DNA of 64,000 bases from Flavobacteriaceae bacterium (GTDB lineage Bacteria; Bacteroidota; Bacteroidia; Flavobacteriales; Flavobacteriaceae). Below the pieces are notes generated by a model that did not search any database, was not told where the DNA came from, and worked only from the letters and a program-made list of their open reading frames with translations. The position numbers and the translations under genes were made by a program. Shown here in pieces: positions 1-64,000 of this stretch. Location of the stretch: assembly GCA_040880345.1 (NCBI GenBank), contig JBBDIQ010000034.1, positions 20,566 to 84,565 of the forward strand. The letters run 5' to 3'. The first letter of the stretch is position 1. Each line of letters opens with the position of its first letter.

Positions 1-1970
1 ATAGGCACCCAGGCTCTGTAATTACCGGGAGAGTGAGGTCCCAGTTTTAACTGGCGCATCATCGCTTCTTCGCGGTATTGAATTCTCCAGATAGTTGCCC
101 ATGAGAGGAAGAATCTCTGTTCTTGTGTAAACCCGTCGATTAATCCCGGGTCACCGTGTTCTGCTAAATACAATCTCAAACCATCAAGTGCCGCATTGGT
201 TCCTCCAAGGTCACCAATGTTTTCACCAAGAGAAAGTTTTCCATTGATAAATTGACCGGGCAACACTTCAATTGTACTGTATTGATTGGCAAGTCCTTCT
301 CCCAGGGCTTCAAAAGCGGTGAGGTCTTCTTCTGTCCACCAGTTGTTGAGGTTACCTTCGGCATCAAAACGCGCGCCGCTGTCATCAAAACCGTGAGATA
401 TTTCGTGACCAATCACTGCTCCAATTCCTCCAAAATTCACTGCAGGATCTGCTTTGTAGTCATAGAAAGGAGGTTGCAAAATGGCAGCAGGAAATACAAT
501 CTCGTTGAATGTTGGGCTGTAGTAAGCATTTACAATTTGAGGAGGCATGAACCATTCTGTTTTGTCAACGGGCTTGCTCAACTTTTCAATGGTGCGGTTA
601 TAGTTCCACTGTGATGCAGCCATACGGTTGTCAAAAAATGTGGCATCTTCCTTTACTTCCAATTCTGAATAGTCTTTCCAAACATCGGGATATCCAATTT
701 TAATATTTATTTTATGGAGTTTTTCGAGTGCTTTCACTTTGGTATCTTCTGTCATCCAGGGTAGTGCTTTGATGCGGGTATCATAGGCTTGAACCACCTT
801 ATCAATCATTTCTTCAGCAGTTTTTTTGGCTTCCGCCGGAAACATTTTATCAACATAAAGTTTTCCAAGGGCTTCACCAAGAACACCATTTACAGTGCTC
901 AAAGCTCTTTCATCAAGTGGCTTTTGTTTTTCAGCACCGCTCATCGTTTTTGCATAAAAATCCCAGTTTGCTTCTTCAATTTCCATACTCAGCATTCCGG
1001 AAGCTCCGTTTAAAGCAGACCATTTCAGGAAAGTTTTCCAGTCGTCAACATCGTTTTCTGCAAAGATATCTTTTAGAGATTCTGTGTATTTCAACTCTGT
1101 AATGATGATGGTGTCAATTTCTTTGGCTCCAATACCTTCTAAATATTTTGTCCAGTTAATTTGAGGCACCATTGTCTGAAGTTGCTCAATAGATCTTGGA
1201 TTGTTTCTTTTTCTGGCATCACGGCGTTCTGCTCTGTCCATTCTGTGTGTTGCGAGTTTGGTTTCAAAGGCAAGGATGCGTTGCGCTTGTTCAGCGGCTT
1301 CTTCTTCAGTGTCTCCCAAAAACTGCAACATTCTGGTAACGTGTGCTACATATTTTTCTCGTTTTTCTTGAGAGTCTTCATCGTCATTTAAATAGTAATC
1401 TTTATCGGGAAGTCCCAAACCGGAAGCACCCAGATAAGCTACATTTTTATTACTGTCGTTAGGTGCACCAGAAACATAAAACCCAAAGAAGTCTGAGCTT
1501 CCTTTGGACTGCATTTCTGTAAGGTAGTTTTGCAGTCCTTCAATGTCTTCAATCGCATCAATTTTTTCAAGGTATGGGACTAAAGGATCGATACCTGCTG
1601 CATCTCTGGCAACCGTATCCATAATTGATTTAAACAGATAGACTGCTTTTGCCTGGTCTGAACCGGCTTCAATTGATGGGTCGTCCATCGCTTCTTTGAG
1701 AATGTTCAATACATCCTCGTTTGTTTTTTTACGCAAGGCGCCAAAGCTTCCCCAGTTTGTTTCGTCTTCAGGAATGGGGTTTTCATCCAGCCAGGTTCCG
1801 TTTACATGTCTAAAGAAATCTTCGGTGGGGCTCACGGTAGTATCCATATAAGCCAGATTAATACCGTGAATCGTGTCGTCTTTTTGCTCTTCTTTGTCTG
1901 TTTTACAAGCCACGGTCATAGCAGTTAAGGCTACTATGGCAAGCATTGTTTTTAATGTGTTGGTTTTCAT
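1..1970 (-). CDS. M13 family zinc metallopeptidase (neprilysin/PepO-like) lipoprotein, 3' end runs off the window
   Basis: Open frame from ATG at 1970 (MKTNTLKTMLAIVALTAMTVAC, lipobox); HEISH at 393-407, GENIGDLGG and PHSP motifs. Missing from the ORF track because no stop codon lies in the window. Confidence 0.92.
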   Translation of the reverse strand, partial: MKTNTLKTMLAIVALTAMTVACKTDKEEQKDDTIHGINLAYMDTTVSPTEDFFRHVNGTWLDENPIPEDETNWGSFGALRKKTNEDVLNILKEAMDDPSIEAGSDQAKAVYLFKSIMDTVARDAAGIDPLVPYLEKIDAIEDIEGLQNYLTEMQSKGSSDFFGFYVSGAPNDSNKNVAYLGASGLGLPDKDYYLNDDEDSQEKREKYVAHVTRMLQFLGDTEEEAAEQAQRILAFETKLATHRMDRAERRDARKRNNPRSIEQLQTMVPQINWTKYLEGIGAKEIDTIIITELKYTESLKDIFAENDVDDWKTFLKWSALNGASGMLSMEIEEANWDFYAKTMSGAEKQKPLDERALSTVNGVLGEALGKLYVDKMFPAEAKKTAEEMIDKVVQAYDTRIKALPWMTEDTKVKALEKLHKINIKIGYPDVWKDYSELEVKEDATFFDNRMAASQWNYNRTIEKLSKPVDKTEWFMPPQIVNAYYSPTFNEIVFPAAILQPPFYDYKADPAVNFGGIGAVIGHEISHGFDDSGARFDAEGNLNNWWTEEDLTAFEALGEGLANQYSTIEVLPGQFINGKLSLGENIGDLGGTNAALDGLRLYLAEHGDPGLIDGFTQEQRFFLSWATIWRIQYREEAMMRQLKLGPHSPGNYRAWVP

Positions 1971-2064
1971 TATTTGAATATAAGTTTTGGATTTAATAAG
2001 GAGGCTAATATATTACTATTGTATCAGTCGAACTGTTAAATTAAAATTAAAATACAGTCTTTAC

Positions 2065-2619
2065 TTAAAGAGTATCACGGCTTTGACCGGTTTCTGCACG
2101 TTGCATGTTTTCTTTCAATTTGGTCATTTCATCAATGCGTTGTTTTTCAAAAAGTTCATTGATTTGAATGATAACGTTTGAAAAAGCAGTATTGGTTTCT
2201 TTGAGATTTTCTGTGATTACATCAGTTTCGACAGTGGGTTGATGCATTGTTTCATCCAATAATTTTACCCTTACATTGAGAACACGCATTCTCGAAGAAA
2301 TGGCATTTGTGTTCAAATATTCGGGAATGTTTTTTAACAAGGAATCTGAAACAGTAACCATTCTTTCAGTTTCAGCCCTGTAATCTCTTACATTTCCTTG
2401 ATTGATGCGTTTCAGGTCATTTTCAAATTCTTTAAAATATTGCCAGGAAGTAACCTGGTTTTGGGCTTCAGCCGAAAGAACCGGAAAGCGGCTGTCAATT
2501 TGTGGTAAATCTAAATCAATTTCATTATTTGATTGATTTGCGTTCTCTTCTTTTTTGGTATTACAGGACACCAGAAAAAGACTCAAAATCAAAACGAAGG
2601 ATGCAATAAACGATTTCAT
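2065..2619 (-). CDS. Hypothetical lipoprotein
   Basis: 184 aa, signal peptide ending LVSC, otherwise helical and charged. Confidence 0.75.
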   Translation of the reverse strand: MKSFIASFVLILSLFLVSCNTKKEENANQSNNEIDLDLPQIDSRFPVLSAEAQNQVTSWQYFKEFENDLKRINQGNVRDYRAETERMVTVSDSLLKNIPEYLNTNAISSRMRVLNVRVKLLDETMHQPTVETDVITENLKETNTAFSNVIIQINELFEKQRIDEMTKLKENMQRAETGQSRDTL

Positions 2620-2784
2620 TTAAATAGTTCTTATTAAAAACGAAAGTACTTATTTTTAAGAAGACCTCAGTAAAATCTTATCAAAAATAAATTCAGTATT
2701 ATCTTTTAAGGATGTTATATTTTTCAGAAGGAATGCCACGTGCCACTTTGATTTTATATCTTTACGACTCAAAATACAAAACCA

Positions 2785-3738
2785 ATGAAATCAAGAATTC
2801 TCATCCTGGGTGCCTGTGGACAAATAGGCACTGAACTAACTACGGCATTACGACAAAAATATGGCAATCATAAAGTAATTGCCAGCGACATTAGAGAAGG
2901 TGATGATGAAATGATGAAAAGTGGTCCGTTTGAAATCATTGATGCAACCAATTATGAAGCCATTGAAAACATTGTCATTCAGTATGGAATCAGTGAAGTC
3001 TATTTAATGGCGGCCATGCTTTCGGCGACAGCTGAAAAATTTCCTATGAAAGGATGGCAATTGAATATGAGTTCTTTGTTTAATGTGCTTAATTTGGCAA
3101 AAGATAAAAAAATTGAAAAAGTATTTTGGCCCTCGAGCATTGCCGTTTTTGGACCCACGACTCCCAGAGTAAACACACCTCAACGCACGGTGATGGAGCC
3201 CTCAACCGTGTATGGCATTAGCAAACAGGCAGGTGAGCGCTGGTGTGAATACTATTTCAATAAATATGGTGTCGATGTGCGCAGCATTCGGTATCCGGGA
3301 ATCATTAGTTGGCAAACGCTTCCGGGAGGCGGCACTACAGATTATGCCATTGACATTTATCACAAAGCCCTCAAGCACAATAAATATATTTGTTTCCTCA
3401 AAGCCGGCACGACATTGCCCATGATTTACATGGATGATGCCATCAGGGCAACGCTTGATTTGATGTGTGCTCCTTCAGAGAACATAAAAATACGCTCCTC
3501 ATACAATCTGGCAGCCATAAGTTTTGACCCCGAAGAAATTACTTCAAGCATTCAAAAACAATTGCCAGACTTTAAAATTGAATACACACCTGACTTTCGC
3601 CAGGCCATAGCAGACAGCTGGCCGCAAAGTATTGATGACCAGGATGCTCGAGATGATTGGGGATGGCAGCACAGCTATGATTTGGATGCCATCACTGAAG
3701 ATATGCTAAAAAACTTAGCGCCAAAATACACTAAATAA
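2785..3738 (+). CDS. NAD-dependent epimerase/dehydratase family protein, probable SDR-type L-threonine 3-dehydrogenase
   Basis: ILILGACGQIG Rossmann motif, YGISK (YxxxK), PGGGTTDY motif typical of SDR threonine dehydrogenases. Confidence 0.85.
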   Translation: MKSRILILGACGQIGTELTTALRQKYGNHKVIASDIREGDDEMMKSGPFEIIDATNYEAIENIVIQYGISEVYLMAAMLSATAEKFPMKGWQLNMSSLFNVLNLAKDKKIEKVFWPSSIAVFGPTTPRVNTPQRTVMEPSTVYGISKQAGERWCEYYFNKYGVDVRSIRYPGIISWQTLPGGGTTDYAIDIYHKALKHNKYICFLKAGTTLPMIYMDDAIRATLDLMCAPSENIKIRSSYNLAAISFDPEEITSSIQKQLPDFKIEYTPDFRQAIADSWPQSIDDQDARDDWGWQHSYDLDAITEDMLKNLAPKYTK

Positions 3739-4526
3739 TGTCACAGGACACTGAAATACTAACAGCAGCGTCACAATTAGAAGTCGCAGCAGCATCAAAA
3801 GTTCCCTGTGATCCTGTTAGAGTTCTCATTGGCGAAACTTCTCAAGAAAAAGCCTATAAAGTTCAAAATTTAATCACTCAAAGTCGAATTTTGCAAGGAG
3901 CTAATGTCATTGGTAAGAAAATTGGCCTTACCTCTGTAAAAGTGCAACAACAACTGGGCGTTGATCAACCCGACTTTGGAATGTTGTTTGACGACATGGA
4001 AATCAAAAACGGAGGGAAACTTTCCATTTCTGAAACCATGCAACCCAAAGCAGAAGCCGAAATTGCTTTTGTACTCAAAAAAGACCTCCTTTCAAAAAAC
4101 CCATCCCTCACAGAAATTGAAGAAGCAATCGATTATGCTGTTGCTGCTATTGAAATTGTGGGCAGCCGCATTGCCAACTGGGATATTAAAATCACAGACA
4201 CCATTGCAGACAATGCCTCGGCAAGCCATTTTGTGCTGGGGGATGTCAAAAGTAAACTTTCAGAGATAGATGTAATTGATTGCGAAATGCAATTGTTTCA
4301 AAATAACCAATTGGTTTCGCAAGGAAGCGGAGCGGCTTGTTTGGGCTCACCACTCATTGCTGTGCAATGGCTTGCAAAAAAAATGGCGGAAATGAATAGT
4401 CCGTTAAAAGCCGGGGACATTATTTTATCAGGAGCTTTGGGACCTATGGTGAATGTTGTTGCCGGAGACACTCTTTTTGCAACTGTGGAAGGTTTGGGCA
4501 GAGTGGGGATTGAGTTTGTTGAATGA
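3738..4526 (+). CDS. 2-keto-4-pentenoate hydratase-like protein (fumarylacetoacetate hydrolase family)
   Basis: GKKIGLTS...QQQLGVDQPDFG, EAEIAF, DTIADNAS and LSGALGPM motifs; start overlaps the upstream stop (TAATG). Confidence 0.88.
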   Translation: MSQDTEILTAASQLEVAAASKVPCDPVRVLIGETSQEKAYKVQNLITQSRILQGANVIGKKIGLTSVKVQQQLGVDQPDFGMLFDDMEIKNGGKLSISETMQPKAEAEIAFVLKKDLLSKNPSLTEIEEAIDYAVAAIEIVGSRIANWDIKITDTIADNASASHFVLGDVKSKLSEIDVIDCEMQLFQNNQLVSQGSGAACLGSPLIAVQWLAKKMAEMNSPLKAGDIILSGALGPMVNVVAGDTLFATVEGLGRVGIEFVE

Positions 4527-4694
4527 AATTAATTGATAGTTAGTCTTTTTAACTTTCGCAGTTTTGATGCAATTCTCTATTAATTTTATTGTTTAAATCT
4601 TTTTCTTAATACAAGTATTGTAAAGGTATTTAAAACCGCACTTAAGAAATCTATATAAATCATCATCTTTGTCACTACATACAATTTATCAGTT

Positions 4695-6083
4695 ATGAAA
4701 ATTCTTTACCCAGTCTTGATTGTGATTGCTTTTTTGGCGATTATCCCTGTTGTAAACGCGCAAAACTTTTATTTACATCCCAACGGTGTGACCTGTATGT
4801 GTCCTGATGCAGCCATTGGTGAAACTGGCGAGGTGAATGGTGTGATTTACACCAAGAGATCAAGAGAACAAATTACAACTCAAAATGCATCTACTACTTG
4901 TACCAGTGGGATAACTGATATGAGTGAGATGTTTTATCAAGCATACTCCTTTAACGAAAACATAAGCAGTTGGGATACAAGTAGTGTAACAGATATGAGC
5001 AACCTGTTTCACCTTGCGATTTCATTTAATTGGGATATAGGCAGTTGGAATACAAGTAATGTGACTGATATGAGCTTGATGTTTAGGGACACATATTCAT
5101 TTAATAACCCCCTTAATAGCTGGGATGTTTCAAATGTAATAAATATGAGTCAAATGTTTTATAATGCTGAGTTATTCAATAATGATATTAGTAACTGGAA
5201 TGTTAGTAATGTAACAAATATGAAATGGATGTTTAGAGATGCAAGCACATTCAATCAACCACTAAATAACTGGGATGTTTTAAATGTGATAAATATGGAA
5301 TATATGTTTCAGAATGCAGACGAATTTAATCAACCTCTTGGTAACTGGGATGTTTCAAATTTGATAAATATGAAAGGGATGTTTAATCACGCAGATTTAT
5401 TTAATCAGCCTCTTAACAGTTGGGATGTTTCCAATGTAATTACAATGGAAGCTATTTTTACAGCAGCATACTCATTCAATCAGTCACTTGATAACTGGGA
5501 TGTGTCAAACGTGTCAAATATGCGATTCATGTTTTTTAACACCACATTGTTTAATCAACCTCTCAATAATTGGGATGTTTCCAATGTAACAAATATGTTT
5601 GCAATGTTTAGTGCCGCACTTTCTTTTAACCAACCGTTAAACAACTGGGATGTCTCTAATGTCATAGACATGATATCTATGTTTAGAGATGCAACCTTAT
5701 TTAACCAGGACATCTCTGGTTGGTGTGTGGAGCAAATACCTGAGGAGCCAACAGATTTTGCTTTGAACTCTCCATTACAAGAGTCATTCAAACCTCAATG
5801 GGCCGAAGAATGTATTTTATTTACTGCTCCTCATAGCAATCCCCAATTGGCCATTAAGATCTATCCAAACCCGGCACGTGATGTCTTTACACTAAACAAC
5901 GAAAGTAATCATAGCATAGAGATGATCACTATTCTAAATATGCAAGGCCAAGTTGTAAAGCAAGTTGATGGAATTCAATCGAAAACACAACATATAAATA
6001 TTCAGGATTTAGCCTCAGGGAACTACTTTGTAAAAATCGTTACAAACGAGACAAATCTGGTCAAACAATTTATCAAGAATTAG
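4695..6083 (+). CDS. BspA-like/DUF285 repeat surface protein with T9SS C-terminal sorting domain
   Basis: Signal peptide, 11 x 25-aa WDVSNVTNM repeats, C-terminal IYPNPA...GNYFVKI...KQFIK domain. Confidence 0.9.
   Translation: MKILYPVLIVIAFLAIIPVVNAQNFYLHPNGVTCMCPDAAIGETGEVNGVIYTKRSREQITTQNASTTCTSGITDMSEMFYQAYSFNENISSWDTSSVTDMSNLFHLAISFNWDIGSWNTSNVTDMSLMFRDTYSFNNPLNSWDVSNVINMSQMFYNAELFNNDISNWNVSNVTNMKWMFRDASTFNQPLNNWDVLNVINMEYMFQNADEFNQPLGNWDVSNLINMKGMFNHADLFNQPLNSWDVSNVITMEAIFTAAYSFNQSLDNWDVSNVSNMRFMFFNTTLFNQPLNNWDVSNVTNMFAMFSAALSFNQPLNNWDVSNVIDMISMFRDATLFNQDISGWCVEQIPEEPTDFALNSPLQESFKPQWAEECILFTAPHSNPQLAIKIYPNPARDVFTLNNESNHSIEMITILNMQGQVVKQVDGIQSKTQHINIQDLASGNYFVKIVTNETNLVKQFIKN
4905..5729 (+). 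repeat. 11 tandem 75-bp coding repeats (DUF285 type)
   Basis: Protein units such as SNVTNMKWMFRDASTFNQPLNNWDV recur every 25 aa from residue 71 to 345. Confidence 0.9.
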
Positions 6084-6107
6084 TTTTGTTTTAATCAGGT
6101 AAAATAA

Positions 6108-6137
6108 AAAAGGCTCTACATCTCTGTAAAGCCTTTT
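6108..6137. terminator. Probable bidirectional intrinsic terminator
   Basis: AAAAGGCTCTACA-TCTC-TGTAAAGCCTTTT hairpin between the convergent DUF285 gene and tRNA. Confidence 0.75.
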
Positions 6138-6147
6138 CTTCATTAAG

Positions 6148-6221
6148 CTCCCCCTCAAGGACTCGAACCTTGGACCCTCTGATTAACAGTCAGATGCTCT
6201 AACCAACTGAGCTAAGGAGGA
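6148..6221 (-). tRNA. tRNA-Asn (anticodon GTT), CCA not encoded
   Basis: Minus strand TCCTCCTTAGCTCAGTTGGTTAGAGCATCTGACTGTTAATCAGAGGGTCCAAGGTTCGAGTCCTTGAGGGGGAG folds as a cloverleaf with a TTCGAG T-loop. Confidence 0.97.
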
Positions 6222-6267
6222 AGGTAATTTTACCTTTGTGCTCGCCTACCTTTTCGGTAAGCGGATG

Positions 6268-6275
6268 CAAATATA
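6268..6275 (-). promoter_or_regulatory. Bacteroidota -7 promoter box for tRNA-Asn
   Basis: TATATTTG on the minus strand, about 47 nt upstream of the tRNA 5' end. Confidence 0.6.
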
Positions 6276-6357
6276 ATTGAATTTTTAATCGATGCAAATA
6301 CTTGTGTCAAAAAATACTATATTTTTTGTTTCTTTGGTTTAGATAAACTCTGATTAT

Positions 6358-7686
6358 ATGCGACTTTTAATTGTATTTATAATTCTTCCATTCACATTAT
6401 TGTCGCAAAGCGATACCTTAACCACACCCCAAAACATCAAAACCGGCTGGACATTTGGGCTCTTACCGGCGGTTTCTTATAACAGTGACCTGGGTTTTCA
6501 GTATGGCGGGGTGGTCAATTTCTTTCATTATGGCGATGGCTCCCGTTACCCAAAATACAACCATTCGTTATTCCTTGAAATTTCCCGGTTTACAAAAGGC
6601 TCAGGAATCAATCGTTTTTTTTATGACTCAGACCAATTGATTCCAAACCTTCGCACCACAGCCGACTTGAGTTTTCTAACAGAAAAAGCGCTCCATTTTT
6701 ATGGGTTTAACGGTTATGATGCCGTTTATACCCCGGAATGGGAAGATGATGAAAATCTTACTGACTATATCTCCAGAGTCTATTACCGGCATGAACGCCA
6801 AATATTTAAATTCACCTTTGACCTTCAGGGAACGTTGAGTGGCAATCACCTGCGATGGCTGGCGGGAATGGGTCTTTTTAAAACCGAAATCGCTCCGGTA
6901 GATATCGATGCACTTAACAAAGGAAAAGACGATGACGAGTTGTTGCCCGATGTTCCCGGGCTTTATGATCGCTATGTGGAATGGGGTGTTATTTCTCAAA
7001 AGGAAAAAGACGGCGGCTGGAACAATCATCTAAAACTGGGGTTGATTTATGACACCCGCGATTTTGAACCCAATCCATCTAAAGGCCTTTGGAGTGAAGT
7101 CATTTTCTTTATCTCACCCGATGTTGCAGGAAATGAATTTGGATATACTAAAATGAGTCTCACCCACAGGCAATACATTCCCGTGCTACCCCAAAAGAAA
7201 CTCACACTGGCGCTTCGTGCACACTACCAAACCACTTTAGCAGGCAAGGTGCCGTTCTATATGCAGCCCTATCTCATCAGTTCTTTTTACAACGCTGCCA
7301 ATACAGATGCACTGGGTGGCGCCCGAACTTTGAGAGGTGTTTTGCGTAACCGCGTGGTGGGAGATGGCGTCCTGATGGGCAATGCCGAACTGCGATGGAG
7401 AAGCAATCCCAAAATACTCTTTAAACAAAATTTTTACCTGGGTATCAACGCCTTTTATGATACGGGGAAAGTGGTAGATAAAATTGATATTGACACTTCC
7501 GGTGTGCCTGAAAATGAACGCTCTGTTTTTTTCGATCCCGGTGCTGAACGCTTTCATTCCTCTCTGGGCGCCGGACTCAGAGTGGTGATGAATGAAAATT
7601 TTATCGTGGCACTCGATTATGGAAAACCTCTGGATGTCCGAGATGGCAAAAGCGGACTCTACATTGGATTGAATTATCTATTCTAG
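6358..7686 (+). CDS. Omp85/BamA-TamA family outer membrane beta-barrel protein (no POTRA domains evident)
   Basis: YDTRD motif, ALGGARTLRG loop, ELRW, C-terminal YIGLNYLF beta-signal. Confidence 0.82.
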   Translation: MRLLIVFIILPFTLLSQSDTLTTPQNIKTGWTFGLLPAVSYNSDLGFQYGGVVNFFHYGDGSRYPKYNHSLFLEISRFTKGSGINRFFYDSDQLIPNLRTTADLSFLTEKALHFYGFNGYDAVYTPEWEDDENLTDYISRVYYRHERQIFKFTFDLQGTLSGNHLRWLAGMGLFKTEIAPVDIDALNKGKDDDELLPDVPGLYDRYVEWGVISQKEKDGGWNNHLKLGLIYDTRDFEPNPSKGLWSEVIFFISPDVAGNEFGYTKMSLTHRQYIPVLPQKKLTLALRAHYQTTLAGKVPFYMQPYLISSFYNAANTDALGGARTLRGVLRNRVVGDGVLMGNAELRWRSNPKILFKQNFYLGINAFYDTGKVVDKIDIDTSGVPENERSVFFDPGAERFHSSLGAGLRVVMNENFIVALDYGKPLDVRDGKSGLYIGLNYLF

Positions 7687-7745
7687 GCGTAAGAGTTTAT
7701 CAAAGTATTAACAATCAGCTACTTATTATTTTGTATCTTATGTTT

Positions 7746-7967
7746 ATGAAACATCAAAGATACATATGGCTGGCATTGATATTACTCGCCTTATTACTCA
7801 TCTCTATATATGCAGCGATGAATCCTGTTTTTCCATTTAATTATGTGTTGTGGATTGCCGGGATTGTAGTCTTACTTATAGCGGTACTATTTGTGCTTCA
7901 AAAGAAAAGAAAATCTAAGAAAACCTTCAAAGATTGGTATGAGGACGACCCCCGAAATCCAAAATAG
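7746..7967 (+). CDS. Small membrane protein, two predicted TM helices
   Basis: Hydrophobic segments followed by a basic tail and KDWYED; ATG at 7746 preferred over TTG at 7731. Confidence 0.65.
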   Translation: MKHQRYIWLALILLALLLISIYAAMNPVFPFNYVLWIAGIVVLLIAVLFVLQKKRKSKKTFKDWYEDDPRNPK

Positions 7968-8042
7968 TATTCCTCTTGTTTGTTGAATTATTTTGGTATT
8001 TCAAAATACTTAATAACAACAAAATTAATGTAACTTTATCCA

Positions 8043-8285
8043 ATGCTTAAACTCTACATCATTGGACTCGCCATTCTGATTACTGCCATTCTGGCCAACT
8101 TGCTTGCATCCAAACTTGGGTTGTTGTCCTGGTATGATTTTCTAAACCTTCTTTCAGATAAAGATCGAGACGGGATTAAGGAGGTTCGATTCTTTGATTA
8201 TGTCTGGCTGCTATTGTTATATCCTGTGGCGCTTGGTTTGGGGTATTGGTTTGGAATCAAATTATTTCAGGCTATCTTTAGCTAA
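8043..8285 (+). CDS. Small membrane hypothetical protein
   Basis: 80 aa, two hydrophobic stretches, 6 nt upstream of the nitroreductase. Confidence 0.7.
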   Translation: MLKLYIIGLAILITAILANLLASKLGLLSWYDFLNLLSDKDRDGIKEVRFFDYVWLLLLYPVALGLGYWFGIKLFQAIFS

Positions 8286-8291
8286 AAAACT

Positions 8292-9020
8292 ATGGAAAAA
8301 ACCGTTACCGAAGCCATCACATACCGGCGCTCCTGCCGTGTATATACAAATGATCCCATTGACACAGAGAAAGTAAAACAATGTCTGCAAAACGCAGCTT
8401 TGGCTCCCACCAGCAGCAATTTGCAATTATGGGAATTCTACCACATTGCAGATTCTGAAGTATTGAAAAAGCTTGCGGTTGCCTGTTTCAATCAAAATGC
8501 GGCTAAAACGGCTCAGCAAATGGTGGTCGTGGTTGCCCGAAAAGATCTTTGGGGCAAACGCGCCAAATCTAATTTGCAATTTCTCTACAAAGCTTTTGAC
8601 AAACCCAATCTCACTGATCGCGAGCAAGGGCGTAAAAAGATGGCGCTCAATTACTACGGGAAGTTAATCCCATTTACTTATTTTGATTTTCTTGGGATTT
8701 TTGGATTTTTGAAATACTGGTTTTTTCAAGTGGTGGGGCTTTTCAGACCCATTTACAGGCAGGTGAGAAACAGCGATATGCGCATTGTGGCTCATAAAAG
8801 TGCCGCACTGGCCGCTCAGAATTTTATGATTAGTATGGCAGCCATTGGCTATGATACCTGCCCAATGGAAGGCAGCGATACCCTAAGGGTTAAAAAAATC
8901 CTCAAACTTCCTCGGGGGTCAGAAATTAATATGGTGATTGGTTGCGGTCTCAGAGACGAAAAAGGAATTTACGGTCCGCGTTTTCGGGTGCCTTTTGAAA
9001 CGGTTTATAAAGCTATTTGA
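8292..9020 (+). CDS. Nitroreductase family protein
   Basis: RRSCR FMN-binding motif, APTSSNLQLWEF, GYDTCPMEG. Confidence 0.9.
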   Translation: MEKTVTEAITYRRSCRVYTNDPIDTEKVKQCLQNAALAPTSSNLQLWEFYHIADSEVLKKLAVACFNQNAAKTAQQMVVVVARKDLWGKRAKSNLQFLYKAFDKPNLTDREQGRKKMALNYYGKLIPFTYFDFLGIFGFLKYWFFQVVGLFRPIYRQVRNSDMRIVAHKSAALAAQNFMISMAAIGYDTCPMEGSDTLRVKKILKLPRGSEINMVIGCGLRDEKGIYGPRFRVPFETVYKAI

Positions 9021-9034
9021 TTTTAAAAAAAAAA

Positions 9035-10000
9035 TCAAAACAAAATACTCCAAATCCCCCTCACCTCATTTTCCTCATAACCCGTTGCCAGGTCGTTTGG
9101 GTAAAGTAATTTGATTTGTTTCATAACATTGATGTCCATTTTATCCGGTTTACCATGACATTGCAGGCACATGCTATTTGTAACGATGGGATAGTAAAAT
9201 CGGGTCTTGTCGCCCCGGGGTAGGACTACCGCTTGAGGGTCTTTGCCCGCATCAATTTTTTTCTGAAAGGAACTGATGTAATATTGTTCTTCTTCATTGG
9301 CGGCATTATTCGGGTTGCGGTTTTTGTCACTCACACGTTTAATGACAGCGCTGTGTTTTTCTTCCATTTGTTTTGTTAAGGGAATGGCTTCAATATTGCA
9401 AAACTCCAGAGCGTGTAACGTACCTTCTTTTTGAATGGCACCCATTAGATTTTGCCCCAAGAGTTGTTTGGTTTCTAGTGCAATTTCCAAACCGATTTCT
9501 GCTTTTTGCTCCAGGGAGTTTTTAAGTGTGTCGGTTTGTCCCATACCGTGACGCATTCCTTTGCCTTTACCCTGTTTGTCCTTCCGGGTATCTTCCAGCG
9601 GGTTGTTTTCATACAAATAATCGGCAATTTCTTCTAAAACACCGTCGGGAAATTTTTGATAAGGCATCAGTCCAAAGTTGCGAATCGCACCCGGCATTTT
9701 GGCTTTGGCCTCTGTGGGTTTTTCTAAAAAGGTCAGAAAGTTCTTCATAAATTCTTCTTTCGTCGTTCCTTCTTTGATGTAGTGACTTTGCACCATCGCC
9801 ATTGGGGGCGCAATGCGATTGTCCCGCCCAACACCATCGGGAGCGTGGCATACATAACAATGGGTTTCCATAAGTTTTTTGCCTGGGTGGTTTGAAGCAG
9901 CAACCTCAGGATGAAATAGGATTCCTTCATAAGGCTCTTTGTTGTTTTTACAACCCGTTAAAAACAGGGTCAAAACAAAAATCATTAGTATGTTTTTCAT
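9035..10000 (-). CDS. Lipoprotein c-type cytochrome with a C-terminal DUF3365 (Tll0287-like) haem domain
   Basis: Lipobox LTGC; CYVCH and CLQCH haem motifs; RNPNN and GEVRG-like DUF3365 signatures. Confidence 0.85.
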   Translation of the reverse strand: MKNILMIFVLTLFLTGCKNNKEPYEGILFHPEVAASNHPGKKLMETHCYVCHAPDGVGRDNRIAPPMAMVQSHYIKEGTTKEEFMKNFLTFLEKPTEAKAKMPGAIRNFGLMPYQKFPDGVLEEIADYLYENNPLEDTRKDKQGKGKGMRHGMGQTDTLKNSLEQKAEIGLEIALETKQLLGQNLMGAIQKEGTLHALEFCNIEAIPLTKQMEEKHSAVIKRVSDKNRNPNNAANEEEQYYISSFQKKIDAGKDPQAVVLPRGDKTRFYYPIVTNSMCLQCHGKPDKMDINVMKQIKLLYPNDLATGYEENEVRGIWSILF

Positions 10001-10018
10001 GTTGGGGAATTAGGTACC

Positions 10019-10063
10019 TAAAAATACAAAAACCGGAGTGTTTTTAATGTAACCTTTGTTACA
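10019..10063 (-). promoter_or_regulatory. Crp/Fnr-like palindrome plus -7 box upstream of the cytochrome c gene
   Basis: TGTAAC-CTTT-GTTACA at 10048-10063; TATTTTTA (minus) at 10019-10026; 21 nt between them. Confidence 0.6.
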
Positions 10064-10074
10064 GATAGAAAGAA

Positions 10075-10242
10075 TTAAGAAGCCAACACCTGCTCGCTGG
10101 TATTAACACTCTCGCCCTTCCAGTTTGGATTCAGGTTTACATAGGCCTTTACAGCCTCATTAAACTCTCTAACCTCTTGAGGTGTGATGTTGTTTTTTTT
10201 AAGAAGTGATTTGTAGCGTTCTTTGTAGTTTAAAGTCATCAT
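10075..10242 (-). CDS. Small hypothetical protein
   Basis: About 55 aa open frame (MMTLNYKERYKSLLKK...); no motif recognised. Confidence 0.4.
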   Translation of the reverse strand: MMTLNYKERYKSLLKKNNITPQEVREFNEAVKAYVNLNPNWKGESVNTSEQVLAS

Positions 10243-10459
10243 AAGAGCTGTGTTTAGAATAAACAATTGATTTTACCTTTCAAAGGTGCAAAAAAATCAT
10301 GCTGTCAAACAAGAGGGTTTTTCCTGAAATGCAAAAGGATTTTTAATTTTTAAGTGTAAATATTCCTGAATTTATTTTATTTTTAAAAATGCTATTTTTG
10401 TAAGAAATTCCAGCTAGGAAACCGACAGCTGCCGGAATTTTGATGAAAAAAATAAATCC

Positions 10460-12487
10460 ATGAAAAGACGCTTTTTCATTCCTCTATTTCTTTTGATCGT
10501 GAGTCTTGGTTTTTCGCAAAACCGTGATGCATTTTGTTTGAAGTTATACAAAATCAATGCCTTGCTTCAGAAAAATCATTACGCCCCCAAAGCGATTAAC
10601 AACCCCATGTCTGAGTATGTTTACAACACGTTTATCAACCGGCTTGATCCTGACGAACTTATTTTTATGCAACACGAAATCGACAGTTTATCAAAGTACA
10701 AACTGCTGATGGATAATGCTGTTTTTAATACCGAATGTGATTTTTTAAACGATTTTATCACGACTTACAGGGGAGGACTGGAGCGCCAACTTCAGTTACT
10801 GGACGAACTGGAAAAAGAACCCTTTCAACCGGAACTTTCAGATTCTCTGAGGTGGAAAGAAAAAGGCGATTTTTATGAAACCGCTGATGAAATCAAAAAC
10901 GTTTTCAGAAAACGTCTGGCTTACAGAGTGCTTGATACGTTTGCCAGAACCGGAACAAACAAAGACTCCCTCTACAGCCTGCTACCCCAACAAGCCCCTG
11001 AACTCAGTAAAACCGAACTCGAAAACCTGCGTTGTACCATAGAAAACCAGTTGAACCCCAACAATGGTTTGGATACCTATGTGCTGGATTTGTTTGCCAA
11101 TGTGTTTTCGGGCTATTTTGACCCTCATAGCAACTATTTCAACACAGATGCAAAAAATGATTTTTTCAATTCGTTGACTTCAGGAACACTCAGTTTTGGA
11201 TTGATCATGGAGTTGGGTGATTCAAATGAGGTAAATGTGTATGACATACTCTCGGGCAGTCCCGCCTTTCGCGATACGCGCATCGAAAAAGGCGACCGAC
11301 TCATCAGGGTCCAACACAAAGAAAATACCTTTGAGGTCAATTGTGTCAATATGGATGTGGTCAATACCATGTTTTATTCAGATACCTATAAAAACCTGCG
11401 GCTCACCTTTCGGAAGAAAAATGGGGTGGACTTTGAAACGCGACTTCAAAAGGAAATGCTCAAGAATTATGAAAACTCGGTTTTCAGTTTTATAATAGAA
11501 GGGAAAAAGAAGCTAGGCTACATCAATGTACCTTCTTTTTACAGCAATCTGGAAGGCAATACAACCAATGTCTATAACGATTTTTTCTTTGAACTCAACC
11601 ACTTAAAAAGTGAAGGCGCCAAAGGCTTTATCATTGATCTGCAAAACAATAGCGGAGGCGATATGACCCAGGTGTTATACATGATTAGCCTGTTTGTTGA
11701 TAGCGGACCTATCACCCTCTTAAAACACCGTCATAACCAGTACAATCTGGTGTATAATTTTTTTGAAAAAAAGCACTTCAGAGAACCGATGGTGGTGCTG
11801 ATTAATGGATATACGGGATCTGCCAGCGAACTCTTTGCCGCAGCCATGCAGGACCACAAGCGCGGGGTGCTTCTGGGCCAGCAAAGTTATGGCAAGGGAA
11901 CCCTGCAAACCTTTTTTCCTTTGGATGAAGAAAACCCCGAGGCCGAACTCCTCAAAGTCACCATCGAAAAAATGTTTCGCCTTGACGGAAAAAGCCACCA
12001 GCTCACAGGCATTGAACCCGACATCGTCACTCCGGCCTTGCTGGAACCCCTGTTTTTTAAAGAGAGTGACTATGCCCGTGCATTGGAAGTAGAAGACCTG
12101 GGCGAGAATTTTAAACTCAAGCGTAAGTTTCCTTCCTCCTACCGAAAAGCCATAGCATCCGGGCAGGAACGCATTGCTATGCGGCCACATTACAACGAAA
12201 TAGCAGCCTTCAACAAATCTATTGAGAAACAAATGGCAGAAAAGCGCGTTTTCCCTATCAATTTTGATTTTGTGTTTCAAGCCATTGAAAAGGAAAACCA
12301 ACTTTTTACGGGCTTTTATAGCATTTATGAAACTACGTATCCACTGCAACTGCGGGTACTTGAAAAAGATGAAAAGACTATGAACTATGACCCCTTGCTA
12401 AAGCCCATGGTGGAGGCCAACAAACAACGCGTCCTCACCAATCCCGATGTGCATGAAGCGGTTTATGTGATGCTGGATCTGTTGTAG
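10460..12487 (+). CDS. S41 family carboxy-terminal processing protease (Prc/Tsp-like)
   Basis: DPHSNYF, PDZ region, IIDLQNNSGG, catalytic GSASE and GKG motifs. Confidence 0.88.
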   Translation: MKRRFFIPLFLLIVSLGFSQNRDAFCLKLYKINALLQKNHYAPKAINNPMSEYVYNTFINRLDPDELIFMQHEIDSLSKYKLLMDNAVFNTECDFLNDFITTYRGGLERQLQLLDELEKEPFQPELSDSLRWKEKGDFYETADEIKNVFRKRLAYRVLDTFARTGTNKDSLYSLLPQQAPELSKTELENLRCTIENQLNPNNGLDTYVLDLFANVFSGYFDPHSNYFNTDAKNDFFNSLTSGTLSFGLIMELGDSNEVNVYDILSGSPAFRDTRIEKGDRLIRVQHKENTFEVNCVNMDVVNTMFYSDTYKNLRLTFRKKNGVDFETRLQKEMLKNYENSVFSFIIEGKKKLGYINVPSFYSNLEGNTTNVYNDFFFELNHLKSEGAKGFIIDLQNNSGGDMTQVLYMISLFVDSGPITLLKHRHNQYNLVYNFFEKKHFREPMVVLINGYTGSASELFAAAMQDHKRGVLLGQQSYGKGTLQTFFPLDEENPEAELLKVTIEKMFRLDGKSHQLTGIEPDIVTPALLEPLFFKESDYARALEVEDLGENFKLKRKFPSSYRKAIASGQERIAMRPHYNEIAAFNKSIEKQMAEKRVFPINFDFVFQAIEKENQLFTGFYSIYETTYPLQLRVLEKDEKTMNYDPLLKPMVEANKQRVLTNPDVHEAVYVMLDLL

Positions 12488-12544
12488 GGAATGACATTAA
12501 AGTAGTGTGTCAATTTGCCCTCCAAACTTTGATAACCCCACACT

Positions 12545-13252
12545 TTAAACCAATTTAAAATAGATATTGATATAATAAAGCCCGGTGAGAATAAAGACCA
12601 GGCCTGCAAGCAGGCGCATTACTTTTTCTACTTTGGTGATGGCTTTGAAGTACATTCCCAGTTTTTGCATACTAAAGGCGATTACAAAGGCAAAAAGGAT
12701 GACAGGTAAGCCTGTGCCAATGGCAAATAGAACGGGCAATGCCAGGCCAGCACTGGCTGAAAGCGTCAGGGGTATGAGCATCGCAAAAAACAAAGCACCG
12801 CTGTAAGGGCAGAATGCCAGGGCAAACAAAGCTCCCAAAAGAAAGGAACCCAGCAAGCCTTTGGTTTTGAATTTTTCAGAGAGTTTGTCAGTTATGTTTC
12901 CGCCTTTGATGAAATTTAATTTGATGACATCGAGCATAATGAGTCCGATAAAAATGAGCACAAAGCCAATGTATTTTTCGCCATTGCCCTGAAAGAGTTT
13001 GGCTACTTCAAATTTGCTGGCGCCAAAATAAATAATGGCACCAATCAACGTATAGGTCAGCACCCTGCCCAGCGTGTAAAGCACCCCGCTGAGCAACACC
13101 TTTTTTTTGTTGGTGATGGTTTTAGCAATGTATGCGGTTGCCGTAACATTGGTCGCCAAGGGGCAGGGGGCAATAGCCGTTAACAAACCCAGAGCAAAAG
13201 CGGCCAGCACAGGGGCTTCTCTGTTTTGAGCCAATTCGTTGATCCACTCCAT
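12545..13252 (-). CDS. arsG: ArsG-family aromatic arsenical efflux permease (CcdA/DsbD-TM-like)
   Basis: GLLTAIAPCPLATN and ALAFCPYSG motifs, multiple TM helices, adjacent to arsF-like gene. Confidence 0.75.
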   Translation of the reverse strand: MEWINELAQNREAPVLAAFALGLLTAIAPCPLATNVTATAYIAKTITNKKKVLLSGVLYTLGRVLTYTLIGAIIYFGASKFEVAKLFQGNGEKYIGFVLIFIGLIMLDVIKLNFIKGGNITDKLSEKFKTKGLLGSFLLGALFALAFCPYSGALFFAMLIPLTLSASAGLALPVLFAIGTGLPVILFAFVIAFSMQKLGMYFKAITKVEKVMRLLAGLVFILTGLYYINIYFKLV

Positions 13253-13255
13253 AGA

Positions 13256-13672
13256 TTACAGTTTCTGAAAGCTTGCTATTTTCTTTTTCAATTCCTGGAT
13301 GAATTTTTCTTTATTTCCGGCAGTCATAAAGGCAAACTCTGTGAGGTTTTCTTTTTTCCCCGTTTTGGGATTGTATAGAAACAGTGCTGTTCCAAAAGCT
13401 TCAAACTCGGCTGCTTTTTGTTCGTTTTTCTCATCGTCCACATTCACGGTTGAAAAGGGAATATCACTAAAATCCTTGAGGGTTTCCCGGGTGAGTTCTT
13501 CAATTTTGTTGCACGTCATACAGCGATTTTCTGAATGAAACTGTATGACCTCCATTGCAGCACTAGAAGAGGTCGCTTCTTGTTGTTTGGTGTTTTGTGC
13601 TCCGCCGTTGCAGGCGGTGAAAAGCAACATCACGACTGTTGCAAACGATAAAAAGATGTTTTTTGAATTCAT
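13256..13672 (-). CDS. arsF: ArsF-family thioredoxin-like lipoprotein
   Basis: Lipobox FTAC; FHSENRCMTC (CxxC) motif. Confidence 0.7.
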   Translation of the reverse strand: MNSKNIFLSFATVVMLLFTACNGGAQNTKQQEATSSSAAMEVIQFHSENRCMTCNKIEELTRETLKDFSDIPFSTVNVDDEKNEQKAAEFEAFGTALFLYNPKTGKKENLTEFAFMTAGNKEKFIQELKKKIASFQKL

Positions 13673-13684
13673 AGTATTTAAGTG

Positions 13685-14143
13685 TTAAAAGGTTCCGTAT
13701 TTATTGATAATGGACATTTGACCTGCGTGGTAGGCCGTGTGTGAAACGATTCTTCCAAAGGCTTCCGCTTTGGTTTTTGTGCCAAATTCTTTGGTGGTGA
13801 TGGTGGTTTCCCAATCTTCATCGGTTTGTTTTTCGACAATGGATTTTAGGTTTTCGAAAGCTTCAGAAACGTATTGTTTCAATGCACCCAAATCAGTCCA
13901 CTCGCCGGTGTCGCGTTTTTCAATGACTGTTTTTGCAGTGACTTTTACAGAGGAATCGCCAAACACATTTTTGGCGAAAAGCAATTCCACATCCCCAATA
14001 TGGCGCATTAAAAAGCCCACCGAATTTGGCGAAGTCCCCAATTTCTTTTTCAGGTCTTCTTCCTTTAGATTTTCCAATTGATTGGAAAAGCGGGTGCGTG
14101 CCTCAATCCAAAGTTCGAGTAGTAATTCTGTTTTTGTTTTCAT
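13685..14143 (-). CDS. DinB/YfiT family protein
   Basis: SVGFLMRHIG and SHTAYHAGQ metal-binding His motifs. Confidence 0.85.
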   Translation of the reverse strand: MKTKTELLLELWIEARTRFSNQLENLKEEDLKKKLGTSPNSVGFLMRHIGDVELLFAKNVFGDSSVKVTAKTVIEKRDTGEWTDLGALKQYVSEAFENLKSIVEKQTDEDWETTITTKEFGTKTKAEAFGRIVSHTAYHAGQMSIINKYGTF

Positions 14144-15114
14144 AATAGTATATTGAATAAAAATCCTGAAAGGATGATGAATAATGTAACGACTCCAAAA
14201 TAGATTGCAATGAGCTTCATGGTCATCACTTTTTTAAGCAGGGTCGCTTCGGGAATGGATAAACCCACGGTTGCCATCATAAAGGCAATGGCGGTTCCCA
14301 GCGGCACTCCTTTGGCGACAAACACTTGTATGACCGGCACGATGGCTGCGGCATTGGCATACATAGGTACGGCCACAATCACAGCGAGCGGCACGGTCCA
14401 CCATTGACCGCCACCCAGGTATTGCTGAAAGAAGTTTTCGGGTACATAGCCGTGCATGGCTGCACCTATGGCGATCCCTATGATTACATAAATCAATACG
14501 CTTTTTACAATGTCCCAGGCACCGTGTGTGATACCGGGCAACTTTTCGCGAAAGCTTTGTTTTTCTTCTTCAAATTCAGTTTGTTGCTGTTTGTTGGCAA
14601 GTATTTTCTTTACCCATTCAGAAAGGAGGGGTTCCAGGTTGAATTTGCCCAGCAACCAACCGCCAATGGTGCCCAACAGAATTCCGGACACGGCATAAAT
14701 CAAAGTGGCTTTGATGCCAAACATTCCTATAAACATTGCGATTGCCACTTCGTTTACCAAAGGTGAAGTAATCAAAAAGGAGAAGGTGACTCCCAGCGGA
14801 ATCCCCCCTTGAACAAAACCAATAAAAAGCGGTACTGACGAACACGAACAAAAGGGCGTAATGGCTCCAAAGGTGGACGAGAACAAATATTCCAGCCCGT
14901 AAAGTTTTTTTCTATTGAGGTAGTCCTTTAGTTTTTCAACGGGGAGATAGGCATTGACAATTCCCATCAGGAAAACAATAATGAATAAAAGGATGAGAAT
15001 TTTCAGGGTATCATACACAAAGAAATTCAGCGCGATTCCCAATTGGGTGTCGGCACCTATTCCAAACAGACTGTAAATAAGCCAGTCTGCAAGATGTTGA
15101 ATCCAGTCAAACAT
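14140..15114 (-). CDS. arsP: ArsP/DUF318-family permease
   Basis: TPFCSCSSVPLF, SPLVNE and GLSIPE motifs; about 8 TM helices. Confidence 0.78.
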   Translation of the reverse strand: MFDWIQHLADWLIYSLFGIGADTQLGIALNFFVYDTLKILILLFIIVFLMGIVNAYLPVEKLKDYLNRKKLYGLEYLFSSTFGAITPFCSCSSVPLFIGFVQGGIPLGVTFSFLITSPLVNEVAIAMFIGMFGIKATLIYAVSGILLGTIGGWLLGKFNLEPLLSEWVKKILANKQQQTEFEEEKQSFREKLPGITHGAWDIVKSVLIYVIIGIAIGAAMHGYVPENFFQQYLGGGQWWTVPLAVIVAVPMYANAAAIVPVIQVFVAKGVPLGTAIAFMMATVGLSIPEATLLKKVMTMKLIAIYFGVVTLFIILSGFLFNILL

Positions 15115-15119
15115 GGGGT

Positions 15120-15566
15120 TTAATTCTTGAGATTTTCAATAAATTTTCTTGCCTCGTCTCCTTTTAGGTAGTCGGCCAGACCCAGCAGGCCGTCTTTTAA
15201 GTAAGCCACCTGGTAGCCTTTGCTTTTTAAATAGACCATGGCAATGATTGCCCTGTCTTTATGAGGGCAAGCTGTAACGATGAGTTTGTTTTTTGGAAGT
15301 TCTTTGTAGCGTAAAGGAATTGTAGCCAAAGGCATTTTCAAGGCATAATCCATTTGCCAGGAGGCTTGTTCTTCTTCAAACCGGATATCAACGAGCAGTG
15401 CTTTGTCCTCCTGAAGTAATTGCACGATTTGCTCTGAAGAAACTTTCATTTCTTTTCTGTTTTCGTAACTAAAATTGAGTAAAAACGAATCCAGCGCATC
15501 TTGAGCCACAACAGAATTGGTCAAAAGGACGATGGCTGTAATTAAAGTGATTTTTATAGTTTTCAT
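15120..15566 (-). CDS. Exported rhodanese-like domain protein
   Basis: Signal peptide, LLVDIR, active-site loop TACPHKDRA, YLKDGL. Confidence 0.8.
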   Translation of the reverse strand: MKTIKITLITAIVLLTNSVVAQDALDSFLLNFSYENRKEMKVSSEQIVQLLQEDKALLVDIRFEEEQASWQMDYALKMPLATIPLRYKELPKNKLIVTACPHKDRAIIAMVYLKSKGYQVAYLKDGLLGLADYLKGDEARKFIENLKN

Positions 15567-15636
15567 ATTTTCTATTATTTAAAAATTAAGTAACTAATCA
15601 GGATTCATACAATATAATTTTGACTTTTATCAAAAA

Positions 15637-15732
15637 AATCTGCCCTAATCCGCTTAATCAGCGTCATCAGCGTTCTATTTATTAATTGGTATGGCACGCT
15701 GATAACGCGGATTTGGCTGATTTTCGCTGATA
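15637..15732. repeat. Inverted pair of 9-bp-periodic ATC(A/C/T)GC repeat tracts
   Basis: aatctgccctaatccgcttaatcagcgtcatcagcgttc faces gcacgctgataacgcggatttggctgattttcgctgata across an AT-rich loop. Confidence 0.7.
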
Positions 15733-15857
15733 AATTATCATAAATAGTAAAGATTTTACTAAGACCCTATTTATTTAAAATGAGTACTGATAAGCTTTGT
15801 ATTTTACAATTTGTATTTTTTTGAATTATCATTTGGTGGTACTGTCTAGTTACAAAA

Positions 15858-16241
15858 TTAACAACATCCTGAAGTTGAGCAGCAGGAATCGCCGGCTATT
15901 TCCTCGATTGGCGCTCCTTTTACGGGAAAGCCTTTTTGGGTCCAGCGTATGATGCCGTGTTGCATATTAACCACCTGTGTATAGCCGTGATTGACTAAAA
16001 AGCCGGCGGCGCGCAAACTTCTTCCGCCCCCTTTACAGACCATGACGACGTCTTTGTCTTTGGGAATTTCTGTATAGCGCTCTTCAAATTCTGAAAGCGG
16101 AATGTTGATGCAGTTGGGCACATCATAGGCCCATTGTTCCACTTCGTTTTTTTCGCGTACATCGACGAGCAATGCACCGTTTTTTACCCATTCCTGAGTG
16201 GTGGTGGGGCAAATCTCCTTGACAAGGGTTTGATTTTCCAT
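15858..16241 (-). CDS. Rhodanese-like domain protein with Cys-rich tail
   Basis: LVDVRE, CKGGGRS active-site loop, C-terminal SCCSTSGCC. Confidence 0.88.
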   Translation of the reverse strand: MENQTLVKEICPTTTQEWVKNGALLVDVREKNEVEQWAYDVPNCINIPLSEFEERYTEIPKDKDVVMVCKGGGRSLRAAGFLVNHGYTQVVNMQHGIIRWTQKGFPVKGAPIEEIAGDSCCSTSGCC

Positions 16242-16245
16242 AAGG

Positions 16246-16482
16246 TTATTTTTTTAGGAAGTCTATGATTTCGCTGACCTGAGCCACACGACCTTTGATT
16301 TTTATTTCTTCATCAATCACCAATACCGGAGTGACGAGCACATTGTACTTCATCATTTCTTCGATATCTTCTACTTTGGTAACTTCTGCTTTGAGTCCTG
16401 ATTGTTTGAGAGCTTCCAGAACATTGTTGTGGGTGGTTTTGCACTTGGGGCAACCGGGACCCAATACTTTTATGTGTGTCAT
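16246..16482 (-). CDS. Small redox-active disulfide (thioredoxin-like) protein, ArsE/MTH895 type
   Basis: IKVLGPGCPKC and TPVLVID motifs. Confidence 0.85.
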   Translation of the reverse strand: MTHIKVLGPGCPKCKTTHNNVLEALKQSGLKAEVTKVEDIEEMMKYNVLVTPVLVIDEEIKIKGRVAQVSEIIDFLKK

Positions 16483-16503
16483 AATTTTACGTTTACGATT
16501 TCT

Positions 16504-16550
16504 GTTCGCAAATATACGAACATATATTCGTAGTTCGCAAACTTACGAAC
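16504..16550 (-). promoter_or_regulatory. Tandem putative ArsR operators overlapping -7 boxes
   Basis: GTTCGCAAATATACGAAC (16504-16521) and GTTCGCAAACTTACGAAC (16533-16550), each containing TAnnTTTG on the minus strand. Confidence 0.7.
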
Positions 16551-16565
16551 AAAAACTATAAAAAA

Positions 16566-16871
16566 TTATTCCAACACTTTGCAAAGCAGGGCTTTTGCTT
16601 TGGTCCAGTTTTCTCTGTTGACACAATATTTGGTGGAGGGTGGGGTAATGTCACCCTGAATGAGGCCGGCATCTTTCAATTCTTTGAGGTGCTGGGAGAG
16701 TGTAGATTTTGCGATGGGCAATTCTTCTGCCATATCGCCGTGATAGCAACATGCCTGTGAGTTGAGCAATTCCAGAATGGCGATTCTCACGGGGTGACCC
16801 ATCGCTTTGGCAAAACGGGCGGCTTGCTCCTGCTCTGTGGTAAAGTAGTCTGATTTTAACGTGCCTGGCAT
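16566..16871 (-). CDS. arsR: ArsR/SmtB family transcriptional repressor
   Basis: KAMGHPVRIAIL, CCYHGDM, STLSQHLKELKDAGLI, YCVN. Confidence 0.93.
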   Translation of the reverse strand: MPGTLKSDYFTTEQEQAARFAKAMGHPVRIAILELLNSQACCYHGDMAEELPIAKSTLSQHLKELKDAGLIQGDITPPSTKYCVNRENWTKAKALLCKVLE

Positions 16872-16889
16872 TGTTTGACTTAATTTGTT

Positions 16890-16906
16890 GTTCGCAAATA
16901 TACGAA
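16890..16906 (-). promoter_or_regulatory. Putative ArsR operator/promoter upstream of arsR
   Basis: GTTCGCAAATATACGAA, identical to the site at 16504-16520. Confidence 0.7.
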
Positions 16907-17003
16907 TACTATTTGAAACGGCTTCTTGTTTTGTGGGTATTTGTTTGTGGGTAACTTATGACAGGTGACGGCTCTATGCCCCCGACAGGAGTTGACCCCT
17001 TCT

Positions 17004-17624
17004 TTAGAGGCTGGCCATCTCATCGGCCATATTCCTTCTGGCCTGTTGCTCATATTTCTCCTTAAAATCCCGGGTTTTGAAGATGCTGTCCATATCCAGG
17101 AAGTGTTGCAGCACTTTTTTTCTTCCTTTGTTGTACAGGAAGTTGGGGTACAGGGCATATTCACGCCTTATTTTTCTTTTGTATTCCCGGTAGTTTTCGG
17201 GGGATTCGCCCAGTATGGCCAGGTCAAAATCGATGAGGTAGCCGGTGTCCTGATCGCTGCGGGCAGTGTGGTTTTTTGTGGCGAGAATCTGATTGTGGCA
17301 GGCTTTTACTTTAGGTAGCGGCAGCCCCAGTGCGGTCAACCGCTCTTGTGCGATGGCCGCGCTTTTTTCTTCATTGTCGCGGCGTGTAATTTTATAAACA
17401 AGGTCGTGATAGTAAATGGAAAACAAAACCACTTCCACATCCTCAAGCCGGCTTTTGTGCTGCAGCGCCAAACCCACCATAAACTCCAAATGCCCCAAAT
17501 TGTGATAGTGCCGTGCCTTGCCGGTATAGGCGTTTTCAATTTCAAGCCAGCAGGTATCGGTAAAATTCCTGTCACCGGTGTATCTGGCGGTGAGGTCGTT
17601 CCAGAGGGTTTTCAGTTTGTCCAT
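17004..17624 (-). CDS. HD-superfamily metal-dependent phosphohydrolase
   Basis: RHYHNLGH, YYHD, DFDLAILG and IRREY motifs. Confidence 0.85.
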   Translation of the reverse strand: MDKLKTLWNDLTARYTGDRNFTDTCWLEIENAYTGKARHYHNLGHLEFMVGLALQHKSRLEDVEVVLFSIYYHDLVYKITRRDNEEKSAAIAQERLTALGLPLPKVKACHNQILATKNHTARSDQDTGYLIDFDLAILGESPENYREYKRKIRREYALYPNFLYNKGRKKVLQHFLDMDSIFKTRDFKEKYEQQARRNMADEMASL

Positions 17625-17940
17625 GCCTGTTATTTTTAATGGTTTTGTGATGTTTAGCTCAAGGTAGCATCTCGTATGGCAAGGCGTTTAACTAGTTGTT
17701 TAGCTCTTCTTTTGGGTTAAAGAGTTTGAAGTATTGGCCTTGGTTGTTGCAGGTGTTTATCCCTAATAACTTGCTTACCACAAAATTAAAAAAATATTAT
17801 TCTTTAGAAGTACTAAATTCTCAATTCGCGAATCGCGAATTTGTTTAAACCAGTAAAATTTTTGCAAATCACGAGACCTCACGCTTCTCAGAGATGGGGT
17901 TTACTATGGTTTTGATGTTTATAGATTATTTATAATATAC

Positions 17941-18001
17941 GCTACAGATACGCTATACATCCGCTATAAATTTGCTATATATACGTTATAAATATGCTAT
18001 A
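17941..18001 (+). repeat. Six G(C/T)TA(T/C)A hexamers at exact 11-bp period
   Basis: Starts at 17941, 17952, 17963, 17974, 17985 and 17996. Confidence 0.8.
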
Positions 18002-18059
18002 GCTATTGTATATCTTAGCTTTTTGTATTACTTTGGTACTCACTTTAATACTTAAAATT

Positions 18060-18842
18060 ATGGCAAGAATTACAGGACCTTTTAAAATTACGGGTACCAT
18101 TGGTGGTATGAACTTTTATCAGGATGGTGATAAAAACATCGGCAGGATGGCCGGTGGCGGGTTTAATGGCGAAGCTTTCAAGACCAAGGATAGTATGGAG
18201 CGGGTGCGTGAAAATGCTTCTGAATTTGGGCATTGTGCTGCGGTGAAGAGTACGTTTATGCGTGCTTTGCATCCTTATCTTTCTAAATTGAAAGGACGGA
18301 AGTTGCATAGTGCTATGACCAGCATGTTTGTGCAGATCAAGAACTTTGACCCGGTTTCTGCAAGGGGTGTAAGGCGGGTGGCTCCGGGGCTTACTACTAC
18401 TGACGGGCGGAATTTGTTGTTGACGTATTCGTATCCTGAGCGGTTTACTGTTGACTATACTTTAGGGAATCGTTTTAGTGTCGATATGGTTACTCACACT
18501 TGTAGTTGTACTGATTTTGATGTGAGTGGGATTGCTTTTCCGGAATTTGCTACTCATGTGGGCTTGTTATATGGTGTGGTGGTGATGGATTTTGATACTA
18601 TAGAAGCGCATACTTTTTTAGCTGAGGAGTATTATGTCTCTAAAAATGATGCGAACCACTCTATTGTCTTAAACCCTGTGACTCCTCCATCCCCCTTCAC
18701 TGCTTCGCTAGTTACGGAGGACGAAGCTGGAGACGGTGTGCGGATTGCTGTGATGGGTGTGCGGTTTTATCAGGAGGTGAATGGGGTGATGACGAAGTTG
18801 GAGGCTAAGCGTGGGGTTGGGGTTTTGGGAGTTGTTGTTTAA
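18060..18842 (+). CDS. Hypothetical protein of a Bacteroidota family with N-terminal GTIGG-x-NFY and RVRENASEFG motifs
   Basis: ATG at 18060 (MARITGPFKITGTIGGMNFY) preferred over TTG at 18006; function unknown. Confidence 0.75.
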   Translation: MARITGPFKITGTIGGMNFYQDGDKNIGRMAGGGFNGEAFKTKDSMERVRENASEFGHCAAVKSTFMRALHPYLSKLKGRKLHSAMTSMFVQIKNFDPVSARGVRRVAPGLTTTDGRNLLLTYSYPERFTVDYTLGNRFSVDMVTHTCSCTDFDVSGIAFPEFATHVGLLYGVVVMDFDTIEAHTFLAEEYYVSKNDANHSIVLNPVTPPSPFTASLVTEDEAGDGVRIAVMGVRFYQEVNGVMTKLEAKRGVGVLGVVV

Positions 18843-19375
18843 AGTGTTCAGTGGCAGTGTTCAGTGGTCAGTTTGAGAAAGTGCCAAATATTAAAGCACC
18901 AAATTCCAAAGCGCCCATCCTTCGCCACTTTTGGTGACTTCGGTTGGCAAGGCAAATTCCAAAAAATTGTATTAAGTAATAAGACTTATCCTTAAAACGG
19001 TCAAAAGGGTTTCTTGGCTATTGCATGCCGTATGCAGGGAAGGCCATGGATTATCGATTTAGTATGGGCTTTGCTATTCCACAGAGTGACGCAGAGGTTC
19101 CACAGAGGTTCGCAGAGGGGTGGTGGTTGATGTTTAAAGTTCCATGTTCAATTTTAAAAGCACCAAATTCCAATTTGAAAATTCCAAAAAAATGTTGGTC
19201 TTTTTTTTGAATTAAGACCGTAGAGCGGGGTTTCACGCAAAGGGCTGCAAAGGTTCATACGCAAAGAATACGCAAAGGGTCGGGGGGTTGGGGTTATGGT
19301 GGTTGAAATGTTCAATGTTCAAAGTTTTAGTTTTGAGCATGTTTGATGTTCTCGCAAAGACGCTAAGGCGCTAAG
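18843..19375. repeat. Composite cluster of short-period intergenic repeats
   Basis: CAGTG tract (18843-18874), CCAAAT/AAATTCC tracts (18878-18910, about 19157-19190), CCTTCGC..CTTCGG unit (about 18917-18955), CACAGAG x4 (19080-19118), CGCAAAG tracts (about 19232-19278, 19349-19375). Confidence 0.8.
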
Positions 19376-19425
19376 GGTTTACTTCTATTCTGCACTTTAC
19401 TTGTTGTCTTTGGTTAGTATGATGT

Positions 19426-21291
19426 TCATTCATCGCGGGGTAGTTTGTTTTTGAGTTCGATTAGGAGTTTGTCTGCTATTTCTATTAATATGTTTGTTTT
19501 TTGTTTTTGTTTGAAGGGGTAGGTGTGTTGAATGGTTCTGTAGTGGTCGAGGAAGTTGAAGAAGGGGGTTTCCAGTTCCTGGAAGAGGTATTCGTAGCGT
19601 TTTAGATCGGGGTTGGCGTAGAGGCATAGTTGCCAGAGGGCTTTGCTGTGGAGGTTGTTTGGGTAGTAGCTTATGGTGGCGAAGAGGTAAGTTTTGCAGA
19701 AGGTTTGGAAAAACAGGGAGAATAAATTGGCTACGCCACTGTAATTGTCTGTTAGGCGGTCTGCCATTAATAGGAGTTGGTCGAACACCTTAACGGTTTG
19801 TTTATAGTAAAGCTCGAGGTCAGGATAGTATGGTGCGTATGGATGTTCCCAATGGGGTTTGGGGTGGTATGGTGATGTGGTGAAGATGCGGTTTTCTTCT
19901 TTTATTATTTTTTTGAAAAAATCTTGCTGGGCATAGAGCCATTCTTGTATCCAGCTGCGGGTGTGGGCTATAAGGACAAACTCTGCCTTGTTGCCGGTTT
20001 GGGCTTGTAATTTGTTGGTTAGGTCTTTTAGGAGTTGGTTGCTGAAGCCTTTGCCTATGAGCAATAGATAGTAGGTTTGGGTGTTGGCGTGGGTGGTGTG
20101 GTGAAATTGGTAGATTTCTTCGGGGGGGTTGGTTTTTTGGATGGTGGTTGTAACTAGATTGACGAGCCCTTCGATACAATTTTTATTTCGACTATCGTCG
20201 AAATAAAAATCACTCAGGGTGACGGCCCCTCGATACAATTTTCTCTCGACTTTGGTCGAGAGAAAATCACCAGCCGGAGGCGGGCACGCTCGGGTGACGG
20301 CGCTTTGTGTCTCGATACATTTTTCAATGCAGTTATCACTGCTTTGAAAAACACCAGCCTTCGCTAAAGCTTCGGTAGGCAGGCTCGACATGACAGCGCT
20401 TCGATACATTTTGCTTCGTTCCTCAGCAAAACAGTCAGCGTGACAGTGCTTAGATATCATTTTCTTTATCATTTTGAAACGGGTTTCGACCATTTCAAAT
20501 ACGCTTTGTTCTGCTATTTCGAAGGCTTTGTAGTGTTCGCTGCCGAAGAAGCATTCTGCTTCCAGGGAGGTTTTTTTGGCTTTTTCTATGAGGTCAATGA
20601 GGTGGAATGTGTTGCCGGATTTTTTTACGAAATGCTTTTGGATTTGGGGGGCGTATTTAGTGAGGTTGTGTATTCTTTCGTTTAGGGTTTGGTGGGTGTT
20701 TGGGGTGCCTGTATATAAGGATTCAAGATACTCCAAGTTGTGGTTTAGGAGGTTTTCATAGTGTAGCAATACTGCGGCGGAGCAGTCTGCGGCGAGCATG
20801 GGGAATAGTTGTGCCCGAAGGAGCTCATGGTCGTGGTGGAATTGTTGTTTGTAGGCTTTGTATTTTTTGCGGTGTTTCTTTTTGTCTGCGGGGTATAACA
20901 GCAGGTGGTTTTCCAGGTCTTTATTGGTATAAATGAGTGCTGCAGGTTGGCAATAGGCAAAAATGAAGGGATTGCCGATTTTGTATTCCTGGTTGAGTTG
21001 GGTGCTATAAAAAACGTGTACAAAGGTATGATGCCGGTTGTGTAGTTTGGTGACCCATTTTTGCTTTTGGAGGGTGCCGGCTTCGTGTTTGGACTGCAGG
21101 TGGACTATGAGGCGGGCGTTTTCGTGTGTGGTTTGTGGGGTGAAAAATAATTGGACTACCCGGTGGCGGTTGATGAGTTGTGGGAGGAGTTGTTTTAGAT
21201 AGGGGTTATGTAGGTGGGGAAGTTCCTTTTGGTTTCCCTGTTGTAACGAGAATAATTGTTCCGTAGCGGTGTTAGTGTATAAATCTGACAT
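19426..21291 (-). CDS. Two-lobed hypothetical protein, possibly degenerate nucleotidyltransferase/HEPN-like, with an in-frame repeat insertion
   Basis: Uninterrupted frame (621 aa from ATG 21291). Each half has a beta-rich segment (EEIYQFH..YYLLLIG) followed by a helical segment; about 95 aa in the linker are translated DNA repeats. Family call from memory of similar flavobacterial proteins. Confidence 0.55.
   Translation of the reverse strand: MSDLYTNTATEQLFSLQQGNQKELPHLHNPYLKQLLPQLINRHRVVQLFFTPQTTHENARLIVHLQSKHEAGTLQKQKWVTKLHNRHHTFVHVFYSTQLNQEYKIGNPFIFAYCQPAALIYTNKDLENHLLLYPADKKKHRKKYKAYKQQFHHDHELLRAQLFPMLAADCSAAVLLHYENLLNHNLEYLESLYTGTPNTHQTLNERIHNLTKYAPQIQKHFVKKSGNTFHLIDLIEKAKKTSLEAECFFGSEHYKAFEIAEQSVFEMVETRFKMIKKMISKHCHADCFAEERSKMYRSAVMSSLPTEALAKAGVFQSSDNCIEKCIETQSAVTRACPPPAGDFLSTKVERKLYRGAVTLSDFYFDDSRNKNCIEGLVNLVTTTIQKTNPPEEIYQFHHTTHANTQTYYLLLIGKGFSNQLLKDLTNKLQAQTGNKAEFVLIAHTRSWIQEWLYAQQDFFKKIIKEENRIFTTSPYHPKPHWEHPYAPYYPDLELYYKQTVKVFDQLLLMADRLTDNYSGVANLFSLFFQTFCKTYLFATISYYPNNLHSKALWQLCLYANPDLKRYEYLFQELETPFFNFLDHYRTIQHTYPFKQKQKTNILIEIADKLLIELKNKLPRDE
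20160..20450. repeat. Array of four palindromic REP-like units inside a CDS
   Basis: TCGATACA at 20171, 20230, 20312, 20401, each followed by a hairpin and ending in TGAC (20220, 20295, 20391, 20441). Confidence 0.9.
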
Positions 21292-21462
21292 ACAAATTAA
21301 ATTTAAGGTTACACATTGTTCATAATACGCTACATAAAGTTCGTTTATAATCAATAATGCAGTGTATAACGAAACAAATATATACTAATAAGAACAATTT
21401 TAAAAATATTTAATTAATTATTTTTGTTTTTTACGCTATTTACATAGTTTAAAACGATTCAA

Positions 21463-21681
21463 ATGACATCTAAAATGCAAATAAATAGAATTAGAGTTGT
21501 GCTTGCCGAAAAAGATAGGACTAACAAGTGGCTAGCTGAGAAAGTAGGTAAAAATAGAACTACAGTATCAAGGTGGTGTACTAATGATATGCAACCCTCA
21601 TTGGAAACACTAGTAGAGATAGCGGAAGCTTTGGATGTTGATATTAGAGAGCTACTTAATACAACAAAAAGTTCTATTTGA
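21463..21681 (+). CDS. Xre/Cro-family HTH transcriptional regulator
   Basis: NRIRVVLAEK..TNKWLAEKVGKNRTTVSRWCTN..QPSLETL..IA. Confidence 0.92.
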   Translation: MTSKMQINRIRVVLAEKDRTNKWLAEKVGKNRTTVSRWCTNDMQPSLETLVEIAEALDVDIRELLNTTKSSI

Positions 21682-21901
21682 AATCATAAATAAAGATATC
21701 CACTTCTTCTTCACTATAAAATTCACAAAGCATTTGGTAAGGCAAGGCCTTTAAATAGTTGTCTAATTCTTCTTTTTGGTCAAAGAGCTTAAAGTATTGG
21801 CCTTGGTGGTTGTAGAGATATAATTTTTTACTGCCGCCAATTAATAGGGTTTCTATGGTTCTGTTGGCGAAGTGGTGGTAGTGAGTATTTAATGAGACCA
21901 T
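21674..21901 (-). CDS. Small hypothetical protein
   Basis: 75 aa from ATG 21901; 3' end overlaps the Xre gene by 8 bp. Confidence 0.55.
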   Translation of the reverse strand: MVSLNTHYHHFANRTIETLLIGGSKKLYLYNHQGQYFKLFDQKEELDNYLKALPYQMLCEFYSEEEVDIFIYDFK

Positions 21902-22032
21902 ATTACAAGTTTTCAAAGTTTAGATAAAAATAACCTTCAATTGAGTTAGCAATAAGTAAAAATGTAGACTTAGTATCTATCGTTCTTTTATATATTTGCT
22001 CAGAGTAATTAATTACAGATTCCATAATTTGT

Positions 22033-22073
22033 TAATTTAATGTTACAAATGTAACATTAAATTATTACATTTG
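22033..22073 (+). promoter_or_regulatory. Perfect 15-bp inverted repeat abutting a -7 box
   Basis: TAATTTAATGTTACA-AA-TGTAACATTAAATTA (22033-22064), then TACATTTG (22066-22073), 10 nt before ATG 22084. Confidence 0.7.
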
Positions 22074-22083
22074 AAAGTTATTC

Positions 22084-22263
22084 ATGAAGATTAACACCGA
22101 AAAACTATTAACCGTTTCAAACTATTCAAAACTTAAAAATCTAAGTCGACAACACGTTTATAGGCTTATAAATAACAATGAGCTTACACTCGTCAAGATT
22201 GATGGAATTAGCTTTATTTATATGGATGAGAAGGCTGTAGATTTTGTCAAGAAGAGAGAATAA
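22084..22263 (+). CDS. 59-aa putative DNA-binding protein (excisionase/MerR-like HTH), not in the ORF track
   Basis: MKINTEKLLTVSNYSKLKNLSRQHVYRLINNNELTLVKIDGISFIYMDEKAVDFVKKRE; LTV..Y.....SRQ.VY.LI..L pattern. Confidence 0.7.
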   Translation: MKINTEKLLTVSNYSKLKNLSRQHVYRLINNNELTLVKIDGISFIYMDEKAVDFVKKRE

Positions 22264-22375
22264 TTTTAGAATATAATGGTTTATATCTTGTTGAAATATA
22301 GTTTATAATTTAAAATTATTTGTATCATTTTGTTTTAGAAATACTTTAATTTTAAAAAGCACATTACAAAGAAAT

Positions 22376-23740
22376 ATGGCGGAATTTAAGAGCAAAAAAA
22401 TAGAGAAAATTATTGATGAAATCATTGATCAGTATGCTTATGCTGACACAACTGATAGACCCTGGATTATCGGGTTTAGTGGTGGCAAAGATTCTACTGT
22501 TTTACTAACATTAGTTTGGATCGCACTTCAAAGAATTAGAGAAAGAAATCCTTATCCTTATCAATTAAGAAGACCTGTTCATGTGGTTTGTAATGACACT
22601 ATGGTTGAAAATCCAATTATAGCGTCTTATGTTGAAGATGTTTTAACTAAAATTGATACAGAAGCAAGAGAACAAAATCTTCCCATTTTTGTTAAAAAGA
22701 CAACTCCAAAACTTGAAGAATCCTTTTGGATCAATGTAATTGGTAAAGGATACCCGGTGCCTAATAATACTTTTAGGTGGTGTACTGATAGATTGAAAAT
22801 AAAACCAACATCAGACTTTTTGTTAGAAAAAATTGATGAAAAAGGAGAAGCTATTGTTCTTTTAGGCACTCGTTATGAAGAGAGCGCAACAAGAGAACGC
22901 TCAATGAAAAAGCACGAAATTGATGGGAAAAGACTGTCTCGACACACAACTAATATCAATACTTATGTGTATGCTCCAATAAAAGAATTAATGCTTGAGG
23001 AAGTGTGGTACATTATTAATGCTATACCATCACCTTGGAAGTTTGATAATTCTATATTGTTTCAAATTTATTCTGATGCCAGTGCAGATGATTATGAATG
23101 CCCCACAGTCGTCACCAACAAAGAACACTCATCTTGTGGACAAAGTAGATTTGGCTGCTGGACGTGTACAGTAGTTAAAAAAGACAAATCAATGTCAGCT
23201 TTAATCGACAATGGTCAAAATTGGATGATGCCCTTATTAAAATTTCGTAACGATCTGGTTGACAACAGAAACTTAAGTGAAAACAGAATGGCCACCAGAA
23301 GAAATGGAATGCCTGCTGTAACAGAAGATGGGCATAAACAAGGTAATTATTCACCAGAATATCGCGCAAGAATGTTGAAAGAGCTTTTAGAAATTCAAAA
23401 AGACTTGCAAGTTGAACGGCCACATATAAATTTAATTACGAATCAAGAATTAATAGCCATTCAAGTTACTTGGAATCGAGATATGATTTTTGATCATAAT
23501 GTTGGAGATATTTATAAAAAAATATTCAAAAAAGATATTAGTACAAGCAACATCAAAGCACTTGATGACACCGAACGTAGAATTTTGAAAGACATTTGTA
23601 GTGAAGACGCTGAATATTATCACCTCATTGATAATTTAATCACGCTCCAAGAAAGTAAAACCTTGATGCTTTCAAAATATGGATTGCATAATGATGTTGA
23701 AAATAGAATTGAAAACTTTGTCAAAGAGAATCAACTATGA
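22376..23740 (+). CDS. dndC: DNA phosphorothioation sulfurtransferase DndC
   Basis: PAPS-reductase-like IGFSGGKDS, RWCTDRLKI, SRFGCWTCT; upstream of dndD. Confidence 0.93.
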   Translation: MAEFKSKKIEKIIDEIIDQYAYADTTDRPWIIGFSGGKDSTVLLTLVWIALQRIRERNPYPYQLRRPVHVVCNDTMVENPIIASYVEDVLTKIDTEAREQNLPIFVKKTTPKLEESFWINVIGKGYPVPNNTFRWCTDRLKIKPTSDFLLEKIDEKGEAIVLLGTRYEESATRERSMKKHEIDGKRLSRHTTNINTYVYAPIKELMLEEVWYIINAIPSPWKFDNSILFQIYSDASADDYECPTVVTNKEHSSCGQSRFGCWTCTVVKKDKSMSALIDNGQNWMMPLLKFRNDLVDNRNLSENRMATRRNGMPAVTEDGHKQGNYSPEYRARMLKELLEIQKDLQVERPHINLITNQELIAIQVTWNRDMIFDHNVGDIYKKIFKKDISTSNIKALDDTERRILKDICSEDAEYYHLIDNLITLQESKTLMLSKYGLHNDVENRIENFVKENQL

Positions 23741-25842
23741 AAATAAGCAGAGTACAATTTAATAATTTTAGGATTTACAGAGGAAGTAATGAAATATCAT
23801 TTTCTTCAACTGATTCGAAAAACATAAGTCTTATTGCAGGAAAAAATGGCTTTGGCAAAACCACTTTTTTAACTTCACTTATATGGGCATTTTATGGAAA
23901 GCTCATGGGCCAAGTTGAAGAAAAGTATAAAAAGGATATTAAGACTGCCGGGGGCTATGATAATTATGTAACTTCTCTTTTAAATAATAACGTAAAATGG
24001 GAATTTGAAAACGGTAAAAAAGCCACGCCTTTGGTTTCTGTAGAAATAGAATTAAAGGATTTATTAATTCCCACCATACCTTGTAGGACTGTAACTGTAA
24101 AAAGGTCATTCGATTTAAGAACTAACGAAGAAAAATTAAGTATTTTAATAGACGGTCTAGAGAATGAGTTGACCAAAGAAGTTGGTTATGAAGTTTTTAT
24201 AAATGACTTTATTCTGCCAAGAGAAATTGCTAAATTCTTCTTTTTTGATGCGGAGAAAATAGTTTCACTAGCCGAGGCCAAATCAAAATCTGAATTAAGA
24301 AGCTTAAGTAAAGCTTACTCTGAGGTGCTTGGAATCAAAAAATATGAGGAATTAAAAAGCAATCTTGAAGGGCTTTTAATTAAACTAAGAAGACGCGGTG
24401 TAAAGGAGGTTGAGAAGTCTAAATTAGACGAACTCATTGAACAAGTTAACAATGACCAAAAGCAAATTGAAAATAATCGTGAAAATCAAGAAAGTCTAGA
24501 TTTACAAATTGCCCTATTAAAAACGAAAAGTGACAACCTTCAAGAAAAGTTAATAAGAGAAGGCAACTCAATTACCCTTGAAGAGTTAAAGGATTTGAAG
24601 AACTCACGAGAAACCCTAAAATCTGAATCCAAAATAATTAAGAACAAGCTTAAAAAGCTTTTAGATATAATGCCATTTGTGATTGCCGGCAAAAAGCTAA
24701 CTGAATTATACAACCAAATGGCTTTAGAAAGCAGTTCAACTTCTGGAAAATCAGATTCAGAATTAATTCAAAATGAAATCAATGAGTTTTCAAATAGAGT
24801 ATTAAAAGACGCAAAGAAACTTTTTGAAGATCAGAAAACAATTGTAAGTATTGAAAAGTTACTGAATAAAAGTAAAAGTTCAATTCACGTTGAAAAAAAC
24901 AAAACTAAGGTCAGTAAAACTAAAGTACTATTGGATTTTAATGAAGAACAAGTAAGAGAATTTCAAGCCATTGTTGCGAATATCAAAACGTCTTATTTGT
25001 CTCAATTTAATGCCATAGTTCAAGAAGAAAAAAACAACAGGGTACTTTTGAGCAGAACGATCAATAAAATCAAACAAGCGGAAGCAAGAAAAGGAAACCA
25101 AATTGCAAAAGAATACCGGGAAGAAAAAGACAGGACAGACTCTGAGATTTTTAATTTAACAGGTTTAAAAAATAACCTAATTGAAAAATTAGGAGGATTG
25201 CTTGTAAAAGCAGCAACAAATAAAAAAGTACTTTCTGAATATGAGAAAAATTTCAATTTAGTTGAAACAGATAAAAAGAAATATGAAGTCACAGAAAAAC
25301 TGCTTAAGAAAATCAATGAGTTAATTCAAAAAATCAAACAAGAGAAAAAATATGCTTTACAAAAATCAATTTCACTTGGCTTAAGAAACTTGATGCATAA
25401 GGAAAATTTTGTGTCTAACGTGCGAGTTAACATCCAGGAGGATATTATGGATATTGATTTGTTAGATGAACGTGGAAATATTATTGATAAAGACAGTCTC
25501 TCTAAAGGGGAGCAGCAGCTTTATGCAACAGCATTATTAAAAGCGCTTGTTGATGAATCAGGAATTAGTTTTCCTGTGTTTATTGACAGCCCGCTACAGA
25601 AGTTCGATAAACACCATTCAAAAAACATTTTAAAGGAGTTCTACCCTTCAATCTCTGAGCAAGTAGTATTGTTTCCTTTATTAGAAAAAGAGCTCTCAGA
25701 AGATGAGTATGAGCTGTTAAAGAAGAATTTAAACACTTCTTATTTAATTATAAATAATGCACAAGGCTCCACATTTAAAAAAGTAGCTGACAACAAATTA
25801 TTTCAAGAATTTAAAAAGACAAGCGATGTTTACGCATATTAG
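23737..25842 (+). CDS. dndD: DNA sulfur modification protein DndD (SMC-like ABC ATPase)
   Basis: Walker A GKNGFGKTT, FFFFDAEKI, coiled coil, LSKGE signature, FIDSP Walker B. Confidence 0.92.
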   Translation: MKISRVQFNNFRIYRGSNEISFSSTDSKNISLIAGKNGFGKTTFLTSLIWAFYGKLMGQVEEKYKKDIKTAGGYDNYVTSLLNNNVKWEFENGKKATPLVSVEIELKDLLIPTIPCRTVTVKRSFDLRTNEEKLSILIDGLENELTKEVGYEVFINDFILPREIAKFFFFDAEKIVSLAEAKSKSELRSLSKAYSEVLGIKKYEELKSNLEGLLIKLRRRGVKEVEKSKLDELIEQVNNDQKQIENNRENQESLDLQIALLKTKSDNLQEKLIREGNSITLEELKDLKNSRETLKSESKIIKNKLKKLLDIMPFVIAGKKLTELYNQMALESSSTSGKSDSELIQNEINEFSNRVLKDAKKLFEDQKTIVSIEKLLNKSKSSIHVEKNKTKVSKTKVLLDFNEEQVREFQAIVANIKTSYLSQFNAIVQEEKNNRVLLSRTINKIKQAEARKGNQIAKEYREEKDRTDSEIFNLTGLKNNLIEKLGGLLVKAATNKKVLSEYEKNFNLVETDKKKYEVTEKLLKKINELIQKIKQEKKYALQKSISLGLRNLMHKENFVSNVRVNIQEDIMDIDLLDERGNIIDKDSLSKGEQQLYATALLKALVDESGISFPVFIDSPLQKFDKHHSKNILKEFYPSISEQVVLFPLLEKELSEDEYELLKKNLNTSYLIINNAQGSTFKKVADNKLFQEFKKTSDVYAY

Positions 25843-26221
25843 AACTAGTAAAGAGAATAAAGAGGTGGTTTCTAATTTAACAAGAAAACTAAACCTAGGA
25901 ACAGAAAATATCGTAGCAAGAATTGCCCTTACATATTCGCTTTCTCAAGACAGAAAACTAGATTTAATCGCGATTGAAAACTCAAGTGGTAAAGAATATT
26001 CAAAGAGTGTGTTATTTGGTAATTATGTAGATTATTATGTTGGTTTAGTTGCTGTGCATTATGGTCTTTATATCACCGACAAAGACCTGCCAAAATACAT
26101 CAAAATGCACATTGATGATGGGCTACAGCTTTTGGATGAAGAAGTGTCCTCAAACTCTAATTTGGATGGGTTTGATTTTTTGGTTGAGAAAATTGAGATA
26201 GGTATACAATCGATAACTTAA
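25826..26221 (+). CDS. dndE: DNA sulfur modification protein DndE
   Basis: 131 aa, ENIVARIALTYSL, GKEY, HIDDGL; overlaps the dndD stop. Confidence 0.88.
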   Translation: MFTHIRTSKENKEVVSNLTRKLNLGTENIVARIALTYSLSQDRKLDLIAIENSSGKEYSKSVLFGNYVDYYVGLVAVHYGLYITDKDLPKYIKMHIDDGLQLLDEEVSSNSNLDGFDFLVEKIEIGIQSIT

Positions 26222-26223
26222 AA

Positions 26224-29049
26224 ATGCATGAAAAACTTCTTAACGAAAGTCAAGCAGCAATTAAGCTTGGTATTACTAAAGAACTACTATATTCTTATGT
26301 TAGAACTGGAGTTAATGGAAGTAAACTGAAAGCAATATCAAGTAAAAGGGAAATTAAATTTCTTGAATCAGAATTAGATAAATTCGAAACTTTTTTAAAA
26401 GGTAAATGGGTAACAAATGCTAAAGAAAAAAGACCTTCAATACCTAAATTCATAAAGGAGTTTTTAAAAGTTGAGTCAAATGGACAATGTGCTAGGTGTT
26501 TTTCAGGACATCGTCTAGATGATGCTCATATAATTCCTTGGTCAAAATCATTTTCACATTTTCATCATAATTTAATTAGGCTATGTACAGATTGTCACGT
26601 GAAATATGATGATGGAATAATTTCAGAGCAAGAAATCAATGATATTAAGAGGGGATTAATTGAAAAGCTGAAAAAATCCCTTTTAATTGAAGATAATTTA
26701 TTTACAGATTCACTTCATTCAATTCCTAATCCTGATTTGAATTTTGTTGGTAGGGAAGCTTATATAACTAATATTGAGGCCACAATAAAGGGTGAAAGAA
26801 TATTATGTGTCACAGGTCCAGGTGGTATTGGAAAAACAGAGTTGTTAATTAAATCATTGGAAAAACATAAACAATTAGTAAAATGGTTTAAAACAGAAGG
26901 ACATAATTCAATACAAGATTTAAAGCGTGAAATTTTAATTGAATTTAATTCTAGCTCCTTTTCAGAATTGTATTCCTTTTTAGACGAATTGGGTTTGATT
27001 TTAGTATTTGATGGGCTAGAGAATTTAATTAATAATGATAAAGATAAAACGCTTGATTTTATAGGGGATTTATTTAGATATACTTCAAAAGTTAGATTAA
27101 TTATAACAACCCAAGTTAATATTGAAGATTACTCATTTAAAACTAAAAGTATTAAGGTTAAAGGGTTAACTAAAGCTGAGTCCAGTTTACTTTTAAAAAG
27201 TGCTTTACCAGAATTTAAATTGGAAGATTTAGATTGGGTCAATAAATTTTCAAATGGTCATGTCCTAACAATAAAACTGTTAATTGGTTTAATTAGATTT
27301 TACCAAGATTCTCAGAAAGTAAAGAATAAATTAAAAGAAAAAGGGGTTGACTTTATCTCTTCTCCCTCGAGAATACAGCAAAATATTAAATCATCTCTTA
27401 ATCTTTGTTTGAGGATAAGCTATGAGGCTCTAAATGATTCAGAACAATATATTTTAGTTCTTTTGACAAATTTCCCAGGAGGCGTTAAAGAGTATTTTCT
27501 TGATAACTTTAAAAAAGATACTTTTTTTGAAGATGTTAATATTGATGATTTTGATCGTATAGTAGCAAGATTAAACCAATTTAATTTAATTGATAAGGAA
27601 TTTGACCCATTGAATCAAAGTAGATTATTCTTGATTAATCCAATCAGACAGTTTGTAATGTCTGAGATTAAGAGAAAATCATTAAAAACTTGGCATAGAT
27701 TAAGAATTATTGCATTTGAAAATTTAATGATGGAAACATTGGCTATTTATAGCCATAATGTTCAAACAGAAAGATGGGAATATGCAATTTTAAGATACGA
27801 GGTAGAACTTACGAACTATATTTATTCAATTAAATGTTCAATTCATTCTGCATATTGTGAGAAGTGTATAAAACATAGTGATAAGAAGGAATATTTGAGA
27901 ATTATTACAGGATTTGCAGGAGGGTTATACAAATACTTATTTACAAGAGGTCATTATTTATATGGATTAAAGATTAATGAAGAAGGAGCGAAAGCTCATA
28001 TGGAATTAGGTGAGTATGATTTAGCATTGGAAGATTTGACAATGTTAGCTCAACTCTATATTAGAAATGATGATATGAAAAACGCTCAAAGGATTCTTGA
28101 GCAAATGAAACATTGTAGCTTGAAAATAAATGATTCCTATAAATTATTTTACATTTATCTAGTTGAAGGACAAATTATTAAAAAAACTCAGCCTGAGAAC
28201 TCTATAAATTTATTTTTTAGAGCGTTGGAATTGTTATCTATCTCATCATATGATACTGACTTTAAAAATTCAAACACAGCTCTTTTAAATGCTGAAATAG
28301 GAAGGATTTACGAAACTTGTTATGGAGATTTTGAAACAGCACTTGAGTATTATACAAAGGCTTCTAATATTTATAATGGCATTAAAGATTATTCAAATTT
28401 GTACTCTTGCTTTTATCATATTGGTAACTGCTATTCCAATAAATGCGATTTTAAATTGTCTCTTAAATATTACAGAAAAAGTTTGATGGGATTTATGAGG
28501 ACTGGTCAAAAACAATATATTGGAAATGCTTTGTCAGAAATAGCTCGTTTGAGAGTAGACTACCCAATATTAGATTATAGTTTCATTGATAAAAACATAA
28601 TTAATTCTGGATTAATGGATATTCAAGAAGAAATTAAATTATCATTAAAAACTAATCCAAATTTAGAACAGTATCATTTAAATTCAGGTCTTTCAAAAAA
28701 TCAAATTTATAAGTTATGGTCTATTATTAAACTTGCAAGCTTTACTAGCCATTTGGTATTAATAAATGATTGGTGTAATGGACTTTTGAATAGTATTCAA
28801 AATGATAAAGATATAAGATTTTCATACCCTTGGTTTTTCTTAAACATAGCACTGCTCGTAAGCCAAATTGAAAAAAAGGAAAGTATAGATGAGAACATAA
28901 AGTCTATTAAACAACTTTGCTATTTACATGGGGGAGAAGTAGAGCATGATATTTTTGACCCATTTAAATGGTTGGCTTTATGGCTAGATTACAAAGAAAT
29001 AGAAAAGACAACTAGGGGTCAATTGTTTGCAGAGATTGAAATTTTATAA
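26224..29049 (+). CDS. HTH-HNH endonuclease-NB-ARC (STAND) NTPase-TPR protein
   Basis: N-terminal HTH; CARC..AHIIPW....N...LCTDCH (HNH); GPGGIGKT, LVFDGLE, IITTQ, GHVL, SYEAL; C-terminal TPR-like helices. Confidence 0.8.
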   Translation: MHEKLLNESQAAIKLGITKELLYSYVRTGVNGSKLKAISSKREIKFLESELDKFETFLKGKWVTNAKEKRPSIPKFIKEFLKVESNGQCARCFSGHRLDDAHIIPWSKSFSHFHHNLIRLCTDCHVKYDDGIISEQEINDIKRGLIEKLKKSLLIEDNLFTDSLHSIPNPDLNFVGREAYITNIEATIKGERILCVTGPGGIGKTELLIKSLEKHKQLVKWFKTEGHNSIQDLKREILIEFNSSSFSELYSFLDELGLILVFDGLENLINNDKDKTLDFIGDLFRYTSKVRLIITTQVNIEDYSFKTKSIKVKGLTKAESSLLLKSALPEFKLEDLDWVNKFSNGHVLTIKLLIGLIRFYQDSQKVKNKLKEKGVDFISSPSRIQQNIKSSLNLCLRISYEALNDSEQYILVLLTNFPGGVKEYFLDNFKKDTFFEDVNIDDFDRIVARLNQFNLIDKEFDPLNQSRLFLINPIRQFVMSEIKRKSLKTWHRLRIIAFENLMMETLAIYSHNVQTERWEYAILRYEVELTNYIYSIKCSIHSAYCEKCIKHSDKKEYLRIITGFAGGLYKYLFTRGHYLYGLKINEEGAKAHMELGEYDLALEDLTMLAQLYIRNDDMKNAQRILEQMKHCSLKINDSYKLFYIYLVEGQIIKKTQPENSINLFFRALELLSISSYDTDFKNSNTALLNAEIGRIYETCYGDFETALEYYTKASNIYNGIKDYSNLYSCFYHIGNCYSNKCDFKLSLKYYRKSLMGFMRTGQKQYIGNALSEIARLRVDYPILDYSFIDKNIINSGLMDIQEEIKLSLKTNPNLEQYHLNSGLSKNQIYKLWSIIKLASFTSHLVLINDWCNGLLNSIQNDKDIRFSYPWFFLNIALLVSQIEKKESIDENIKSIKQLCYLHGGEVEHDIFDPFKWLALWLDYKEIEKTTRGQLFAEIEIL

Positions 29050-29051
29050 TA

Positions 29052-30812
29052 TTATTTTTTTGGCTTAAATGTTTTTACATCCTTTAAAAACTCAAAAATT
29101 GTCTTAATACCATGTTTTGTAGAGGGGATTTTCAAACTCCCTTTCGGAAAAGATTCTGAATTACTAGGTTTGGTAACTTTGTCTATTTTCTTCTTTAAAG
29201 CTTCTAGTTCTTTTTTCGTATCATTTAATGAAATACCTTTATCAAAAAGATAATATCTCAAGAGACGAATAAATGCTGAAACATATTTTGAGGAAATTAA
29301 GAAAGTACTTGTATCCTTTTTCCAATCATATTTAAACACCTGCCTCACATAATTAAAGTATTGGTCTAAAATACTTTTAGACTTCCTACATAATTCTAAA
29401 GGGTGCTTATCAAAATGTGTTCTTTTTTTTCCAAAAATATTCTCAAATTCTTTTTCAGTTATACTTTTTTTATTTGTTTTTAGGCCTTTTATAAAAGGTA
29501 TTAAATCATTATCAACAATTGTAGTTATTGGAATACTTGGAAGATTAAATTTGTTTTTTCTATTGAGAGAATTTGTTAAAAAAACGTTCCCTAGAGGTTT
29601 AGATTCAGATGAATTATTACATAATAGAATTATTTTCCCAGCAAGAGCTTCACTATCTTTTTCACCCAAAACATCGTATTTTATTAGATAGATTAAGTTG
29701 TTTTTAACTCTTGCTTGATTTGAGTTTATTTCAACAAACACTTTTGCAGCATTTTTAGTTATATCTTCAATTTTAGTTGTTTTAAATTTAATTGCAGTTG
29801 CTAAAATTTCAGATTTTTCAAGTGTTAGTTGGCTAATATTATTTTTTGTGTATCCATAAAGTCTATGTTGTCCATCTATGATATCAATAGAACTGAATTT
29901 TTTAGGGATTGATAATTTAGTAATACCGCCATTAGTCTCTTCAGTACATTCATTGCTTAATACTAGGGTAATAGTATTTGGAAAGAGCTTTCTTTTATCA
30001 TCATCAATAAAATTTTTAGAAATATTCTCAATCTTACTTTCTATCAATAATCTTTGATAGTTGTGTTTGGTATTTTCTTCTTCTAAAATAAATGGGATAC
30101 CCTCATATCTAGAAACCCTTGCAATTCTTAGTAGTTGGTCAACTGTAAATTTTAGTAAATAAACATCAGCTTTTACTTTATTCCCTGTAATGTATTTATT
30201 ATCCGCTTTTAAGAAGTCTAATTTTATTGATTCATCACTTTCACCATATTCCTCAGGTGTAAACTCCATTGATGATAGAAATTCATTTTTTGAATGGTGA
30301 CCAATTAAATTGGAAAGTTGTCTTAAATATTCAAGTGTATTAGGTTTAATAATGTATAAGCTTTTTTGTATATCTGGATAATCAGGAAAATCAGCTCTAG
30401 TTAGTTCTTCGTTTTGTATTTTAGAATTGGTTCCGAAATAAACATATTTAAAATTTTCTACCTCTTTAAAGTCTTCTAATTTATTAGCTGGTATATTAAA
30501 AAGTTTAAACTTCTCTTCTAATGAGAGATGGCTTGAGTTGATTAAAAGGTTTGAGTTTCTATTAAATTTTTTGATTTTTGATTTGAATCCACTATTTTCT
30601 GACGTGTATTCAAGTAATAAGCAAGTTTTATTTATTAGTAAAACCCCATCTATTTCTAAGTGATTACCTCTAGATTGAGTAGGGTCTAATAGTGACAATT
30701 CTATTTGACCAGGGCTAGGATAATAATCCTCAAACCCTAAATCATTCTTTATAAAAGATTGAAACCAATCCTCAAGTTTTTTACCAGTTAAATCTTCAAA
30801 AGGTTTTGCCAT
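29052..30812 (-). CDS. DGQHR-domain (DndB/PbeA-like) protein with N-terminal nuclease-like region
   Basis: YQR, FPNTI, IIDGQHRLYG, FVEINSNQ motifs; N-terminal EIDGVL..LLEY. Confidence 0.82.
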   Translation of the reverse strand: MAKPFEDLTGKKLEDWFQSFIKNDLGFEDYYPSPGQIELSLLDPTQSRGNHLEIDGVLLINKTCLLLEYTSENSGFKSKIKKFNRNSNLLINSSHLSLEEKFKLFNIPANKLEDFKEVENFKYVYFGTNSKIQNEELTRADFPDYPDIQKSLYIIKPNTLEYLRQLSNLIGHHSKNEFLSSMEFTPEEYGESDESIKLDFLKADNKYITGNKVKADVYLLKFTVDQLLRIARVSRYEGIPFILEEENTKHNYQRLLIESKIENISKNFIDDDKRKLFPNTITLVLSNECTEETNGGITKLSIPKKFSSIDIIDGQHRLYGYTKNNISQLTLEKSEILATAIKFKTTKIEDITKNAAKVFVEINSNQARVKNNLIYLIKYDVLGEKDSEALAGKIILLCNNSSESKPLGNVFLTNSLNRKNKFNLPSIPITTIVDNDLIPFIKGLKTNKKSITEKEFENIFGKKRTHFDKHPLELCRKSKSILDQYFNYVRQVFKYDWKKDTSTFLISSKYVSAFIRLLRYYLFDKGISLNDTKKELEALKKKIDKVTKPSNSESFPKGSLKIPSTKHGIKTIFEFLKDVKTFKPKK

Positions 30813-30826
30813 TTTAAGTAGTTATT

Positions 30827-31282
30827 TTAATTATCTAAGGAATCCAATAGGAAGTTGATATAATCATTTGGATGATTAAAATAGTCTGGATTAGAACTAA
30901 TTTTTCCGTGTATTATCTCAAAACCACCATTAGCAAACTCTTCAATTGTTTTGTTTAATTCTGTGACATCTTGCAAAATTTCATGGCCTTTTTTAGCTAC
31001 AGCAAAAAGTATTAATGATTGAAAAATCCTTTCTCCATTATTATTAATGGTTGTATACTTAAAAGTCTCTTTTTTTAAATCACCTTCTAATGGTTTACTG
31101 ACTCCTTCAATAAATCCTAAAGTTGCAGCCCAAGCAAATGGCATCCATTGCTGCTTAAAATATTTAGTTTTATCTTGCTCTTTAACTCCTTCACTTGTAG
31201 CAAATTTTGCTACGATATTCTCATAGTCAAACATTTCCATTTTTGGCGAAATGTTTTGTATATCCATGTATATTGTTGACAT
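30827..31282 (-). CDS. DndE-like / phosphorothioation-associated small protein
   Basis: 151 aa, FAWAATLGF and IEEFANGGFEII motifs; overlaps the ATPase stop. Confidence 0.62.
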   Translation of the reverse strand: MSTIYMDIQNISPKMEMFDYENIVAKFATSEGVKEQDKTKYFKQQWMPFAWAATLGFIEGVSKPLEGDLKKETFKYTTINNNGERIFQSLILFAVAKKGHEILQDVTELNKTIEEFANGGFEIIHGKISSNPDYFNHPNDYINFLLDSLDN

Positions 31283-33390
31283 TACTTTATAGGATTTATT
31301 ATTGTGTAACTATTTATTATAGAAGACTCACCTGGTGTGTCAGATGACTTCTCAATTGTATGAATAGATTTAGTAAACTCTTCATTTTTATATGCATCAA
31401 TTTCAAGGTGTATATCTTTTAGAATAACTAATCCTTGAGTAAAATTTTCAGATACAGATTTAATAAATGGCTTTGTTATTGTATCATCAAAATTTGAAGT
31501 AGGAGCATCTACTATAAAAGGATAACTTTCACCTTTATATTCATTAGATAACTTTAATACAGAGCTTATTAGTGACATTTTCGCTAATGTTTCTTGAGCT
31601 CCATGACCAGGATTTGGATTGCCATCTTTATCAACAAATGAGATGGAATAATCATCTTTACTGATTTTAACATATAGTACTATTATATCATTGTCTTTTG
31701 ACTGTTGGATAATACTTTTCTGAATTTTGTTGGCTTCATTTTCAATTTTCTCAATGAGATCATTTTTTTCTATATCAACTTTTTTATCAATGATTTGCTT
31801 GATTTCATACAAATAATTTAAAGACTTCTTCTCAGGTATTTCATTAACATCTATTTCTTCAAGACCAACTAATTCCTCAAACTTTTTATTTAATCCTCTT
31901 ATTTCAGACTCTAGTCCTCTAACCTGCTTATCATAAAACTCTTTTTGACTTCTTTTAGTTGCTAGGTCACCTTTTACTCTTTGAATTGCACTAGTGATAG
32001 TCTTTGGGTCTAATTCCAGTATTTGATAGCCTTTTTCTTTTATTAAATCTTCAATCTTCTCTTTTGTCTTTTTTAGTGCTTCATTAATACTAGCAATTTC
32101 ACCTTCTTTTTCCTTATTTCTTAAAATATGATTTTTTAAATCCCGCTTTATATCTGAAGTTGATGTTTTTATTGGAGAAATGTTTTTCACAATGTCCATA
32201 ACTTTCTCATTCAAGTCCTCAACTTCGTCTGAAAGAAGATTCTTAACTTTTTTATTTTCATCAAGATGCGTTTCGATAATTTTGATTAAATCAGGATTGT
32301 CTTTTTCTGTAGTTCCACATATCAAACATTTTCTCTCTTTAACCATTCTTCTAATTAAATGGTCTCCAGGCACTCCTAACTCTAATTGCTCTCTACTTAC
32401 AGCGATTTCATTTTGTCGCCAAGAAATAAATTTCCTCAACTCAACCTCTGCCTTATCTAGCAGAGGATGACTTTTAGCAATTATCCATTTATTGATAAAT
32501 AATTGCTTACTCTCCTTATCTATTGTTTCTAAATTGTCAAATGCTCTTTTTCTTTGGTATTCTAATCTATTCTCCTCTTCTTTTAAATCAGGAAAACCAG
32601 CAACAAAACTTAATTTTTCAGTATATTCCTTTTCCTTTTCCTCAAGCTTTTCAATATCAATTTTGGCCTGTTTAAATTTATCTTTTTTGGCTGTTAAATC
32701 TCTTTGTTTTGATTCTAAATCATAGTTTAATTGTTGAGACTTTTTTTGGTCTCTAGCATTCGCTTGTAGTTTATTTCTATATTTTCTATCAGTTTTTTCA
32801 ATTATATCATCAATTATTCTTGACATTCTTGAAAATAGAGGTAGATAGGATATTTGTTTAACTGCTTGTTCAAGAGTATTTGGGTTTGAGAAGTCAATTA
32901 ATTGATTAAGGGTCTCACCCTTAAACAACAAATACTTTCTTAATTTTTCTGGAAAAAGTTCGTCTAGTTTTGATTCAACTTCCCTTCTATCCAAAATCAC
33001 TTTTGAATTACCAGTTCTTGGTTCTTCAAAACTTATCGAAGTATTGATTTCTTGGATTTGACAGTCATTATTTTTAATTGTATATACATTTTCTTTCTTA
33101 ATCCTATATACAATGCTATCCTCTTCAACAAAAATAGTAACACTAGATTCTATCTGGTTTATATTTTTTTGTAAGGATTCAAACTCAAACTTTTTATTTA
33201 AAATAAAATCTTCATCAATATTGTCTTTGAAAGACATGCTATCAAGTAAAACCCACTGAAACGCTTCATATAAACTTGTTTTTCCTGTTCCAATTTTACC
33301 AGAAACAATATTAAGTCCATTTTTAAAATTGAAGACTTGATTGCCATAATAAGACTTGAAATTATTTAGTTCAACTTTCTGTATTATCAT
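31282..33390 (-). CDS. SMC/DndD-like AAA ATPase with central CxxC zinc hook
   Basis: NFKSY, Walker A GKIGTGKTS, LLFKGE, CLICG in mid coiled coil, FIVDAP Walker B/D-loop. Confidence 0.85.
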   Translation of the reverse strand: MIIQKVELNNFKSYYGNQVFNFKNGLNIVSGKIGTGKTSLYEAFQWVLLDSMSFKDNIDEDFILNKKFEFESLQKNINQIESSVTIFVEEDSIVYRIKKENVYTIKNNDCQIQEINTSISFEEPRTGNSKVILDRREVESKLDELFPEKLRKYLLFKGETLNQLIDFSNPNTLEQAVKQISYLPLFSRMSRIIDDIIEKTDRKYRNKLQANARDQKKSQQLNYDLESKQRDLTAKKDKFKQAKIDIEKLEEKEKEYTEKLSFVAGFPDLKEEENRLEYQRKRAFDNLETIDKESKQLFINKWIIAKSHPLLDKAEVELRKFISWRQNEIAVSREQLELGVPGDHLIRRMVKERKCLICGTTEKDNPDLIKIIETHLDENKKVKNLLSDEVEDLNEKVMDIVKNISPIKTSTSDIKRDLKNHILRNKEKEGEIASINEALKKTKEKIEDLIKEKGYQILELDPKTITSAIQRVKGDLATKRSQKEFYDKQVRGLESEIRGLNKKFEELVGLEEIDVNEIPEKKSLNYLYEIKQIIDKKVDIEKNDLIEKIENEANKIQKSIIQQSKDNDIIVLYVKISKDDYSISFVDKDGNPNPGHGAQETLAKMSLISSVLKLSNEYKGESYPFIVDAPTSNFDDTITKPFIKSVSENFTQGLVILKDIHLEIDAYKNEEFTKSIHTIEKSSDTPGESSIINSYTIINPIK

Positions 33391-33401
33391 AACTTAATTT
33401 T

Positions 33402-33599
33402 TTAACTAAATAAATCAACTATATTATTAGTTTGAGCTTTAATATTGGGGTCTATATTTTCTCCTCTATCTTCTTTAACAGCTAAATCTATAACTCTGTT
33501 AAGAATATCATTTAGCACTTTTTTGTCTAATTCATTCTCTTTATTATCTTCTATTAAACTTTTAAAAGAATCAAATATTTTTTTCTGATATGTTGGCAT
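33402..33599 (-). CDS. 65-aa hypothetical protein in the defence operon
   Basis: Tight packing (4 and 11 nt gaps) between the helicase and ATPase genes. Confidence 0.7.
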   Translation of the reverse strand: MPTYQKKIFDSFKSLIEDNKENELDKKVLNDILNRVIDLAVKEDRGENIDPNIKAQTNNIVDLFS

Positions 33600-33603
33600 A
33601 ATT

Positions 33604-35892
33604 CTATTTGTTATCTATTTCTATTAATTCATTTATTAAGCTGAAAATGTCTAAGTTATATAATTCTGTTAATTCAACAAGTTTTTTTATATCACTATTT
33701 CTTTGTATATGTAAATCGGACAAATTTTCACTTGCATATAAAAAATTTGCTACTCTATAAAGTTCATTCCTAAAAATATTAATTTCCATTTTTTGGAGCT
33801 TTTCTCTCTTATCCTTTGGAAATAAATTCCAATATGAGATATCATTGGGTTCTATAATTAGGTCATAAACAGTTGCATATTCTTTTCCATCATTGTTTCT
33901 TAATATTCTACCTCTTCTTTGAATAAATTGTCTAGGGTTTCCTGTGCTTGCACAGAAAATTGCACATTTAGTGGCTGGAATATCCACACCTTCATCTAAT
34001 GTCTTCATAGCAGTTAAAACCTGTATTAATCCATCATTAAATTGTTTTAGAATATTTTCTCTCTCTAACATATTCATCCCTCCAATAATTTGATGGGTTC
34101 TAATGCCTAAGTTTTGTATAGTAGTGTTATAATCATCAATAATTCTTAAGTCTTCATCATCTGTTACAGAAATGTCAGTTATTGAGTAATCAGGTTCAAA
34201 CCCTTCAGGCACATAAACGATGGTGTGTTTGAAGTCTTTATCATTTATTTCTTTTAGAATTTCAATTAACTTATCTTTCTTGTTTGATGCTTGGTGTATT
34301 ATTCTTTTTCGTTGAATTAAAAGATTAGAGGCTTCCTCTTTGTAAGTGCCTTTTTCAAAATCAAAAAACTTCAATAATCTTTCTGAATACTGAGCATAAG
34401 CTTCCATCTCAGTTTCATTTAATTTGATAAACTTCGGAGAGTAAAAGTAAGGAGTTAGAAAACCACTTTTAATAGCTTTTAACATTGTGTAACTAAATGT
34501 ATGATTTGGAGAAAAAGAATTAAAGTATTTTTCAATCTCATAAGTCCCTGACTCATCAAAGTTTCTGTTGGGAGTTGCAGATAGCCCTATTCTTTTATTT
34601 ATTCCAAACAAGTAGTTACTGATAGATTTTTTTGTGCCAAGGTTGTGAGCTTCATCAGCTATTAATATAGTTTCTTGACACTTGAAATTTTCGAATATTT
34701 TTTGAAATTTTTTACCATTATAGGAAGCATATGTTGATATAAATATGTAATTGGAGTTAATTCCTAATCTTTTTTCAAGCTGAATAGTTTTTAGTTTATC
34801 TTGCCAATTTTTGTCATAAGTAGTAAAAATATTATTGAAATTAAACTTTTTACATTCATTTATCCATTGATTGACTAGAATCTGTGTTGGCACTAAAATA
34901 ATAGCATTATAAAACCCACTAATTTTATATTCCTCTAAAACAGCGTTTAAAGAAGTTAATGTTTTACCAGTTCCAGTCGCCATCGCAAATATACCTTTAC
35001 AATTATTTTCCGCCCATTTCTCATATGCTTGTTTTTGGTAATCTCTTGGCCCTTCATCAAAAGGAAACCTAGGTTCATTCTTTATTTTAAAAAGTAATTC
35101 TTTAAACTCTATCGCCTTCTTTTTCTTGATTGTTATTATTCTTTCTGAATATGTGTAATCCTCATTTTCATTTTCCTCTATAGTTGCTTTAATCAAATCT
35201 TCGAGGCTTTTATTTTCTCCAAAATCATCAATAAGTTCTTCAATATCTTTATTATCTAAATACTTGTATGATGGATGTTTTCGATTAAAGACTTCATCAA
35301 ACAATGAAATCTGTTCATCAACACGTTCTTCAAATATTTTATTTATCCATGGCACGTCTACATTAAAACTTTCACCATTTTTAACGATTCCGGCAGGTGT
35401 AAAGTTCATGCTGCCCATAGTCAAAATTGCATCTGTGTCATCATAAAACAACATTGCTTTTTTATGACTTAAATCTTTTTTACCAAAATAGACTGGCTGT
35501 AATTGTAACCTCCCATTTCTTTTTAAATATTTTAAACAATCAAAAAACAATTTACCTTTTGAATCTAATGCTTCCTTTAGTTTCTTTAAATCACCTAATA
35601 CTTCACTTATATCATTGAGGTAATCAGCTCCATCATCATTTAATAAATTTTCTTTGTCTAAGGGGGAGTAAAAATGATTAGTAATAATCCTCATTGAACC
35701 CCCATTGTATATAAACTCAGCAAAAGATTCTGATAAAATGCTAAAGGTATAAGAGTTGAAATAACCTAAAAAAAGATCGATCCGTTTTGAAACTGGAAAA
35801 GCTTGATTGTAAAATTCAAATGGCACATGTTCAGAATCTGAACTGTAAGAGTAAGTCTTTGGGAATTTTATATCTTTTAAGCTGTTGGTCAT
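33604..35892 (-). CDS. PLD(HKD)-nuclease-like domain fused to an SF2 DEAH helicase (phosphorothioation-associated restriction enzyme type)
   Basis: HKKAMLFYD..GSMNFT; ATGTGKT, IADEAH, LSATP, LDEGVDIP, QFIQRRGRILR. Confidence 0.87.
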   Translation of the reverse strand: MTNSLKDIKFPKTYSYSSDSEHVPFEFYNQAFPVSKRIDLFLGYFNSYTFSILSESFAEFIYNGGSMRIITNHFYSPLDKENLLNDDGADYLNDISEVLGDLKKLKEALDSKGKLFFDCLKYLKRNGRLQLQPVYFGKKDLSHKKAMLFYDDTDAILTMGSMNFTPAGIVKNGESFNVDVPWINKIFEERVDEQISLFDEVFNRKHPSYKYLDNKDIEELIDDFGENKSLEDLIKATIEENENEDYTYSERIITIKKKKAIEFKELLFKIKNEPRFPFDEGPRDYQKQAYEKWAENNCKGIFAMATGTGKTLTSLNAVLEEYKISGFYNAIILVPTQILVNQWINECKKFNFNNIFTTYDKNWQDKLKTIQLEKRLGINSNYIFISTYASYNGKKFQKIFENFKCQETILIADEAHNLGTKKSISNYLFGINKRIGLSATPNRNFDESGTYEIEKYFNSFSPNHTFSYTMLKAIKSGFLTPYFYSPKFIKLNETEMEAYAQYSERLLKFFDFEKGTYKEEASNLLIQRKRIIHQASNKKDKLIEILKEINDKDFKHTIVYVPEGFEPDYSITDISVTDDEDLRIIDDYNTTIQNLGIRTHQIIGGMNMLERENILKQFNDGLIQVLTAMKTLDEGVDIPATKCAIFCASTGNPRQFIQRRGRILRNNDGKEYATVYDLIIEPNDISYWNLFPKDKREKLQKMEINIFRNELYRVANFLYASENLSDLHIQRNSDIKKLVELTELYNLDIFSLINELIEIDNK

Positions 35893-36066
35893 TTGCTAGT
35901 AAAAATAGGGATTTTTAAACAATTCAAAACTTTAGTTTTTTCAAATTTAAAAAAGCAGTAGGTAATTACTTTACGGAATTCCTCATTCCCTGAAAAAACT
36001 TTCCTCCAAGTCACTTCCATAAAAAAGGCTGTATAGTTCTTTCAGGACGGCTCAGCTCAGGAGATG

Positions 36067-36094
36067 GTGTATGGGTAGTGTATGCGGGTGTATG
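36067..36094. repeat. Three GTGTATG heptamers at 10-11 bp period
   Basis: Starts at 36067, 36078 and 36088. Confidence 0.6.
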
Positions 36095-36186
36095 AAAAGC
36101 CCAGAAACAGTTTGCAAACCACAAACCTGCGATATTCCGTATCTAAGCTTCAACCCTGCACTCTTTTTTAAAAATCTCTGACCTCG

Positions 36187-38784
36187 TCAATCCCTTACTT
36201 CGGGAACCCCGATGCCGGGCCCGAAAAACAGGGCATTAAAGAAAAGCTTGCTCGTGCCCAGCCAGGTGCCCCGGAAATTCGGGTTGTCCACAAAGGAAAT
36301 CACCCTTCCGGCACCCGCTTTGCTCACCAAAACCGAAGCCGTGCCGGGCAGCTTTTCCAGGTTTTCCTTGGAAATATAACCGCTTACAAGTGGTTTTTCC
36401 TTATAAAGGGCCACAGTGCTGTAAGGGTTTTCAGCAGGTTTTAAAAACAGGTTGCTGTTCCTGTACACGTGCAGCGTTCTGTCGCTATACCCAAAGCCCA
36501 GCGGATGCGTGATATCCAAGTCCACGGCATAAATGGAGCCGCCAATAATCTTGGCACCTTCCCGCCCGGCAGCACTGGCATAATCAAAGCGACGACGTTC
36601 TGCTTCTCCTTTGGAAAGCGTGTCTTTTTGGTGCAGCAGTTCTTCCTTGATCAGTTCTTTGTCAATCGCCCAGCTCACGGCCGACTTCTGGCAGATAAGG
36701 GTTCCGCCTTGTTCTGTCCAGGTTTTGATCCGCTTGACATCAGCATCAGACAGCAGGTCGTAATTGCCGTTGACAAGAATCAGGGTGGTGTACTCCTGCA
36801 GGCGCACCCTCCCGAAATCGAGCAGGTCCACCTTTGCAAAAGGCAGCTGAAGCTTGCTGTCGAGCAGGTGCCAGACTTCCCCGGCCTCATAAATGGAAAC
36901 CCCTTCACCGATGAGCATTAACGGCTTCACGGGCTTTACAAGCCGGAAATTATTGCTACCCGGGTCGATACCCTCGGAACTCAGTCCGGTTTTGGCGGCG
37001 TAAACGGGTAGCTGGTTTTCGTTGGCCAGCGCCTGTACCAGTTCGTATAACGCGTCTGCACTCATTTTTTGACCGGCTACCGGCAGCAGGATGCTTCCGT
37101 AACCGAATTCCTGCATCCCGGTTTCAGTTTGCAGTGTAAAAGGCTGATAGGCGGTCTTGACCAGCAGCTCATGCTGCAGCAGCTGTTGCAGCATTTTGGG
37201 GGCATTGTAATCGGTCCAGCTAAAGAGGTAGGCGTAATTGCTTTTGGCAACCGAAAAGGCTTTTGGCTCCAGAAAACCGCCGTCTATCTTTTTGCCCAGC
37301 ATGCCCGGCTGAAATTCTTTTTGGCTTAAAGGTGAGGTTGGCAGCCCGTAAGCGTGCACCATAGACCAGGCCGAAGCGTCATAAAACAGGCTGTCATAAA
37401 ATTTGGTGACCGTGTCAAACATCGTGGCCGCCATGCGAAATTGCGCCTGCTCAGCGGGCACGATAAAGCTTTTCCCTTTCGGAAACTGCTTTCCCTTTAC
37501 CTTGATATCCCCGGCGGCCTCATAGACGTCTATTTTGTGGCGGAGCAGCAGGTCCATAAACTGCTTTGTCCTGTTTTGATCGCCGCCATCGCTGAAAACA
37601 TACCCCCTGGCAGGATGCTGCCGCGCCTGGGTAATAGCCGACTCAAAAAATTCCTTCTGATGCCGTAAAAAGACATTTTTATTTTCCAAAGTCCCCTTGA
37701 TGGTTGCCAGGCTGTTTACCACGTGATTGCGGATGGTAAAAGCAAACGAAAGGTCGCCATGAATGCTTTCCTGAAGGTGCCCGCGCGAACTCGCCTGCTC
37801 GAAAACAAGGCCCAGTCCGCCCTGTATATCGGGATAGGTCGACCCGTAGCCGGGGTAGGAATTGTCAAAAACTTCCTTGGTAAAATAGAGCGAACCGATC
37901 GCTTCCATCGCCCTGGCAAAATAGGGGGCAAGCAGGTTGTTCAGCCCGTCATAGTTGCTTCTGGGGATGATGGGGTTTTCAGACCCGTAAGGTTTGGTAG
38001 GCTCAAAAAAATAGGTGGTGTTGGTCCCCATCTCGTGAAAATCGGTCACTACATTGGGATACCAGGTGTGGTAAAACTTTATCCTTGCTTTGCTTTCGGT
38101 ATGCACCAGCGGCAGCCAGTCGCGGTTCAAATCAAACCAGTAGTGGTTGACCCTTCCTCCCGGCCATACCTCGTTATGCTCCCGGTCACGGCTGTCTGCC
38201 ACCGGCGGAAAACCGCGGTGCATATTGGCCCAATTGGTATGACGATCACGCCCATCCGGATTTAAAACGGGCTCCATAAAGAAGACCGCGTCCTTCAGGT
38301 AGTTGATCACTTCGGGTTCTTCAGAGGCGGTGAGGTACCAGGCCGTCAGCATGGCCGCCTCACTGCTGGAAGGCTCGTTGCCATGAACACTGTATCCCAG
38401 CTGCAGGATTACCGGCATGGTATTCAGATCCGGTAGAGGTGCTTCCGGATCAATAAGCCGTAAATGTTCTTGTCTGATGTTTTCCAGGTTGCCGTAATTA
38501 TCACTACTGGTAATGGTAGCCACGATCATCGGTCTTTTCTCGTAGGTTTCCCCTATCTGCTGCACGTGCACCCTGTCTGAAACACGGGCCAGTTCATAAA
38601 AGTAAGCCACCAGCCGGTCGTGGCGGGTGTGAAAATCACCTATGGGATATCCCAGGAATTCTTCAGGCGTGGGGATGGCTTTATTAAAAGGTCCTTTATT
38701 CGGAAAAAAATAATCCTGCTGCGCTGTCGCGGAAGCAGAAACGAATAGGAGAAAAAACAGGCATTTGGCAAAGATAGGATTCAT
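36187..38784 (-). CDS. M14 family zinc carboxypeptidase with C-terminal glutamine-amidotransferase-like domain
   Basis: Signal peptide, HTRHD, SVHGNE, NPDG, DLNRDW, DFHEM. Confidence 0.87.
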   Translation of the reverse strand: MNPIFAKCLFFLLFVSASATAQQDYFFPNKGPFNKAIPTPEEFLGYPIGDFHTRHDRLVAYFYELARVSDRVHVQQIGETYEKRPMIVATITSSDNYGNLENIRQEHLRLIDPEAPLPDLNTMPVILQLGYSVHGNEPSSSEAAMLTAWYLTASEEPEVINYLKDAVFFMEPVLNPDGRDRHTNWANMHRGFPPVADSRDREHNEVWPGGRVNHYWFDLNRDWLPLVHTESKARIKFYHTWYPNVVTDFHEMGTNTTYFFEPTKPYGSENPIIPRSNYDGLNNLLAPYFARAMEAIGSLYFTKEVFDNSYPGYGSTYPDIQGGLGLVFEQASSRGHLQESIHGDLSFAFTIRNHVVNSLATIKGTLENKNVFLRHQKEFFESAITQARQHPARGYVFSDGGDQNRTKQFMDLLLRHKIDVYEAAGDIKVKGKQFPKGKSFIVPAEQAQFRMAATMFDTVTKFYDSLFYDASAWSMVHAYGLPTSPLSQKEFQPGMLGKKIDGGFLEPKAFSVAKSNYAYLFSWTDYNAPKMLQQLLQHELLVKTAYQPFTLQTETGMQEFGYGSILLPVAGQKMSADALYELVQALANENQLPVYAAKTGLSSEGIDPGSNNFRLVKPVKPLMLIGEGVSIYEAGEVWHLLDSKLQLPFAKVDLLDFGRVRLQEYTTLILVNGNYDLLSDADVKRIKTWTEQGGTLICQKSAVSWAIDKELIKEELLHQKDTLSKGEAERRRFDYASAAGREGAKIIGGSIYAVDLDITHPLGFGYSDRTLHVYRNSNLFLKPAENPYSTVALYKEKPLVSGYISKENLEKLPGTASVLVSKAGAGRVISFVDNPNFRGTWLGTSKLFFNALFFGPGIGVPEVRD

Positions 38785-39067
38785 TGGGTTTTATTTTTTG
38801 AAAACTAAAGATACGTATTATTCAGTAAAAGAAAACGGAAGTTGCTTTGAGGTAGTGATTAGTGATTAGTGATCAGGGTGAGCAAAATCACATCCCGAAA
38901 GTATTCCGAATATGCCTTAACTAAAGTTACTTTAAGAATGCCTGGCAAGTAGCTTGAAGTTGCAGTGAAGAGGGCTTGATTTTATAGAAAAGTATTCCAA
39001 CTTTAAGCGGGTTGTTAATTTTAAAATAAGCTTAAAGTTTTCCCAAAAATATATTTATATTTCCCGA

Positions 39068-42000
39068 ATGAAAAAAATACTATTGCCACTTATCATTTTG
39101 ATGTCCACCTTGGTTATTGGACAGGAGAAACTCTCATTTATAGATATTGAAGCATTGCAAAAGCAAGCCGGTGAAAGCATCCGGGAGGGTGACTTTGCAA
39201 AAACCCTTGAGTTGCTGGAAAAAATCCCGGCAAACGATTCTGTGTATTGCTCATCGCTTGTCTCCAGGACCTACTATTTACTTCAACTGGACAGAAATGA
39301 AGAGGTAATTGCACTTTCAAATGCCGGTTTAGAAGACGACTGTGAAGATTCTGATTTGTATTTTTATATCAACCGCGGCGTGGCTTATGAGTCTTTAGAA
39401 CAATATGACCTGGCCATAAAAACCTATGATGAGGCCCTTGTAAAACATTCTAAATATGCCCAACTATGGTATAATAAAGGGGTAGTGCTTGAGAAAATGG
39501 GTGAAATAAATCAAGCAATCACTCATTATCAACAAGCTATTTTGCTAAATCCACTTTATGCAAGTCCGCACCTCAGGTTAGGTAACATTTGCTACACGCA
39601 AAATAAACTTGCCCAGGCTATGATGGCTATAAATATGTACCTGATTCTCGATATTGAAGGCACAAGCGCACTGGCTGTATTGGTAGGGCTAAACGAAAAA
39701 GTGTCAGTTAAAAACCCGAATACCCCAGACCCGGAGCTGCAAATTTCTGAAGATGAGCAATCCTTTGAAATGATTGACCTGATTCTGGATAACCGCATCG
39801 CTTTGAATGCAAATTATGAGACCGGCAATAAAATTAAATTCCCTGTTATTAATCAAAATCACGCTTTACTCGACCAGTTAAAAAGCTATGAAGGTGAAAC
39901 AGGGTTTTGGGCAGAAACTTACGTGCCTTTTTACAAATGGGTGGAAGCCAACGGTCATTTTAATAATTTTGCATACACCCTTTTCAACTCCACTACCAAT
40001 GCTGACTATCAAAAGATAATCAATTCTGAAAAAGAAAACATTATTTCATTTGTTGAAAAAGCCTACTCCAAATGGGCCGAGATTTTATCAAACAGTACTT
40101 TTCGCATACCGGAAGAAGAAGAAGGGATGTATTATAATTATTCCAACAATTATCTGGAAGCGGTTGGGAAGATGGAGAACAATGTCGTTTCGGGTAGTTG
40201 GTCTTTCTATACGAATAAAGGAGCGTTTTCAGCTAAAGGTCAATTTGACATAAAAGGAAAGCGTGATGGTAACTGGATTTGGTACTACCCTGACGGAACA
40301 GTAAAAGAAACGGCTACTTTTAAAAATGGGCTGGTAGAAGGCAAAAACACATTCAATTTTCCAAATGGCAAACCCAATTATGTTGCTCAATTTAAAAATG
40401 ATGAACTGGATGGAGAGTACCTGCTTTATAACGAGAAGGGAGCCTTGTTTCACAAAAAACATTTCAAGAATGGGAAACTTGACGGTGTTTTTAACAGCTA
40501 TTTTGACGTGGGCGAAGCAATTCCTGAATTTTATGTAGAGTATAAAAACGGCGAACTTGACGGAGTTGTCAGGGAGTATTATTCAAACGGCACGATTTAT
40601 AATGAGTATAGCGCCAGAAACGGTTCCAAAGAAGGATTGGAAAAAAGCTATTACCTCACCGGGAATTTATATTCAGAATACAACTATGTTGATGGAGAGT
40701 TGCAAGGGCCTTACAAAAGGTATCATGAAAACGGCCAACTCATGGAAACGGGCACTTATGTATCTGGTTCCATTGAAGGTCCTGTAAAACTGTTTTACTC
40801 TGATGGAACTCCTGAAGAAGAGCTCGTTTATGAAAAGGGCAAGGTTCAGGGCATTTACAAAACCTTTGCCCGCGACGGAAAGCTTCATCTTGAATATGAA
40901 TATAATAAAGGTGAAATTATTGCCTATACCTTTTACGACAAATCAGGCAACAAGATTGGTGAAGGCAGAAAACGCAGAGGAGCGTTTTATTTCAAAGGTT
41001 TTAATCCTTACGGGCAAATCTTTTCAGAAGGGCGTTACAATGTTTCCGGCGGAAAAACGGGCAACTGGAAGTATTATACTGATAACGGAGTACTACTGTC
41101 TTCAGCAAATTACAATGAAGATGTTCTCGAGGGTGAATATGTGGATTATTACCTCAATGGTGATAAAAAGATGATATCCAATTACAACAATGGCGCAGTG
41201 GAAGGGTATTATGCAGACTACCACCCCAATGGTAAGATGTCAACTCAGGGATGGTATAAAAATGACACCCGCCAGGGAGTGTGGCATACATATTATTTAG
41301 ACGGAACCCAAGAGTCAATTTTATATTATCACAAGAACCAATTGAACGGTTTGCAACACTACTTTTCCCGCTCGGGAAAACCGGTTTCCCACTCTATGTT
41401 TAAATTTGGAGACCCGCTCTATCAGGAACACTTTGATATTAACGGAACCATGTACAGCCGGGAAGAGTACACACCGCAAAAAAACACTTATACCGTGAGT
41501 AATGCTTACGTCAACGGAAACCCCAACTATGAAACCACTTATGTTAACGGAGTGAAGCATGGAGCCTATACTATTTACACTTTTAACGGTAAAAAAAGAT
41601 TAAGCGGCAATTACCTCAACGGGAAAAAGCACGGAACTTGGACCTGGTTTTATGAGAATGGCCAACCGGAAACCGTTATTAATTATTTGCTTGACGAATT
41701 ACAAGGCGAGTACATTTCCTATTATGAGAATGGTCAAGCGGAATTAAGATATTATTACAATCTCGGGAAGAAAACAGGAACCTGGTATACCTATCATGAA
41801 AATGGAAACACCCACACATACACAACTCACATTGATGATGAAATACATGGCAGAAAAGAGTTTTACTGTCCGGAAGGAAATCTGCAATTAGTACGTTTAT
41901 ATGAATATGGCAGATTATTGGGGTATACTTATCTGGGGACTAACAATGTTGAAGTATCACCCATACTGCTTGAAAATGAAACAGGACCCATTATCAGTTA

Positions 42001-42355
42001 CTACCCTAACGGGAAAATTGCCCGCGAGATGGAATATAAAAACGGGAAAAATATTAATGTGTACAAATCTTACTACATCACCGGGCAGGTGAAAAATGAA
42101 ACCCCTTATGTGGATGGATATTATCACGGTACATTAAGAGAGTATTACCCTAACGGCAATGTCAAAGAGGAGTTGCCCTATTTGTATGACAATTTGCACG
42201 GTCTGGTTAAAAAGTATTGGGAAAATGGAAACATTCGTGAAGAAATCACTTACCTAAACCACCGTAAAGAGGGAGATGCCCGATACTACGATGAAAACGG
42301 AAAACTTATTAGAACAGAAAAATACTTTGATGGTGAAATTTATGAAATTGAATAA
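39068..42355 (+). CDS. Exported TPR plus MORN-variant repeat protein
   Basis: Signal peptide, N-terminal TPRs (YINRGVAY, WYNKGV), many G.W..YY.NG..K repeats. Confidence 0.85.
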   Translation: MKKILLPLIILMSTLVIGQEKLSFIDIEALQKQAGESIREGDFAKTLELLEKIPANDSVYCSSLVSRTYYLLQLDRNEEVIALSNAGLEDDCEDSDLYFYINRGVAYESLEQYDLAIKTYDEALVKHSKYAQLWYNKGVVLEKMGEINQAITHYQQAILLNPLYASPHLRLGNICYTQNKLAQAMMAINMYLILDIEGTSALAVLVGLNEKVSVKNPNTPDPELQISEDEQSFEMIDLILDNRIALNANYETGNKIKFPVINQNHALLDQLKSYEGETGFWAETYVPFYKWVEANGHFNNFAYTLFNSTTNADYQKIINSEKENIISFVEKAYSKWAEILSNSTFRIPEEEEGMYYNYSNNYLEAVGKMENNVVSGSWSFYTNKGAFSAKGQFDIKGKRDGNWIWYYPDGTVKETATFKNGLVEGKNTFNFPNGKPNYVAQFKNDELDGEYLLYNEKGALFHKKHFKNGKLDGVFNSYFDVGEAIPEFYVEYKNGELDGVVREYYSNGTIYNEYSARNGSKEGLEKSYYLTGNLYSEYNYVDGELQGPYKRYHENGQLMETGTYVSGSIEGPVKLFYSDGTPEEELVYEKGKVQGIYKTFARDGKLHLEYEYNKGEIIAYTFYDKSGNKIGEGRKRRGAFYFKGFNPYGQIFSEGRYNVSGGKTGNWKYYTDNGVLLSSANYNEDVLEGEYVDYYLNGDKKMISNYNNGAVEGYYADYHPNGKMSTQGWYKNDTRQGVWHTYYLDGTQESILYYHKNQLNGLQHYFSRSGKPVSHSMFKFGDPLYQEHFDINGTMYSREEYTPQKNTYTVSNAYVNGNPNYETTYVNGVKHGAYTIYTFNGKKRLSGNYLNGKKHGTWTWFYENGQPETVINYLLDELQGEYISYYENGQAELRYYYNLGKKTGTWYTYHENGNTHTYTTHIDDEIHGRKEFYCPEGNLQLVRLYEYGRLLGYTYLGTNNVEVSPILLENETGPIISYYPNGKIAREMEYKNGKNINVYKSYYITGQVKNETPYVDGYYHGTLREYYPNGNVKEELPYLYDNLHGLVKKYWENGNIREEITYLNHRKEGDARYYDENGKLIRTEKYFDGEIYEIE

Positions 42356-44279
42356 AGTTAAAAAAGAGGTATTGCTGCTGTTAGCATTGCTCATAGTAAC
42401 CGGAGTCCAGGCACAACTTAAAGATGAGTTTTCACTCTATAAGGAAAATTATCCCAACGCCGGGAAAGTGCGGTTGAATCAGGAAAAGCATGTTTCACTG
42501 AGTATAAACCGTGGAACTATCGATATCATTCAGGAAATACTTGAAGAAGACTTGTACCTTGATGAATCTGCCATAAACCGGGCGAAAAAGTCAGTTAACT
42601 TTTCTGCGTTTTTTGAAATGCAGTCTATAGAAGCTTCATCTTTTATTCCTGATCGGGATAAATTCAGGGAAATAAAAGTCTCAACATTTACTGAAAAAGA
42701 CGAGATGGAATATTCTTTCCACGATGATATGCGCTCACTAAATTTTATTTTCCCCGACCTGAAGAAAGGAGCCAAGTCCAAAATGAAGTATTCTGAAAAG
42801 GTACTGAACCCAAGGTTTTTGAGTCCGTTTTATTTTGGTGATTATTTCCCGGTCATCAACAATACATTTACGATTACAGCCCATAAGGACATCAACCTCA
42901 TATTCAAGGAATTTCATACGGAAGGATATAATATCAGCTTTCGCGAAAGCGAGAAAGGAAACAACAAAATATACAGCTGGCAACTGAAAGACCTTCCTGA
43001 TTTTAAACCCGAAAACGATGCGCCAAATTACAAAACGTTTATTCCACACATAATCCCCATCATAACCTCCTATAAAGCCAACGGAAACACTGTGAATGTA
43101 CTTCAGGATGTGTCTGACCTGTACAGCTGGTATCACTCGCTGACCAAAGACCTCAACAAAGAAGCCCCGGACCCACAACTGGTGAGTCTTGTCAATGAAC
43201 TTACGGCAGGTAAAGAAAATGAATTTGAAAAGGTAAGGGCCATCTATTACTGGACACAGAAGAATATCAAATACATTGCTTTTGAATATGCCCTGGGTGG
43301 GTTTATACCCCGCGAAGCCAATGCCGTGTTTGAGAAAAAATATGGCGACTGCAAAGACAATTCCAGCATCCTCAAACAAATGCTTGAAATTGCCGGGATT
43401 GACGGACAACTCACCTGGATAGGAACCCGAAAAATACCTTATACCTATGAGGAGATACCCACGCCCTTGGTTGACAACCATATGATACTGGCTTATGTAT
43501 ATCAGGATAAAACCTATTATCTGGATGCCACCGGAAGGTATTTGCCGCTGGAACTTCCAGCACCTTTTATTCAGGGTAAGGAGGCTTTAATAGCAATGCC
43601 CGGTGGGAATTACAGGATAGAAACGGTACCTGTGGTACCTGCCTCTGAAAATGCATTTATTGATGTTACTCATTTAAAAATTGAAGGAAACACCCTTACG
43701 GGAAGCTCAAAAACCGAAATCACCGGTTATGCAAAACTGGACTATTTCAATGCCCTGGAACAACTCAATACACCGGATAGAATCAAGCAATTCTATAACA
43801 CTCACTTTAGAAAAGGCAGCAACAAGTTTTTGATAGAGACATTTGAGGAACAAAATAAATTTGAGTATGACAAAAACCTGCAGGTTGATTACACTTTCCA
43901 GATTGCAGATTACATAAAAAATTTAGGGGATGAGATTTTTATAAATTTAAATCTTAACAAAGATATCACCATTTTTAAAACCCGTGACGACAGGAAACAG
44001 GCTCTGGAAATGGAATACAAAAACAAATATGAAACCACCACGACGCTGGAGATTCCTGATGGATATAAAGTGTCTTTTTTGCCGAAAGATTTTGAGTTAA
44101 AAAATGAGCATATAGCTGCTTCCATCCGGTATCAAGTGGAAAATAACAAAGTGTTGTACACACACAACATTGAACAAAACTTTTTAGTTCTGCAACCTGA
44201 GCACCAAAAAGAAGTCAACGCGCTTATCAAAGAGATTGAAAGAGCATACAGAGAAATAATCATATTAGAAAAAATTTAA
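42342..44279 (+). CDS. DUF3857 plus transglutaminase-like domain protein, catalytic triad intact
   Basis: ATG 42342 preferred; GDCKD, NHMI, YLDAT. Confidence 0.85.
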   Translation: MKLNKVKKEVLLLLALLIVTGVQAQLKDEFSLYKENYPNAGKVRLNQEKHVSLSINRGTIDIIQEILEEDLYLDESAINRAKKSVNFSAFFEMQSIEASSFIPDRDKFREIKVSTFTEKDEMEYSFHDDMRSLNFIFPDLKKGAKSKMKYSEKVLNPRFLSPFYFGDYFPVINNTFTITAHKDINLIFKEFHTEGYNISFRESEKGNNKIYSWQLKDLPDFKPENDAPNYKTFIPHIIPIITSYKANGNTVNVLQDVSDLYSWYHSLTKDLNKEAPDPQLVSLVNELTAGKENEFEKVRAIYYWTQKNIKYIAFEYALGGFIPREANAVFEKKYGDCKDNSSILKQMLEIAGIDGQLTWIGTRKIPYTYEEIPTPLVDNHMILAYVYQDKTYYLDATGRYLPLELPAPFIQGKEALIAMPGGNYRIETVPVVPASENAFIDVTHLKIEGNTLTGSSKTEITGYAKLDYFNALEQLNTPDRIKQFYNTHFRKGSNKFLIETFEEQNKFEYDKNLQVDYTFQIADYIKNLGDEIFINLNLNKDITIFKTRDDRKQALEMEYKNKYETTTTLEIPDGYKVSFLPKDFELKNEHIAASIRYQVENNKVLYTHNIEQNFLVLQPEHQKEVNALIKEIERAYREIIILEKI

Positions 44280-44288
44280 ACCCGACTT

Positions 44289-46259
44289 ATGAAAAACAGA
44301 TTTTTAATTGGCCTGACATTGCTTATGTCTGCTTTGATGTTTTCACAAACCACTCCATTTTATGTGACTTACAATTGGGATGAAAACCCACAATATCAAG
44401 TTGACCCGGCCACCAGTGAGGAGATACTGGGTGTCAAAAATAAAGTAGTTACTGAATTTCTCATGAGTGGAGAAAACAACCTTGAGGAATATTATCTCGA
44501 GCATAAAGTCTTATGGCTGAACTCAGACAGTGCCATTGAATATTACAATAAAATTTATCTTCCCTTTTCTTCCACTACTCAGCTAGTGGTGAACCGTGCA
44601 AGGGTCATTACTAAAGATGGCAAAGTCCTGCCGCTTGACGAATCAGACATACTCACTGCGAGTGATGAGGAAACCGGAAGACAGTACAAGTATTTTGCAT
44701 TTAAGGGGATAGAAAAAGGGACTTTTATTGAATATTATTACATTCTGAAAAAACAGCCGGAATATCAGGGTAAAAAAATCAACTTACAGTCTGATGTGGA
44801 ATGGAAGGATGTATCTTTTGACCTCTATTCTCCTGAACATTTGGTGTTTAAGGTCAAGAGCTATAACAAGCTGCCTGAAGTAAATCTCGACACACTTACT
44901 AAAGGAAAATTACACTGGGGTTTAGCGGTAGATAAAATGGATAAACTGGAAGATGAAGAGGGTTCCCCATACAATGCTATGCGTGCAGCACTCGTGTATA
45001 AACTCGATAAGAATTTATATAATAATACGCGAGATATTGTTTCTTACGGAAAAATAGCACAAAACATTTATGGATTTTATTACCCCGAGCATGGTAAGAA
45101 GACCCTTAGAGCCCTAGAAAAATTTGTTTCCGAAGCCACTACAGGTGCCGGAAAAGATGAAGTTTCACAAGTGCGAGCACTGGAATACTTCATAAAAAAC
45201 AATTTTATGAATACCCCCGGGAATTCAGAGGACCTCAAGGACATTGAAACAATTATCAGCCGCAAGGTAGCCAATGAGACCGGAATTATAAAACTATATA
45301 CCGCTGCATTAAAACTTCTCGACATCAAACATGAGATTGTGATTACCTCAGACAGGGAAGTCCTCAAGTTTGACCCTGACTTTGAAGCCATTAATTTTCT
45401 CACAGATTTCCTAATTTATTTTCCGGACTTCAAGATGTACATGTCTCCAACAGATGAGTCTTCACGCATCGGCTTTCCCCCGGCATACCTAACTGATAAC
45501 TACGGTTTATACATTAAGGAAATGACCGTTGGAAACCTCACTTCAGGTGTGGGTAAGATAGATTATATTCAACCGGTAAAAGCAGAGAAAACTTTTGATG
45601 AAATGCATGTGAATGTGACCTTTGATCCCAATGATCTGGCGATAACAGAAGTAAAGCTGGATCGCCAACTCAATGGGTATTATTCCATGTATATCCATCC
45701 ATATATGCATATAATTAAGGAAGAAGATAAAAAAGAAATCTTGGAGGGTTTTGCATTGCGTCTGGATGAAAATGCAGAGATTCTTGAAAAAGAGGTGCGC
45801 AACGGAGATTCAAAATTATTTGGCATAAAGCCGTTACAATTTGTGTTGCAGTTTCGTTCAGAGGCATTTATAGAAAAAGCAGGAAATAAATATTTGTTTA
45901 AAATAGGCGAAATTATTGGGGAACAAATACAACTTTATCAGGAAAAACAGCGTGTGCTGCCCATGGAAACTGAATTCCAACGCAGTTATTACCGCACTTT
46001 AACAGTTGAAATCCCCGAAGGCTATAAAATAGCCAACCCTGATGACCTGATTATCAACAATGTGTATTTTAACAACAAGCGAGAGGAGATTTTGTCCTTC
46101 CAATCCAGTTATACGATTGAAAATAACATCCTTACCATTAAGGCAGATGAGCATTACCGTCAAAACTTTATAGACGTTGAAATTTATGAACAATACCGCA
46201 CAGTAATCAACAGCGCCGCAGATTTTAATAAAATCACTTTAATTCTGGAGGAAATTTAA
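44289..46259 (+). CDS. DUF3857 domain protein with degenerate transglutaminase domain
   Basis: Same architecture as the upstream gene but ANETGII replaces the catalytic Cys motif. Confidence 0.8.
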   Translation: MKNRFLIGLTLLMSALMFSQTTPFYVTYNWDENPQYQVDPATSEEILGVKNKVVTEFLMSGENNLEEYYLEHKVLWLNSDSAIEYYNKIYLPFSSTTQLVVNRARVITKDGKVLPLDESDILTASDEETGRQYKYFAFKGIEKGTFIEYYYILKKQPEYQGKKINLQSDVEWKDVSFDLYSPEHLVFKVKSYNKLPEVNLDTLTKGKLHWGLAVDKMDKLEDEEGSPYNAMRAALVYKLDKNLYNNTRDIVSYGKIAQNIYGFYYPEHGKKTLRALEKFVSEATTGAGKDEVSQVRALEYFIKNNFMNTPGNSEDLKDIETIISRKVANETGIIKLYTAALKLLDIKHEIVITSDREVLKFDPDFEAINFLTDFLIYFPDFKMYMSPTDESSRIGFPPAYLTDNYGLYIKEMTVGNLTSGVGKIDYIQPVKAEKTFDEMHVNVTFDPNDLAITEVKLDRQLNGYYSMYIHPYMHIIKEEDKKEILEGFALRLDENAEILEKEVRNGDSKLFGIKPLQFVLQFRSEAFIEKAGNKYLFKIGEIIGEQIQLYQEKQRVLPMETEFQRSYYRTLTVEIPEGYKIANPDDLIINNVYFNNKREEILSFQSSYTIENNILTIKADEHYRQNFIDVEIYEQYRTVINSAADFNKITLILEEI

Positions 46260-46384
46260 GAAGTTGGATTTCAAAATCATTGCTTGACGGGTCAATCATG
46301 GGGATAAAGCAAAGCATAGATACTTTATAAAGCTTACAATAACCCCCAACCCCCTCAACCCAAAAACCCCGAAACCCGCTTCAC

Positions 46385-46675
46385 TTACGTCAGCATAAGC
46401 CTGTGCATCGCCCGGGTACAGGCCACATAGAGCATTTGGCGGTCTGCGGGGGTGTGGTAGTTTTTTTCGGAAACAAAAGGCACCTCCACCAGGTGCTTAA
46501 CATCACTAAAAACGGTCAGCCCTTCCAGTCTCATCTTCAGATACAACAACGGATACACATCGCTGTACTCATAGGTAAATCCTTTTCGGGTTTTGAGGAA
46601 TTCAGGTTTTTCTATCCAGTCATAAAAGCCTTTGTAGAGCTTAAAAAAGAACTCGCGGCTTTTATTCACAAGCAT
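46385..46675 (-). pseudogene. Truncated, internally deleted duplicate of the HelD-like gene 3' end
   Basis: 46398-46480 matches 48425-48507 and 46487-46642 matches 49030-49185; the 516 nt between are missing. Confidence 0.9.
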
Positions 46676-46722
46676 TCATTTTAAATTTTATAATTTTAAA
46701 GGTCATTTACGGGAACACCCTT

Positions 46723-47190
46723 ATGTTTAAAAAAATCAGGAAAACGGCCTATTCTCCCCCCAAGTCCACCTTGTATTGGGACAGGGATTGCTCGTTTTGC
46801 CTGTACTGGAAGTTGCGCCTGCAGCGCGTTAGCGGTGAGAAAATTGATTTTGTTCCTTATCAGGAAGCCGCAGAAAATTTTAAAGACATCCCTTTAAAAG
46901 AATTCAAGAAAGCCAGCCGGCTCATCGAAGCAGACGGGCAGGTATTTTCCGGCCCCGATTCTGCTTTCAGGAGCTTGTACCTCCTTGGTGTTAAAAAATG
47001 GCATCTTTGGTATAAAAAACACCCCTGGTTTCAGTACCTCTGTGACCACGGCTACAATCATATTGCCAAAAACCGCGCTTTTTATTTCAAAATCACCAAG
47101 GCCCTTTTTGGAAGTAACCCGAGAAGGCCAAAGCCCTATTGGGTTTTTTACCTGCTTCTGCTTTTTGTTTTTTTGGTGTTTCTTGTTTAG
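46723..47190 (+). CDS. DCC1/DUF393 thiol-disulfide oxidoreductase family protein
   Basis: YWDRDCSFC (DxxCxxC), FVPYQ, Y..IAKNR. Confidence 0.85.
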   Translation: MFKKIRKTAYSPPKSTLYWDRDCSFCLYWKLRLQRVSGEKIDFVPYQEAAENFKDIPLKEFKKASRLIEADGQVFSGPDSAFRSLYLLGVKKWHLWYKKHPWFQYLCDHGYNHIAKNRAFYFKITKALFGSNPRRPKPYWVFYLLLLFVFLVFLV

Positions 47191-47430
47191 TGTTCAGTAG
47201 CAGTAAGCAGGTTTTTTATGCATTCAAAAACATTGCTTACTTTCAAAAAACTGTTTTATTTTCACGAAAAGTCGCCAAGATGCAAAGCAACATCAGGGAA
47301 CACTATTTTGGCTTTTGGAATTTGATATTTGGTGCTTCAAACATTTGGTGCTTAATTTTTTTGTCCTACATCCTAAGTCCTGCAGTCCTACGTCCAAAAA
47401 ACTGAACACTGACCACTGCCACTGAACACT
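47189..47430. repeat. Composite repeat cluster between convergent genes
   Basis: 47399-47430 is the reverse complement of 18843-18874 with 2 mismatches; ATTTGG tract 47314-47353; TCCTAC-like tract about 47363-47395; CGCAAAG-like tract about 47262-47287. Confidence 0.8.
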
Positions 47431-47513
47431 CATCTTTGACATTTTTCTATAACCAAAAAGGCATCATTCTATAAAGAAAAGATGCCTTGAATGGGGATGG
47501 TTTTGTCAAGAAA

Positions 47514-48242
47514 TTATTTTTGGTAAGCTTCCCGGTAAGGACTCCAGATTTCATAAATGGGTTCGCCTTTGGAGCTTTTTCCCTTGTGGTGCCACTTGCC
47601 GTTCTTGATTTCATAGTGAAACTGAAGGCTGGCGCCCACACGGCTGTCGTCGCGTGAAAAGAATCTGATGTTTTCTGTGTACATGCCGTTAGCAGCCACA
47701 TAGGTGCCGCCGCCGGTACCACTGAATTCTTTGGTAGCTGAGTTGAAGGCAATCCATTGAAAGCGGCCGCCACTCAATATTTTAACCGTCCTGCGGTCAC
47801 CGGGGGTCATGGCATTCATTTTGCCGTCACGCTCCCTGCCGGTGATGACCCAGGTGCGGGTAAGGAGGTCGCGGTGCACCGGAAATTTTTGCCAGTTTTG
47901 ACTGCTGCTTCCTGATGTGAGTTTCATCTGGTCATCGTCGAATTTGATGCTAAAGGTCATTTTTGACCCAATGCGCTGCGGACTCTTGCTATTGAAGTCC
48001 TGTGTTTCAGAATAGTTCCTTCCGTTAAGTTCATAGTCACCTCCTGAGGCATACAGAAATTTATCAGTGCCAGCTTCTTTGGCACCCAGGGCGAAATATC
48101 CATCCTGATAGATGGCAATGACTTCTTTGTTGGTGACCAGTTCGCCGTTTTCGTGAGTTAGTTGCCAGGCACCTTCCAGGCTTTGCGCGAAAAGAGTGGA
48201 TGTAAAAAGGAGTGTAAAAAGAGTAATAATGTATTTCATCAT
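47514..48242 (-). CDS. Secreted protein with two lipocalin-like repeats
   Basis: Signal peptide; LEGAWQL...GGDYEL...YSE and TWVIT...GGGTY...YTE halves. Confidence 0.7.
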   Translation of the reverse strand: MMKYIITLFTLLFTSTLFAQSLEGAWQLTHENGELVTNKEVIAIYQDGYFALGAKEAGTDKFLYASGGDYELNGRNYSETQDFNSKSPQRIGSKMTFSIKFDDDQMKLTSGSSSQNWQKFPVHRDLLTRTWVITGRERDGKMNAMTPGDRRTVKILSGGRFQWIAFNSATKEFSGTGGGTYVAANGMYTENIRFFSRDDSRVGASLQFHYEIKNGKWHHKGKSSKGEPIYEIWSPYREAYQK

Positions 48243-48381
48243 TGGTTAAGGAGTTGATTCACAACCAAGATACTGATTTTCCGCCGGATGGTAAAAACAT
48301 TAACGGGATTTTAAAATAAAAGCTGTAAAATATAGCTCATAGACTCAAGGGATGCTTTGTTGTATGCCCTGTTGCACTCAT

Positions 48382-50427
48382 TTAGTTTAAAAAAGAGGAA
48401 GGGTGCTTAGTGTGTGTCACAGACAGCCTGTGCATCGCCCGGGTACACGCCACATAGAGCATTTGGCGGTCTGCGGGGGTGTGGTAGTTTTTTTCGGAAG
48501 CAAAAGGTACCACCACTTGGTCAAACTCCAGTCCTTTGGCAAGGTGGGCGGTGGTGATGACAATACCGCTGCCAAAAGCAACACTCCTGGCATCGAGCAA
48601 TTGAACGGTATGGGTTTCAGAAAGGGCCTCATAGAGTTTTTGTGCCTCCGGTTGGGTTTTGCAGATTATGCCCATCGATTCATAGGGCAGCGCTTTAAAA
48701 TCGGTTAGCAGGTTTTGTAGGGTTTTCAATTCGTCTTGCTCAGATTTGCAGGCGATGACTTTGGGGGTTTCGCCGTGACGTTCCAGGGGTTCTACTGCGA
48801 TGTTTTGCCCCACTTTTTTTGAAAAGGTGGTGATTTCATAAGTAGAACGGTAGCTTTTAAGCATCGTCATCAAAGTGGCATCGGGAAAAATATCCTGAAT
48901 CATGCCCGGGGTAGAAGCACTAAACGGGTTGACAGACTGATTGGTATCGCCCAGTATCGTTTTTTTACAGGGAAACAGGCGTTGCAAAACCTTATACTGT
49001 ACCGCCGAATAATCCTGCATCTCATCAACCACCAGGTGCTTGACATCACTAAAAACAGGCAGTCCTTCCAGTTTCATCTTCAGATACAACAAGGGATACA
49101 CATCGCTGTATTCATAGGTGGATCCTTTTCGGGTTTTGAGGAATTCGGGTTTTTCTATCCAGTCATAAAAGCCTTTGTAAAGCTTGCGCAAATTAGTCGC
49201 CGGAAACATCGCGCGTATGGTGCTGTGCAATTCGGTGCGTTCTTTGCCTTTCACTTCATAATTGTAATACATCCACACATTGTTTACAATTTCGCGCACC
49301 ACTTCGTTAAACCGTTTCAATAAGGGCAAGCGGCTGTATTGTTTGAATTTTTCTTCAATAAACCAGGCGGGCACGGGTTTTTTGTTTACAAAAATATCGG
49401 AGGGCTGAAAGCCGGTGTTTTCCAAATACAGCACATAGTCATCCATTTTTTTAAGCAAACCGGAATCCGCTTTAAAGCGGATGCGTTCAATAAAATCGGG
49501 TTTGTTTTTTTCAAGGAGTTCCGCCACCTGCTCATAAAACGACCGGAAGTTGATGGTGTAATCAAACAGTTGCTGTGCCAGTTCTTCCAGAGAGGTTTCC
49601 TGAACGGTTTCTTCACCCAGTTCGGGCAATACATTGGAAATATAGTTGGCAAAAACTTTGTTGGGTGAGACAATCAGGATGTCTTTGGAAGAAATGCTGT
49701 CTTTAAATTTGTACAGCAAAAAGGCGATGCGGTGCAGGGCGATGGAGGTTTTTCCACTTCCTGCCACACCCTGAATAATCAAATGATGGGCATCGGCATT
49801 TCTGATGATGGCGTTTTGCTCGCGCTGTATGGTCGCCACAATGTTTTTCATCTTGCCGGAAGTGGCGCGGTTGAGTTCTTTTTGCAACACCTCATCCTGT
49901 ATGGTGACATCGCTGTCCAGCATATACTCCATCTTCCCCTGACGGATGCGGAACTGCCGCTTGAGCAAAATATCTCCTTTTACTTCTTCATCAATCGTCT
50001 CATAAGAGGCAGCTCCCAATTCATAATCGTAAAACATACTCGATATGGGTGCTCTCCAGTCATACACCAGATTTTGGAGTGATTTCTCATCCTGAAAATT
50101 ATGGACCCCCACATAGATGGGTTTGGGTTGTTTGTTTCCGTTTTCACGAAAGTCTATCCGACCAAAATAAGGCACATTCCTCAACCGAAGCAAGCGTTTT
50201 TTCTTATCAACTGAATGTTCGCCCTGCAAACCCACATTACTGATGGCTTCGCGCACGGCATTTTTCTCCAGGTGGTCCATATCGCGTTTGTGCTCTTCCA
50301 TATGGACATTCATCTCCCGCACTTCGTCAGATTGTTTTTGGATGCGGTTGTTGATGGCGCTGATGGCCTTTTCAACTTTGAGGAGTAGGTTTTTAAGGTA
50401 GTTTTTTTCTAATTGTTCCTGAGTCAT
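48382..50427 (-). CDS. helD: HelD-like RNA polymerase recycling ATPase (UvrD/SF1 family)
   Basis: YFGRIDF, DWRAP, IQREQN, QGVAGSGKTSIALHR, VVDEMQD, AKGLEFD, YVACTRA. Confidence 0.82.
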   Translation of the reverse strand: MTQEQLEKNYLKNLLLKVEKAISAINNRIQKQSDEVREMNVHMEEHKRDMDHLEKNAVREAISNVGLQGEHSVDKKKRLLRLRNVPYFGRIDFRENGNKQPKPIYVGVHNFQDEKSLQNLVYDWRAPISSMFYDYELGAASYETIDEEVKGDILLKRQFRIRQGKMEYMLDSDVTIQDEVLQKELNRATSGKMKNIVATIQREQNAIIRNADAHHLIIQGVAGSGKTSIALHRIAFLLYKFKDSISSKDILIVSPNKVFANYISNVLPELGEETVQETSLEELAQQLFDYTINFRSFYEQVAELLEKNKPDFIERIRFKADSGLLKKMDDYVLYLENTGFQPSDIFVNKKPVPAWFIEEKFKQYSRLPLLKRFNEVVREIVNNVWMYYNYEVKGKERTELHSTIRAMFPATNLRKLYKGFYDWIEKPEFLKTRKGSTYEYSDVYPLLYLKMKLEGLPVFSDVKHLVVDEMQDYSAVQYKVLQRLFPCKKTILGDTNQSVNPFSASTPGMIQDIFPDATLMTMLKSYRSTYEITTFSKKVGQNIAVEPLERHGETPKVIACKSEQDELKTLQNLLTDFKALPYESMGIICKTQPEAQKLYEALSETHTVQLLDARSVAFGSGIVITTAHLAKGLEFDQVVVPFASEKNYHTPADRQMLYVACTRAMHRLSVTHTKHPSSFLN

Positions 50428-50654
50428 TTTTCTATTTCAAAAGGAGCAACCGCGCCAAAATTCGAGACCGCAAATATAACAAGAACTCTTTTAAGGGGAA
50501 AAATATAATTGATGATAGGCTTATTGAATAATGAATAACGAACTGCAGAATATCGAATAACGAAGTGGGGTTTCTGAAAAATTAATGTTTAAACCCTATA
50601 GGAATCAGGATTTTATACCGCCAAAATTTTAAATCAACTCATTGCTTAGTCATT

Positions 50655-50865
50655 CTTTGTGGTTCTCTGTGCTTCTTTGAGGAACTTTGCGCTATAGTTG
50701 TACCACAGAGTTACACAGAGACTTCACAGAGTTACACAGAGGTTTTTGTTAGTACTGAACACTGAAGACTCTTTACCCTTTGTGGTTCTCTGTGCTTCTT
50801 TGAGCAGCTTAGTGCTATAGCTGTGCCGCAAAGTTTCACAAAGATTCCACAAAGGTTCGCAAAGG
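50655..50865. repeat. Two palindromic CACAGAG-family elements (4 inverted units, short spacer, 4 direct units)
   Basis: Elements at 50655-50742 and 50778-50865; direct units at 50704, 50714, 50725, 50735. Confidence 0.85.
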
Positions 50866-50895
50866 ACTTCGTACTTCTAATTTTGTACTTCTAAC

Positions 50896-51081
50896 TTAAT
50901 CTTTGACTCCAAACTTCTTCAGGATATCTTCCATCAGGCACCATTTGGTGATGGATGATTGTAAAAGGTTTACACCCACAAAGGCGGTAAACCAAAGCCA
51001 GTTGATGTTGACATAAACCGCCAGCAACAGGCTGATGATGATAAACGTGCCGGCAACGGCTCTAATGATTCTGTTTAACAT
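50896..51081 (-). CDS. DUF2892 (YgaP-like) membrane protein
   Basis: NRIIRAVAG...FVGVNLLQSSITKWC. Confidence 0.85.
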   Translation of the reverse strand: MLNRIIRAVAGTFIIISLLLAVYVNINWLWFTAFVGVNLLQSSITKWCLMEDILKKFGVKD

Positions 51082-51141
51082 AGTTAATTGTTTTAAAGGT
51101 TACTGTTTTATTGATAATCTGAACTGAAAAAAAGGTTTTAC

Positions 51142-51302
51142 CACGGAGATACACAGAGTTTTCACAGAGGTTCACAGAGAGTTTTTTATTTCATCTTGGC
51201 GTCTTAGCGACTTTGCGAGAGTTTAGTGTGTTGCTCGCAAAGGCGCAGAGTCGCAAAGTATTGTTCTAAGTCAACTTCTAACTTTGTACTTCTACTTTCT
51301 AC
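51142..51302. repeat. CACAGAG x4, CGCAAAG hairpin and TACTTCT heptamer tracts
   Basis: Units at 51142-51180; 51211-51247 is identical over 37 bp to 51731-51767. Confidence 0.8.
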
Positions 51303-51304
51303 CT

Positions 51305-51613
51305 TCAAATAGCTCTTTCAATCGGCAGGACGACCACCCGCACCGGATTGTTGGTTTCCAGGTTTTGGTTGTATTCGGTGACCAATGTGAAAAACGCGTC
51401 AATGTTGGCTTCTTCTGTAAAGGAAAACACCATTAGTGATTCACTGCCGCCTTTCTCTCCCGGGAACCAGCTTTGTGTGGCTATGACTGAGTTGTTTCCA
51501 TTTTTGTAGCCGTCAATTTCTGAGGTACTAAAGGCCTCGATTCCGGCTTTCTTGAACAGCTTGAGAACGTCTTTTTGAAATTCTTCTACTGCGGTTACGA
51601 TTAATAGTTTCAT
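51305..51613 (-). CDS. Hypothetical protein, P-II/GlnB-like fold suspected
   Basis: 102 aa, MKLLIV...IDG...SLMVFSF...VRVVVLPIER pattern. Confidence 0.55.
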   Translation of the reverse strand: MKLLIVTAVEEFQKDVLKLFKKAGIEAFSTSEIDGYKNGNNSVIATQSWFPGEKGGSESLMVFSFTEEANIDAFFTLVTEYNQNLETNNPVRVVVLPIERAI

Positions 51614-51666
51614 TTGTTTTAATATTTGTTTTTTTGCCTTTTGCGTTTGTATGAGAGAACTTGCTT

Positions 51667-51792
51667 TATAGTTGTACCACAGAGTTACACAGAGGTTACA
51701 CAGAGCTACACAGAGAGTTTTTCTTGGCGTCTTTGCGAGAGTTTAGTGTGTTGCTCGCAAAGGCGCAAAGATTTTTGCAAAGCCCGCAAAGA
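51667..51792. repeat. CACAGAG half element plus CGCAAAG hairpin element
   Basis: Units at 51678, 51688, 51699, 51709; hairpin 51723-51792. Confidence 0.8.
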
Positions 51793-51800
51793 GCCTGTCT

Positions 51801-54800
51801 CTATTCTGTTTTCTCTATTCTACTTTCTTCTTCCACAACTTCCGGATACTGCTTTTTCATAATCAGGTAATACACCAGCGGCACCACCAGCAAGGTTAGG
51901 AAGGTTGAACCAATGGTTCCGCCCATTAACGAGATGGCGAGTCCTTGGAAAATGGGATCAAACAGGATGACAAAGGCACCAATCACCACGGTTCCTGCAG
52001 TAAGCAGAATAGGGGTAGTCCGCACGGCTCCGGCTTCCAAAATGGCCTGTTTCAGCGGTACACCGTCTTCCAACCGCAGGTTGACAAAGTCAATGAGCAG
52101 TACAGAATTTCGCACCATAATTCCCGCCAGAGCAATCATCCCGATAAAGGAGGTGGCGGTAAAGAAGGCGCCCAGCAACCAGTGACCAATTACAATTCCA
52201 ATCATCGACAGCGGTATCGCCACCATCATCACGATGGGCGCTTTAAAGTTCTGAAACCAACCCACAATGAGCATATAGATAATCACAATCACGCCCAGAA
52301 AGGCAATCCCCAAATCACGGAATACTTCCAGGGTGATTTGCCATTCACCATCCCATTTTACGGTAAAGTCGTCCTCGTGCTCCGGCTGACTGGCATAGAG
52401 TTCGTTCATAGTGTAGCCTTCCGGCAGGGGAATTTGTTTTAGTTTTTCTTCCATCCCTAAAATGGCATACACAGGGCTTTCCAAAGTTCCCGCCATATCG
52501 GCCAGGACATAGACGACGCGTTTTTGGTTTTTACGGTAAATGCTTTTGGGCACGGTACTTTCATTGATCGTCACCAAATCTCCCACTGAGACCATATTTC
52601 CCTGTTGGGAAGCGATTTCGATTTGTGCGATGGCTTCGGGGCTCGCTTTTTCGGCCTCGTCCAGGGCGAGTAAAATTCCCACACGCTCGGTGGCGTTTTC
52701 GTCATACAAATGGGTCACAGCGTTTTCGCCCAAAGCCATGCGCAGTGTGTGCACAATTTGCTGAGGCGCCACGCCAAAACGCATCGCTTTTTCACGGTCG
52801 ATGTCATAGACAAATTCGGTTTGATCGGCTTCCACCATCCAGTCGATATCGACCACATCGGTGGTGTTGCGTAAAATGCTTTGCACCGAATCGGCCACCC
52901 GGATTTGCTCTTCATAATCGGGCCCGTAAATCTCTGCCACGATGGTACTCAGTACCGGAGGTCCCGGCGGTACTTCCACCAGCTTGACATTGGCGCCATA
53001 TTTGGAAGCGATTTTTTGAATATCAGGACGCAGCAGTTTGGCGATGCCATGACTTTGCAGTTTGCGGTCGCCTTTGTCTTTGATGTTTACCTGAATATCA
53101 GCCGTGTTGGAAGCTCCCCGTAAATCGTAGTGACGCACCAAACCGTTGAACGTAATGGGTGCCGAGGTACCCACATAAGTTTGATAGTTCACCACTTCCG
53201 GGCGTCCTGAAAGGTACTGGGCGATTTCCTGAGTCACCACATTGGTGCGCTCCAGGGTGGTGCCTTCGGGCATGTCGATGACTACCTGAAATTCGTTTTT
53301 ATTGTCAAAAGGCAGCATTTTTACCAAAACACTTTCGGTAAAGAACATCGCTACCGAGCCTATGAGCAACAAGGTGGTAATCCCCAGTGCCATCCATCGT
53401 TTTGTGGGATTGTCAAGCAGCGGGCGTTCAAACCTGCTGTAGATTTTATAGATGCGGGTGTCTTCAATTTCGATGGGTTTTTCGGTCTCGCCGGAAGCGT
53501 TTTTCTTTTCTTTTTCGCGTAAGAAAATATAACCCAGATAAGGCGTAATGGTCAAAGCAACTATCAGAGAGAGAATCATCGCAATGGAAGCCCCAATCGG
53601 CATCGGGCTCATATAGGGTCCCATCAATCCGCTAACAAAGGCCATCGGTAATACTGAAGCGATTACTGTAAAAGTTGCTAAAATCGTCGGATTCCCCACC
53701 TCGTTGATGGCATAGAGGGCAGCCTGCTTGAACGGCAGGCGTTTCATCTTGAAGTGGCGGTGCATGTTTTCGGCGATAATGATGGAGTCGTCCACCACAA
53801 TACCCGTCACAAAGACCAAAGCAAATAGGGTGATTCGGTTGAGTGTATAGTCTAACAAATAGTAACTCAGCATCGTCAAAGCAAAGGTTACCGGCACCGA
53901 AAGAAATACGACCAGTCCGCCGCGCCACCCCATGGCCAGCATCACCACGATGGTTACAGCGATGATAGCACCCAGGAGGTGCAAGAGGAGTTCGCTTACT
54001 TTTTGGGAGGCGGTTTCGCCATAGTTGCGTGTGACTTCCACCTGCACATCATCCGGGATGATGGTGGTGCGGAGGTGTTCTACTTTGTCCAGAATAATAT
54101 CAGATAGTTTCATCGCATCGGCTCCTTTGCGCTTGGCGACAGAAATGGTAACAGCCGGGTAATCTGATGGAAAATCTTCCGCCAGTTGGGGATGCGCCCG
54201 GCCATACCCATAACTCACATATTCTTTGGAAAGCTCGGGGCCGTCAAGCACCTGAGCGATTTGCTTTAAATAGACCGGTTGGTTTTGAGTGGTACCCACG
54301 ATGAGGTTTTCGACATCGTCAAGGGTTTGCAAAAAGCTTCCGGTATTGACTTTAAATTCGGTATCGTTGCGGTTGAAGGATCCGGAAGTCATTTGGATGT
54401 TGCTAGCCTGAATTTTTTCAGCTACGCCCAGCATATCGACTCCGGCAGAGGCCATTTTGTTTTTATCGAGCACGACACGTATTTCGCGGTTACGCCCACC
54501 GATTTTGTGAGTGGTGGCGACATCGGTTATTTTACTGATTTCGTTGTTGACTTCATTGGCGATTTGGCGCAGCTGGTAGTCGTCATAGGTTTCGCTCCAA
54601 AGCGTTAGTCCCAGCATGGGTACATCGTCTATGGAACGGGTTTTGACCAGTGGCGGTGTCACTCCGGCAGGCATCTGGTCCATGTGTTTCATCAACTCGT
54701 TGTAGAGTTTTACATAGGAACGCTCGATGTCTTCACCCACATAAAACTGCACGATGATCATGCCCTGTTCCTGCATGGAAGTGGAATAGACATACTCCAC

Positions 54801-55043
54801 GCCTTTGATGTTGGACACCATTTTCTCGATGGGCTTGATGACCCGTGACTCTACTTCCAACGGACTCGCTCCGGGATAGCCAATAAAGATATCGGCCATG
54901 GGCACGTCAATCTGTGGTTCTTCTTCCCGCGGGATTAAAAAGGAACTGTACACCCCCACGACCATAAACACGATCATTAGCAGGATGGTGAGCTTGGAGT
55001 CTATAAATAATTTGGCGATTTTGCCGGCTAAACCTTCTTTCAT
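51801..55043 (-). CDS. RND efflux transporter permease subunit
   Basis: 1080 aa, PREEEPQI, GIVVDDSIIIAEN, GIMVRNSVLLIDF, RTTPILLT. Confidence 0.95.
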   Translation of the reverse strand: MKEGLAGKIAKLFIDSKLTILLMIVFMVVGVYSSFLIPREEEPQIDVPMADIFIGYPGASPLEVESRVIKPIEKMVSNIKGVEYVYSTSMQEQGMIIVQFYVGEDIERSYVKLYNELMKHMDQMPAGVTPPLVKTRSIDDVPMLGLTLWSETYDDYQLRQIANEVNNEISKITDVATTHKIGGRNREIRVVLDKNKMASAGVDMLGVAEKIQASNIQMTSGSFNRNDTEFKVNTGSFLQTLDDVENLIVGTTQNQPVYLKQIAQVLDGPELSKEYVSYGYGRAHPQLAEDFPSDYPAVTISVAKRKGADAMKLSDIILDKVEHLRTTIIPDDVQVEVTRNYGETASQKVSELLLHLLGAIIAVTIVVMLAMGWRGGLVVFLSVPVTFALTMLSYYLLDYTLNRITLFALVFVTGIVVDDSIIIAENMHRHFKMKRLPFKQAALYAINEVGNPTILATFTVIASVLPMAFVSGLMGPYMSPMPIGASIAMILSLIVALTITPYLGYIFLREKEKKNASGETEKPIEIEDTRIYKIYSRFERPLLDNPTKRWMALGITTLLLIGSVAMFFTESVLVKMLPFDNKNEFQVVIDMPEGTTLERTNVVTQEIAQYLSGRPEVVNYQTYVGTSAPITFNGLVRHYDLRGASNTADIQVNIKDKGDRKLQSHGIAKLLRPDIQKIASKYGANVKLVEVPPGPPVLSTIVAEIYGPDYEEQIRVADSVQSILRNTTDVVDIDWMVEADQTEFVYDIDREKAMRFGVAPQQIVHTLRMALGENAVTHLYDENATERVGILLALDEAEKASPEAIAQIEIASQQGNMVSVGDLVTINESTVPKSIYRKNQKRVVYVLADMAGTLESPVYAILGMEEKLKQIPLPEGYTMNELYASQPEHEDDFTVKWDGEWQITLEVFRDLGIAFLGVIVIIYMLIVGWFQNFKAPIVMMVAIPLSMIGIVIGHWLLGAFFTATSFIGMIALAGIMVRNSVLLIDFVNLRLEDGVPLKQAILEAGAVRTTPILLTAGTVVIGAFVILFDPIFQGLAISLMGGTIGSTFLTLLVVPLVYYLIMKKQYPEVVEEESRIEKTE

Positions 55044-55076
55044 TTTAACTATTTTATTTTGTTGGTTGTCAACTTT

Positions 55077-55163
55077 CTTTGTGGCTCTTTGTGCTTCTTA
55101 GAGTCACTTTGCGGTACAGCTATACCACAGAGTTACGCAGAGGTTCCGCAGAGTTACACAGAG
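55077..55163. repeat. Palindromic CACAGAG-family element between MFP and RND genes
   Basis: Same 4-inverted/spacer/4-direct layout as 50655-50742. Confidence 0.85.
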
Positions 55164-55171
55164 AGTTTCGT

Positions 55172-56248
55172 CTATTGTTTTACAGCTACTTTTGCTCCAT
55201 TGTAAAGTTTTCCTTCTGCATCTATAATCACGGCTTCTTCAGCATTGAGACCGGAGAGGACTTCGACTTCGTTGCCAAAGGATCTTCCCAGTCGTAACCA
55301 GCGTAATATGGCTGTGTTTTGCTGGCTCACGGTGTAAACGCCCCGCAAATCTCCCTGATTGACAATGGCCTCTTCAGGCACGGTCACCAGTTGCTGGGAT
55401 TCTTCGGTTTGTTCTACCGGAAACTTTACGGTGGCATACATCCCTGACTTTAGAGCTTCGTCTTTTTCCAGTACTATATTTACAGGATACTGACCGCCGG
55501 TCATGCTGGAGGAGCTGCTCACTTCAGTGACTTTTCCGGAAACGGTTTTATTGATGGAATTGATGTGTACTTCTACGTTTTCACCGGTTTTGATTTGGCT
55601 GATACTGCTTGCGGGGACCGTGGCGCGTACTTCAAAGTTTCCGGGGGCTTCGATGGCAATCAAGGGCATACCCGGATTGGCCATAGAACCGCTTTCGATA
55701 AAACGGTTGGTGACCACACCGCTGAACGGCGCTCTAATTTCGGCGTAAGCAAACTGGGCATTGATTTCGGCTTTCATTGCATTGGCTGATTCCAGACGGG
55801 CTTTGGCCATTTCATAATGAGCGGTCATATCGTCCAGTTCTTTTTGGGAAGCGCTGTTTTGTGCAAACAAGGCGGTGAAACGTTCAAAATCTCTTTTGGC
55901 ATTGTTGACAGCAACCTGTGCTTCATTGATACCGGCGGTGACCTGAGCGCGTTTGGCCTGCAGGTCGTTGTTATTGATGGACACTAATAGCTGCCCTTGA
56001 GAAACGTTGTCGCCAATGTTGACGTGTACCTTATTGACATATCCCATCATTCGGGTGCTTAGGGTAGCGTTGTTGACGGCGACGACCTCTCCGCTTACAG
56101 TGAGGTTGCTACCCGAACTTGCCGCAGGGGCTTTTACCGTGACCTGAATGACCGGGCGGTTGTCTGTTGCAGTGTCTTTTTCTGAATTGCCACAGCTGCT
56201 AAGGAGCAGTGCGGTTAGAGCTAGTATGCTTAGTATTGGTGTTTTCAT
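55172..56248 (-). CDS. RND periplasmic adaptor (membrane fusion) lipoprotein
   Basis: ATG 56248 with lipobox LSSC; GQLLV, IRAPFSGVV, SGMYA. Confidence 0.92.
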   Translation of the reverse strand: MKTPILSILALTALLLSSCGNSEKDTATDNRPVIQVTVKAPAASSGSNLTVSGEVVAVNNATLSTRMMGYVNKVHVNIGDNVSQGQLLVSINNNDLQAKRAQVTAGINEAQVAVNNAKRDFERFTALFAQNSASQKELDDMTAHYEMAKARLESANAMKAEINAQFAYAEIRAPFSGVVTNRFIESGSMANPGMPLIAIEAPGNFEVRATVPASSISQIKTGENVEVHINSINKTVSGKVTEVSSSSSMTGGQYPVNIVLEKDEALKSGMYATVKFPVEQTEESQQLVTVPEEAIVNQGDLRGVYTVSQQNTAILRWLRLGRSFGNEVEVLSGLNAEEAVIIDAEGKLYNGAKVAVKQ

Positions 56249-56305
56249 TTTCAATATGTTGCTTTTTTGGTTTCTCGCAAAGACGCTGAGGCGCAAAGCG
56301 AATTG

Positions 56306-57616
56306 TTATTCTCCTTTGGTTAAAAATTTTAGGTATGCTTTCGCGAAATTGTATTCAAATACGGTTTGTAAGTATTCCAGTTGTTTTTGGGCAAATTGGG
56401 TTTCGCTTTGTAACAGGTCAGTGGTTTTTTCCAGGCCTTGCTCAAAGCGGTTGGTGCGTATGCGTAAGGCTTCATCTGACTGTTCCACGGCGAGTTCGCT
56501 GCGGTTTAACTGATCGAGCAAATCATTGACCTGACGCTGTGCTTTGTTTATTTCCATTTGGCTCTGTGCTTTGTATTGGTCGAGTTCGATGCGTGATTGT
56601 TCGAGTTCGGCTTTGCTTTTTTGTGCTTTTCCGAAGCGTTTTCCGCCCTGGAATAAGTCCCAGCTCAGTTGGGCACCCACCAGGTAGCCATCGGCATTTC
56701 CTTGAAAAATTTCGTTGTCATAGAGTTCATAGCTTCCAAAGGCATTCAGGCGTGGGAGGAACGCCATTTGGTCGGCTTTGTTCATTTTCGCGTAAGCTTC
56801 AGTAGCCAGTGTCATCGCTTGAATGTCTGAACGGTTTTCGTTGAGGGATGTGTTTTGAAGCGTTGCAAGTTCAGTTGCTTCGAGTGTGTCTGTGGGATTC
56901 CAAATTGTATAGGTTTCTTCGCCCATCAGAAAAGACAGGTAGTCTGAAGCGTTTTGCACGTTACTTTTGGCTTGTTGTAATTGGTTTTGAACTTCGCTAA
57001 CGCGGACTTCCACTGCCAAAACATCTGAGCGTTGCAGGTAGCCCTGATCAAAACTGTTGTTTGCCAGTTTTTGGTTTTCCTGAGCGGCCTCCAGTGCTTT
57101 TTGTAAAACACTTACGGCTTTGTGTGCTACCTGAAGTTGCATATAGGCTTTTTCCACTTCCAGAAGGATATAGTCCTGAGTGCGTTGGCCTTGCAATTGG
57201 GTGGCCTGCATGTTGCTTTTGGCAGCCTGCCGCTGAAAGATGCCGTCTATATTGATGAGGGGTTGTTGTATTTCAAACCTGGTAGCGAAGTTATCGGTGC
57301 GCTCAGGATTATTCAATAGCGCAGGATTGAAATCATTTTGAGTAAGAATTTCCTGATTGAGTTTGGAACCAAACGCCATCAAGGGGTTGGTAGTGGTGAT
57401 CCCAGTATGTGAGGCGGTGATATTGGGCAGGAACACCGCATTGGTTTGGCGGTAGTCGGCACGTGCCTGCAGGAATTCCTGTTCAGATATTTTTATGTTG
57501 CGGTTGTTTTCGAGTACGCCGGTTAGGGCTTGTTCTTTAGAAAGCGGCTTTTGCTCCTGGGCAAAAAGGAGTGTGCTGCTTGCTATGGAAAGGAGTACTA
57601 ATAGTGTTTTCTTCAT
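56306..57616 (-). CDS. TolC family outer membrane efflux protein
   Basis: Signal peptide, FLPNIT/FLPRLN repeats, LSWDLFQGG, RFEQGL. Confidence 0.92.
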   Translation of the reverse strand: MKKTLLVLLSIASSTLLFAQEQKPLSKEQALTGVLENNRNIKISEQEFLQARADYRQTNAVFLPNITASHTGITTTNPLMAFGSKLNQEILTQNDFNPALLNNPERTDNFATRFEIQQPLINIDGIFQRQAAKSNMQATQLQGQRTQDYILLEVEKAYMQLQVAHKAVSVLQKALEAAQENQKLANNSFDQGYLQRSDVLAVEVRVSEVQNQLQQAKSNVQNASDYLSFLMGEETYTIWNPTDTLEATELATLQNTSLNENRSDIQAMTLATEAYAKMNKADQMAFLPRLNAFGSYELYDNEIFQGNADGYLVGAQLSWDLFQGGKRFGKAQKSKAELEQSRIELDQYKAQSQMEINKAQRQVNDLLDQLNRSELAVEQSDEALRIRTNRFEQGLEKTTDLLQSETQFAQKQLEYLQTVFEYNFAKAYLKFLTKGE

Positions 57617-57636
57617 TTTATCTCAATTTGACAGGG

Positions 57637-57681
57637 CAAAAGTACGGCGTCAAATGAGGTGGGTCAGTAACCTTTGTTACC
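57637..57681 (-). promoter_or_regulatory. Crp/Fnr-like palindrome plus -7 box upstream of tolC
   Basis: AGTAAC-CTTT-GTTACC at 57666-57681; TACTTTTG (minus) at 57637-57644; 21 nt between them. Confidence 0.62.
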
Positions 57682-57732
57682 GAGGAGAATGGTTTTTAAT
57701 TTCCGGTAAAGATTTTTGAATATGGGAGTGAA

Positions 57733-57776
57733 CTATACTACAGAGAAGCATAGAGTAGCTCAAAGTTTCGCTGAGG
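57733..57776. repeat. Degenerate CACAGAG-family half element
   Basis: tacagag, catagag, ctcaaag, cgctgag at 10-bp period from 57739. Confidence 0.6.
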
Positions 57777-57802
57777 AATCTGTAAACTAATTAAAAGAAT
57801 TG

Positions 57803-57832
57803 TATCTTTGATAGTATCATATGATACTATCA
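57803..57832 (+). promoter_or_regulatory. fic promoter -7 box and perfect 24-bp palindrome
   Basis: TATCTTTG at 57803-57810; TGATAGTATCATATGATACTATCA at 57809-57832; ATG at 57835. Confidence 0.72.
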
Positions 57833-57834
57833 CA

Positions 57835-58794
57835 ATGAAACCTCCATACGATATCACGCCCGAAATTTTAAAGTTAGTAAGCACTATTTCAGAAAAAATA
57901 GGGGTAATCAACGCCAACTATTTGGACAAGCCTTCCCCGACCTTAAGGAAACAAAACAGAATTAAAACCATCCATGCTTCACTAAAAATTGAGGGAAACA
58001 CCTTGACGGAAGAACAAATCACAGCGCTTCTTGAAGAGAAACGAGTCATTGGTCCAAAAAAAGATGTTTTGGAGGTGCTAAATGCTATTACCATTTACGA
58101 AGACCTAAAAAAGTACCATCCCAATGATGAAAAAGCCTTTTTAAAAGCCCACCGGGATTTAATGAAAAACCTGATCGATGATGCCGGAGCCTACCGAAAA
58201 CAAGGAGTTGGGATTGTAAAAGGAGAACAAGTTGAACATGTGGCTCCGCCCTTTGGGAATGTACCTTATTTGATGAAAGACCTTTTTAATTACTTAAAAA
58301 AGTCAGACGAAATAGCGTTGATAAAGAGTTGCGTTTTTCATTATGAAATGGAATTTATCCATCCGTTTTCAGATGGAAACGGCAGAATGGGAAGGTTATG
58401 GCAGACCTTACTATTAATGGAAAAATACCCCGTTTTTGAGTTTCTGCCTTTTGAAACGATGATTTCCAATGATCAGGAAAAATATTATGCTGCTTTGGCG
58501 CGAAGCGACAAATCAGGAAATTCAACAGCTTTTATTGCTTATATGCTAAGGGTCATCGATGCTTCAATTAACAAGCTATTGGATTACAATAATCGAACGT
58601 TTACAGAACAAGACCGGCTTGACTATTTTATTTCCTTAAACCAAAATGAATTTTCACGTAAAGAGTATATGGATGTGTTTAAAGATATCTCTTCAGCAAC
58701 CGCCAGCAGGGATTTAAAAAGGGGTGTGGAATTAAATCTTTTTAAACGCGTGGGGGAAAAGAACAAAACAACTTATGAAATTATAAAGCTTTGA
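57835..58794 (+). CDS. Fic family protein with C-terminal HTH-like domain
   Basis: HPFSDGNGRMGR Fic motif; C-terminal SSATASRDLK; ATG 57835 preferred. Confidence 0.92.
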   Translation: MKPPYDITPEILKLVSTISEKIGVINANYLDKPSPTLRKQNRIKTIHASLKIEGNTLTEEQITALLEEKRVIGPKKDVLEVLNAITIYEDLKKYHPNDEKAFLKAHRDLMKNLIDDAGAYRKQGVGIVKGEQVEHVAPPFGNVPYLMKDLFNYLKKSDEIALIKSCVFHYEMEFIHPFSDGNGRMGRLWQTLLLMEKYPVFEFLPFETMISNDQEKYYAALARSDKSGNSTAFIAYMLRVIDASINKLLDYNNRTFTEQDRLDYFISLNQNEFSRKEYMDVFKDISSATASRDLKRGVELNLFKRVGEKNKTTYEIIKL

Positions 58795-58956
58795 AAGCCA
58801 TCCAAAACTCTGTATTATTTTTTCCTGAGAGATTCTTCTCCAAACCCCAGTAAATGTTGTAGCAGGTTTAGATAAACTTCTCTCGCTTATTCCCCCAATT
58901 TAATGTGGGTTTAAGGCAATATAAATCCTTTTAAGTTTAAATTGAACTTACGTTAT

Positions 58957-59106
58957 TTACGATTTTTGATACTCTTTTGATCGCGTACTGCCGTGACCTC
59001 CCGCCACAATGAGCATTACTTTTAATCCCAGCCAAATAAATTTGATAAATTGCCAAACGGGATTTTGCATCCAGAAGCGTTTACTTTTTGAAATTCGTTG
59101 TGTCAT
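58957..59106 (-). CDS. 49-aa putative membrane peptide downstream of the SQR-like gene, not in the ORF track
   Basis: MTQRISKSKRFWMQNPVWQFIKFIWLGLKVMLIVAGGHGSTRSKEYQKS; starts 12 nt after the SQR stop. Confidence 0.6.
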   Translation of the reverse strand: MTQRISKSKRFWMQNPVWQFIKFIWLGLKVMLIVAGGHGSTRSKEYQKS

Positions 59107-59118
59107 AACGTTAGATTT

Positions 59119-60576
59119 TTATTCCGGTAGTAACCACCAGAAGGGTTTCATTTTTGCTTTATACATAAACACATAGTGAAGCATCAGTTTGAGCCAGTGA
59201 CCTGCCAATCCTATTTCACCAAAGGTTTTTCCAAGTTTTCGACCTTGAGTTTCCGGGTATTTTTTATAATCGGGCACAATAGGAAAGGTTGTGATGCTGA
59301 TACCGTTTCCGGAAAACGAACCAAAGCCTGCAGAGGCAATACAAGCAGCACCCATATTAGCCATAGAGCCTTTATGATCCAGGGAATTTTTTCTTTTTTT
59401 AATGGTGTCAATAATATTGTCTGCTACCAATTTTGCGGTAATTCCTGAAGGCATTCCGGTGCGTGGCGGTGAGGGAAAAATCTCAGTGCCGTTTTTGCTT
59501 TTTCGGGGTTTTGAAATGCTGTGGGGTGGGGCAAAAGCGATTCCTGGTGCAAAGATATTTTTATAGGAAGGGTTTTGATAGGTTTCCGGCCAGTCCTGTG
59601 CTGTCCATTCTTCATAGGGTTTGGATGTATAATCGGCATCTACCAGCATAAAGCCTTTAAAAAGCTTGTCGGTAATCTCGTTGTTGTTTTTGTCAAAGGC
59701 TTTAAAACCGTGTCCTGAAAACGCCGGGATCAGCATGGCAAAGTCAAAGGTTTCAGATTTGTGTTCGCCCTCCAGGTTTTCATAATGGGCAACTCCATCT
59801 TCAATTTTGTTTACTCCCGCTCCCAGAATCCAGTTGATGTTGCGGTCTTCAAAGACCATTTCCACCATTTCGCTGGATTTCATAGTATTGCTGCCATAGG
59901 TGAGCAGCATACCGTCCATCCCAAAATCCCCCAAGCGGTATTCATTGGAAATCCAAGTGATTTCCGCTTTGTCACGCACTTTATGACGGCGGAGTTCTTG
60001 TTCTACATTGAGTATATATTCAAATGCTGCCCCTTGACAGGTAGCTTTACCGTGCCCGGTTCCGATAAGGATTTTTACTTTTTTTCCTTGCTTCATTTCT
60101 TCAATCAAGGCTTTGAGTGCTTTCCAGGTGGGGTCTGCGTGGGTATAGGTACAGACAGAATGGGTTTTGTTTTTTCCGGGGATGAGTCCTTCGGTGGCTT
60201 CAAAATTGAGTTTGGGGCCTGTGGCGTTTATGAGGTAATCGTAAGTTACTTTTTCTGCTGTACCTCTTTGATTTTCTGAAACGTGTTCCACTAAAACATA
60301 GGGTGAATTTTCAGTGGCATCTCCTTCCGGGTAGAAAGTGGTAGCTTTTGCCTGAATAAAATCAATTTTTTTCTTTTTATAAAGGGGTGCCAGGGGGAAT
60401 AGGATTTCCTTAGACTTCATTCTTCCGATACCTACCCAGATATTGGATGGGATCCATTGGTAGTTACTGTTGGGAGATACTACCACGACCTGATGGTCTT
60501 TGGAAAGTTTTCGGCGGAGGTGGGAAGCAGCCACATGACCGGAAATACCGGCTCCCAGGACGACTATTTTTGCCAT
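59119..60576 (-). CDS. sqr: Sulfide:quinone oxidoreductase-like FAD-dependent oxidoreductase
   Basis: VVLGAGISG, YQWIPSNIWV, YDYLINATG, SVCT, TCQGAAFE, PPRTGMPS, ACIAS, C-terminal amphipathic tail. Confidence 0.72.
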   Translation of the reverse strand: MAKIVVLGAGISGHVAASHLRRKLSKDHQVVVVSPNSNYQWIPSNIWVGIGRMKSKEILFPLAPLYKKKKIDFIQAKATTFYPEGDATENSPYVLVEHVSENQRGTAEKVTYDYLINATGPKLNFEATEGLIPGKNKTHSVCTYTHADPTWKALKALIEEMKQGKKVKILIGTGHGKATCQGAAFEYILNVEQELRRHKVRDKAEITWISNEYRLGDFGMDGMLLTYGSNTMKSSEMVEMVFEDRNINWILGAGVNKIEDGVAHYENLEGEHKSETFDFAMLIPAFSGHGFKAFDKNNNEITDKLFKGFMLVDADYTSKPYEEWTAQDWPETYQNPSYKNIFAPGIAFAPPHSISKPRKSKNGTEIFPSPPRTGMPSGITAKLVADNIIDTIKKRKNSLDHKGSMANMGAACIASAGFGSFSGNGISITTFPIVPDYKKYPETQGRKLGKTFGEIGLAGHWLKLMLHYVFMYKAKMKPFWWLLPE

Positions 60577-60627
60577 AATACCATAATTTAGAGTGAAGAA
60601 GTAAGCGCTTTGCTTATTTTCATAGTC

Positions 60628-60672
60628 TAAATGTATTTGATTATGAGCAGATTGAATGTAACAAAAGTCACA
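60628..60672 (-). promoter_or_regulatory. Crp/Fnr-like palindrome plus -7 box upstream of sqr
   Basis: TGTAAC-AAAA-GTCACA at 60657-60672; TACATTTA (minus) at 60628-60635; 21 nt between them. Confidence 0.62.
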
Positions 60673-60787
60673 AAGAGAGTTAATTTTATAATTTTAATTT
60701 TTTAGAGTATCCTGAATTTTATCGGAGAAAAATTTCCAGGAGAGGATGTCTGTATTGGGTTTTTTAAATTAGTCTTTTCGATAATTT

Positions 60788-61909
60788 TCAAGAGGTTTTC
60801 TTATAACTCCAAACTGCCAATCCGTTCATTATTATGGCATAAGCCAGCGTTTTTAAGGCTAGTGGTAAAATATCCATAAAGCCGGAACCTTTGAGCATCA
60901 CCATTCTGATGATTTCTACAAAATATCTAATGGGATTAAACTCAGTGAGAAATTGAGCCCATTTGGGCATACTCTCTATGGGCGTAAACAAGCCGCTCAT
61001 CAAAATAAAAATAACCACAAAAAACCAGGCGATAAACATGGCTTGCTGTTGCGTGTCTGTGAAATTTGAGATGAATAACCCCATTCCTAAAATCACTAAA
61101 ATATACACGGAAGTATACCCATAAAGCAACGCCAAGTTTCCTAAAATGGGGACGTTGAAGATTACTTTGGCAAGAATCAAACCAATGGTTAATAGCGCCA
61201 TTCCAATCACCCAAAACGGAAAGAGCTTACCTATAATAAATTGATGTTTTTTAATAGGCGTTACATTAATCTGCTCGAGTGTGCCTATTTCTTTTTCCCT
61301 AACAATGTTCATTCCTGATAGAAAAAGTGTAATCATCGTTACCAACAACACCAGAATACCCGGCACCATAAAGGTTTTGTAATTTAAGGTCTCGTTATAC
61401 CAAAACAATGGAATGGAATCGATGCTGCTTGGTTTTTGAATAGTGTCAGAAATCTGAACAAAATCTGTCGCAATGCGTTTGTTGTATTTTTGAATAATTT
61501 GACTGATGTAAACGTTGATAATCCCTGCCGCAGCACCGTCTATGGCATCCACATAGACACCTATGGTATTGGTTTTATCATTTTGTAAATCCCTTTCAAA
61601 GTGGTTAGGAATATACATATAGGCATCTATTTCACCTTTTTGCAGTGCTTGGTTGGCGTCTTTTTCAGAAGAAAAATGTTCAGAAATATTGAAATAAGTA
61701 GAACCTTTAAATTGTTCCATTAGCCCTCTGGATAGCCTAGTGTGGTCGGCATCTACATATCCCAATTCAATGTTTTTTATTTCATAAGTAGCCGCATTCG
61801 ATAAAATGACCAATTGCAATATTGGCAATATAAAGATGATGGGCAGCATTCCTTTATTTCTAAAGATTTGCTTGAATTCCTTTCGTATGATGTACAGAAT
61901 TATCTTCAT
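60788..61909 (-). CDS. ABC-2 type exporter permease (YbhR-like)
   Basis: KEFKQIFR, VREKEIGTLEQ, PIESMP. Confidence 0.92.
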   Translation of the reverse strand: MKIILYIIRKEFKQIFRNKGMLPIIFILPILQLVILSNAATYEIKNIELGYVDADHTRLSRGLMEQFKGSTYFNISEHFSSEKDANQALQKGEIDAYMYIPNHFERDLQNDKTNTIGVYVDAIDGAAAGIINVYISQIIQKYNKRIATDFVQISDTIQKPSSIDSIPLFWYNETLNYKTFMVPGILVLLVTMITLFLSGMNIVREKEIGTLEQINVTPIKKHQFIIGKLFPFWVIGMALLTIGLILAKVIFNVPILGNLALLYGYTSVYILVILGMGLFISNFTDTQQQAMFIAWFFVVIFILMSGLFTPIESMPKWAQFLTEFNPIRYFVEIIRMVMLKGSGFMDILPLALKTLAYAIIMNGLAVWSYKKTS

Positions 61910-61910
61910 C

Positions 61911-63017
61911 TTATTCCAGTCTAATTTTATATTTCTTTACACTCAAACCCATAAAAACCAACGCCATTAACAATAATATCAGGGTTTCTTTTAAAACAAA
62001 ACCTAAGCCAATACCTTTTAGCATAATGCCTTTTACAATAATGATAAACCATTTTGCCGGAATGATATTACTAATCACTTGAAGCGGTAAAGGCATACTG
62101 CCGATAGGGAAAATAAAGCCCGAAAGTAAAATAGTGGGCAACATTAACCCCATTAGCGATATCATCATCGCCGTTTGTTGCGTTGCCGATATCGTCGAAA
62201 TTAAAATGCCCAAAGCCAGCGAGGTGATAATAAACAGTACACTTTCAAACCCTAACAAAAACAAACTGCCTTTAACAGGAACATTAAACACAAAAATGCT
62301 CAACAGCACAATGACAAGCGCATTGATTATTGACAGAAAAATATAAGGAAACACTTTGCCAACAATCACTTGAAAGGGTTTTAAAGGCGAAACCAACAAA
62401 ATTTCCATCGTGCCTTGTTCCTTTTCGCGGGTAATGGAAATGGAAGTCATCATTGCCGAAACCAACATTAAAATAACCGTCATTACGCCGGGTACAAACA
62501 TATATACGCTTTTTAGTTCGGCGTTATACACCATTCGGCTTTGAGGTATGATTTGGTAATTAAAGGTGACATTTTCATTAACTTCTTTTTGATAATTTTG
62601 AAGTATGGCGGTGATGTAATTGCTTATAGTGCTCGCCATATTGGGATCTGTGGCATCGGTTAGCACTTGCACAGTTGCCTGTTTTTCTTTGATGAGGTTG
62701 CTGCCAAAATTGTTCTCAAATTGAAGCACCGCTTTCACTTTGCCTTTTTTGAAGATGGATTCTATAGAGGATTCTTGCTCTATAATATCCACAATACTAA
62801 AATGGTTTGACGCAGCTATTTTATGAATGATTTCCTTGGTGGTGGCATCTTTTGACAAGTCTAAAATCGCAATATCTACATTGTTGATTTCGTTGGTGAT
62901 GGCAAAGCCGAACAATAAAATTTGGGCAATGGGCATCCCGAAAAGAATAAACAACGAGCGTTTATCCCTAAAGATGTGGTAAAATTCTTTTCTTACAAAG
63001 CCTATAAATCGTTTCAT
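61911..63017 (-). CDS. ABC-2 type exporter permease (YbhS-like)
   Basis: KEFYHIFRD, TREKEQGTME, SGFIFPI. Confidence 0.92.
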   Translation of the reverse strand: MKRFIGFVRKEFYHIFRDKRSLFILFGMPIAQILLFGFAITNEINNVDIAILDLSKDATTKEIIHKIAASNHFSIVDIIEQESSIESIFKKGKVKAVLQFENNFGSNLIKEKQATVQVLTDATDPNMASTISNYITAILQNYQKEVNENVTFNYQIIPQSRMVYNAELKSVYMFVPGVMTVILMLVSAMMTSISITREKEQGTMEILLVSPLKPFQVIVGKVFPYIFLSIINALVIVLLSIFVFNVPVKGSLFLLGFESVLFIITSLALGILISTISATQQTAMMISLMGLMLPTILLSGFIFPIGSMPLPLQVISNIIPAKWFIIIVKGIMLKGIGLGFVLKETLILLLMALVFMGLSVKKYKIRLE

Positions 63018-63752
63018 TTATTCAATATTTCTCGCCAGTTTCAAAAACACATCGTTCATAGACGCAACTTTAAATTGTTCTTTCAGTTTTTTTGGAGTGT
63101 CGAGTGCTTCAATTTTTCCTTCGACCATTATAGAAACACGGTCGCAATACTCGGCTTCATCCATATAATGGGTCGTTACAAAAATGGTGGTACCATTGTG
63201 TGCGGCTTTGTAAATCATTTCCCAAAACTGACGTCTCGTTATGGGGTCAACGCCGCCTGTGGGTTCATCTAAAAACACAATTTTGGGATCGTGAATTAAG
63301 GATACTGAAAAAGAAAGTTTTTGTTTCCAGCCCAAAGGCAATGAAGCTACCAAGCTGTTGGCAACCTCTTGAAGTCCTAATTCTTCGATGAGTTCGTCAC
63401 GTTTTTCAGCAATTCTTTTTTTTGACAGACCATAGATACCACCAAAAAAAGTAATGTTTTCTTTCACGGTTAAATCATCATACAAAGCAAATTTCTGGCT
63501 CATATAGCCAATGTTTTTTTTGATGGATTCGGTTTCTTTATACACATCAAAACCGGCAACTTTTGCTTGGCCTGAGGTTGGTGCTGAAATGCCAATCAGC
63601 ATTTTCATCGCGGTGGTTTTACCGGCACCATTCGCTCCCAAAAAGCCGAATATTTCCCCTTTTTCAACTTCAAACGAAATGGCGTTTACAGCGGTAAAAT
63701 CGCCAAACATTTTGGTTAATCCTGAAACTTCTATGACCTTGTTGTTGTTCAT
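63018..63752 (-). CDS. ABC transporter ATP-binding protein
   Basis: GANGAGKT, LPLGWKQ, FLDEPT, TTHY. Confidence 0.94.
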   Translation of the reverse strand: MNNNKVIEVSGLTKMFGDFTAVNAISFEVEKGEIFGFLGANGAGKTTAMKMLIGISAPTSGQAKVAGFDVYKETESIKKNIGYMSQKFALYDDLTVKENITFFGGIYGLSKKRIAEKRDELIEELGLQEVANSLVASLPLGWKQKLSFSVSLIHDPKIVFLDEPTGGVDPITRRQFWEMIYKAAHNGTTIFVTTHYMDEAEYCDRVSIMVEGKIEALDTPKKLKEQFKVASMNDVFLKLARNIE

Positions 63753-64000
63753 TGTTTTGCTAGTTCCATAAAGGTGTCCTCAATCGTGGGTGTTGTTTTT
63801 TCAATGTCGATATCAGAAAGATTTTGAGATTCTAAATAATTTCTCAAATCTTCAGGATTAAAACCTTCTCTGCTGTCTGTATAATGCACAAACTCTCCAA
63901 AAGGATAGACGCTGTGGTGGTGCTCGTATGCGTTCAAACTATTGATAAGCGTGTACATATTATTTGCACTTACATTGTAAATGGGTTTGGGGTAGTGTTT
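63749..64000 (-). CDS. 3' end of an upstream ABC ATP-binding-type protein (partial)
   Basis: Frame open to the window edge (KHYPKPIY...); ends PTIEDTFMEL, typical of this exporter family; overlaps the next start. Confidence 0.7.
   Translation of the reverse strand, partial: KHYPKPIYNVSANNMYTLINSLNAYEHHHSVYPFGEFVHYTDSREGFNPEDLRNYLESQNLSDIDIEKTTPTIEDTFMELAKQ

What the first reader, a model, noticed from the sequence alone, without database searches (positions are those of the whole stretch)
10019..60672. Shared Crp/Fnr-like site at identical spacing defines a putative regulon: cytochrome c, TolC-RND operon and SQR
Seen on the coding strand: TGTAACAAAGGTTACA (10063-10048), GGTAACAAAGGTTACT (57681-57666) and TGTGACTTTTGTTACA (60672-60657). 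Each lies exactly 21 nt upstream of a TAnnTTT(G/A) -7 box of a minus-strand gene. Established: Crp/Fnr proteins bind TGTGA-N6-TCACA-like palindromes, often centred near -41 when activating. Inference: one activator, not encoded in this window, co-induces sulfide oxidation, a DUF3365 haem protein and an efflux pump, even though the loci are 47-50 kb apart.
Basis: partly seen in the sequence, partly recalled or inferred. Interest (0 to 1): 0.62.

Follow-up and report, generated by a model that had tools for sequence, protein, structure and literature searches.

The report
Crp-type sulfide-detoxification regulon in flavobacteria
Three distant promoters in this marine flavobacterium carry the same docking site at the classic activator position, read most likely by a cysteine-bearing Crp/Fnr-type regulator encoded 18 kb beyond the window; the regulator and its sites recur across Flavobacteriaceae, pointing to a sulfur-stress regulator of a protein family not reported in that role.

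Summary
TGTAACAAAGGTTACA (10063-10048), GGTAACAAAGGTTACT (57681-57666) and TGTGACTTTTGTTACA (60672-60657) each lie exactly 21 nt upstream of a TAnnTTT(G/A) -7 box of a minus-strand gene.

The palindrome alone is not enriched genome-wide. Its spacing to the -7 box is: 7 sites at offset 21, against about 0.8 per other offset and at most 1 for control palindromes.

The other four offset-21 sites precede rhodaneses, a persulfide-dioxygenase-rhodanese fusion and a fatty-acid hydroxylase. An offset-20 site precedes TauE.

A 213-aa Crp/Fnr protein with three invariant cysteines in its ligand pocket is encoded beside TauE, 18.4 kb past the window end.

- In 80 orthologous loci, 175 of 263 sites have the -7 box at exactly 21 nt.
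- The site is kept upstream of 8/8 SQR, 21/25 TolC and 10/16 cytochrome c orthologues.
- The site-plus-box composite occurs 112 times in 53 genera with the regulator and once in 8 without.

The geometry puts the palindrome centre at about -41.5, the class II activator position.

Three things remain inferred: activation rather than repression, the signal (probably sulfane sulfur), and the sensing chemistry. No transcription data could be obtained.

The parts
10048..10063 (-). Operator 1, TGTAACAAAGGTTACA (perfect palindrome)
   Evidence: Read. Top-scoring hit of the relatives-only weight matrix in the genome. Orthologous cytochrome c genes carry the site in 10/16 genera.
10019..10026 (-). -7 box TATTTTTA, 21 nt downstream of operator 1
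9035..10000 (-). Lipoprotein-like cytochrome c fused to a Tll0287-like (DUF3365) haem domain, 321 aa, two CxxCH motifs; monocistronic
   Evidence: Pfam PF11845 4e-22, PF13442, PF00034. Translation. In relatives it is a member of site-preceded operons in 19 regulator loci.
57666..57681 (-). Operator 2, GGTAACAAAGGTTACT, followed by G (the -33-like position)
   Evidence: The same G1 variant is conserved upstream of TolC orthologues in other genera.
57637..57644 (-). -7 box TACTTTTG, 21 nt downstream of operator 2
56306..57616 (-). TolC-family outer-membrane factor, first gene of the efflux operon
   Evidence: PF02321 6e-45
55172..56296 (-). RND membrane-fusion (adaptor) protein
   Evidence: PF16576, PF13437; TIGR01730 1e-62
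51801..55043 (-). RND permease, 1080 aa; below the cut-off of every named NCBIfam subfamily
   Evidence: PF00873 1e-165
51305..51613 (-). 102-aa protein of unknown family, co-oriented after the RND gene (operon membership inferred)
   Evidence: No Pfam or NCBIfam hit
50896..51081 (-). 61-aa YgaP-like transmembrane (DUF2892) protein, co-oriented (operon membership inferred)
   Evidence: PF11127 5e-13
60657..60672 (-). Operator 3, TGTGACTTTTGTTACA (one departure from the palindrome)
   Evidence: All 8 SQR orthologues in other genera carry TGTAAC-N4-GTTRCT upstream.
60628..60635 (-). -7 box TACATTTA, 21 nt downstream of operator 3
59119..60576 (-). Sulfide:quinone oxidoreductase homologue, 485 aa; monocistronic
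   Evidence: PF07992. Best PDB matches are Aquifex and Acidithiobacillus SQR, E 1e-36 and 8e-32. Both SQR-type cysteine motifs (..ATCQGAAFE....GAACIASAG..) are seen in the translation.

Best explanation
The three palindromes are operators of one Crp/Fnr-family transcription factor. It is 213 aa and is encoded at C34:102970-103611 on the same contig, 18.4 kb beyond the window, directly upstream of TauE and a persulfide-dioxygenase-rhodanese gene.

The dimer binds T-n-TGTAAC-N4-GTTAC-t-G. The promoter-proximal half-site abuts a degenerate -33 element (cTG), and the -7 box follows after exactly 21 nt. This places the palindrome centre at about -41.5, the class II position, where the protein most likely recruits RNA polymerase to promoters with a weakened -33.

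In this genome the regulon includes:
- SQR
- the TolC-MFP-RND operon
- the cytochrome c/Tll0287 protein
- TauE
- a PDO-rhodanese fusion
- three rhodanese units
- a fatty-acid hydroxylase
- probably a DUF983 protein

This is a sulfide/persulfide detoxification set, functionally equivalent to the staphylococcal cst regulon.

What is shown: the sites, the fixed spacing, their conservation, and their co-occurrence with the regulator.

What is inferred: binding by this particular protein, activation rather than repression, the signal (most likely sulfane sulfur or sulfide), and sensing through the three invariant cysteines (Cys77, Cys83, Cys84) that lie where CRP holds cAMP.
For: - Spacing in this genome: 7 sites at offset 21, background about 0.8 per offset. 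Permuted control palindromes show no spike.
- Downstream genes of the seven sites are sulfur-handling genes.
- The Crp/Fnr gene sits next to TauE/PDO, with sites after its stop codon and before each following unit.
- In 80 orthologous regulator loci from many Flavobacteriaceae genera there are 263 sites in 936 kb, and 175 have the -7 box at exactly 21 nt.
- The genes downstream of those sites are rhodanese/PDO-rhodanese (238), TauE (46), HMA (31), the regulator itself (22), cytochrome c/Tll0287 (22), Prx, YeeE/YedE, SulP, sulfite-oxidase-like, CydAB and TolC-MFP.
- Orthologous promoters keep the site: SQR 8/8, TolC 21/25, cytochrome c 10/16.
- Whole-genome test of the composite pattern in 61 genera: 113 matches against 4 for the reversed control. 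112 are in the 53 genomes with the regulator and 1 in the 8 without (Fisher p = 3e-4).
- G17 is conserved in 149 of 213 promoters, 20 nt from the box. That is the spacer at which -33 TTG peaks in this genome's ordinary promoters.
- The recognition helix SRVVISR resembles NtcA's TRVTVTR (NtcA binds GTA-N8-TAC) and lacks CRP Glu181. HcpR2 regulators were predicted to bind GTAACnnnnGTTAC (PMC1274295).
- Cys77/83/84 are invariant in 77 orthologues at 61-83% identity and are kept at 48% identity in other classes of the phylum.
- The predicted structure has the Crp fold: pLDDT 84.6, TM about 0.75 to CRP, NtcA and FNR.
Against:
- The palindrome alone is not enriched genome-wide.
- No binding experiment exists. 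Assignment to this paralogue rests on adjacency, co-occurrence and helix/motif logic.
- A site overlapping the -33 element could also serve a repressor.
- The regulator's own promoter in this genome has only a half-site.
- Only 10 of 61 genera have this SQR while 53 have the regulator, so SQR is an accessory member.
- HMA proteins, CusA-like pumps, Prx and CydAB in the regulon leave room for a metal or redox signal.
- The loop between Cys77 and Cys83 is modelled with low confidence (pLDDT < 50 at residues 80-82).
Confidence: 0.75

Rival explanations
1. Same regulator and sites, but it acts as a repressor. It occludes the -33 region and is released by the signal, as CstR, SqrR and BigR are.
For: The operator abuts or overlaps the -33 position. 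Most known persulfide sensors are repressors.
Against: The spacing is invariant to the base: 175 of the 179 sites with a box at offsets 20-22 are at exactly 21 nt. Stereospecific contact with RNA polymerase would demand this; occlusion would not. The first T of the -33 TTG is replaced by the operator's invariant C, which fits activator-dependent promoters. Crp/Fnr proteins centred at -41.5 are classically activators (established knowledge).
Confidence: 0.12
2. Same regulator and sites, but the signal is not reactive sulfur. The cysteine triad might hold an Fe-S cluster or a metal ion and report O2, redox state, NO or Cu/Zn. The sulfur genes would then be induced as part of a hypoxia or metal response.
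For: The family includes the O2 sensor FNR and the NO sensor HcpR. Relatives' regulons include CydAB, 1-Cys Prx, HMA proteins and CusA-like pumps.
Against: The most frequent and most regulator-proximal targets are PDO-rhodanese, rhodaneses, TauE and YeeE/YedE. The FNR N-terminal cysteine cluster is absent: the protein's only cysteines are 77, 83 and 84. Vicinal cysteines are unusual cluster ligands (own knowledge).
Confidence: 0.15
3. The sites are read by another transcription factor, for example one of the other Crp-like paralogues at C41:41189, C37:70731 or C29:9380. The adjacent Cys-triad protein would then be merely a regulon member.
For: The genome has three further Crp-type proteins above the Pfam cut-off. 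The regulator gene is itself preceded by a site in about 20 related loci.
Against: The paralogues have other recognition helices: REVITR (classical TGTGA type), RVETVIR, and ESLIR. The composite pattern tracks presence of this particular protein: 112 matches against 1. A site follows this gene's stop codon in most of the 80 loci.
Confidence: 0.04
4. The three matches are chance resemblances with no function.
For: The palindrome alone occurs at the frequency expected by chance in the genome.
Against: The offset spike, the controls, the conservation in orthologous promoters across genera, and the 113-against-4 composite count.
Confidence: 0.01

Closest known systems
NtcA (cyanobacterial global nitrogen regulator, Crp/Fnr family)
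   Same: It is the best characterised structural and sequence relative (E 1e-9, ahead of CRP). Its recognition helix is R-V-x-x-x-R. Its box GTA-N8-TAC is contained in TGTAAC-N4-GTTACA. It acts by class II activation centred at -41.5 (established knowledge).
   Different: NtcA senses 2-oxoglutarate with PipX and controls nitrogen assimilation in cyanobacteria. The protein here has a Cys-x5-Cys-Cys motif in the pocket, a longer half-site (GTAAC), a sulfur regulon, Bacteroidota hosts and sigma-AB-type -33/-7 promoters.
HcpR2 branch of the Crp/Fnr family (predicted; Rodionov et al. 2005, PMC1274295)
   Same: Predicted motif GTAACnnnnGTTAC. It occurs in Bacteroides and relatives. CRP Glu181 is lost.
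   Different: HcpR2 genes sit beside hcp, and their regulons contain essentially only hcp (nitrosative stress). Glu181 is replaced by Pro. Here the residue is Val, the neighbours are TauE/PDO-rhodanese, and hcp is not among the named site-preceded gene clusters.
CstR/cst operon of Staphylococcus aureus; SqrR/BigR (ArsR family); FisR (sigma-54 activator)
   Same: Same kind of gene set: TauE, PDO-rhodanese (CstB-like), rhodaneses and SQR. Known sensors use paired cysteines that form di- or polysulfide links.
   Different: Different protein folds and mechanisms: CsoR and ArsR types are repressors, FisR is an enhancer-binding protein. Here the regulator is a Crp/Fnr protein at a class II position. 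A 2026 review lists only the CsoR, ArsR and Fis classes as dedicated sensors.
E. coli CRP and FNR class II promoters
   Same: A 16-bp palindrome with the same 6-4-6 geometry and a centre near -41.5 overlapping the -35/-33 element. Same two-domain fold.
   Different: No cAMP-contact residues: cysteines sit in the cassette instead. No FNR N-terminal cysteine cluster. The half-site is TGTAAC, not TGTGA or TTGAT.

Membership tests
Crp/Fnr family of transcription factors | N-terminal cNMP-binding-type beta-roll plus C-terminal Crp-type winged HTH, about 200-250 aa | tested here: met
   PF00027 (36 bits, cut-off 27.5) and PF13545 (31 bits, cut-off 27). AF2 model pLDDT 84.6; Foldseek TM about 0.75 to 3dv8, CRP, NtcA and FNR.
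Class II Crp/Fnr-dependent promoter | Palindrome centred at about -41.5 relative to the transcription start, overlapping the -35 (here -33) element | tested here: inconclusive
   The geometry fits. The palindrome centre is 8.5 nt upstream of conserved G17, which lies 20 nt from the -7 box, the spacer at which -33 TTG peaks in this genome.
HcpR2 branch | Binding motif GTAACnnnnGTTAC | tested here: met
   The motif core is identical.
HcpR2 branch | Co-localisation with, and regulation of, hcp; Glu181 replaced by Pro | tested here: not met
   The neighbours and targets seen in 80 loci are TauE, PDO-rhodanese, rhodaneses and the like; hcp is not among the clusters I named (most of the 24 largest; clusters of 70 aa or less, and some of those listed, were not run against family libraries, and no hcp search of the loci or genome was made). 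The residue equivalent to Glu181 is Val (SRVVISR).
FNR proper | N-terminal Cys cluster (three Cys near the N terminus plus one central Cys) ligating a [4Fe-4S] cluster | tested here: not met
   The only cysteines are Cys77, Cys83 and Cys84, all in the beta-roll.
NtcA | GTA-N8-TAC box and R-V-x-x-x-R recognition helix | tested here: met
   TGTAAC-N4-GTTACA contains GTA-N8-TAC.
NtcA | 2-oxoglutarate-binding residues, PipX partnership, nitrogen regulon | not tested
   The regulon is sulfur-related, not nitrogen-related. Pocket residues were not compared in detail. NCBIfam NtcA scored 42.9 bits against a cut-off of 245.
Dedicated persulfide sensors (CstR, SqrR/BigR, FisR) | CsoR, ArsR or Fis/NtrC fold, with paired cysteines that form polysulfide links on exposure to sulfane sulfur | tested here: not met
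   The fold is Crp/Fnr. Conserved cysteines are present, but their chemistry cannot be tested here.
Sulfide:quinone oxidoreductase (window gene 59119-60576) | FAD-binding Rossmann fold of the pyridine-nucleotide-disulfide oxidoreductase type, SQR-type catalytic cysteines, closest relatives are SQRs | tested here: met
   PF07992. Top PDB hits are Aquifex and Acidithiobacillus SQR. Both cysteine motifs were read. It scores below the cut-off of the only NCBIfam SQR model (type III selenoprotein), so the subtype is unassigned.

The most novel reading that the evidence does not exclude
This Cys-x5-Cys-Cys Crp/Fnr subfamily is a fourth structural class of dedicated reactive-sulfur sensor, alongside the CsoR (CstR), ArsR (SqrR/BigR) and Fis (FisR) types. 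Sulfane sulfur would bridge the cysteines that occupy the cAMP-phosphate cassette. A covalent polysulfide link would then replace a bound nucleotide as the allosteric trigger and switch the dimer into its DNA-binding, class II activating form. It would be the main sulfide/persulfide regulator of Flavobacteriaceae and other Bacteroidota, and would also control an RND efflux pump and a Tll0287-type haem protein whose roles in sulfur stress are unknown.
Probability: 0.45. Interest if true: 0.8.

Novelty: new variant of a known kind. Interest (0 to 1): 0.68.

Why it matters
Bacteroidota are major degraders of organic matter in the sea, in sediments and in guts, where sulfide is common. How they sense it is undescribed: the reviews I could search list only CsoR-, ArsR- and Fis-type sensors.

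A Crp/Fnr protein whose nucleotide pocket carries a reactive cysteine triad would show a new way of driving a very well-studied allosteric scaffold. It would also give a ready-made, sharply defined operator for reporters.

The regulon assigns a physiological context, sulfur stress, to three poorly understood components:
- a divergent TolC-MFP-RND pump
- a cytochrome c/Tll0287 (DUF3365) haem protein
- DUF2892 and DUF983 membrane proteins

Each of these assignments can be tested.

Tried and rejected
- Simple enrichment of the palindrome. It is not enriched genome-wide, so the case rests on spacing, position and conservation.
- Sites with three mismatches. They give only background except the TauE site.
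- The five other core matches in the window. None has a -7 box at the right distance.
- High-scoring weight-matrix hits at C43:51916, C14:96725, C24:11848 and C2:13304. They lie inside coding frames without a box and are treated as chance. C34:89362 (TetR gene, degenerate box) and C22:34029 (weak site) are left open.
- Literature. Five full-text searches found no paper linking a Crp/Fnr regulator to SQR/PDO/rhodanese control (one search failed on syntax). Subscription journals are not covered.
- NCBIfam. It has no specific model for the regulator.
- Cysteine-to-cysteine distances in the model.
- Autoregulation in this genome. Only a half-site (TGTCAC) precedes the regulator gene.

Full report
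**1. The observation**

Reading the minus strand gives three promoters with the same layout:

| Operator (16 nt) | Coordinates | Spacer | -7 box | Box coordinates | ATG |
|---|---|---|---|---|---|
| TGTAACAAAGGTTACA | 10063-10048 | 21 nt | TATTTTTA | 10026-10019 | 10000 |
| GGTAACAAAGGTTACT | 57681-57666 | 21 nt | TACTTTTG | 57644-57637 | 57616 |
| TGTGACTTTTGTTACA | 60672-60657 | 21 nt | TACATTTA | 60635-60628 | 60576 |

The genes behind the three promoters are as follows.
- A 321-aa cytochrome c fused to a Tll0287-like (DUF3365) domain.
- A TolC - membrane-fusion protein - RND permease operon, followed by a 102-aa unknown protein and a 61-aa YgaP-like/DUF2892 protein.
- A 485-aa flavoprotein whose best solved relatives are sulfide:quinone oxidoreductases, E 1e-36.

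The flanks of the three sites share no extended similarity, so they are not copies of a repeat element.

**2. Is it more than chance?**

The window is C34:20566-84565 of a 3.21-Mb, 37.6% G+C assembly.

The palindrome alone is not enriched. TGTAAC-N4-GTTACA with 0/1/2 mismatches occurs 1/11/158 times, against 0.36/12.5/198 expected from base composition.

I then tabulated, for these 169 sites in both orientations, the distance to the next TAnnTTT(G/A).
- The table shows 7 cases at 21 nt and 3 at 20 nt, against about 0.8 per other offset.
- Eight control palindromes made by permuting TGTAAC give at most 1 case at offset 21 and at most 4 at any offset.

So it is the composite of site plus fixed spacing that is non-random, not the site.

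Five further one-mismatch core matches in the window have no box and are background.

**3. What the other sites precede**

The four additional offset-21 sites lie upstream of:
- two tandem rhodaneses (C29:300877)
- a fatty-acid-hydroxylase-family membrane protein, closest NCBIfam model OlsE but far below its cut-off (120 vs 475 bits) (C29:326926)
- an exported rhodanese followed by an HMA protein, a racemase and a CusA-type pump (C34:100513)
- a 484-aa metallo-beta-lactamase-fold/rhodanese fusion of the persulfide-dioxygenase type (C34:102096)

A further site, TGTGACTTTTGTTGCT, has the box at 20 nt. It overlaps the stop codon of a regulator gene and precedes a TauE/SafE sulfite-exporter gene.

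With SQR, this is the same gene set as the staphylococcal cst operon.

**4. The regulator**

A search of the genome for the Crp HTH domain found four proteins above the cut-off. One lies at C34:102970-103611, which is 18.4 kb past the window end and immediately upstream of TauE and the dioxygenase.

Its features:
- It is 213 aa, with a cNMP-type beta-roll and a Crp HTH.
- Its AlphaFold model (pLDDT 84.6) superposes on 3dv8, CRP, NtcA and FNR at TM about 0.75.
- Its recognition helix is S-R-V-V-I-S-R. CRP's Arg180 and Arg185 are kept, but Glu181 is Val, as in NtcA (T-R-V-T-V-T-R). NtcA is also its best characterised sequence match in the PDB.
- NtcA binds GTA-N8-TAC, a pattern contained in TGTAAC-N4-GTTACA.
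- Rodionov et al. (PMC1274295) predicted GTAACnnnnGTTAC for the HcpR2 branch, where Glu181 is Pro.

Helix and motif therefore agree with what is known about specificity in this family.

The three paralogues in the genome have different helices: REVITR, RVETVIR and ESLIR.

**5. Comparative test of the regulator-site link**

Eighty loci encoding orthologues (63-85% identity) were fetched. They come from Planktosalinus, Altibacter, Aequorivita, Dokdonia, Maribacter, Kordia, Cellulophaga, Flavobacterium and others.
- In their 936 kb there are 263 sites with at most two mismatches.
- 175 of these have the -7 box at exactly 21 nt. No other offset exceeds 15.
- A site typically follows the regulator's stop codon.

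The genes downstream of those sites cluster into:

| Downstream gene cluster | Count |
|---|---|
| rhodanese and PDO-rhodanese | 238 |
| TauE | 46 |
| HMA proteins | 31 |
| the regulator itself | 22 |
| cytochrome c/Tll0287 | 22, in 19 loci |
| 1-Cys peroxiredoxin | 16 |
| DUF983 | 9 |
| TolC + MFP | 5 loci (own genome included) |
| the fatty-acid hydroxylase | 5 loci (own genome included) |

Cytochrome bd (CydA 7, CydB 2), SulP (7), YeeE/YedE (6 + 4), a second SQR/FCSD-like flavoprotein (4) and a sulfite-oxidase-type molybdoenzyme (2) also appear among the clusters.

A weight matrix built from these relatives only, with no sequence from this genome, ranks the genome's own promoter sites at the top of 3.2 Mb. 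The three window sites are among the top 10 hits, which correspond to 7 distinct sites because the palindromes score on both strands.

**6.

I looked for orthologues of the three window genes in one genome from each of 60 other genera of the family and scanned their upstream regions.

| Gene | Orthologues | Result |
|---|---|---|
| SQR | 8 | 8 carry TGTAAC-N4-GTTRCT with nAnnTTTr at 21 nt |
| TolC | 25 | 21 have site plus box 60-220 nt upstream |
| Cytochrome c | 16 | 3 have the site directly upstream, 7 within 1.5 kb in the same orientation |

For TolC, most sites carry the same unusual G at position 1 as in the window. Of the remaining four loci, one has the site with a shifted box, one has it 1.4 kb upstream, and two have none. 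Those two genomes lack the regulator, though their TolC matches are also the most distant (34-39% identity) and may not be orthologues.

For cytochrome c, the seven more distant sites fit its frequent position inside site-preceded operons.

SQR and TolC are adjacent (0.4-0.6 kb apart) in five of these genera and 3-3.3 kb apart in two more, and the cytochrome c gene lies within 2-3.3 kb of SQR in three of these genera.

**7. Whole-genome co-occurrence**

The exact composite GTAAC-N4-GTTAC-N22-TAnnTTT occurs 113 times in the 61 genomes. The same pattern read backwards occurs 4 times.

The regulator is present in 53 of the 61 genera.
- 112 matches fall in those 53 genomes.
- One match falls in the 8 genomes without it.
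- Presence or absence of a match: 43/53 against 1/8, Fisher p = 3e-4.

Homologues that keep the cysteine motif and the SRVV(I/V)SR helix also occur at 46-48% identity in another class of the phylum and in another family of the same class, sometimes with a site next to them.

**8. Promoter geometry and mechanism**

A logo from 213 unique promoters of relatives extends the motif asymmetrically to T-n-TGTAAC-nnnn-GTTAC-t-G.
- T at -1 occurs in 167 of 213.
- G at position 17 occurs in 149 of 213.
- Neither position was used for site selection.

G17 lies 20 nt from the -7 box. In 351 ordinary promoter-like boxes of this genome, the -33 element TTG peaks at that same spacer: 19 and 14 cases at 20 and 21 nt, against about 7 elsewhere.

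The operator's last base C15 therefore takes the place of the first T of the -33 TTG. This leaves cTG, and the palindrome centre falls 8.5 nt upstream of the -33 G, which is about -41.5.

This is the class II arrangement of CRP, FNR and NtcA. Together with base-exact spacing in 175 of the 179 sites whose box falls at offsets 20-22 and a weakened -33, it favours an activator over a repressor. I put this at about 0.8, because a repressor sitting on the -33 is not excluded and start sites are unmapped.

**9. The signal**

The protein's only cysteines are Cys77, Cys83 and Cys84, in the motif T-C-x-M-T-x-x-C-C.
- They are invariant in 77 orthologues at 61-83% identity.
- They align with the stretch of CRP that holds the cAMP ribose-phosphate, Glu72 to Arg82/Ser83. 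This is my reading of the alignment; the loop is modelled with low confidence.
- There is no FNR-type N-terminal cluster.

Most regulator-proximal targets handle persulfide, sulfite or thiosulfate. Only 10 of 61 genera have this SQR while 53 have the regulator.

I therefore infer that the signal is sulfane sulfur (persulfide or polysulfide), or sulfide through it, sensed covalently by the cysteines. This is inference only. An Fe-S, metal or redox signal remains possible, given the HMA, CusA-like, Prx and CydAB members.

**10. Comparison with what is known**

- By fold and promoter architecture, this is a Crp/Fnr class II system.
- By DNA specificity, it is closest to NtcA and to the predicted HcpR2 motif.
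- By function, it parallels CstR, SqrR/BigR and FisR, which belong to other folds.

It fails the membership tests for FNR (no N-terminal cysteines) and HcpR2 (no hcp seen among its targets, Val rather than Pro). NtcA membership was only partly tested: the box and recognition helix match, the NCBIfam NtcA model scores 42.9 bits against a cut-off of 245, and the regulon is sulfur- rather than nitrogen-related.

NCBIfam has no model for it. Full-text searches found no paper that ties a Crp/Fnr regulator to SQR/PDO/rhodanese genes. A 2026 review names only the CsoR, ArsR and Fis classes. Paywalled literature could not be searched.

Earlier notes of this scan describe the same regulator and box in other genomes and reach the same reading. 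They are AI notes and not independent evidence. I re-derived the claims used here myself.

**11. Verdict**

- What the window adds to the core regulon is firm comparative evidence that a divergent TolC-MFP-RND pump, a cytochrome c/Tll0287 haem protein and SQR belong to it.
- Not shown: binding, activation, inducer and sensing chemistry.
- Novelty: a new variant of a known kind, namely a Crp/Fnr activator with a new sensory motif and a new regulon.
- Interest: 0.68.

Noticed in passing
window 57808-58794 (+): A Fic/DOC-family gene on the opposite strand lies between SQR and the TolC operon. In five related genera SQR and TolC are separated by only about 0.4-0.6 kb, so this looks like an insertion into the sulfur island.
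   Followed up: partly
window 60588-60623 (-): An 11-codon ORF (MKISKALTSSL) lies in the SQR leader between the -7 box and the SQR start codon. It has no cysteine codons and no obvious conservation, so it is probably insignificant.
   Followed up: no
L087 and L088 (SQR leaders of two other genera): The roughly 90-nt SQR leaders share a palindrome, ATGATTAAAATCAT, that is absent from the window's leader. It may be a second control element in those genera.
   Followed up: no
C34:89362 (about 4.8 kb beyond the window end): A high-scoring site, TGTAACAAAAGTAACT-G, lies in an intergenic region 215 nt upstream of a TetR-family gene. The box at 21 nt is degenerate (TAATATTA). It is a possible extra regulon member.
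   Followed up: partly
C38:41785: The site TGTAACCTATGTAACA, with TAAATTTG at 20 nt, precedes a DUF983-like zinc-ribbon membrane protein. The same protein family is site-preceded in 9 related loci.
   Followed up: partly
L001:3988-8337 (C34:93987-98336): A 1449-aa CusA/CzcA-family RND protein has a C-terminal extension with a weak TolC-family match (E about 1e-6, residues 1151-1312), a possible pump-channel fusion. It lies downstream of the site-preceded rhodanese-HMA unit.
   Followed up: no
TolC promoters, window 57681 and loci L112-L134: Position 1 of the operator is G rather than T in most TolC promoters across genera (GGTAAC...GTTACT). This is a promoter-specific variant, conserved for unknown reasons.
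   Followed up: partly
loci L004-L083: The offset histogram has minor unexplained bumps at 9 nt (15 cases) and 47 nt (8 cases) between a site and a TAnnTTT(G/A) box.
   Followed up: no
C41:41189-41317 region: A 213-aa paralogue of the same length keeps only the first cysteine (SCVMT) and has a classical R-E-x-x-x-R helix. It is presumably a regulator with a TGTGA-type box and a different signal.
   Followed up: no
window 12545-16906: An ArsR-headed cluster with two rhodaneses, flagged by another first-reader note, has no TGTAAC-type site. It appears to be a separate sulfur- or arsenic-related unit.
   Followed up: no

Follow-up and report, generated by a model that had tools for sequence, protein, structure and literature searches.

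How does an array of palindromic DNA come to lie in the reading frame of a protein gene of a flavobacterium? For Rickettsia, Ogata and colleagues are said to have described in 2000 palindromic elements (RPEs) that lie in frame within protein-coding genes, at tolerant sites, and are translated. We analyzed a stretch of 64,000 nucleotides (hereafter the window) from a Flavobacteriaceae bacterium, in which one gene carries four palindromic units in a row.

An in-frame palindrome array in an inter-lobe linker

The host gene (19426-21291, minus strand) is an uninterrupted open reading frame (ORF) for a conserved hypothetical protein of 621 aa with two similar lobes, the N-lobe encoded at roughly 21291-20446 and the C-lobe at roughly 20159-19429, both on the minus strand. 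The protein has 57 homologues in Bacteroidota with a typical length of 540-550 aa, and it matched no Pfam, NCBIfam or PADLOC family. In an AF2 model (pLDDT 80.5) two alpha/beta plus helical lobes flank a linker that is predicted to be disordered, with pLDDT below 50 at residues 303-366. A fold search returned matches to the LinB nucleotidyltransferase and to HEPN domains (best E = 0.036), and since these matches are weak, an NTase+HEPN-like reading of the protein is tentative. A divergent gene for an XRE-type HTH protein (21463-21681, plus strand; Pfam HTH_3, E = 4.7e-12) adjoins the host gene in all orthologous loci, and the divergent pairing is the same in loci L001-L004. A metagenome search for close relatives of the host gene yielded none in the first scan and only the P0004 locus again in the second.

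Four abutting units occupy positions 20160-20444 (plus strand) within the disordered linker. On re-check of the sequence, TGAC was present at 20160, 20220, 20295, 20391 and 20441, at intervals of 60, 75, 96 and 50 nt; the units number four as in the original prediction, which was also correct in describing units of 20, 25 and 32 aa ending in (A/L)V and six Cys. By comparison with orthologues, what might pass for a fifth unit (20441-20465) is instead ancestral flank encoding ..RFKMIKKMISKH; this ancestral linker flank lies at 20445-20465 (plus strand), encodes ..KKMISKH on the minus strand, and is where the orthologous coding sequence RF.ELK.. resumes in L001-L004. On the plus strand each unit reads P1 stem, TCGATACA, variable perfect hairpin P2, CAC(T)C, P1' and TGAC, and on the coding strand of the gene 5'-(C/T)GTCA, P1, GAG(T)G, P2 hairpin, TGTATCGA, P1'-3'. 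The units are characterized by an unpaired CGTC-type tag, by outer and inner stems that are free in sequence provided that they pair, and by two invariant unpaired strands. The elements are in plus orientation, their CGTCA-tagged strand being the coding strand of the host gene, with a tag that reads CGTCA in the first two units and TGTCA in the last two. The outer stem P1 is different, and compensated, in every unit (CCCT/AGGG, CCC/GGG, TGTC/GACA and CGCT/AGCG), and pairwise identity among the units is only 59-78%. The first description of the array had missed this outer stem.

All four occurrences of TCGATACA in the 64 kb fall in the array (20171, 20230, 20312 and 20401), and the 18-mer GCCCTTCGATACAATTTT, searched with up to three mismatches, gave 3 matches where 0.11 were expected. 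The hairpins at 20179-20210 and 20238-20267 have stems of 14 and 13 bp that are 100% complementary, the hairpin at 20320-20351 has a 14-bp stem that is 93% complementary, and the one in unit 4 has a stem of 7 bp (TTTTGCT/AGCAAAA). The whole window contains six hairpins whose stems reach 12 bp or more, three of them in the array, compared to about 0.3 in shuffles; folded as single-stranded DNA, the array reached z = -7.5.

Unit 1 (20160-20223, plus strand) comprises P1 at 20167-20170 and 20216-20219, TCGATACA at 20171-20178, P2 at 20179-20210, CACTC at 20211-20215 and TGAC at 20220-20223. Unit 2 (20220-20298, plus strand) has P1 at 20226-20229 and 20292-20294, TCGATACA at 20230-20237 and P2 at 20238-20267, and its CAC and CTC are separated by a secondary insert of 18 nt, CAGCCGGAGGCGGGCACG, at 20271-20288. 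In unit 3 (20295-20394, plus strand; P1 at 20308-20311 and 20387-20390, TCGATACA at 20312-20319, P2 at 20320-20351), the segment between CAC and CTC (20355-20383) is a nested 29-nt repeat from another family; its motif (CCTTCGC..CTTCGG..GGCA) defines a small repeat family with a second copy at 18919. Both nested segments, already noticed from the sequence, are genuine insertions when set against the family consensus described below. Unit 4 (20391-20444, plus strand) has P1 at 20397-20400 and 20437-20440, TCGATACA at 20401-20408, P2 stems at 20409-20415 and 20425-20431, and TGAC at 20441-20444.

The host ORF runs unbroken through the array and joins the lobes in the sole open frame: across 306 nt one of the three frames is open, and a given frame stays open in only 0.3% of shuffles. 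The array adds about 95 aa to the predicted protein. Unit 4 is translated in a frame other than that of units 1-3, and therefore no repeat exists at the protein level.

A hairpin repeat family of the Flavobacteriales

The original prediction implied copies of the units elsewhere. A pattern scan across genomes returned at least 120 stretches, almost all from Flavobacteriales, and a covariance model run over the sampled loci gave 229 + 54 matches. The family, widespread in Flavobacteriales, comprises more than 260 copies in at least 120 sampled loci of other Flavobacteriales or Bacteroidota. A covariance model built from 32 copies in other genera (model R1) matched the window at 20163-20224, 20393-20445, 20229-20273 and 20311-20357 and nowhere else. 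Scores under this model were 47.4 bits for unit 1 (E = 2.7e-9), 35.8 bits for unit 4 (E = 2e-6), 23.1 bits for unit 2 (E = 0.0027), where the match is shortened because of the 18-nt insert, and 20.8 bits for unit 3 (E = 0.01). The four units of the window are members of this family.

Family members are bipartite and 57-100 nt long, with a P1 of 4-5 bp, a P2 of 7-18 bp, and unpaired strands of 8 nt and 5 nt between them. Two features outside the search pattern were conserved: the tag TGAC(G/A) was kept in 124-136 of 146 copies per position, its variable position being G in 84 and A in 49, and the P1 stem was paired at 4.04 of 5 positions compared to 2.90 with shuffled partners. Among 145 distinct copies, 91.8% of stem cells were paired (74.2% when shuffled) and 281 double changes were counted (77 when shuffled), values that none of 500 shuffles reached. 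G-U pairs were almost absent, with about 11 one-sided changes versus 279 double changes outside the tag pair, which fits a constraint at the level of DNA, or of both strands, and not of a single RNA strand.

Only one of 152 copies was intragenic, and that one dubiously so, and none of the 264 copies listed was convincingly intragenic outside the host gene family; a 429-codon ORF over elements in locus L073 proved to be a masked N run. The family is extragenic and structurally constrained at the DNA level. In other genomes its members form inverted doublets frequently, as well as arrays of alternating orientation (BIME-like) and head-to-tail arrays, some of which have homologous spacers and look like tandem duplications (e.g. 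L091). Elements were scarce in divergent promoter regions (7 of 99). Between co-directional genes the transcript carried the CGTCA strand in 44 cases versus 20 (p = 0.0037), and the host gene has the same orientation.

Several known classes of structured element were considered and set aside. A search with 4227 Rfam models gave no relevant match in the window or over elements in 18 other loci. The cores of self-cleaving ribozymes (hammerhead-like CUGA..GA / GAA, or the hairpin ribozyme) misfit by inspection, and Rfam returned nothing for them at E <= 1. Inspection likewise spoke against an integron attC array or a CRISPR, there being no cassettes or spacers, variable stems and no R'/R'' consensus. 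In the case of intrinsic terminators, the T-run belongs to the stem and does not follow it, and Flavo-1 RNA is a different motif that is merely nearby in some loci.

The elements might nevertheless act as RNA, for instance as hairpins that stabilize or process mRNA, so that the array would be a cis-regulatory feature causing pausing or cleavage between the lobes. Both the strong covariation of the two stems and the excess of CGTCA strands in transcripts, shared by the host gene, would fit such a role; the scarcity of G-U pairs and the absence of a matching Rfam family do not. Moreover, the hairpins are missing from distant homologues of the host protein, and their number and kind vary freely among close relatives, which argues against a tuned regulatory role. 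We consider this explanation improbable.

Empty, partly filled and differently filled linkers

Distant homologues of the host protein have a linker of about 25 aa without palindromes, whereas in each of the four closest orthologues (62-63% identity) the same linker site holds different palindromic repeats. The linker of the L001 orthologue holds a single unit of the same family, which is matched by model R1, is 82% identical to unit 2 and lies in the same frame. Contigs of related strains from two hot-spring metagenomes, from which alleles were read as short assembler contigs, revealed one allele that lacks exactly unit 1 (60 nt) and another that has unit 1 and lacks units 2-4 (net 222 nt), both in frame; in the latter, the end of unit 1 is joined to position 20459 via 13 nt, AGGGCTTTTATAT. 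In a related strain, positions 20220-20270 of unit 2 were identical (51/51) while the coding flank was 86% identical, and the 18-nt insert was absent. Other contigs of the sediment sample that yielded the window carried U3- and U4-like units at the same depth: a U3-like copy without the insert and followed by an inverted partner, and U4-like copies on two contigs. The array is polymorphic between strains, some alleles being empty and others filled in part or with other units, and the host linker tolerates numbers and kinds of units that vary by lineage, always in frame.

The variation among orthologues that the original prediction had anticipated was thus found, including its empty and part-filled alleles, and the checks run on that prediction all spoke for it. 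Its broader proposal, a flavobacterial analogue of protein-coding palindromes, was supported with regard to in-frame, stepwise accretion; the family as a whole is not habitually protein-coding in the manner of RPEs, as none of the roughly 260 copies elsewhere was convincingly so.

Could the array have arisen locally, by tandem duplication and divergence through slippage in the linker, with nothing arriving from elsewhere? The units share TGACG direct-repeat boundaries, unit-precise deletions carry 5-nt microhomology, and tandem-looking head-to-tail arrays such as that of L091 exist in other genomes. However, identity among the units is low, both P1 and P2 stems differ, and unit 4 is read in another frame. 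Units 3 and 4 have nearer relatives elsewhere in the source sample, on other contigs, unit 2 recurs unchanged in a strain with a coding flank that has diverged by 14%, and all units fit a model made from intergenic copies of other genera. A purely local origin therefore seems to us unlikely. Slippage or recombination between the direct repeats could still account for gain and loss of units without a nuclease.

Nuclease genes beside the repeats, a model and known systems

The original prediction had guessed at a linked mobilizer gene of the GIY-YIG or RAYT type. A gene for a small GIY-YIG nuclease was the only family recurrently flanked by elements, and no other recurred among the 244 ORFs located up to 300 nt from elements, with no transposase cluster among them. 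Seven of 12 GIY-YIG genes were flanked on both sides within 150 nt, compared to 4 of 754 other ORFs (p = 8.5e-12); examples of element-flanked genes are L091 1261-1551 and L120 3331-3618. This link was seen in other genomes only, the 64-kb window containing no GIY-YIG gene. The flavobacterial protein is about 97 aa long, matches PF01541 only (E = 1e-17) and has no NCBIfam or PADLOC name. A search with it found the gonococcal ORF that lies amid eight NTS copies, i.e. ssnA. It aligned to SsnA with 47 bits and 41% identity and to the UPF0213 protein YazA with 57 bits, while SsnA and YazA aligned to each other with 28 bits; the signature KKW.RA.K..LI is common to the flavobacterial proteins and SsnA and not found in YazA, and the nearest solved structures belong to UPF0213. 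Judged by sequence, the flavobacterial proteins are homologous to gonococcal SsnA, and the Ssn clade (cd10448) is only a candidate placement, UPF0213/YazA being equally similar.

A classical REP/REPIN mobilized by a RAYT (an IS200/IS605-type Y1 transposase) in place of a GIY-YIG nuclease would also form extragenic palindromes, often as inverted doublets and alternating BIME-like arrays, and avoid divergent promoter regions as seen here (7 of 99). Yet the unpaired tag is CGTCA and not GTAG, the neighborhood of the elements yielded GIY-YIG genes and no transposase cluster, and CGTC-tagged REPs have no associated tyrosine transposase (PMC3733652); we find this origin quite doubtful. Least credible, to the point of being highly improbable, is that the array or its length is an assembly artefact caused by repeats. 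The source-sample Logan contigs do break within unit 4 (overlap 27 nt only), so that for the exact number of units one depends on the original assembly, and word depth is 4- to 7-fold higher across 20308-20433. But the source run has a contig that covers 19426-20430 without difference and another that covers 20404-21291, contigs of a second sample cover 20037-20224 and 20197-20433 without difference, the sole open frame connects the lobes, and orthologues have inserts at the same site.

The explanation that we consider probable is that the array consists of four head-to-tail, Ssn/SRM-like, CGTC-tagged hairpin repeats, normally intergenic in Flavobacteriales, which accreted stepwise and are tolerated in the linker, with a putative role for the nuclease and a putative insertion mechanism. 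The architecture of the elements and the genes that they flank place them functionally with CGTC-tagged REPs and with Ssn-related motifs (Neisseria NTS/dRS3 and some Rickettsia RPEs), the nearest relatives described so far. Units would be gained singly, beside the CGTCA boundary of an earlier unit or the ancestral GTCAAC in the linker; an Ssn-type nuclease may nick exposed single-stranded DNA there, and repair may then copy another unit. Only indels that keep a single stop-free frame would survive, and by this route the protein would passively gain a disordered, Cys-containing spacer of about 95 aa. The family is presumably mobile, and the array peptide itself is probably without function.

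A bolder version, which we offer as a speculation with a modest chance of being right, holds that a large branch of nuclease-plus-hairpin systems, so far undescribed, exists in Flavobacteriales. The ~97-aa GIY-YIG protein would read bipartite DNA through its invariant single strands (TGTATCGA, GAGTG and the CGTCA tag) and not through stem sequence; nicking at the tag and hairpin-templated repair would keep palindromes perfect while they diverge, and would add new units beside old ones. Such a system would write translated linker sequence unit by unit and would still be active in natural populations.

Among known repeats, Flavo-1 (RF01705) is, like the present family, an intergenic structured repeat of flavobacteria with an A/T-based inner hairpin, and in L028 and L050 the two lie no more than about 150 nt apart; its sequence and structure differ, and the RF01705 model does not match the units. 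With REP/BIME and REPIN-RAYT of Proteobacteria the family shares extragenic palindromes, alternating mosaic arrays and an enzyme gene flanked by its own repeats (single-copy in REPIN-RAYT), but a CGTCA tag and a GIY-YIG neighbor replace the GTAG tag and Y1 transposase.

In the CGTC-tagged REPs (PMC3733652, Di Nocera et al. 2013), one end bears an unpaired tag (CGTC, TGTC or CCTC); the only stem, of 8-9 bp, begins with A/T pairs and has a loop of 4-5 nt, and there is a CCA tail; intragenic copies are known, including clusters that encode 43-82 aa, Gramella forsetii (Bacteroidetes) is among the hosts, and RPE-4/-6 have been equated with them (PMC3733652). The flavobacterial elements resemble them in the terminal unpaired CGTC/TGTC tag, in head-to-head dimers and clusters and in having no tyrosine transposase, and differ in the second variable hairpin embedded in the loop and in the further repeats nested within. 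If the nucleases cut these sites, the result would be a testable model for the multiplication of CGTC-type repeats, which have no known transposase.

In the Ssn/SRM system, an unpaired upstream HGTCW tag orients the hairpin, and a GIY-YIG gene of less than 150 aa is flanked on both sides (PMC11893778, Chenal et al. 2025). Ssn proteins are small single-domain nucleases that recognize the hairpins as single-stranded DNA and cut just 5' of the tag; recognition of NTS depends on stem sequence, and the published SRM pattern, HGTCWYN(0-2)YYVSBRHN(0-5)WNVSBRGN(0-2)RNCYNB, describes a single hairpin of 20-50 nt (PMC11893778). Similar to Ssn/SRM (Neisseria NTS/dRS3), the flavobacterial hairpins are oriented, carry an unpaired 5' (C/T)GTCA tag, are high-copy, clustered and rarely intragenic, and lie on both sides of small (~95-aa) single-domain GIY-YIG genes. 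In contrast to SRM, the units measure 57-100 nt and have two stems of free sequence split by invariant TGTATCGA and GAGTG; the host phylum, Bacteroidota, is absent from the main text of PMC11893778, and four units here are predicted to be translated. The SRM pattern found eight copies around gonococcal ssnA as a positive control, no match in the window, and two across 832 kb of loci, both outside the elements. The elements define a flavobacterial repeat family that is widespread, has no Rfam entry and escapes the SRM pattern, and they may extend the pairing of Ssn nuclease and hairpin to Bacteroidota with a different, structure-based architecture. Cleavage of these sites by the nucleases would offer new specificities for the single-strand DNA toolbox.

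That REPs and RPEs can insert within genes is known already. As in RPEs, palindromic DNA here lies in frame in coding sequence, at a tolerant site; unlike RPEs, which decorate many unrelated genes, none of about 260 flavobacterial copies is convincingly intragenic outside the host gene family, the hosts are free-living Flavobacteriales, and a single linker holds a tandem four-unit array. The locus provides a tangible case, still polymorphic, of selfish hairpin DNA turned into predicted protein sequence in a free-living bacterium, with empty, part-filled and differently filled alleles on hand for comparison.

The array and its host protein

Positions 20160-20444 of the plus strand consist of four abutting units, each made up in order of a 5' arm of an outer stem (P1-5', 4-5 nt), TCGATACA, an inner hairpin (P2), CAC(T)C, the P1-3' arm and TGAC. 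Every P2 opens with (A/T)TTTT and closes with AAAA(A/T), while its remainder differs from unit to unit; its stems form 14/14, 13/13, 13/14 and 7/7 bp in units 1-4. The P1 stems vary with compensation (CCCT/AGGG, CCC/GGG, TGTC/GACA and CGCT/AGCG). Units 2 and 3 carry extra segments between CAC and CTC (20271-20288 and 20355-20383, respectively), the latter being a copy of another small repeat also present at 18919. TCGATACA occurs four times in the 64-kb window, always within the array, and three of the window's six long hairpins sit there, compared to about 0.3 in a shuffled window. Folded as single-stranded DNA, the array gave z = -7.5. The pattern is more than chance, and the originally predicted array of translated palindromic repeats is confirmed, with TGAC coordinates that matched exactly; a proposed fifth unit at 20441-20465 proved to be ancestral coding flank by comparison with orthologues and related strains. 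Short tandem repeats of 7-11 nt, a separate repeat class, are packed into the intergenic regions 18843-19400, 50526-51830 and 55075-55163 (AGTGTTC, TTCCACAGAGG, CGCAAAG/CGCTAAGG and CACAGAGTTA), and a 75/150-nt tandem repeat (3.6-6.7 copies, 68-72% matches) lies at 5058-5597 inside ORF 4695-6083.

The array-bearing ORF (19426-21291, minus strand) encodes 621 aa counted from ATG and, on sequence grounds, is a real gene, with 57 protein homologues in Bacteroidota, most of them 540-550 aa long. None of these homologues carries an annotation, and Pfam, NCBIfam and PADLOC gave no match to the host protein. An AlphaFold model based on 48 homologues (mean pLDDT 80.5) predicted two lobes of similar build, in each of which a helical bundle follows a beta-sheet. 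The model shows the linker as disordered, with pLDDT below 50 for the repeat-encoded residues 303-366. Fold matches were weak (LinB nucleotidyltransferase, E = 0.036; HEPN domains, TM about 0.6-0.67 on the target), and the reading of the protein as two NTase-plus-HEPN-like modules is therefore tentative. Across the 306 nt of the array only one of three frames is open, the one that joins both lobes; 0.3% of shuffles were open in a given frame. Unit 4 is read in another unit frame than units 1-3 (CIEG.., LYRGA.., MYRSA..), which indicates that the repeat is a DNA repeat and not a protein repeat.

The organism is an uncultured member of the Flavobacteriales; named relatives of the window's Prc peptidase belong to Flavobacteriaceae or Flavobacterium and share at most 51% identity. 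Next to the host gene, 21300-36000 is a low-GC (27-33%) island with a phosphorothioation-type defence set: DndC (22376-23740), a DndD/PbeC-like gene (23737-25842), an HNH-STAND-TPR protein (26224-29049), a DndB/DpdB-like gene (29052-30812), PbeC (31282-33390) and PbeA (33604-35892). We also observed a strong strand asymmetry at 18000-21300 (GC skew +0.26 to +0.38, AT skew -0.15 to -0.26), which covers the host gene on the minus strand as well as a 278-aa ORF on the plus strand (18006-18842) and is thus independent of the coding strand.

A structurally constrained hairpin family and its flanked nuclease gene

A search pattern derived from the units, TCGATACAWTTTT N10-40 AAAAHCACY, was run on contigs of one genome per species and matched at least 120 stretches with at least 152 copies, almost all in Flavobacteriales (Flavobacterium, Chryseobacterium, Maribacter, Lutibacter, Aquimarina, Kordia and others among the matches listed). 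The 3' TGAC(G/A) was conserved although it lies outside the pattern. The P1 stem, likewise outside it, was complementary at 4.04 of 5 positions compared to 2.90 with shuffled partners, in combinations such as GTTC/GAAC, CTTC/GAAG, ATTC/GAAT and TCCC/GGGA. A covariance model trained on 32 copies, all from other genera, recovered exactly the four units and nothing besides from the window, and 283 copies from 124 loci; the window units are thus members of the family. Among 145 distinct copies, 91.8% of cells were paired compared to 74.2% after shuffling, and double changes occurred at all 12 pairs (281 cells versus 77), a level reached in 0 of 500 shuffles, while slid controls collapsed. G-U pairs were nearly missing from these copies, which suggests that the constraint acts on DNA or both strands and not on one RNA strand. 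The family is under structural constraint at the DNA level, and no Rfam family covers the element.

Copies were abundant in other genomes. Furthermore, in the source sediment metagenome (run X1, which contains 99% of the window's words), other contigs of equal depth (~14) bear units resembling units 3 and 4, so that the family has further copies in this genome or its community; on one contig a unit-3-like copy without the insert is followed by an inverted partner. The copies are extragenic: a first census placed one dubious case, of 152 among the matches listed, inside an ORF of at least 100 aa, and in a second census none of 264 copies was convincingly intragenic except in the host-gene family. 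Elements lie between co-directional (64) or convergent (28) and rarely divergent (7) genes, and co-directional gaps show a 44:20 bias to the orientation seen in the host gene (p = 0.0037). Arrays alternate in orientation (period ~143 nt, as in locus L063) or run head-to-tail (89 nt, as in L091). At 850-1900 of L091, neighbouring 89-nt units have homologous spacers and each a different near-perfect P2 palindrome, whose arms seem to change jointly; this may reflect hairpin-templated correction. Flavo-1 RNA motifs (RF01705) share intergenic regions with nearby element copies in two loci (L028, 667-750; L050, 1996-2075 and 6665-6753), and in a Lutibacter maritimus contig (L073, ~3050-3940) element copies bracket a masked run of N.

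Between two element arrays of L091, a 97-aa ORF encodes a GIY-YIG domain protein (PF01541, E = 1.2e-17). When the 244 ORFs lying up to 300 nt from an element were clustered without bias, the GIY-YIG protein was the sole recurrent family, at eight loci in different genera, and no transposase cluster emerged. Elements lay on both sides within 150 nt for 7 of 12 GIY-YIG genes compared to 4 of 754 other ORFs (Fisher p = 8.5e-12). In other genomes the family is associated with this nuclease gene, which corresponds to one of the two candidate linked mobilisers (GIY-YIG or RAYT) originally suggested. The protein family had 5957 matches, many from very short contigs. A tblastn search of PLSDB returned homologues in Alphaproteobacteria (47-50% identity) as well as two N. 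gonorrhoeae chromosomes that were mislabelled; the gonococcal ORF is ringed by eight NTS repeats and is therefore ssnA in the definition of Chenal et al. (PMC11893778). The flavobacterial protein scored 47 bits against SsnA (41% identity) and 57 bits against B. subtilis YazA (UPF0213), SsnA against YazA 28 bits; a C-terminal KKW.RA.K..LI is common to the flavobacterial protein and SsnA but not YazA, and the closest solved structures are UPF0213. Judged by these comparisons, the flavobacterial protein is an SsnA homologue, although homology alone does not place it in the Ssn clade. On a Sphingomonas plasmid (L127, 1340-1500), an alphaproteobacterial homologue (47% identity) is preceded by an inverted element pair whose loop, GAGCGAAGTCGAAG, is the loop core of short Bacteroidota elements, and the C-terminus of the protein extends into such a repeat.

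Linker variation among orthologues and related strains

In protein alignments distant homologues have a linker of ~25 aa, and the four closest orthologues (62-63% identity; loci L001-L004) differ in linker length. Their linker DNA carries other palindromic repeats built to the same overall plan. Some run GTCA, stem, GAG.., ..CGAAG, stem, an example being CGTCATTGCGAGTGAAACGAAGCAAC in L002-L004, and in L002 GTCACTGAGCGGAGCCGAAGTG is nested in CCCCTCTC..GAGAGGGG. L001 holds one unit of the window's own family, GTCACCCCGAGTGATTTTCTCGATACGATAGTCAAGAGAAAATTGTATCGAGGGGC, in the orientation and frame of unit 2 and 82% identical to it, a divergence similar to that of the flanking coding DNA (79-84% identity). 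The host gene and a divergent XRE-HTH gene (together 19426-21681) form a pair kept in all four loci; cargo beyond it differs per locus (Shedu SduA_C; type I RM and ThsB/TIR; Dcm and MutH-like; Vsr), and the pair looks like an anchor at a defence-island hot spot.

Relatives were found in two hot-spring metagenomes (X3 and X4), and their contigs were aligned to the host gene. One allele lacks exactly unit 1, skipping 20160-20219 (60 nt) with a 5-nt TGACG microhomology; its unit 2 is identical at 51/51 positions, with adjoining coding sequence just 86% identical, and lacks the 18-nt insert. In a second allele, 13 nt link a unit-1-like copy to the sequence from 20459 onward, and units 2-4 are absent (net 222 nt). 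These alleles were read from short assembler contigs, source contigs break inside unit 4, and contigs without errors over units 1-4 come from two samples. The two well-defined length differences are each divisible by three. Unit content at the linker site is variable and in frame, and these partly filled alleles support the stepwise, frame-preserving accretion proposed originally. A second insertion hot spot lies in the C-lobe at 20078-20095, where the X3/X4 relatives and the orthologue protein P0003 have extra repeat-derived sequence, e.g. THPREGGDLVNQLHPVNQ; this fits an 18-aa insertion of P0003.

Proposed mechanism and relation to known systems

We propose that an Ssn-like nuclease of the window's organism acts on the units and that new units would be copied in at the CGTCA boundary. 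Such insertion is suggested by the position of units 2-4, which occupy precisely the interval from the tag end of unit 1 to the ancestral flank, and by the GTCAAC of the ancestral linker in orthologues. Selection would then only filter for the single stop-free frame, and the encoded peptide would be a passive spacer. Part of the unit gain and loss may stem from slippage between direct repeats.

In-frame palindromes within proteins are already known (RPE; intragenic REPs). The present case is unusual in having a four-unit, ~95-aa array whose family otherwise avoids genes, and in its living polymorphism. The locus offers a clean natural allele series of selfish DNA turning into coding sequence, and it matters most as a way into an undescribed pairing of hairpin repeat and GIY-YIG gene in flavobacteria. 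CGTC-tagged REPs without an associated tyrosine transposase, including Neisseria dRS3, Rickettsia RPE-4/-6 and a Bacteroidetes example, were described by Di Nocera et al. 2013 (PMC3733652); some are intragenic, and clusters encode 43-82 aa. Ssn are small GIY-YIG proteins flanked by NTS/SRM hairpins, which they bind in single-stranded DNA form, cutting upstream at a distance of a few nucleotides; gene and flanking hairpins have an insertion-sequence-like architecture (Chenal et al. 2025, PMC11893778). The flavobacterial system resembles Ssn/SRM in its tag, extragenic clustering and flanked small GIY-YIG gene. Its elements fail the published SRM pattern and differ in having two stems of free sequence with invariant single strands between them, often with further nested repeats.

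Follow-up and report, generated by a model that had tools for sequence, protein, structure and literature searches.

Five tightly packed genes converge on dndCDE in a 64-kb stretch of Flavobacteriaceae DNA (the window, 64,000 nucleotides, whose sequence is present in DNA metagenome runs only), which raises the question whether they form a new phosphorothioate (PT)-dependent defence system or a known one with something added. The block at ~21.4-36.0 kb has a GC content of 27-31%, compared with roughly 36-52% in the flanks, and is therefore regarded as a horizontally acquired island. The five-gene operon of the original prediction was found at exact coordinates on the minus strand (35892..29052), with products of 762, 65, 702, 151 and 586 aa from 5' to 3', spacings of 4, 11, -1 (a one-base overlap) and 14 nt, and the HKK, DEAH, Walker A and DGQHR (residues 313-317) motifs all present. 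The arm is indeed convergent on dndCDE, but it does not abut dndE: a 941-aa HNH-STAND-TPR gene, left out of the original prediction, lies between dndE and the DGQHR gene. The features of the island are as follows.

21463-21681, plus strand: XRE-type HTH gene at the left island edge (Pfam HTH_3, 4.7e-12)
22026-22071: palindrome at the left island edge (arms 22 nt, spacer 2 nt), overlapping a TAnnTTTG match at 22066
22084-22263, plus strand: 59-aa HTH-like ORF upstream of dndC
22376-23740, plus strand: dndC (TIGR03183 DndC, 423 bits, cut-off 290; PADLOC DndC, 5.6e-144)
23737-25842, plus strand: dndD (TIGR03185 DndD, 239.5 bits, cut-off 245.85)
25826-26221, plus strand: dndE (Pfam DndE, 2.3e-25)
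26224-29049, plus strand: HNH-STAND NTPase-TPR gene, 941 aa, last of the dndCDE operon
29052-30812, minus strand: fifth gene, 586 aa, two-part with a helical C-terminus
29256-30185, minus strand: DGQHR/DndB-ParB-like domain of the fifth protein (aa 210-519)
30237-30812, minus strand: restriction-endonuclease-like N-domain of the fifth protein (aa 1-192)
30827-31282, minus strand: pbeD, 151 aa, 'DNA phosphorothioation-associated protein 4'
31282-33390, minus strand: pbeC, 702 aa, CxC/zinc-hook ABC ATPase clade
33402-33599, minus strand: pbeB, 65 aa, small and acidic, assigned from its size and its location between pbeA and pbeC
33604-35892, minus strand: pbeA, 762 aa, single-HKD (PLD-like) nuclease domain and SF2 DEAH helicase
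35942-35949, minus strand: candidate Bacteroidota -7 promoter element TAAATTTG, ~49 nt upstream of the pbeA ATG

On the modification side, DndC carries both the PP-loop SGGKDS and CWTC, and by sequence dndC-dndD-dndE (22376..26221, plus strand) is identified as a PT modification module. Neither dndA nor dndB was found within the 64-kb window. In agreement with the predicted lack of dndFGH, neither dndF/G/H nor a cysteine desulfurase was detected among the ORFs >150 aa scanned with Pfam or PADLOC in the window, a scan that took in the 10 largest of the 13 ORFs >150 aa outside the island and its immediate flanks.

PbeA matched the PADLOC PbeA model PDLC02706 (E 2.5e-236, residues 15-728 on 2-712 of 722), as well as TIGR04095 dnd_restrict_1 (1.3e-114), Pfam ResIII and Helicase_C and, weakly, PLDc_2. 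Its HKD site, HKK...D...GSMN, comprises H143/K145/D151/G160-S161-N163, and the DEAH box lies at 413-416. All six HKD-site residues (H143, K145, D151, G160, S161, N163) are invariant in 14 homologues, as are the Walker A sequence MATGTGKT, D413/E414/H416 and QRRGRxLR (motif VI); identity to haloarchaeal plasmid copies of PbeA is only about 30%. PbeC, described in the prediction as an SMC-like ATPase, belongs more precisely to the CxC/zinc-hook ABC ATPase clade, with full-length matches to PADLOC PbeC models (to 1.4e-33), a match to Pfam AAA_23, the Walker A sequence GTGKT and a CLIC hook at 355-358. All 10 homologues compared keep G34/G36/K37 (Walker A), D628 and C355/C358; Bacteroidota copies have a CxxC hook, and those of alphaproteobacteria, cyanobacteria and haloarchaea have CxC. 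PbeB matched no Pfam, PADLOC or TIGR family model. The ORFs at its position in 10 other pbe loci encode 58-70 aa with only 8-22% identity, which fits the small rapidly evolving protein listed as a component of such systems in PMC10853773. PbeD scored 8.4e-4 with PADLOC PbeD and 2e-5 with TIGR04062, under the TIGR04062 cut-off; it is 92% identical to the orthologue in locus L092, which carries PF27807 DNA_S_mod_dnd_assoc_4, and the motif E114-E115-[Y/F]116-A117-N118-G119-G120 is kept in 17 PbeD sequences, with F116 in the window. On these matches the first four genes of the arm are assigned to canonical pbeABCD in canonical order. The prediction had presented a PLD-helicase added to a Pbe-like set as a new combination; PbeA itself is the PLD(HKD)-SF2 helicase, both by its PADLOC match and according to PMC10853773.

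The DndCDEA-PbeABCD system of Haloterrigena jeotgali A29 (PMC6459918) has the same four-gene order with dndCDE adjacent, a PbeB of 66 aa and a PbeD of 152 aa (65 and 151 aa in the window), and likewise a PLD+helicase PbeA and an AAA_23 ATPase PbeC. The window differs in its bacterial (Flavobacteriaceae) host, in an arm convergent with dndCDE instead of downstream, in dndA not being in the window, and in two extra genes, the 586-aa DGQHR gene after pbeD and the HNH-STAND-TPR gene after dndE. Four genes suffice in the type system, which has no DGQHR gene (Xiong et al., 2019; PMC6459918); the original prediction took a DGQHR component of PbeABCD as established, a claim contradicted by the type-system description, from which the words DGQHR and DndB are absent. 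Pbe as published arrests replication and leaves DNA uncleaved (PMC6459918), so any role for either nuclease, in PbeA or in the fifth protein, is hypothetical.

The same components as in the window make up the CxC ABC-ATPase/DndE-cognate systems described by Krishnan, Burroughs, Aravind and co-workers (PMC10853773), which combine an HKD-SF2 helicase and a small fast-evolving protein with a DndE cognate and a hook-bearing ABC ATPase; they often stand in tandem with DndD-DndE modification systems and have extra nucleases at the boundaries. The hook is CxC in the systems treated there, compared with CxxC in the window PbeC. The kinship of PbeD with DndE is taken from this source; a direct hhalign comparison of the two gave no significant match (probability 0.6%, E 0.09). 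Two further ideas of the prediction, a mirror scaffold in which a second ABC ATPase and a DndE cognate recruit the nuclease-helicase and a 'destructive', DNA-cleaving Pbe, stand as hypotheses already published in that paper. In the sections consulted, DndB is placed with DndD-centred systems, and there is no mention of DGQHR, TIR, RelA/SpoT or STAND NTPase genes fixed after the DndE cognate. The genes' identities and order, the intactness of their catalytic motifs and their linkage to dndCDE are direct observations here. The predicted Pbe-like, PT-linked defence arm facing dndCDE therefore holds; four of its five genes map to PbeABCD, but the fifth belongs to an uncharacterised DGQHR family. 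The arm is a known PbeABCD system in a recurrent accessory-gene variant, and the fifth gene alone adds something.

This gene represents an uncharacterised protein family, ~580 aa in length, in which a restriction-endonuclease-like N-domain precedes a DGQHR domain. The protein scored 83.4 bits with TIGR03187 DGQHR (cut-off 58.85), only 42 of 450 bits with TIGR04172 and 36 of 300 with DpdB. Like the dnd-linked DndB/DGQHR proteins (TIGR03187, PF14072), it has a complete DGQHR domain with intact QR, DGQHR and FxxxN motifs; Q253-R254, D313-G-Q-H-R317 and F359/N363 are invariant in 20 homologues, as are E53, D55, E68, T70 and K79 of the N-domain. AlphaFold pLDDT is 87.7 for the whole protein and 95.1 for the N-domain, whose model shows the alpha-beta-beta-beta-alpha-beta order of PD-(D/E)xK nucleases. 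Its top Foldseek matches were PD-(D/E)xK nucleases only, none significant (E >= 0.01, TM 0.32-0.45), and T70 stands where (D/E)xK has its canonical Lys. No sequence similarity to solved structures, DndI and SspE included, was found. A member of TIGR04172 ('DNA phosphorothioation-associated DGQHR protein 1'), a family defined as dnd-dependent in 2011, is encoded beside pbeD, but on the other strand, on a Pontibrevibacter plasmid; the fifth protein is co-directional with pbeD, ~200 aa longer owing to its conserved N-terminal domain, and only 26% identical to the plasmid protein over the DGQHR core.

One family member, P0338, has an N-terminal sulfur-binding domain (SBD; NF045808 positions 3-152, 2.3e-33) with HK and YP motifs ahead of the same N-domain+DGQHR core; the window protein itself has no SBD. 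The SBD is common to P0338 and the SBD-HNH enzymes EcoWI and SprMcrA (PMC7461809), in which a nuclease, HNH, occupies the place of the core. DndI and SspE combine a DUF262 ParB-like NTPase with a DUF1524 HNH nickase, and the ATPase of DndI is stimulated by PT sensing such that self DNA is spared (PMC11662687, PMC9646914). The fifth gene likewise encodes a ParB-superfamily NTPase with a nuclease-type domain beside PT modification genes. However, its motif is DGQHR instead of DGQQR, it matches neither DUF262 nor DUF1524, and its putative nuclease is N-terminal and restriction-endonuclease-like instead of a C-terminal HNH. The resemblance is one of design, not membership.

Comparison across loci placed the family directly 3' of pbeD in 13 of the 17 loci examined, the 13 being spread over Bacteroidota, Poribacteria and Deinococcota, on the same strand and 0-64 nt away, most within about 40. 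These 13 are all of the non-cyanobacterial, non-archaeal DGQHR-long genes and cover two divergent pbe lineages. In 15 of 17 related pbe loci checked from the same phyla, dndCDE adjoins pbe; the other two, L004 and L086, are ended by a contig edge. Relatives of the pbeABCD lineage found in the window (global-alignment identity of PbeC 39-63%) have a different gene 3-14 nt past pbeD: RelA/SpoT-like in L094, a PADLOC TIR effector match (1e-8) in L095 and HNH_4 in L096. Four metagenome loci have an HNH-STAND-TPR gene next after pbeD. No homologue of the 586-aa family was detectable in any of 23 PbeA-bearing plasmid records. In the closest-genome comparison (Winogradskyella, L081), the DGQHR gene and dndCDE products are 66-83% identical and PbeA-D only 15-44% at the protein level. 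Nucleotide homology is 72-73% for dndCDE and 78.6% for the DGQHR gene, and it ends 2 nt short of the pbeD stop codon. Judged from these alignments, the fifth gene has an evolutionary history different from that of pbeABCD in this island.

A known-type DndCDE-PbeABCD island with an exchangeable accessory fifth gene probably explains the whole locus. The low-GC island is very probably a PT-based, restriction-modification-like defence with dndCDE as writer and pbeABCD as PT-dependent effector; we infer the PT dependence and mode of action of this arm from the literature. DndCDE would place PT marks on host DNA, with sulfur supplied by a housekeeping cysteine desulfurase encoded elsewhere. The DNA-scanning core of the effector would consist of the zinc-hook ABC ATPase PbeC and its DndE-cognate partner PbeD, PbeA would contribute its intact HKD nuclease site and translocation powered by ATP, and the small acidic, fast-evolving PbeB would be a regulatory subunit. 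We propose tentatively that the fifth gene stands outside the Pbe core as an accessory effector, in an exchangeable post-pbeD slot, that acts on or senses PT-DNA. The slot here would hold a ParB/DndB-like DGQHR NTPase module joined to a restriction-endonuclease-like domain, which may follow the DndI/SspE logic of ParB-like NTPase plus nuclease and give the arm either another nuclease or a switch that senses PT.

The original prediction saw in the five genes one obligate, undescribed PT-dependent system, a destructive Pbe-like variant, with which the tight operon (gaps of -1 to 14 nt) and the recurrence of its order at 13 loci spread over at least three phyla agree. This is very improbable, and it is already largely refuted by the assignment of genes 1-4 to PbeABCD: the PLD-helicase is PbeA itself, the type system makes do with four genes (PMC6459918), unrelated genes occupy the fifth position in the closest pbeABCD relatives, the 23 plasmid records show no 586-aa homologue, and the histories of the fifth gene and pbeABCD differ. 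A rather unlikely reading makes the fifth gene the island's functional DndB, regulating PT modification through dndCDE transcription or ATP supply and merely transcribed from the pbe strand, with pbeABCD alone as the restriction arm. DndB is an established DGQHR regulator (PMC4507180), and canonical dndB is absent from this and related islands, among which only L084 and L097 have an extra PF14072 protein. The fifth protein keeps all three DGQHR-domain motifs intact, and comparison with L081 shows conservation of dndCDE and the DGQHR gene but replacement of pbeABCD. Identity of the DGQHR protein also covaries more closely with DndD/DndE (Spearman 0.75/0.70; Pearson 0.92/0.87; Mantel p about 5e-4) than with PbeA/C/D (Spearman 0.47/0.45/0.32), which equally fits a modification-side, DndB-like role. 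However, the gene always follows pbeD on the pbe strand and never, even with dndCDE on the other strand, takes the canonical divergent position upstream of dndC. Its 586 aa include an extra conserved N-domain with invariant acidic residues, sister pbe lineages fill the slot with non-regulators (TIR, HNH, RelA/SpoT, HNH-STAND), the SBD fusion in one member suggests that the family acts on PT-DNA directly, and an alternative regulator is available in the XRE HTH gene and the promoter palindrome ahead of dndC.

A quite unlikely reading treats both the fifth gene and the 941-aa HNH-STAND-TPR gene as independent defence-island cargo, inserted where two convergent operons leave a permissive junction and functionally tied to neither Pbe nor Dnd. 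It would account for the DGQHR-long protein standing alone in cyanobacterial L005, L007 and L008 and on archaeal contig L003, for full-length HNH-STAND-TPR matches with no detected dnd/pbe neighbour in 29 of 35 metagenome loci, for the absence of that gene from the closest island, L092, and for the variable content of the convergent junction among related loci (HNH_4, Mrr_cat, HSDR_N_2). Against it stand the 13 of 13 non-cyanobacterial, non-archaeal genes placed just after pbeD across phyla and both divergent pbe lineages, the SBD fusion that links the family to PT-DNA, and a 14-nt gap. Because a promoter does not fit in that gap, predicted co-transcription of the fifth gene with pbeABCD is hard to avoid.

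The -7 element upstream of pbeA came from a regex scan for TAnnTTTG and is a consensus match only. The motif occurs in none of the four inter-gene gaps of the arm, the pbeD/fifth-gene gap included; three further same-strand matches are all intra-coding, at 34993 (pbeA), 33136 (pbeC) and 29439 (fifth gene). Sigma-70-type and terminator scans gave nothing above shuffled expectation, and the palindrome at 22026-22071 showed no conservation among ten related loci. The HNH-STAND-TPR gene starts 2 nt past dndE, and its stop codon lies 2 nt from that of the fifth gene. Its product has weak Pfam matches to HNH, AAA_22/nSTAND and TPR, with H102/N116/H125 and G198-G201-G203-K204 invariant in 14 homologues, and the dndC-D-E-HNH-STAND order recurs in Sphingobacterium L097 and metagenome locus L119.

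The arm convergent on dndCDE consists of five minus-strand ORFs (35892-29052) that encode proteins of 762, 65, 702, 151 and 586 aa, separated by successive gaps of 4, 11, -1 and 14 nt. The first four genes are pbeABCD; the system is known, and the window holds a new bacterial instance of it. They follow the order A-B-C-D as one transcription unit, with dndCDE, which was recognized by Pfam, NCBIfam and PADLOC models, convergent and 2.8 kb off. The original prediction had the two operons facing each other and was right about their convergence, but it did not mention a 941-aa gene that lies between them. The genes from dndC to the fifth gene of the arm are as follows:

22376-23740, plus strand, dndC
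23737-25842, plus strand, dndD
25826-26221, plus strand, dndE
26224-29049, plus strand, 941-aa HTH-HNH-STAND NTPase-TPR protein, fourth gene of the dndCDE operon
29052-30812, minus strand, 586-aa DGQHR protein, fifth gene of the arm

The noted lack of dndFGH held: dndF, dndG and dndH had no match among the 32 of the 35 window ORFs longer than 150 aa that were scanned. No dndA or dndB was found among the larger window ORFs scanned.

The 762-aa PbeA was matched along its full length by the corresponding PADLOC model (E 2.5e-236) and also by TIGR04095, "DNA phosphorothioation system restriction enzyme", and joins an HKD/PLD nuclease domain to an SF2 (ResIII/DEAH) helicase. The HKD signature (H143, K145, D151 and G160-S161-x-N163) is invariant in an alignment of 14 PbeA sequences, as are Walker A, DEAH and motif VI. 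The 65-aa ORF, lying between pbeA (4 nt away) and pbeC (11 nt away), was assigned as candidate pbeB by position and size only; no PbeB model exists, and the ORFs at this position share just 8-22% identity (n=11). For PbeC, the PbeC HMMs gave matches down to 1.4e-33, and an alignment of 10 PbeC sequences has an invariant Walker A and two invariant cysteines in the middle of the coiled coil (C355 and C358). Their spacing is CxxC in Bacteroidota, the window included, and CxC elsewhere; the adjacent DndD lacks midpoint hook cysteines of this kind. The matches of PbeD to models were weak (PADLOC PbeD, 8.4e-4; TIGR04062, 24.7 bits, below the 74-bit cut-off). It is, however, 92% identical to an orthologue bearing Pfam PF27807 and aligns from end to end with 16 orthologues; of those with a precomputed Pfam call, most have PF27807, and the motif EE[Y/F]ANGG is common to it and 16 others. 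A comparison of PbeD with DndE in hhalign, with shallow profiles, was not significant (probability 0.6%, E 0.09; 107 columns in register), and the claim that PbeD is a DndE cognate rests on PMC10853773.

In the type system from Haloterrigena jeotgali, PbeB has 66 aa and PbeD 152 aa, and PLD and helicase motifs are present in PbeA and an AAA_23 domain in PbeC (PMC6459918). PMC10853773 describes PbeA as a fusion of an HKD endoDNase with an SF2 helicase, PbeB as a fast-evolving small protein, PbeC as an ABC ATPase with a CxC zinc hook and PbeD as a DndE cognate; the window alignments of PbeA, PbeB and PbeC agree with this description. The combination of a PLD-helicase with a Pbe-like set, which had been put forward as new, is thus Pbe itself, PbeA being the PLD-helicase by both the PADLOC match and that paper, and should therefore no longer be listed as a new system. 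The premise that Pbe has a DGQHR component was mistaken, and the literature already contained, as hypotheses, both the mirror scaffold and the DNA-cleaving reading. The value of the finding as written is mainly corrective. The arm is a recurrent five-gene variant of a known system, and the added gene comes from an uncharacterised family.

The fifth gene was placed by a series of sequence models. Its 586-aa product passes the TIGR03187 DGQHR-domain model (83.4 bits; cut-off 58.85), and all three motifs that characterise DGQHR domains (defined in PMC4619093) are invariant: QR (Q253-R254), the pentapeptide (D313-G-Q-H-R317) and FxxxN (F359/N363). It fails every curated equivalog, with 42 of the required 450 bits for TIGR04172 and 36 of 300 for DpdB (NF041060), and has no match to DUF262 or DUF1524. 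DndI and SspE combine a DUF262 domain bearing DGQQR with a C-terminal DUF1524 HNH domain, whereas the 586-aa protein has DGQHR instead; neither was matched among solved structures by sequence or among the top fold hits. The protein was tried as a member of DndI/SspE, DndB or TIGR04172 and failed every membership test run. Its own family has a length of about 570-590 aa and 73 full-length relatives, mostly from Bacteroidota, down to 27% identity. Dnd-linked DGQHR proteins have been on record since 2011 (PMC3226654); a limited literature search found no published description of the ~580-aa family or of a fixed effector slot after pbeD.

The DGQHR domain (aa 210-519) is preceded by an N-terminal domain (aa 1-192) without a Pfam match. 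A profile of these 192 residues collected 167 clusters at 50% identity, mostly 545-620 aa long and with the domain at the N-terminus, and all 10 matches tested also contain the DGQHR domain. E53, D55, E68, T70 and K79 are invariant and E14 is nearly so (at least 90%). AlphaFold models were confident (pLDDT 87.7 at full length and 95.1 for the N-terminal domain), and the domain has the element order helix-strand-strand-strand-helix-strand, as in PD-(D/E)xK nucleases; D55 precedes strand 2, strand 3 has E68-x-T70 at its end, and T70 stands where (D/E)xK has Lys. The top Foldseek matches of the domain are all PD-(D/E)xK enzymes (R.BspD6I, Can2, BstEII, PspGI, MunI, HamA and cap-snatching endonucleases), none of them significant (best E 0.01, TM 0.2-0.45). 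A Foldseek search with the whole 586-aa model returned nothing significant, and the family profile against PDB sequences gave a chance match only. The predicted structure is hence suggestive, and only suggestive, of a PD-(D/E)xK fold. Two small neighbouring ORFs, of 174 aa in locus L088 and 194 aa in Pedobacter locus L084, were considered as split-off N-terminal domains and rejected (hhalign probabilities 0.1% and 2.3%).

One family member, the 662-aa metagenomic representative P0338, carries an extra sulfur-binding domain at its N-terminus (NF045808 positions 3-152, E 2.3e-33) with HK and YP motifs. NF045808 is the model for a 'phosphorothioated DNA-binding restriction endonuclease'. Compared with enzymes in which the sulfur-binding domain is followed by HNH, P0338 has the core of N-terminal domain plus DGQHR in the place of the HNH nuclease. 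This fusion ties the family to phosphorothioate (PT)-DNA.

Of 17 loci examined, 13 have the fifth gene directly behind pbeD and on its strand (the window, L081, L083, L084, L085, L086, L090, L091, L092, L001, L002, L004 and L006), spanning Flavobacteriia, Cytophagia, Sphingobacteriia, Poribacteria and Trueperaceae. At 11 of these 13, dndCDE is present, either convergent or upstream within one long operon; the other two reach a contig edge. The four exceptions, three cyanobacterial loci and one archaeal contig, are among the more distant members (27-37% identity), and the placement after pbeD and adjoining dndCDE holds for members at least 27% identical outside cyanobacteria and archaea. The loci of close relatives were gathered one by one; among the matches listed in a DGQHR-alignment scan of genome contigs, most were distant 750-aa DGQHR proteins, and L001, L002, L004 and L006 were informative. 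None of 23 plasmid records with a PbeA homologue contains the 586-aa family. Instead, a TIGR04172 DGQHR protein is encoded convergently to pbeD on a Pontibrevibacter plasmid, and a haloarchaeal plasmid has a methyltransferase at the position adjoining pbeD. A variant Pbe arm, in which PbeA (478-481 aa) has no PLD/HKD domain, was observed in Pedobacter L084 (3618-7087) and Sphingobacterium L097 (15372-18793); ahead of the short PbeA come a second DGQHR paralogue (448-449 aa) and a ~193-aa ORF, and pbeC of L097 is interrupted by an IS (rve transposase).

We compared the window island at the nucleotide level with that of Winogradskyella L081, the closest sequenced genome. dndCDE are 72-73% identical, and a segment of 78.6% identity (window 29042-30825) covers the DGQHR gene with 10-15 nt on each side, ending 2 nt before the pbeD stop codon. 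From pbeABCD only short stretches align, in the helicase-encoding pbeA. At the protein level, identity to L081 is 83% for the DGQHR protein, 80% for DndC, 66% for DndD and 74% for DndE, compared with 44% for PbeA, 15% for PbeB, 25% for PbeC and 22% for PbeD. Across 11 loci, DGQHR identity correlates with that of DndD and DndE (Spearman 0.75 and 0.70) and less with that of PbeA, PbeC and PbeD (0.47, 0.45 and 0.32). Co-variation thus favours an allegiance of the fifth gene to dndD/E, whereas gene position favours pbeD. Within the lineage of the window's pbeABCD (PbeC relatives 39-88% identical), L092 has the DGQHR gene, and three sister islands have another gene that starts 3-14 nt after pbeD:

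L094, 12703-13701, RelA/SpoT-like, PADLOC PDC-S33
L095, 12570-13256, 228 aa, TIR-like, PADLOC TIR-effector model (1e-8)
L096, 12573-13658, HNH_4

These arms all face dndCDE, with DndC 72-75% identical to that of the window. Because different effector-type genes follow pbeD in sister islands, and because the nucleotide homology between the window and L081 covers the DGQHR gene and dndCDE but little of pbeABCD, the position after pbeD appears to behave as an exchangeable slot for typical defence effector domains.

The family of the 941-aa protein follows pbeD in four metagenome loci (L098, L103, L105 and L109). In the window its gene starts 2 nt after dndE, and the protein has HNH, STAND P-loop and TPR regions; PADLOC Avs models did not match it. 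About 75 full-length homologues are found in Bacteroidota. The order dndC-D-E-HNH-STAND recurs in Sphingobacterium L097 and in L119 (40% identity); the gene is absent from the closest island, L092, and of the 35 metagenome loci matched at full length, 29 showed neither dnd nor pbe genes in the vicinity. Possibly the protein serves PT systems as a dockable, Avs-like effector. The two convergent operons end with the stop codons of the 941-aa gene and the fifth gene, which are separated by 2 nt (29049-29052), and the scan found no terminator-like hairpin at this junction; antisense read-through into the opposite operon would occur from each side.

Published work has established that PT is written by dndCDE and a cysteine desulfurase, and that PbeABCD requires PT on host DNA and halts virus replication; in the type system, this PT-dependent block occurs without DNA degradation (PMC6459918). 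In the mechanism that we propose, PbeC-PbeD would scan DNA, PbeA would translocate and, because its HKD site is intact, may also cut, and PbeB would modulate the complex. The fifth protein would be an accessory effector or sensor designed along the lines of DndI and SspE, in which a ParB-like NTPase stimulated by PT is coupled to a nuclease (PMC11662687). We favour this role, tentatively and at somewhat less than even confidence, on four grounds: the pattern of the effector slot, the invariance of acidic residues, the fusion to a sulfur-binding domain and the place in the operon.

The main rival is that the fifth protein is a DndB-like regulator of modification. The lack of a detected dndB and the co-variation with dndD/E speak for it; the canonical DndB gene, however, is divergent and upstream of dndC, whereas the fifth gene sits after pbeD, and the Pfam DndB model was matched only over positions 33-113 of 338. 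We regard a regulatory role as rather unlikely. The effector or sensor role can be extended to a joint reading, which is bolder and to our minds doubtful: the position after pbeD would be a dedicated exchangeable effector slot in Bacteroidota-type Pbe, occupied by the DGQHR-REase-like protein, TIR, HNH, RelA/SpoT or HNH-STAND-TPR, and the 586-aa protein would be a PT-sensing ParB-like NTPase joined to a nuclease of restriction-endonuclease fold that switches PbeCD to a DNA-cutting or suicide response. If true, the protein would represent a third design beside SspE and DndI, and this could explain why Pbe arrests replication without cleavage in one system and carries nucleases in others. How Pbe senses PT and whether DNA is cut are questions in the PT field, and a swappable effector position with a ParB-like partner gives handles for tests of both.

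The island (~21.4-36.0 kb) has 27-31% GC, and the enclosing DNA roughly 36-52%. That the host is a Flavobacteriaceae bacterium of a sediment metagenome is supported by three observations: a T9SS sorting domain is encoded within the window, housekeeping proteins group with Planktosalinus and Arenibacter, and the runs bearing the sequence are sediment metagenomes. These are DNA runs only, and no expression data for the island were found. The left edge (21463-22263) holds a 72-aa XRE-type HTH gene, a near-perfect palindrome downstream of it (22026-22071) that overlaps a Bacteroidota -7 motif and, between the palindrome and dndC, a 59-aa HTH-like ORF. Together they could form the regulator and operator of the island; the palindrome is not kept in related loci. 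Scans for sigma-70 promoters (88 matches; 77.6±11.1 expected) and terminators (7; 5.4±2.4 expected) were not above chance.

The GC skew of 17600-21400, just left of the island, is unusually strong (+0.29 to +0.32). Four further window genes deserve mention, the last two being of defence type:

18006-18842, 278-aa ORF, no Pfam or PADLOC match
19426-21354, minus strand, 642-aa ORF with a TTG start, no Pfam or PADLOC match
48382-50427, minus strand, 681-aa UvrD-type helicase, partial GajB-like matches (1.6e-19)
57808-58794, plus strand, Fic/DOC protein, PADLOC SoFic (2e-44)

A 242-aa ORF without matches adjoins the UvrD-type helicase gene. No integrase was seen beside the island in the window, and its flanks have no att-like direct repeats, those found being short, AT-rich and at chance level. 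Tyrosine integrases and DUF3987/AAA_24 genes adjoin the corresponding dnd-pbe islands of Winogradskyella (at L081 17340-21758) and Psychroserpens (at L094 1-343 and 21502-22142), which therefore look like parts of integrative elements.
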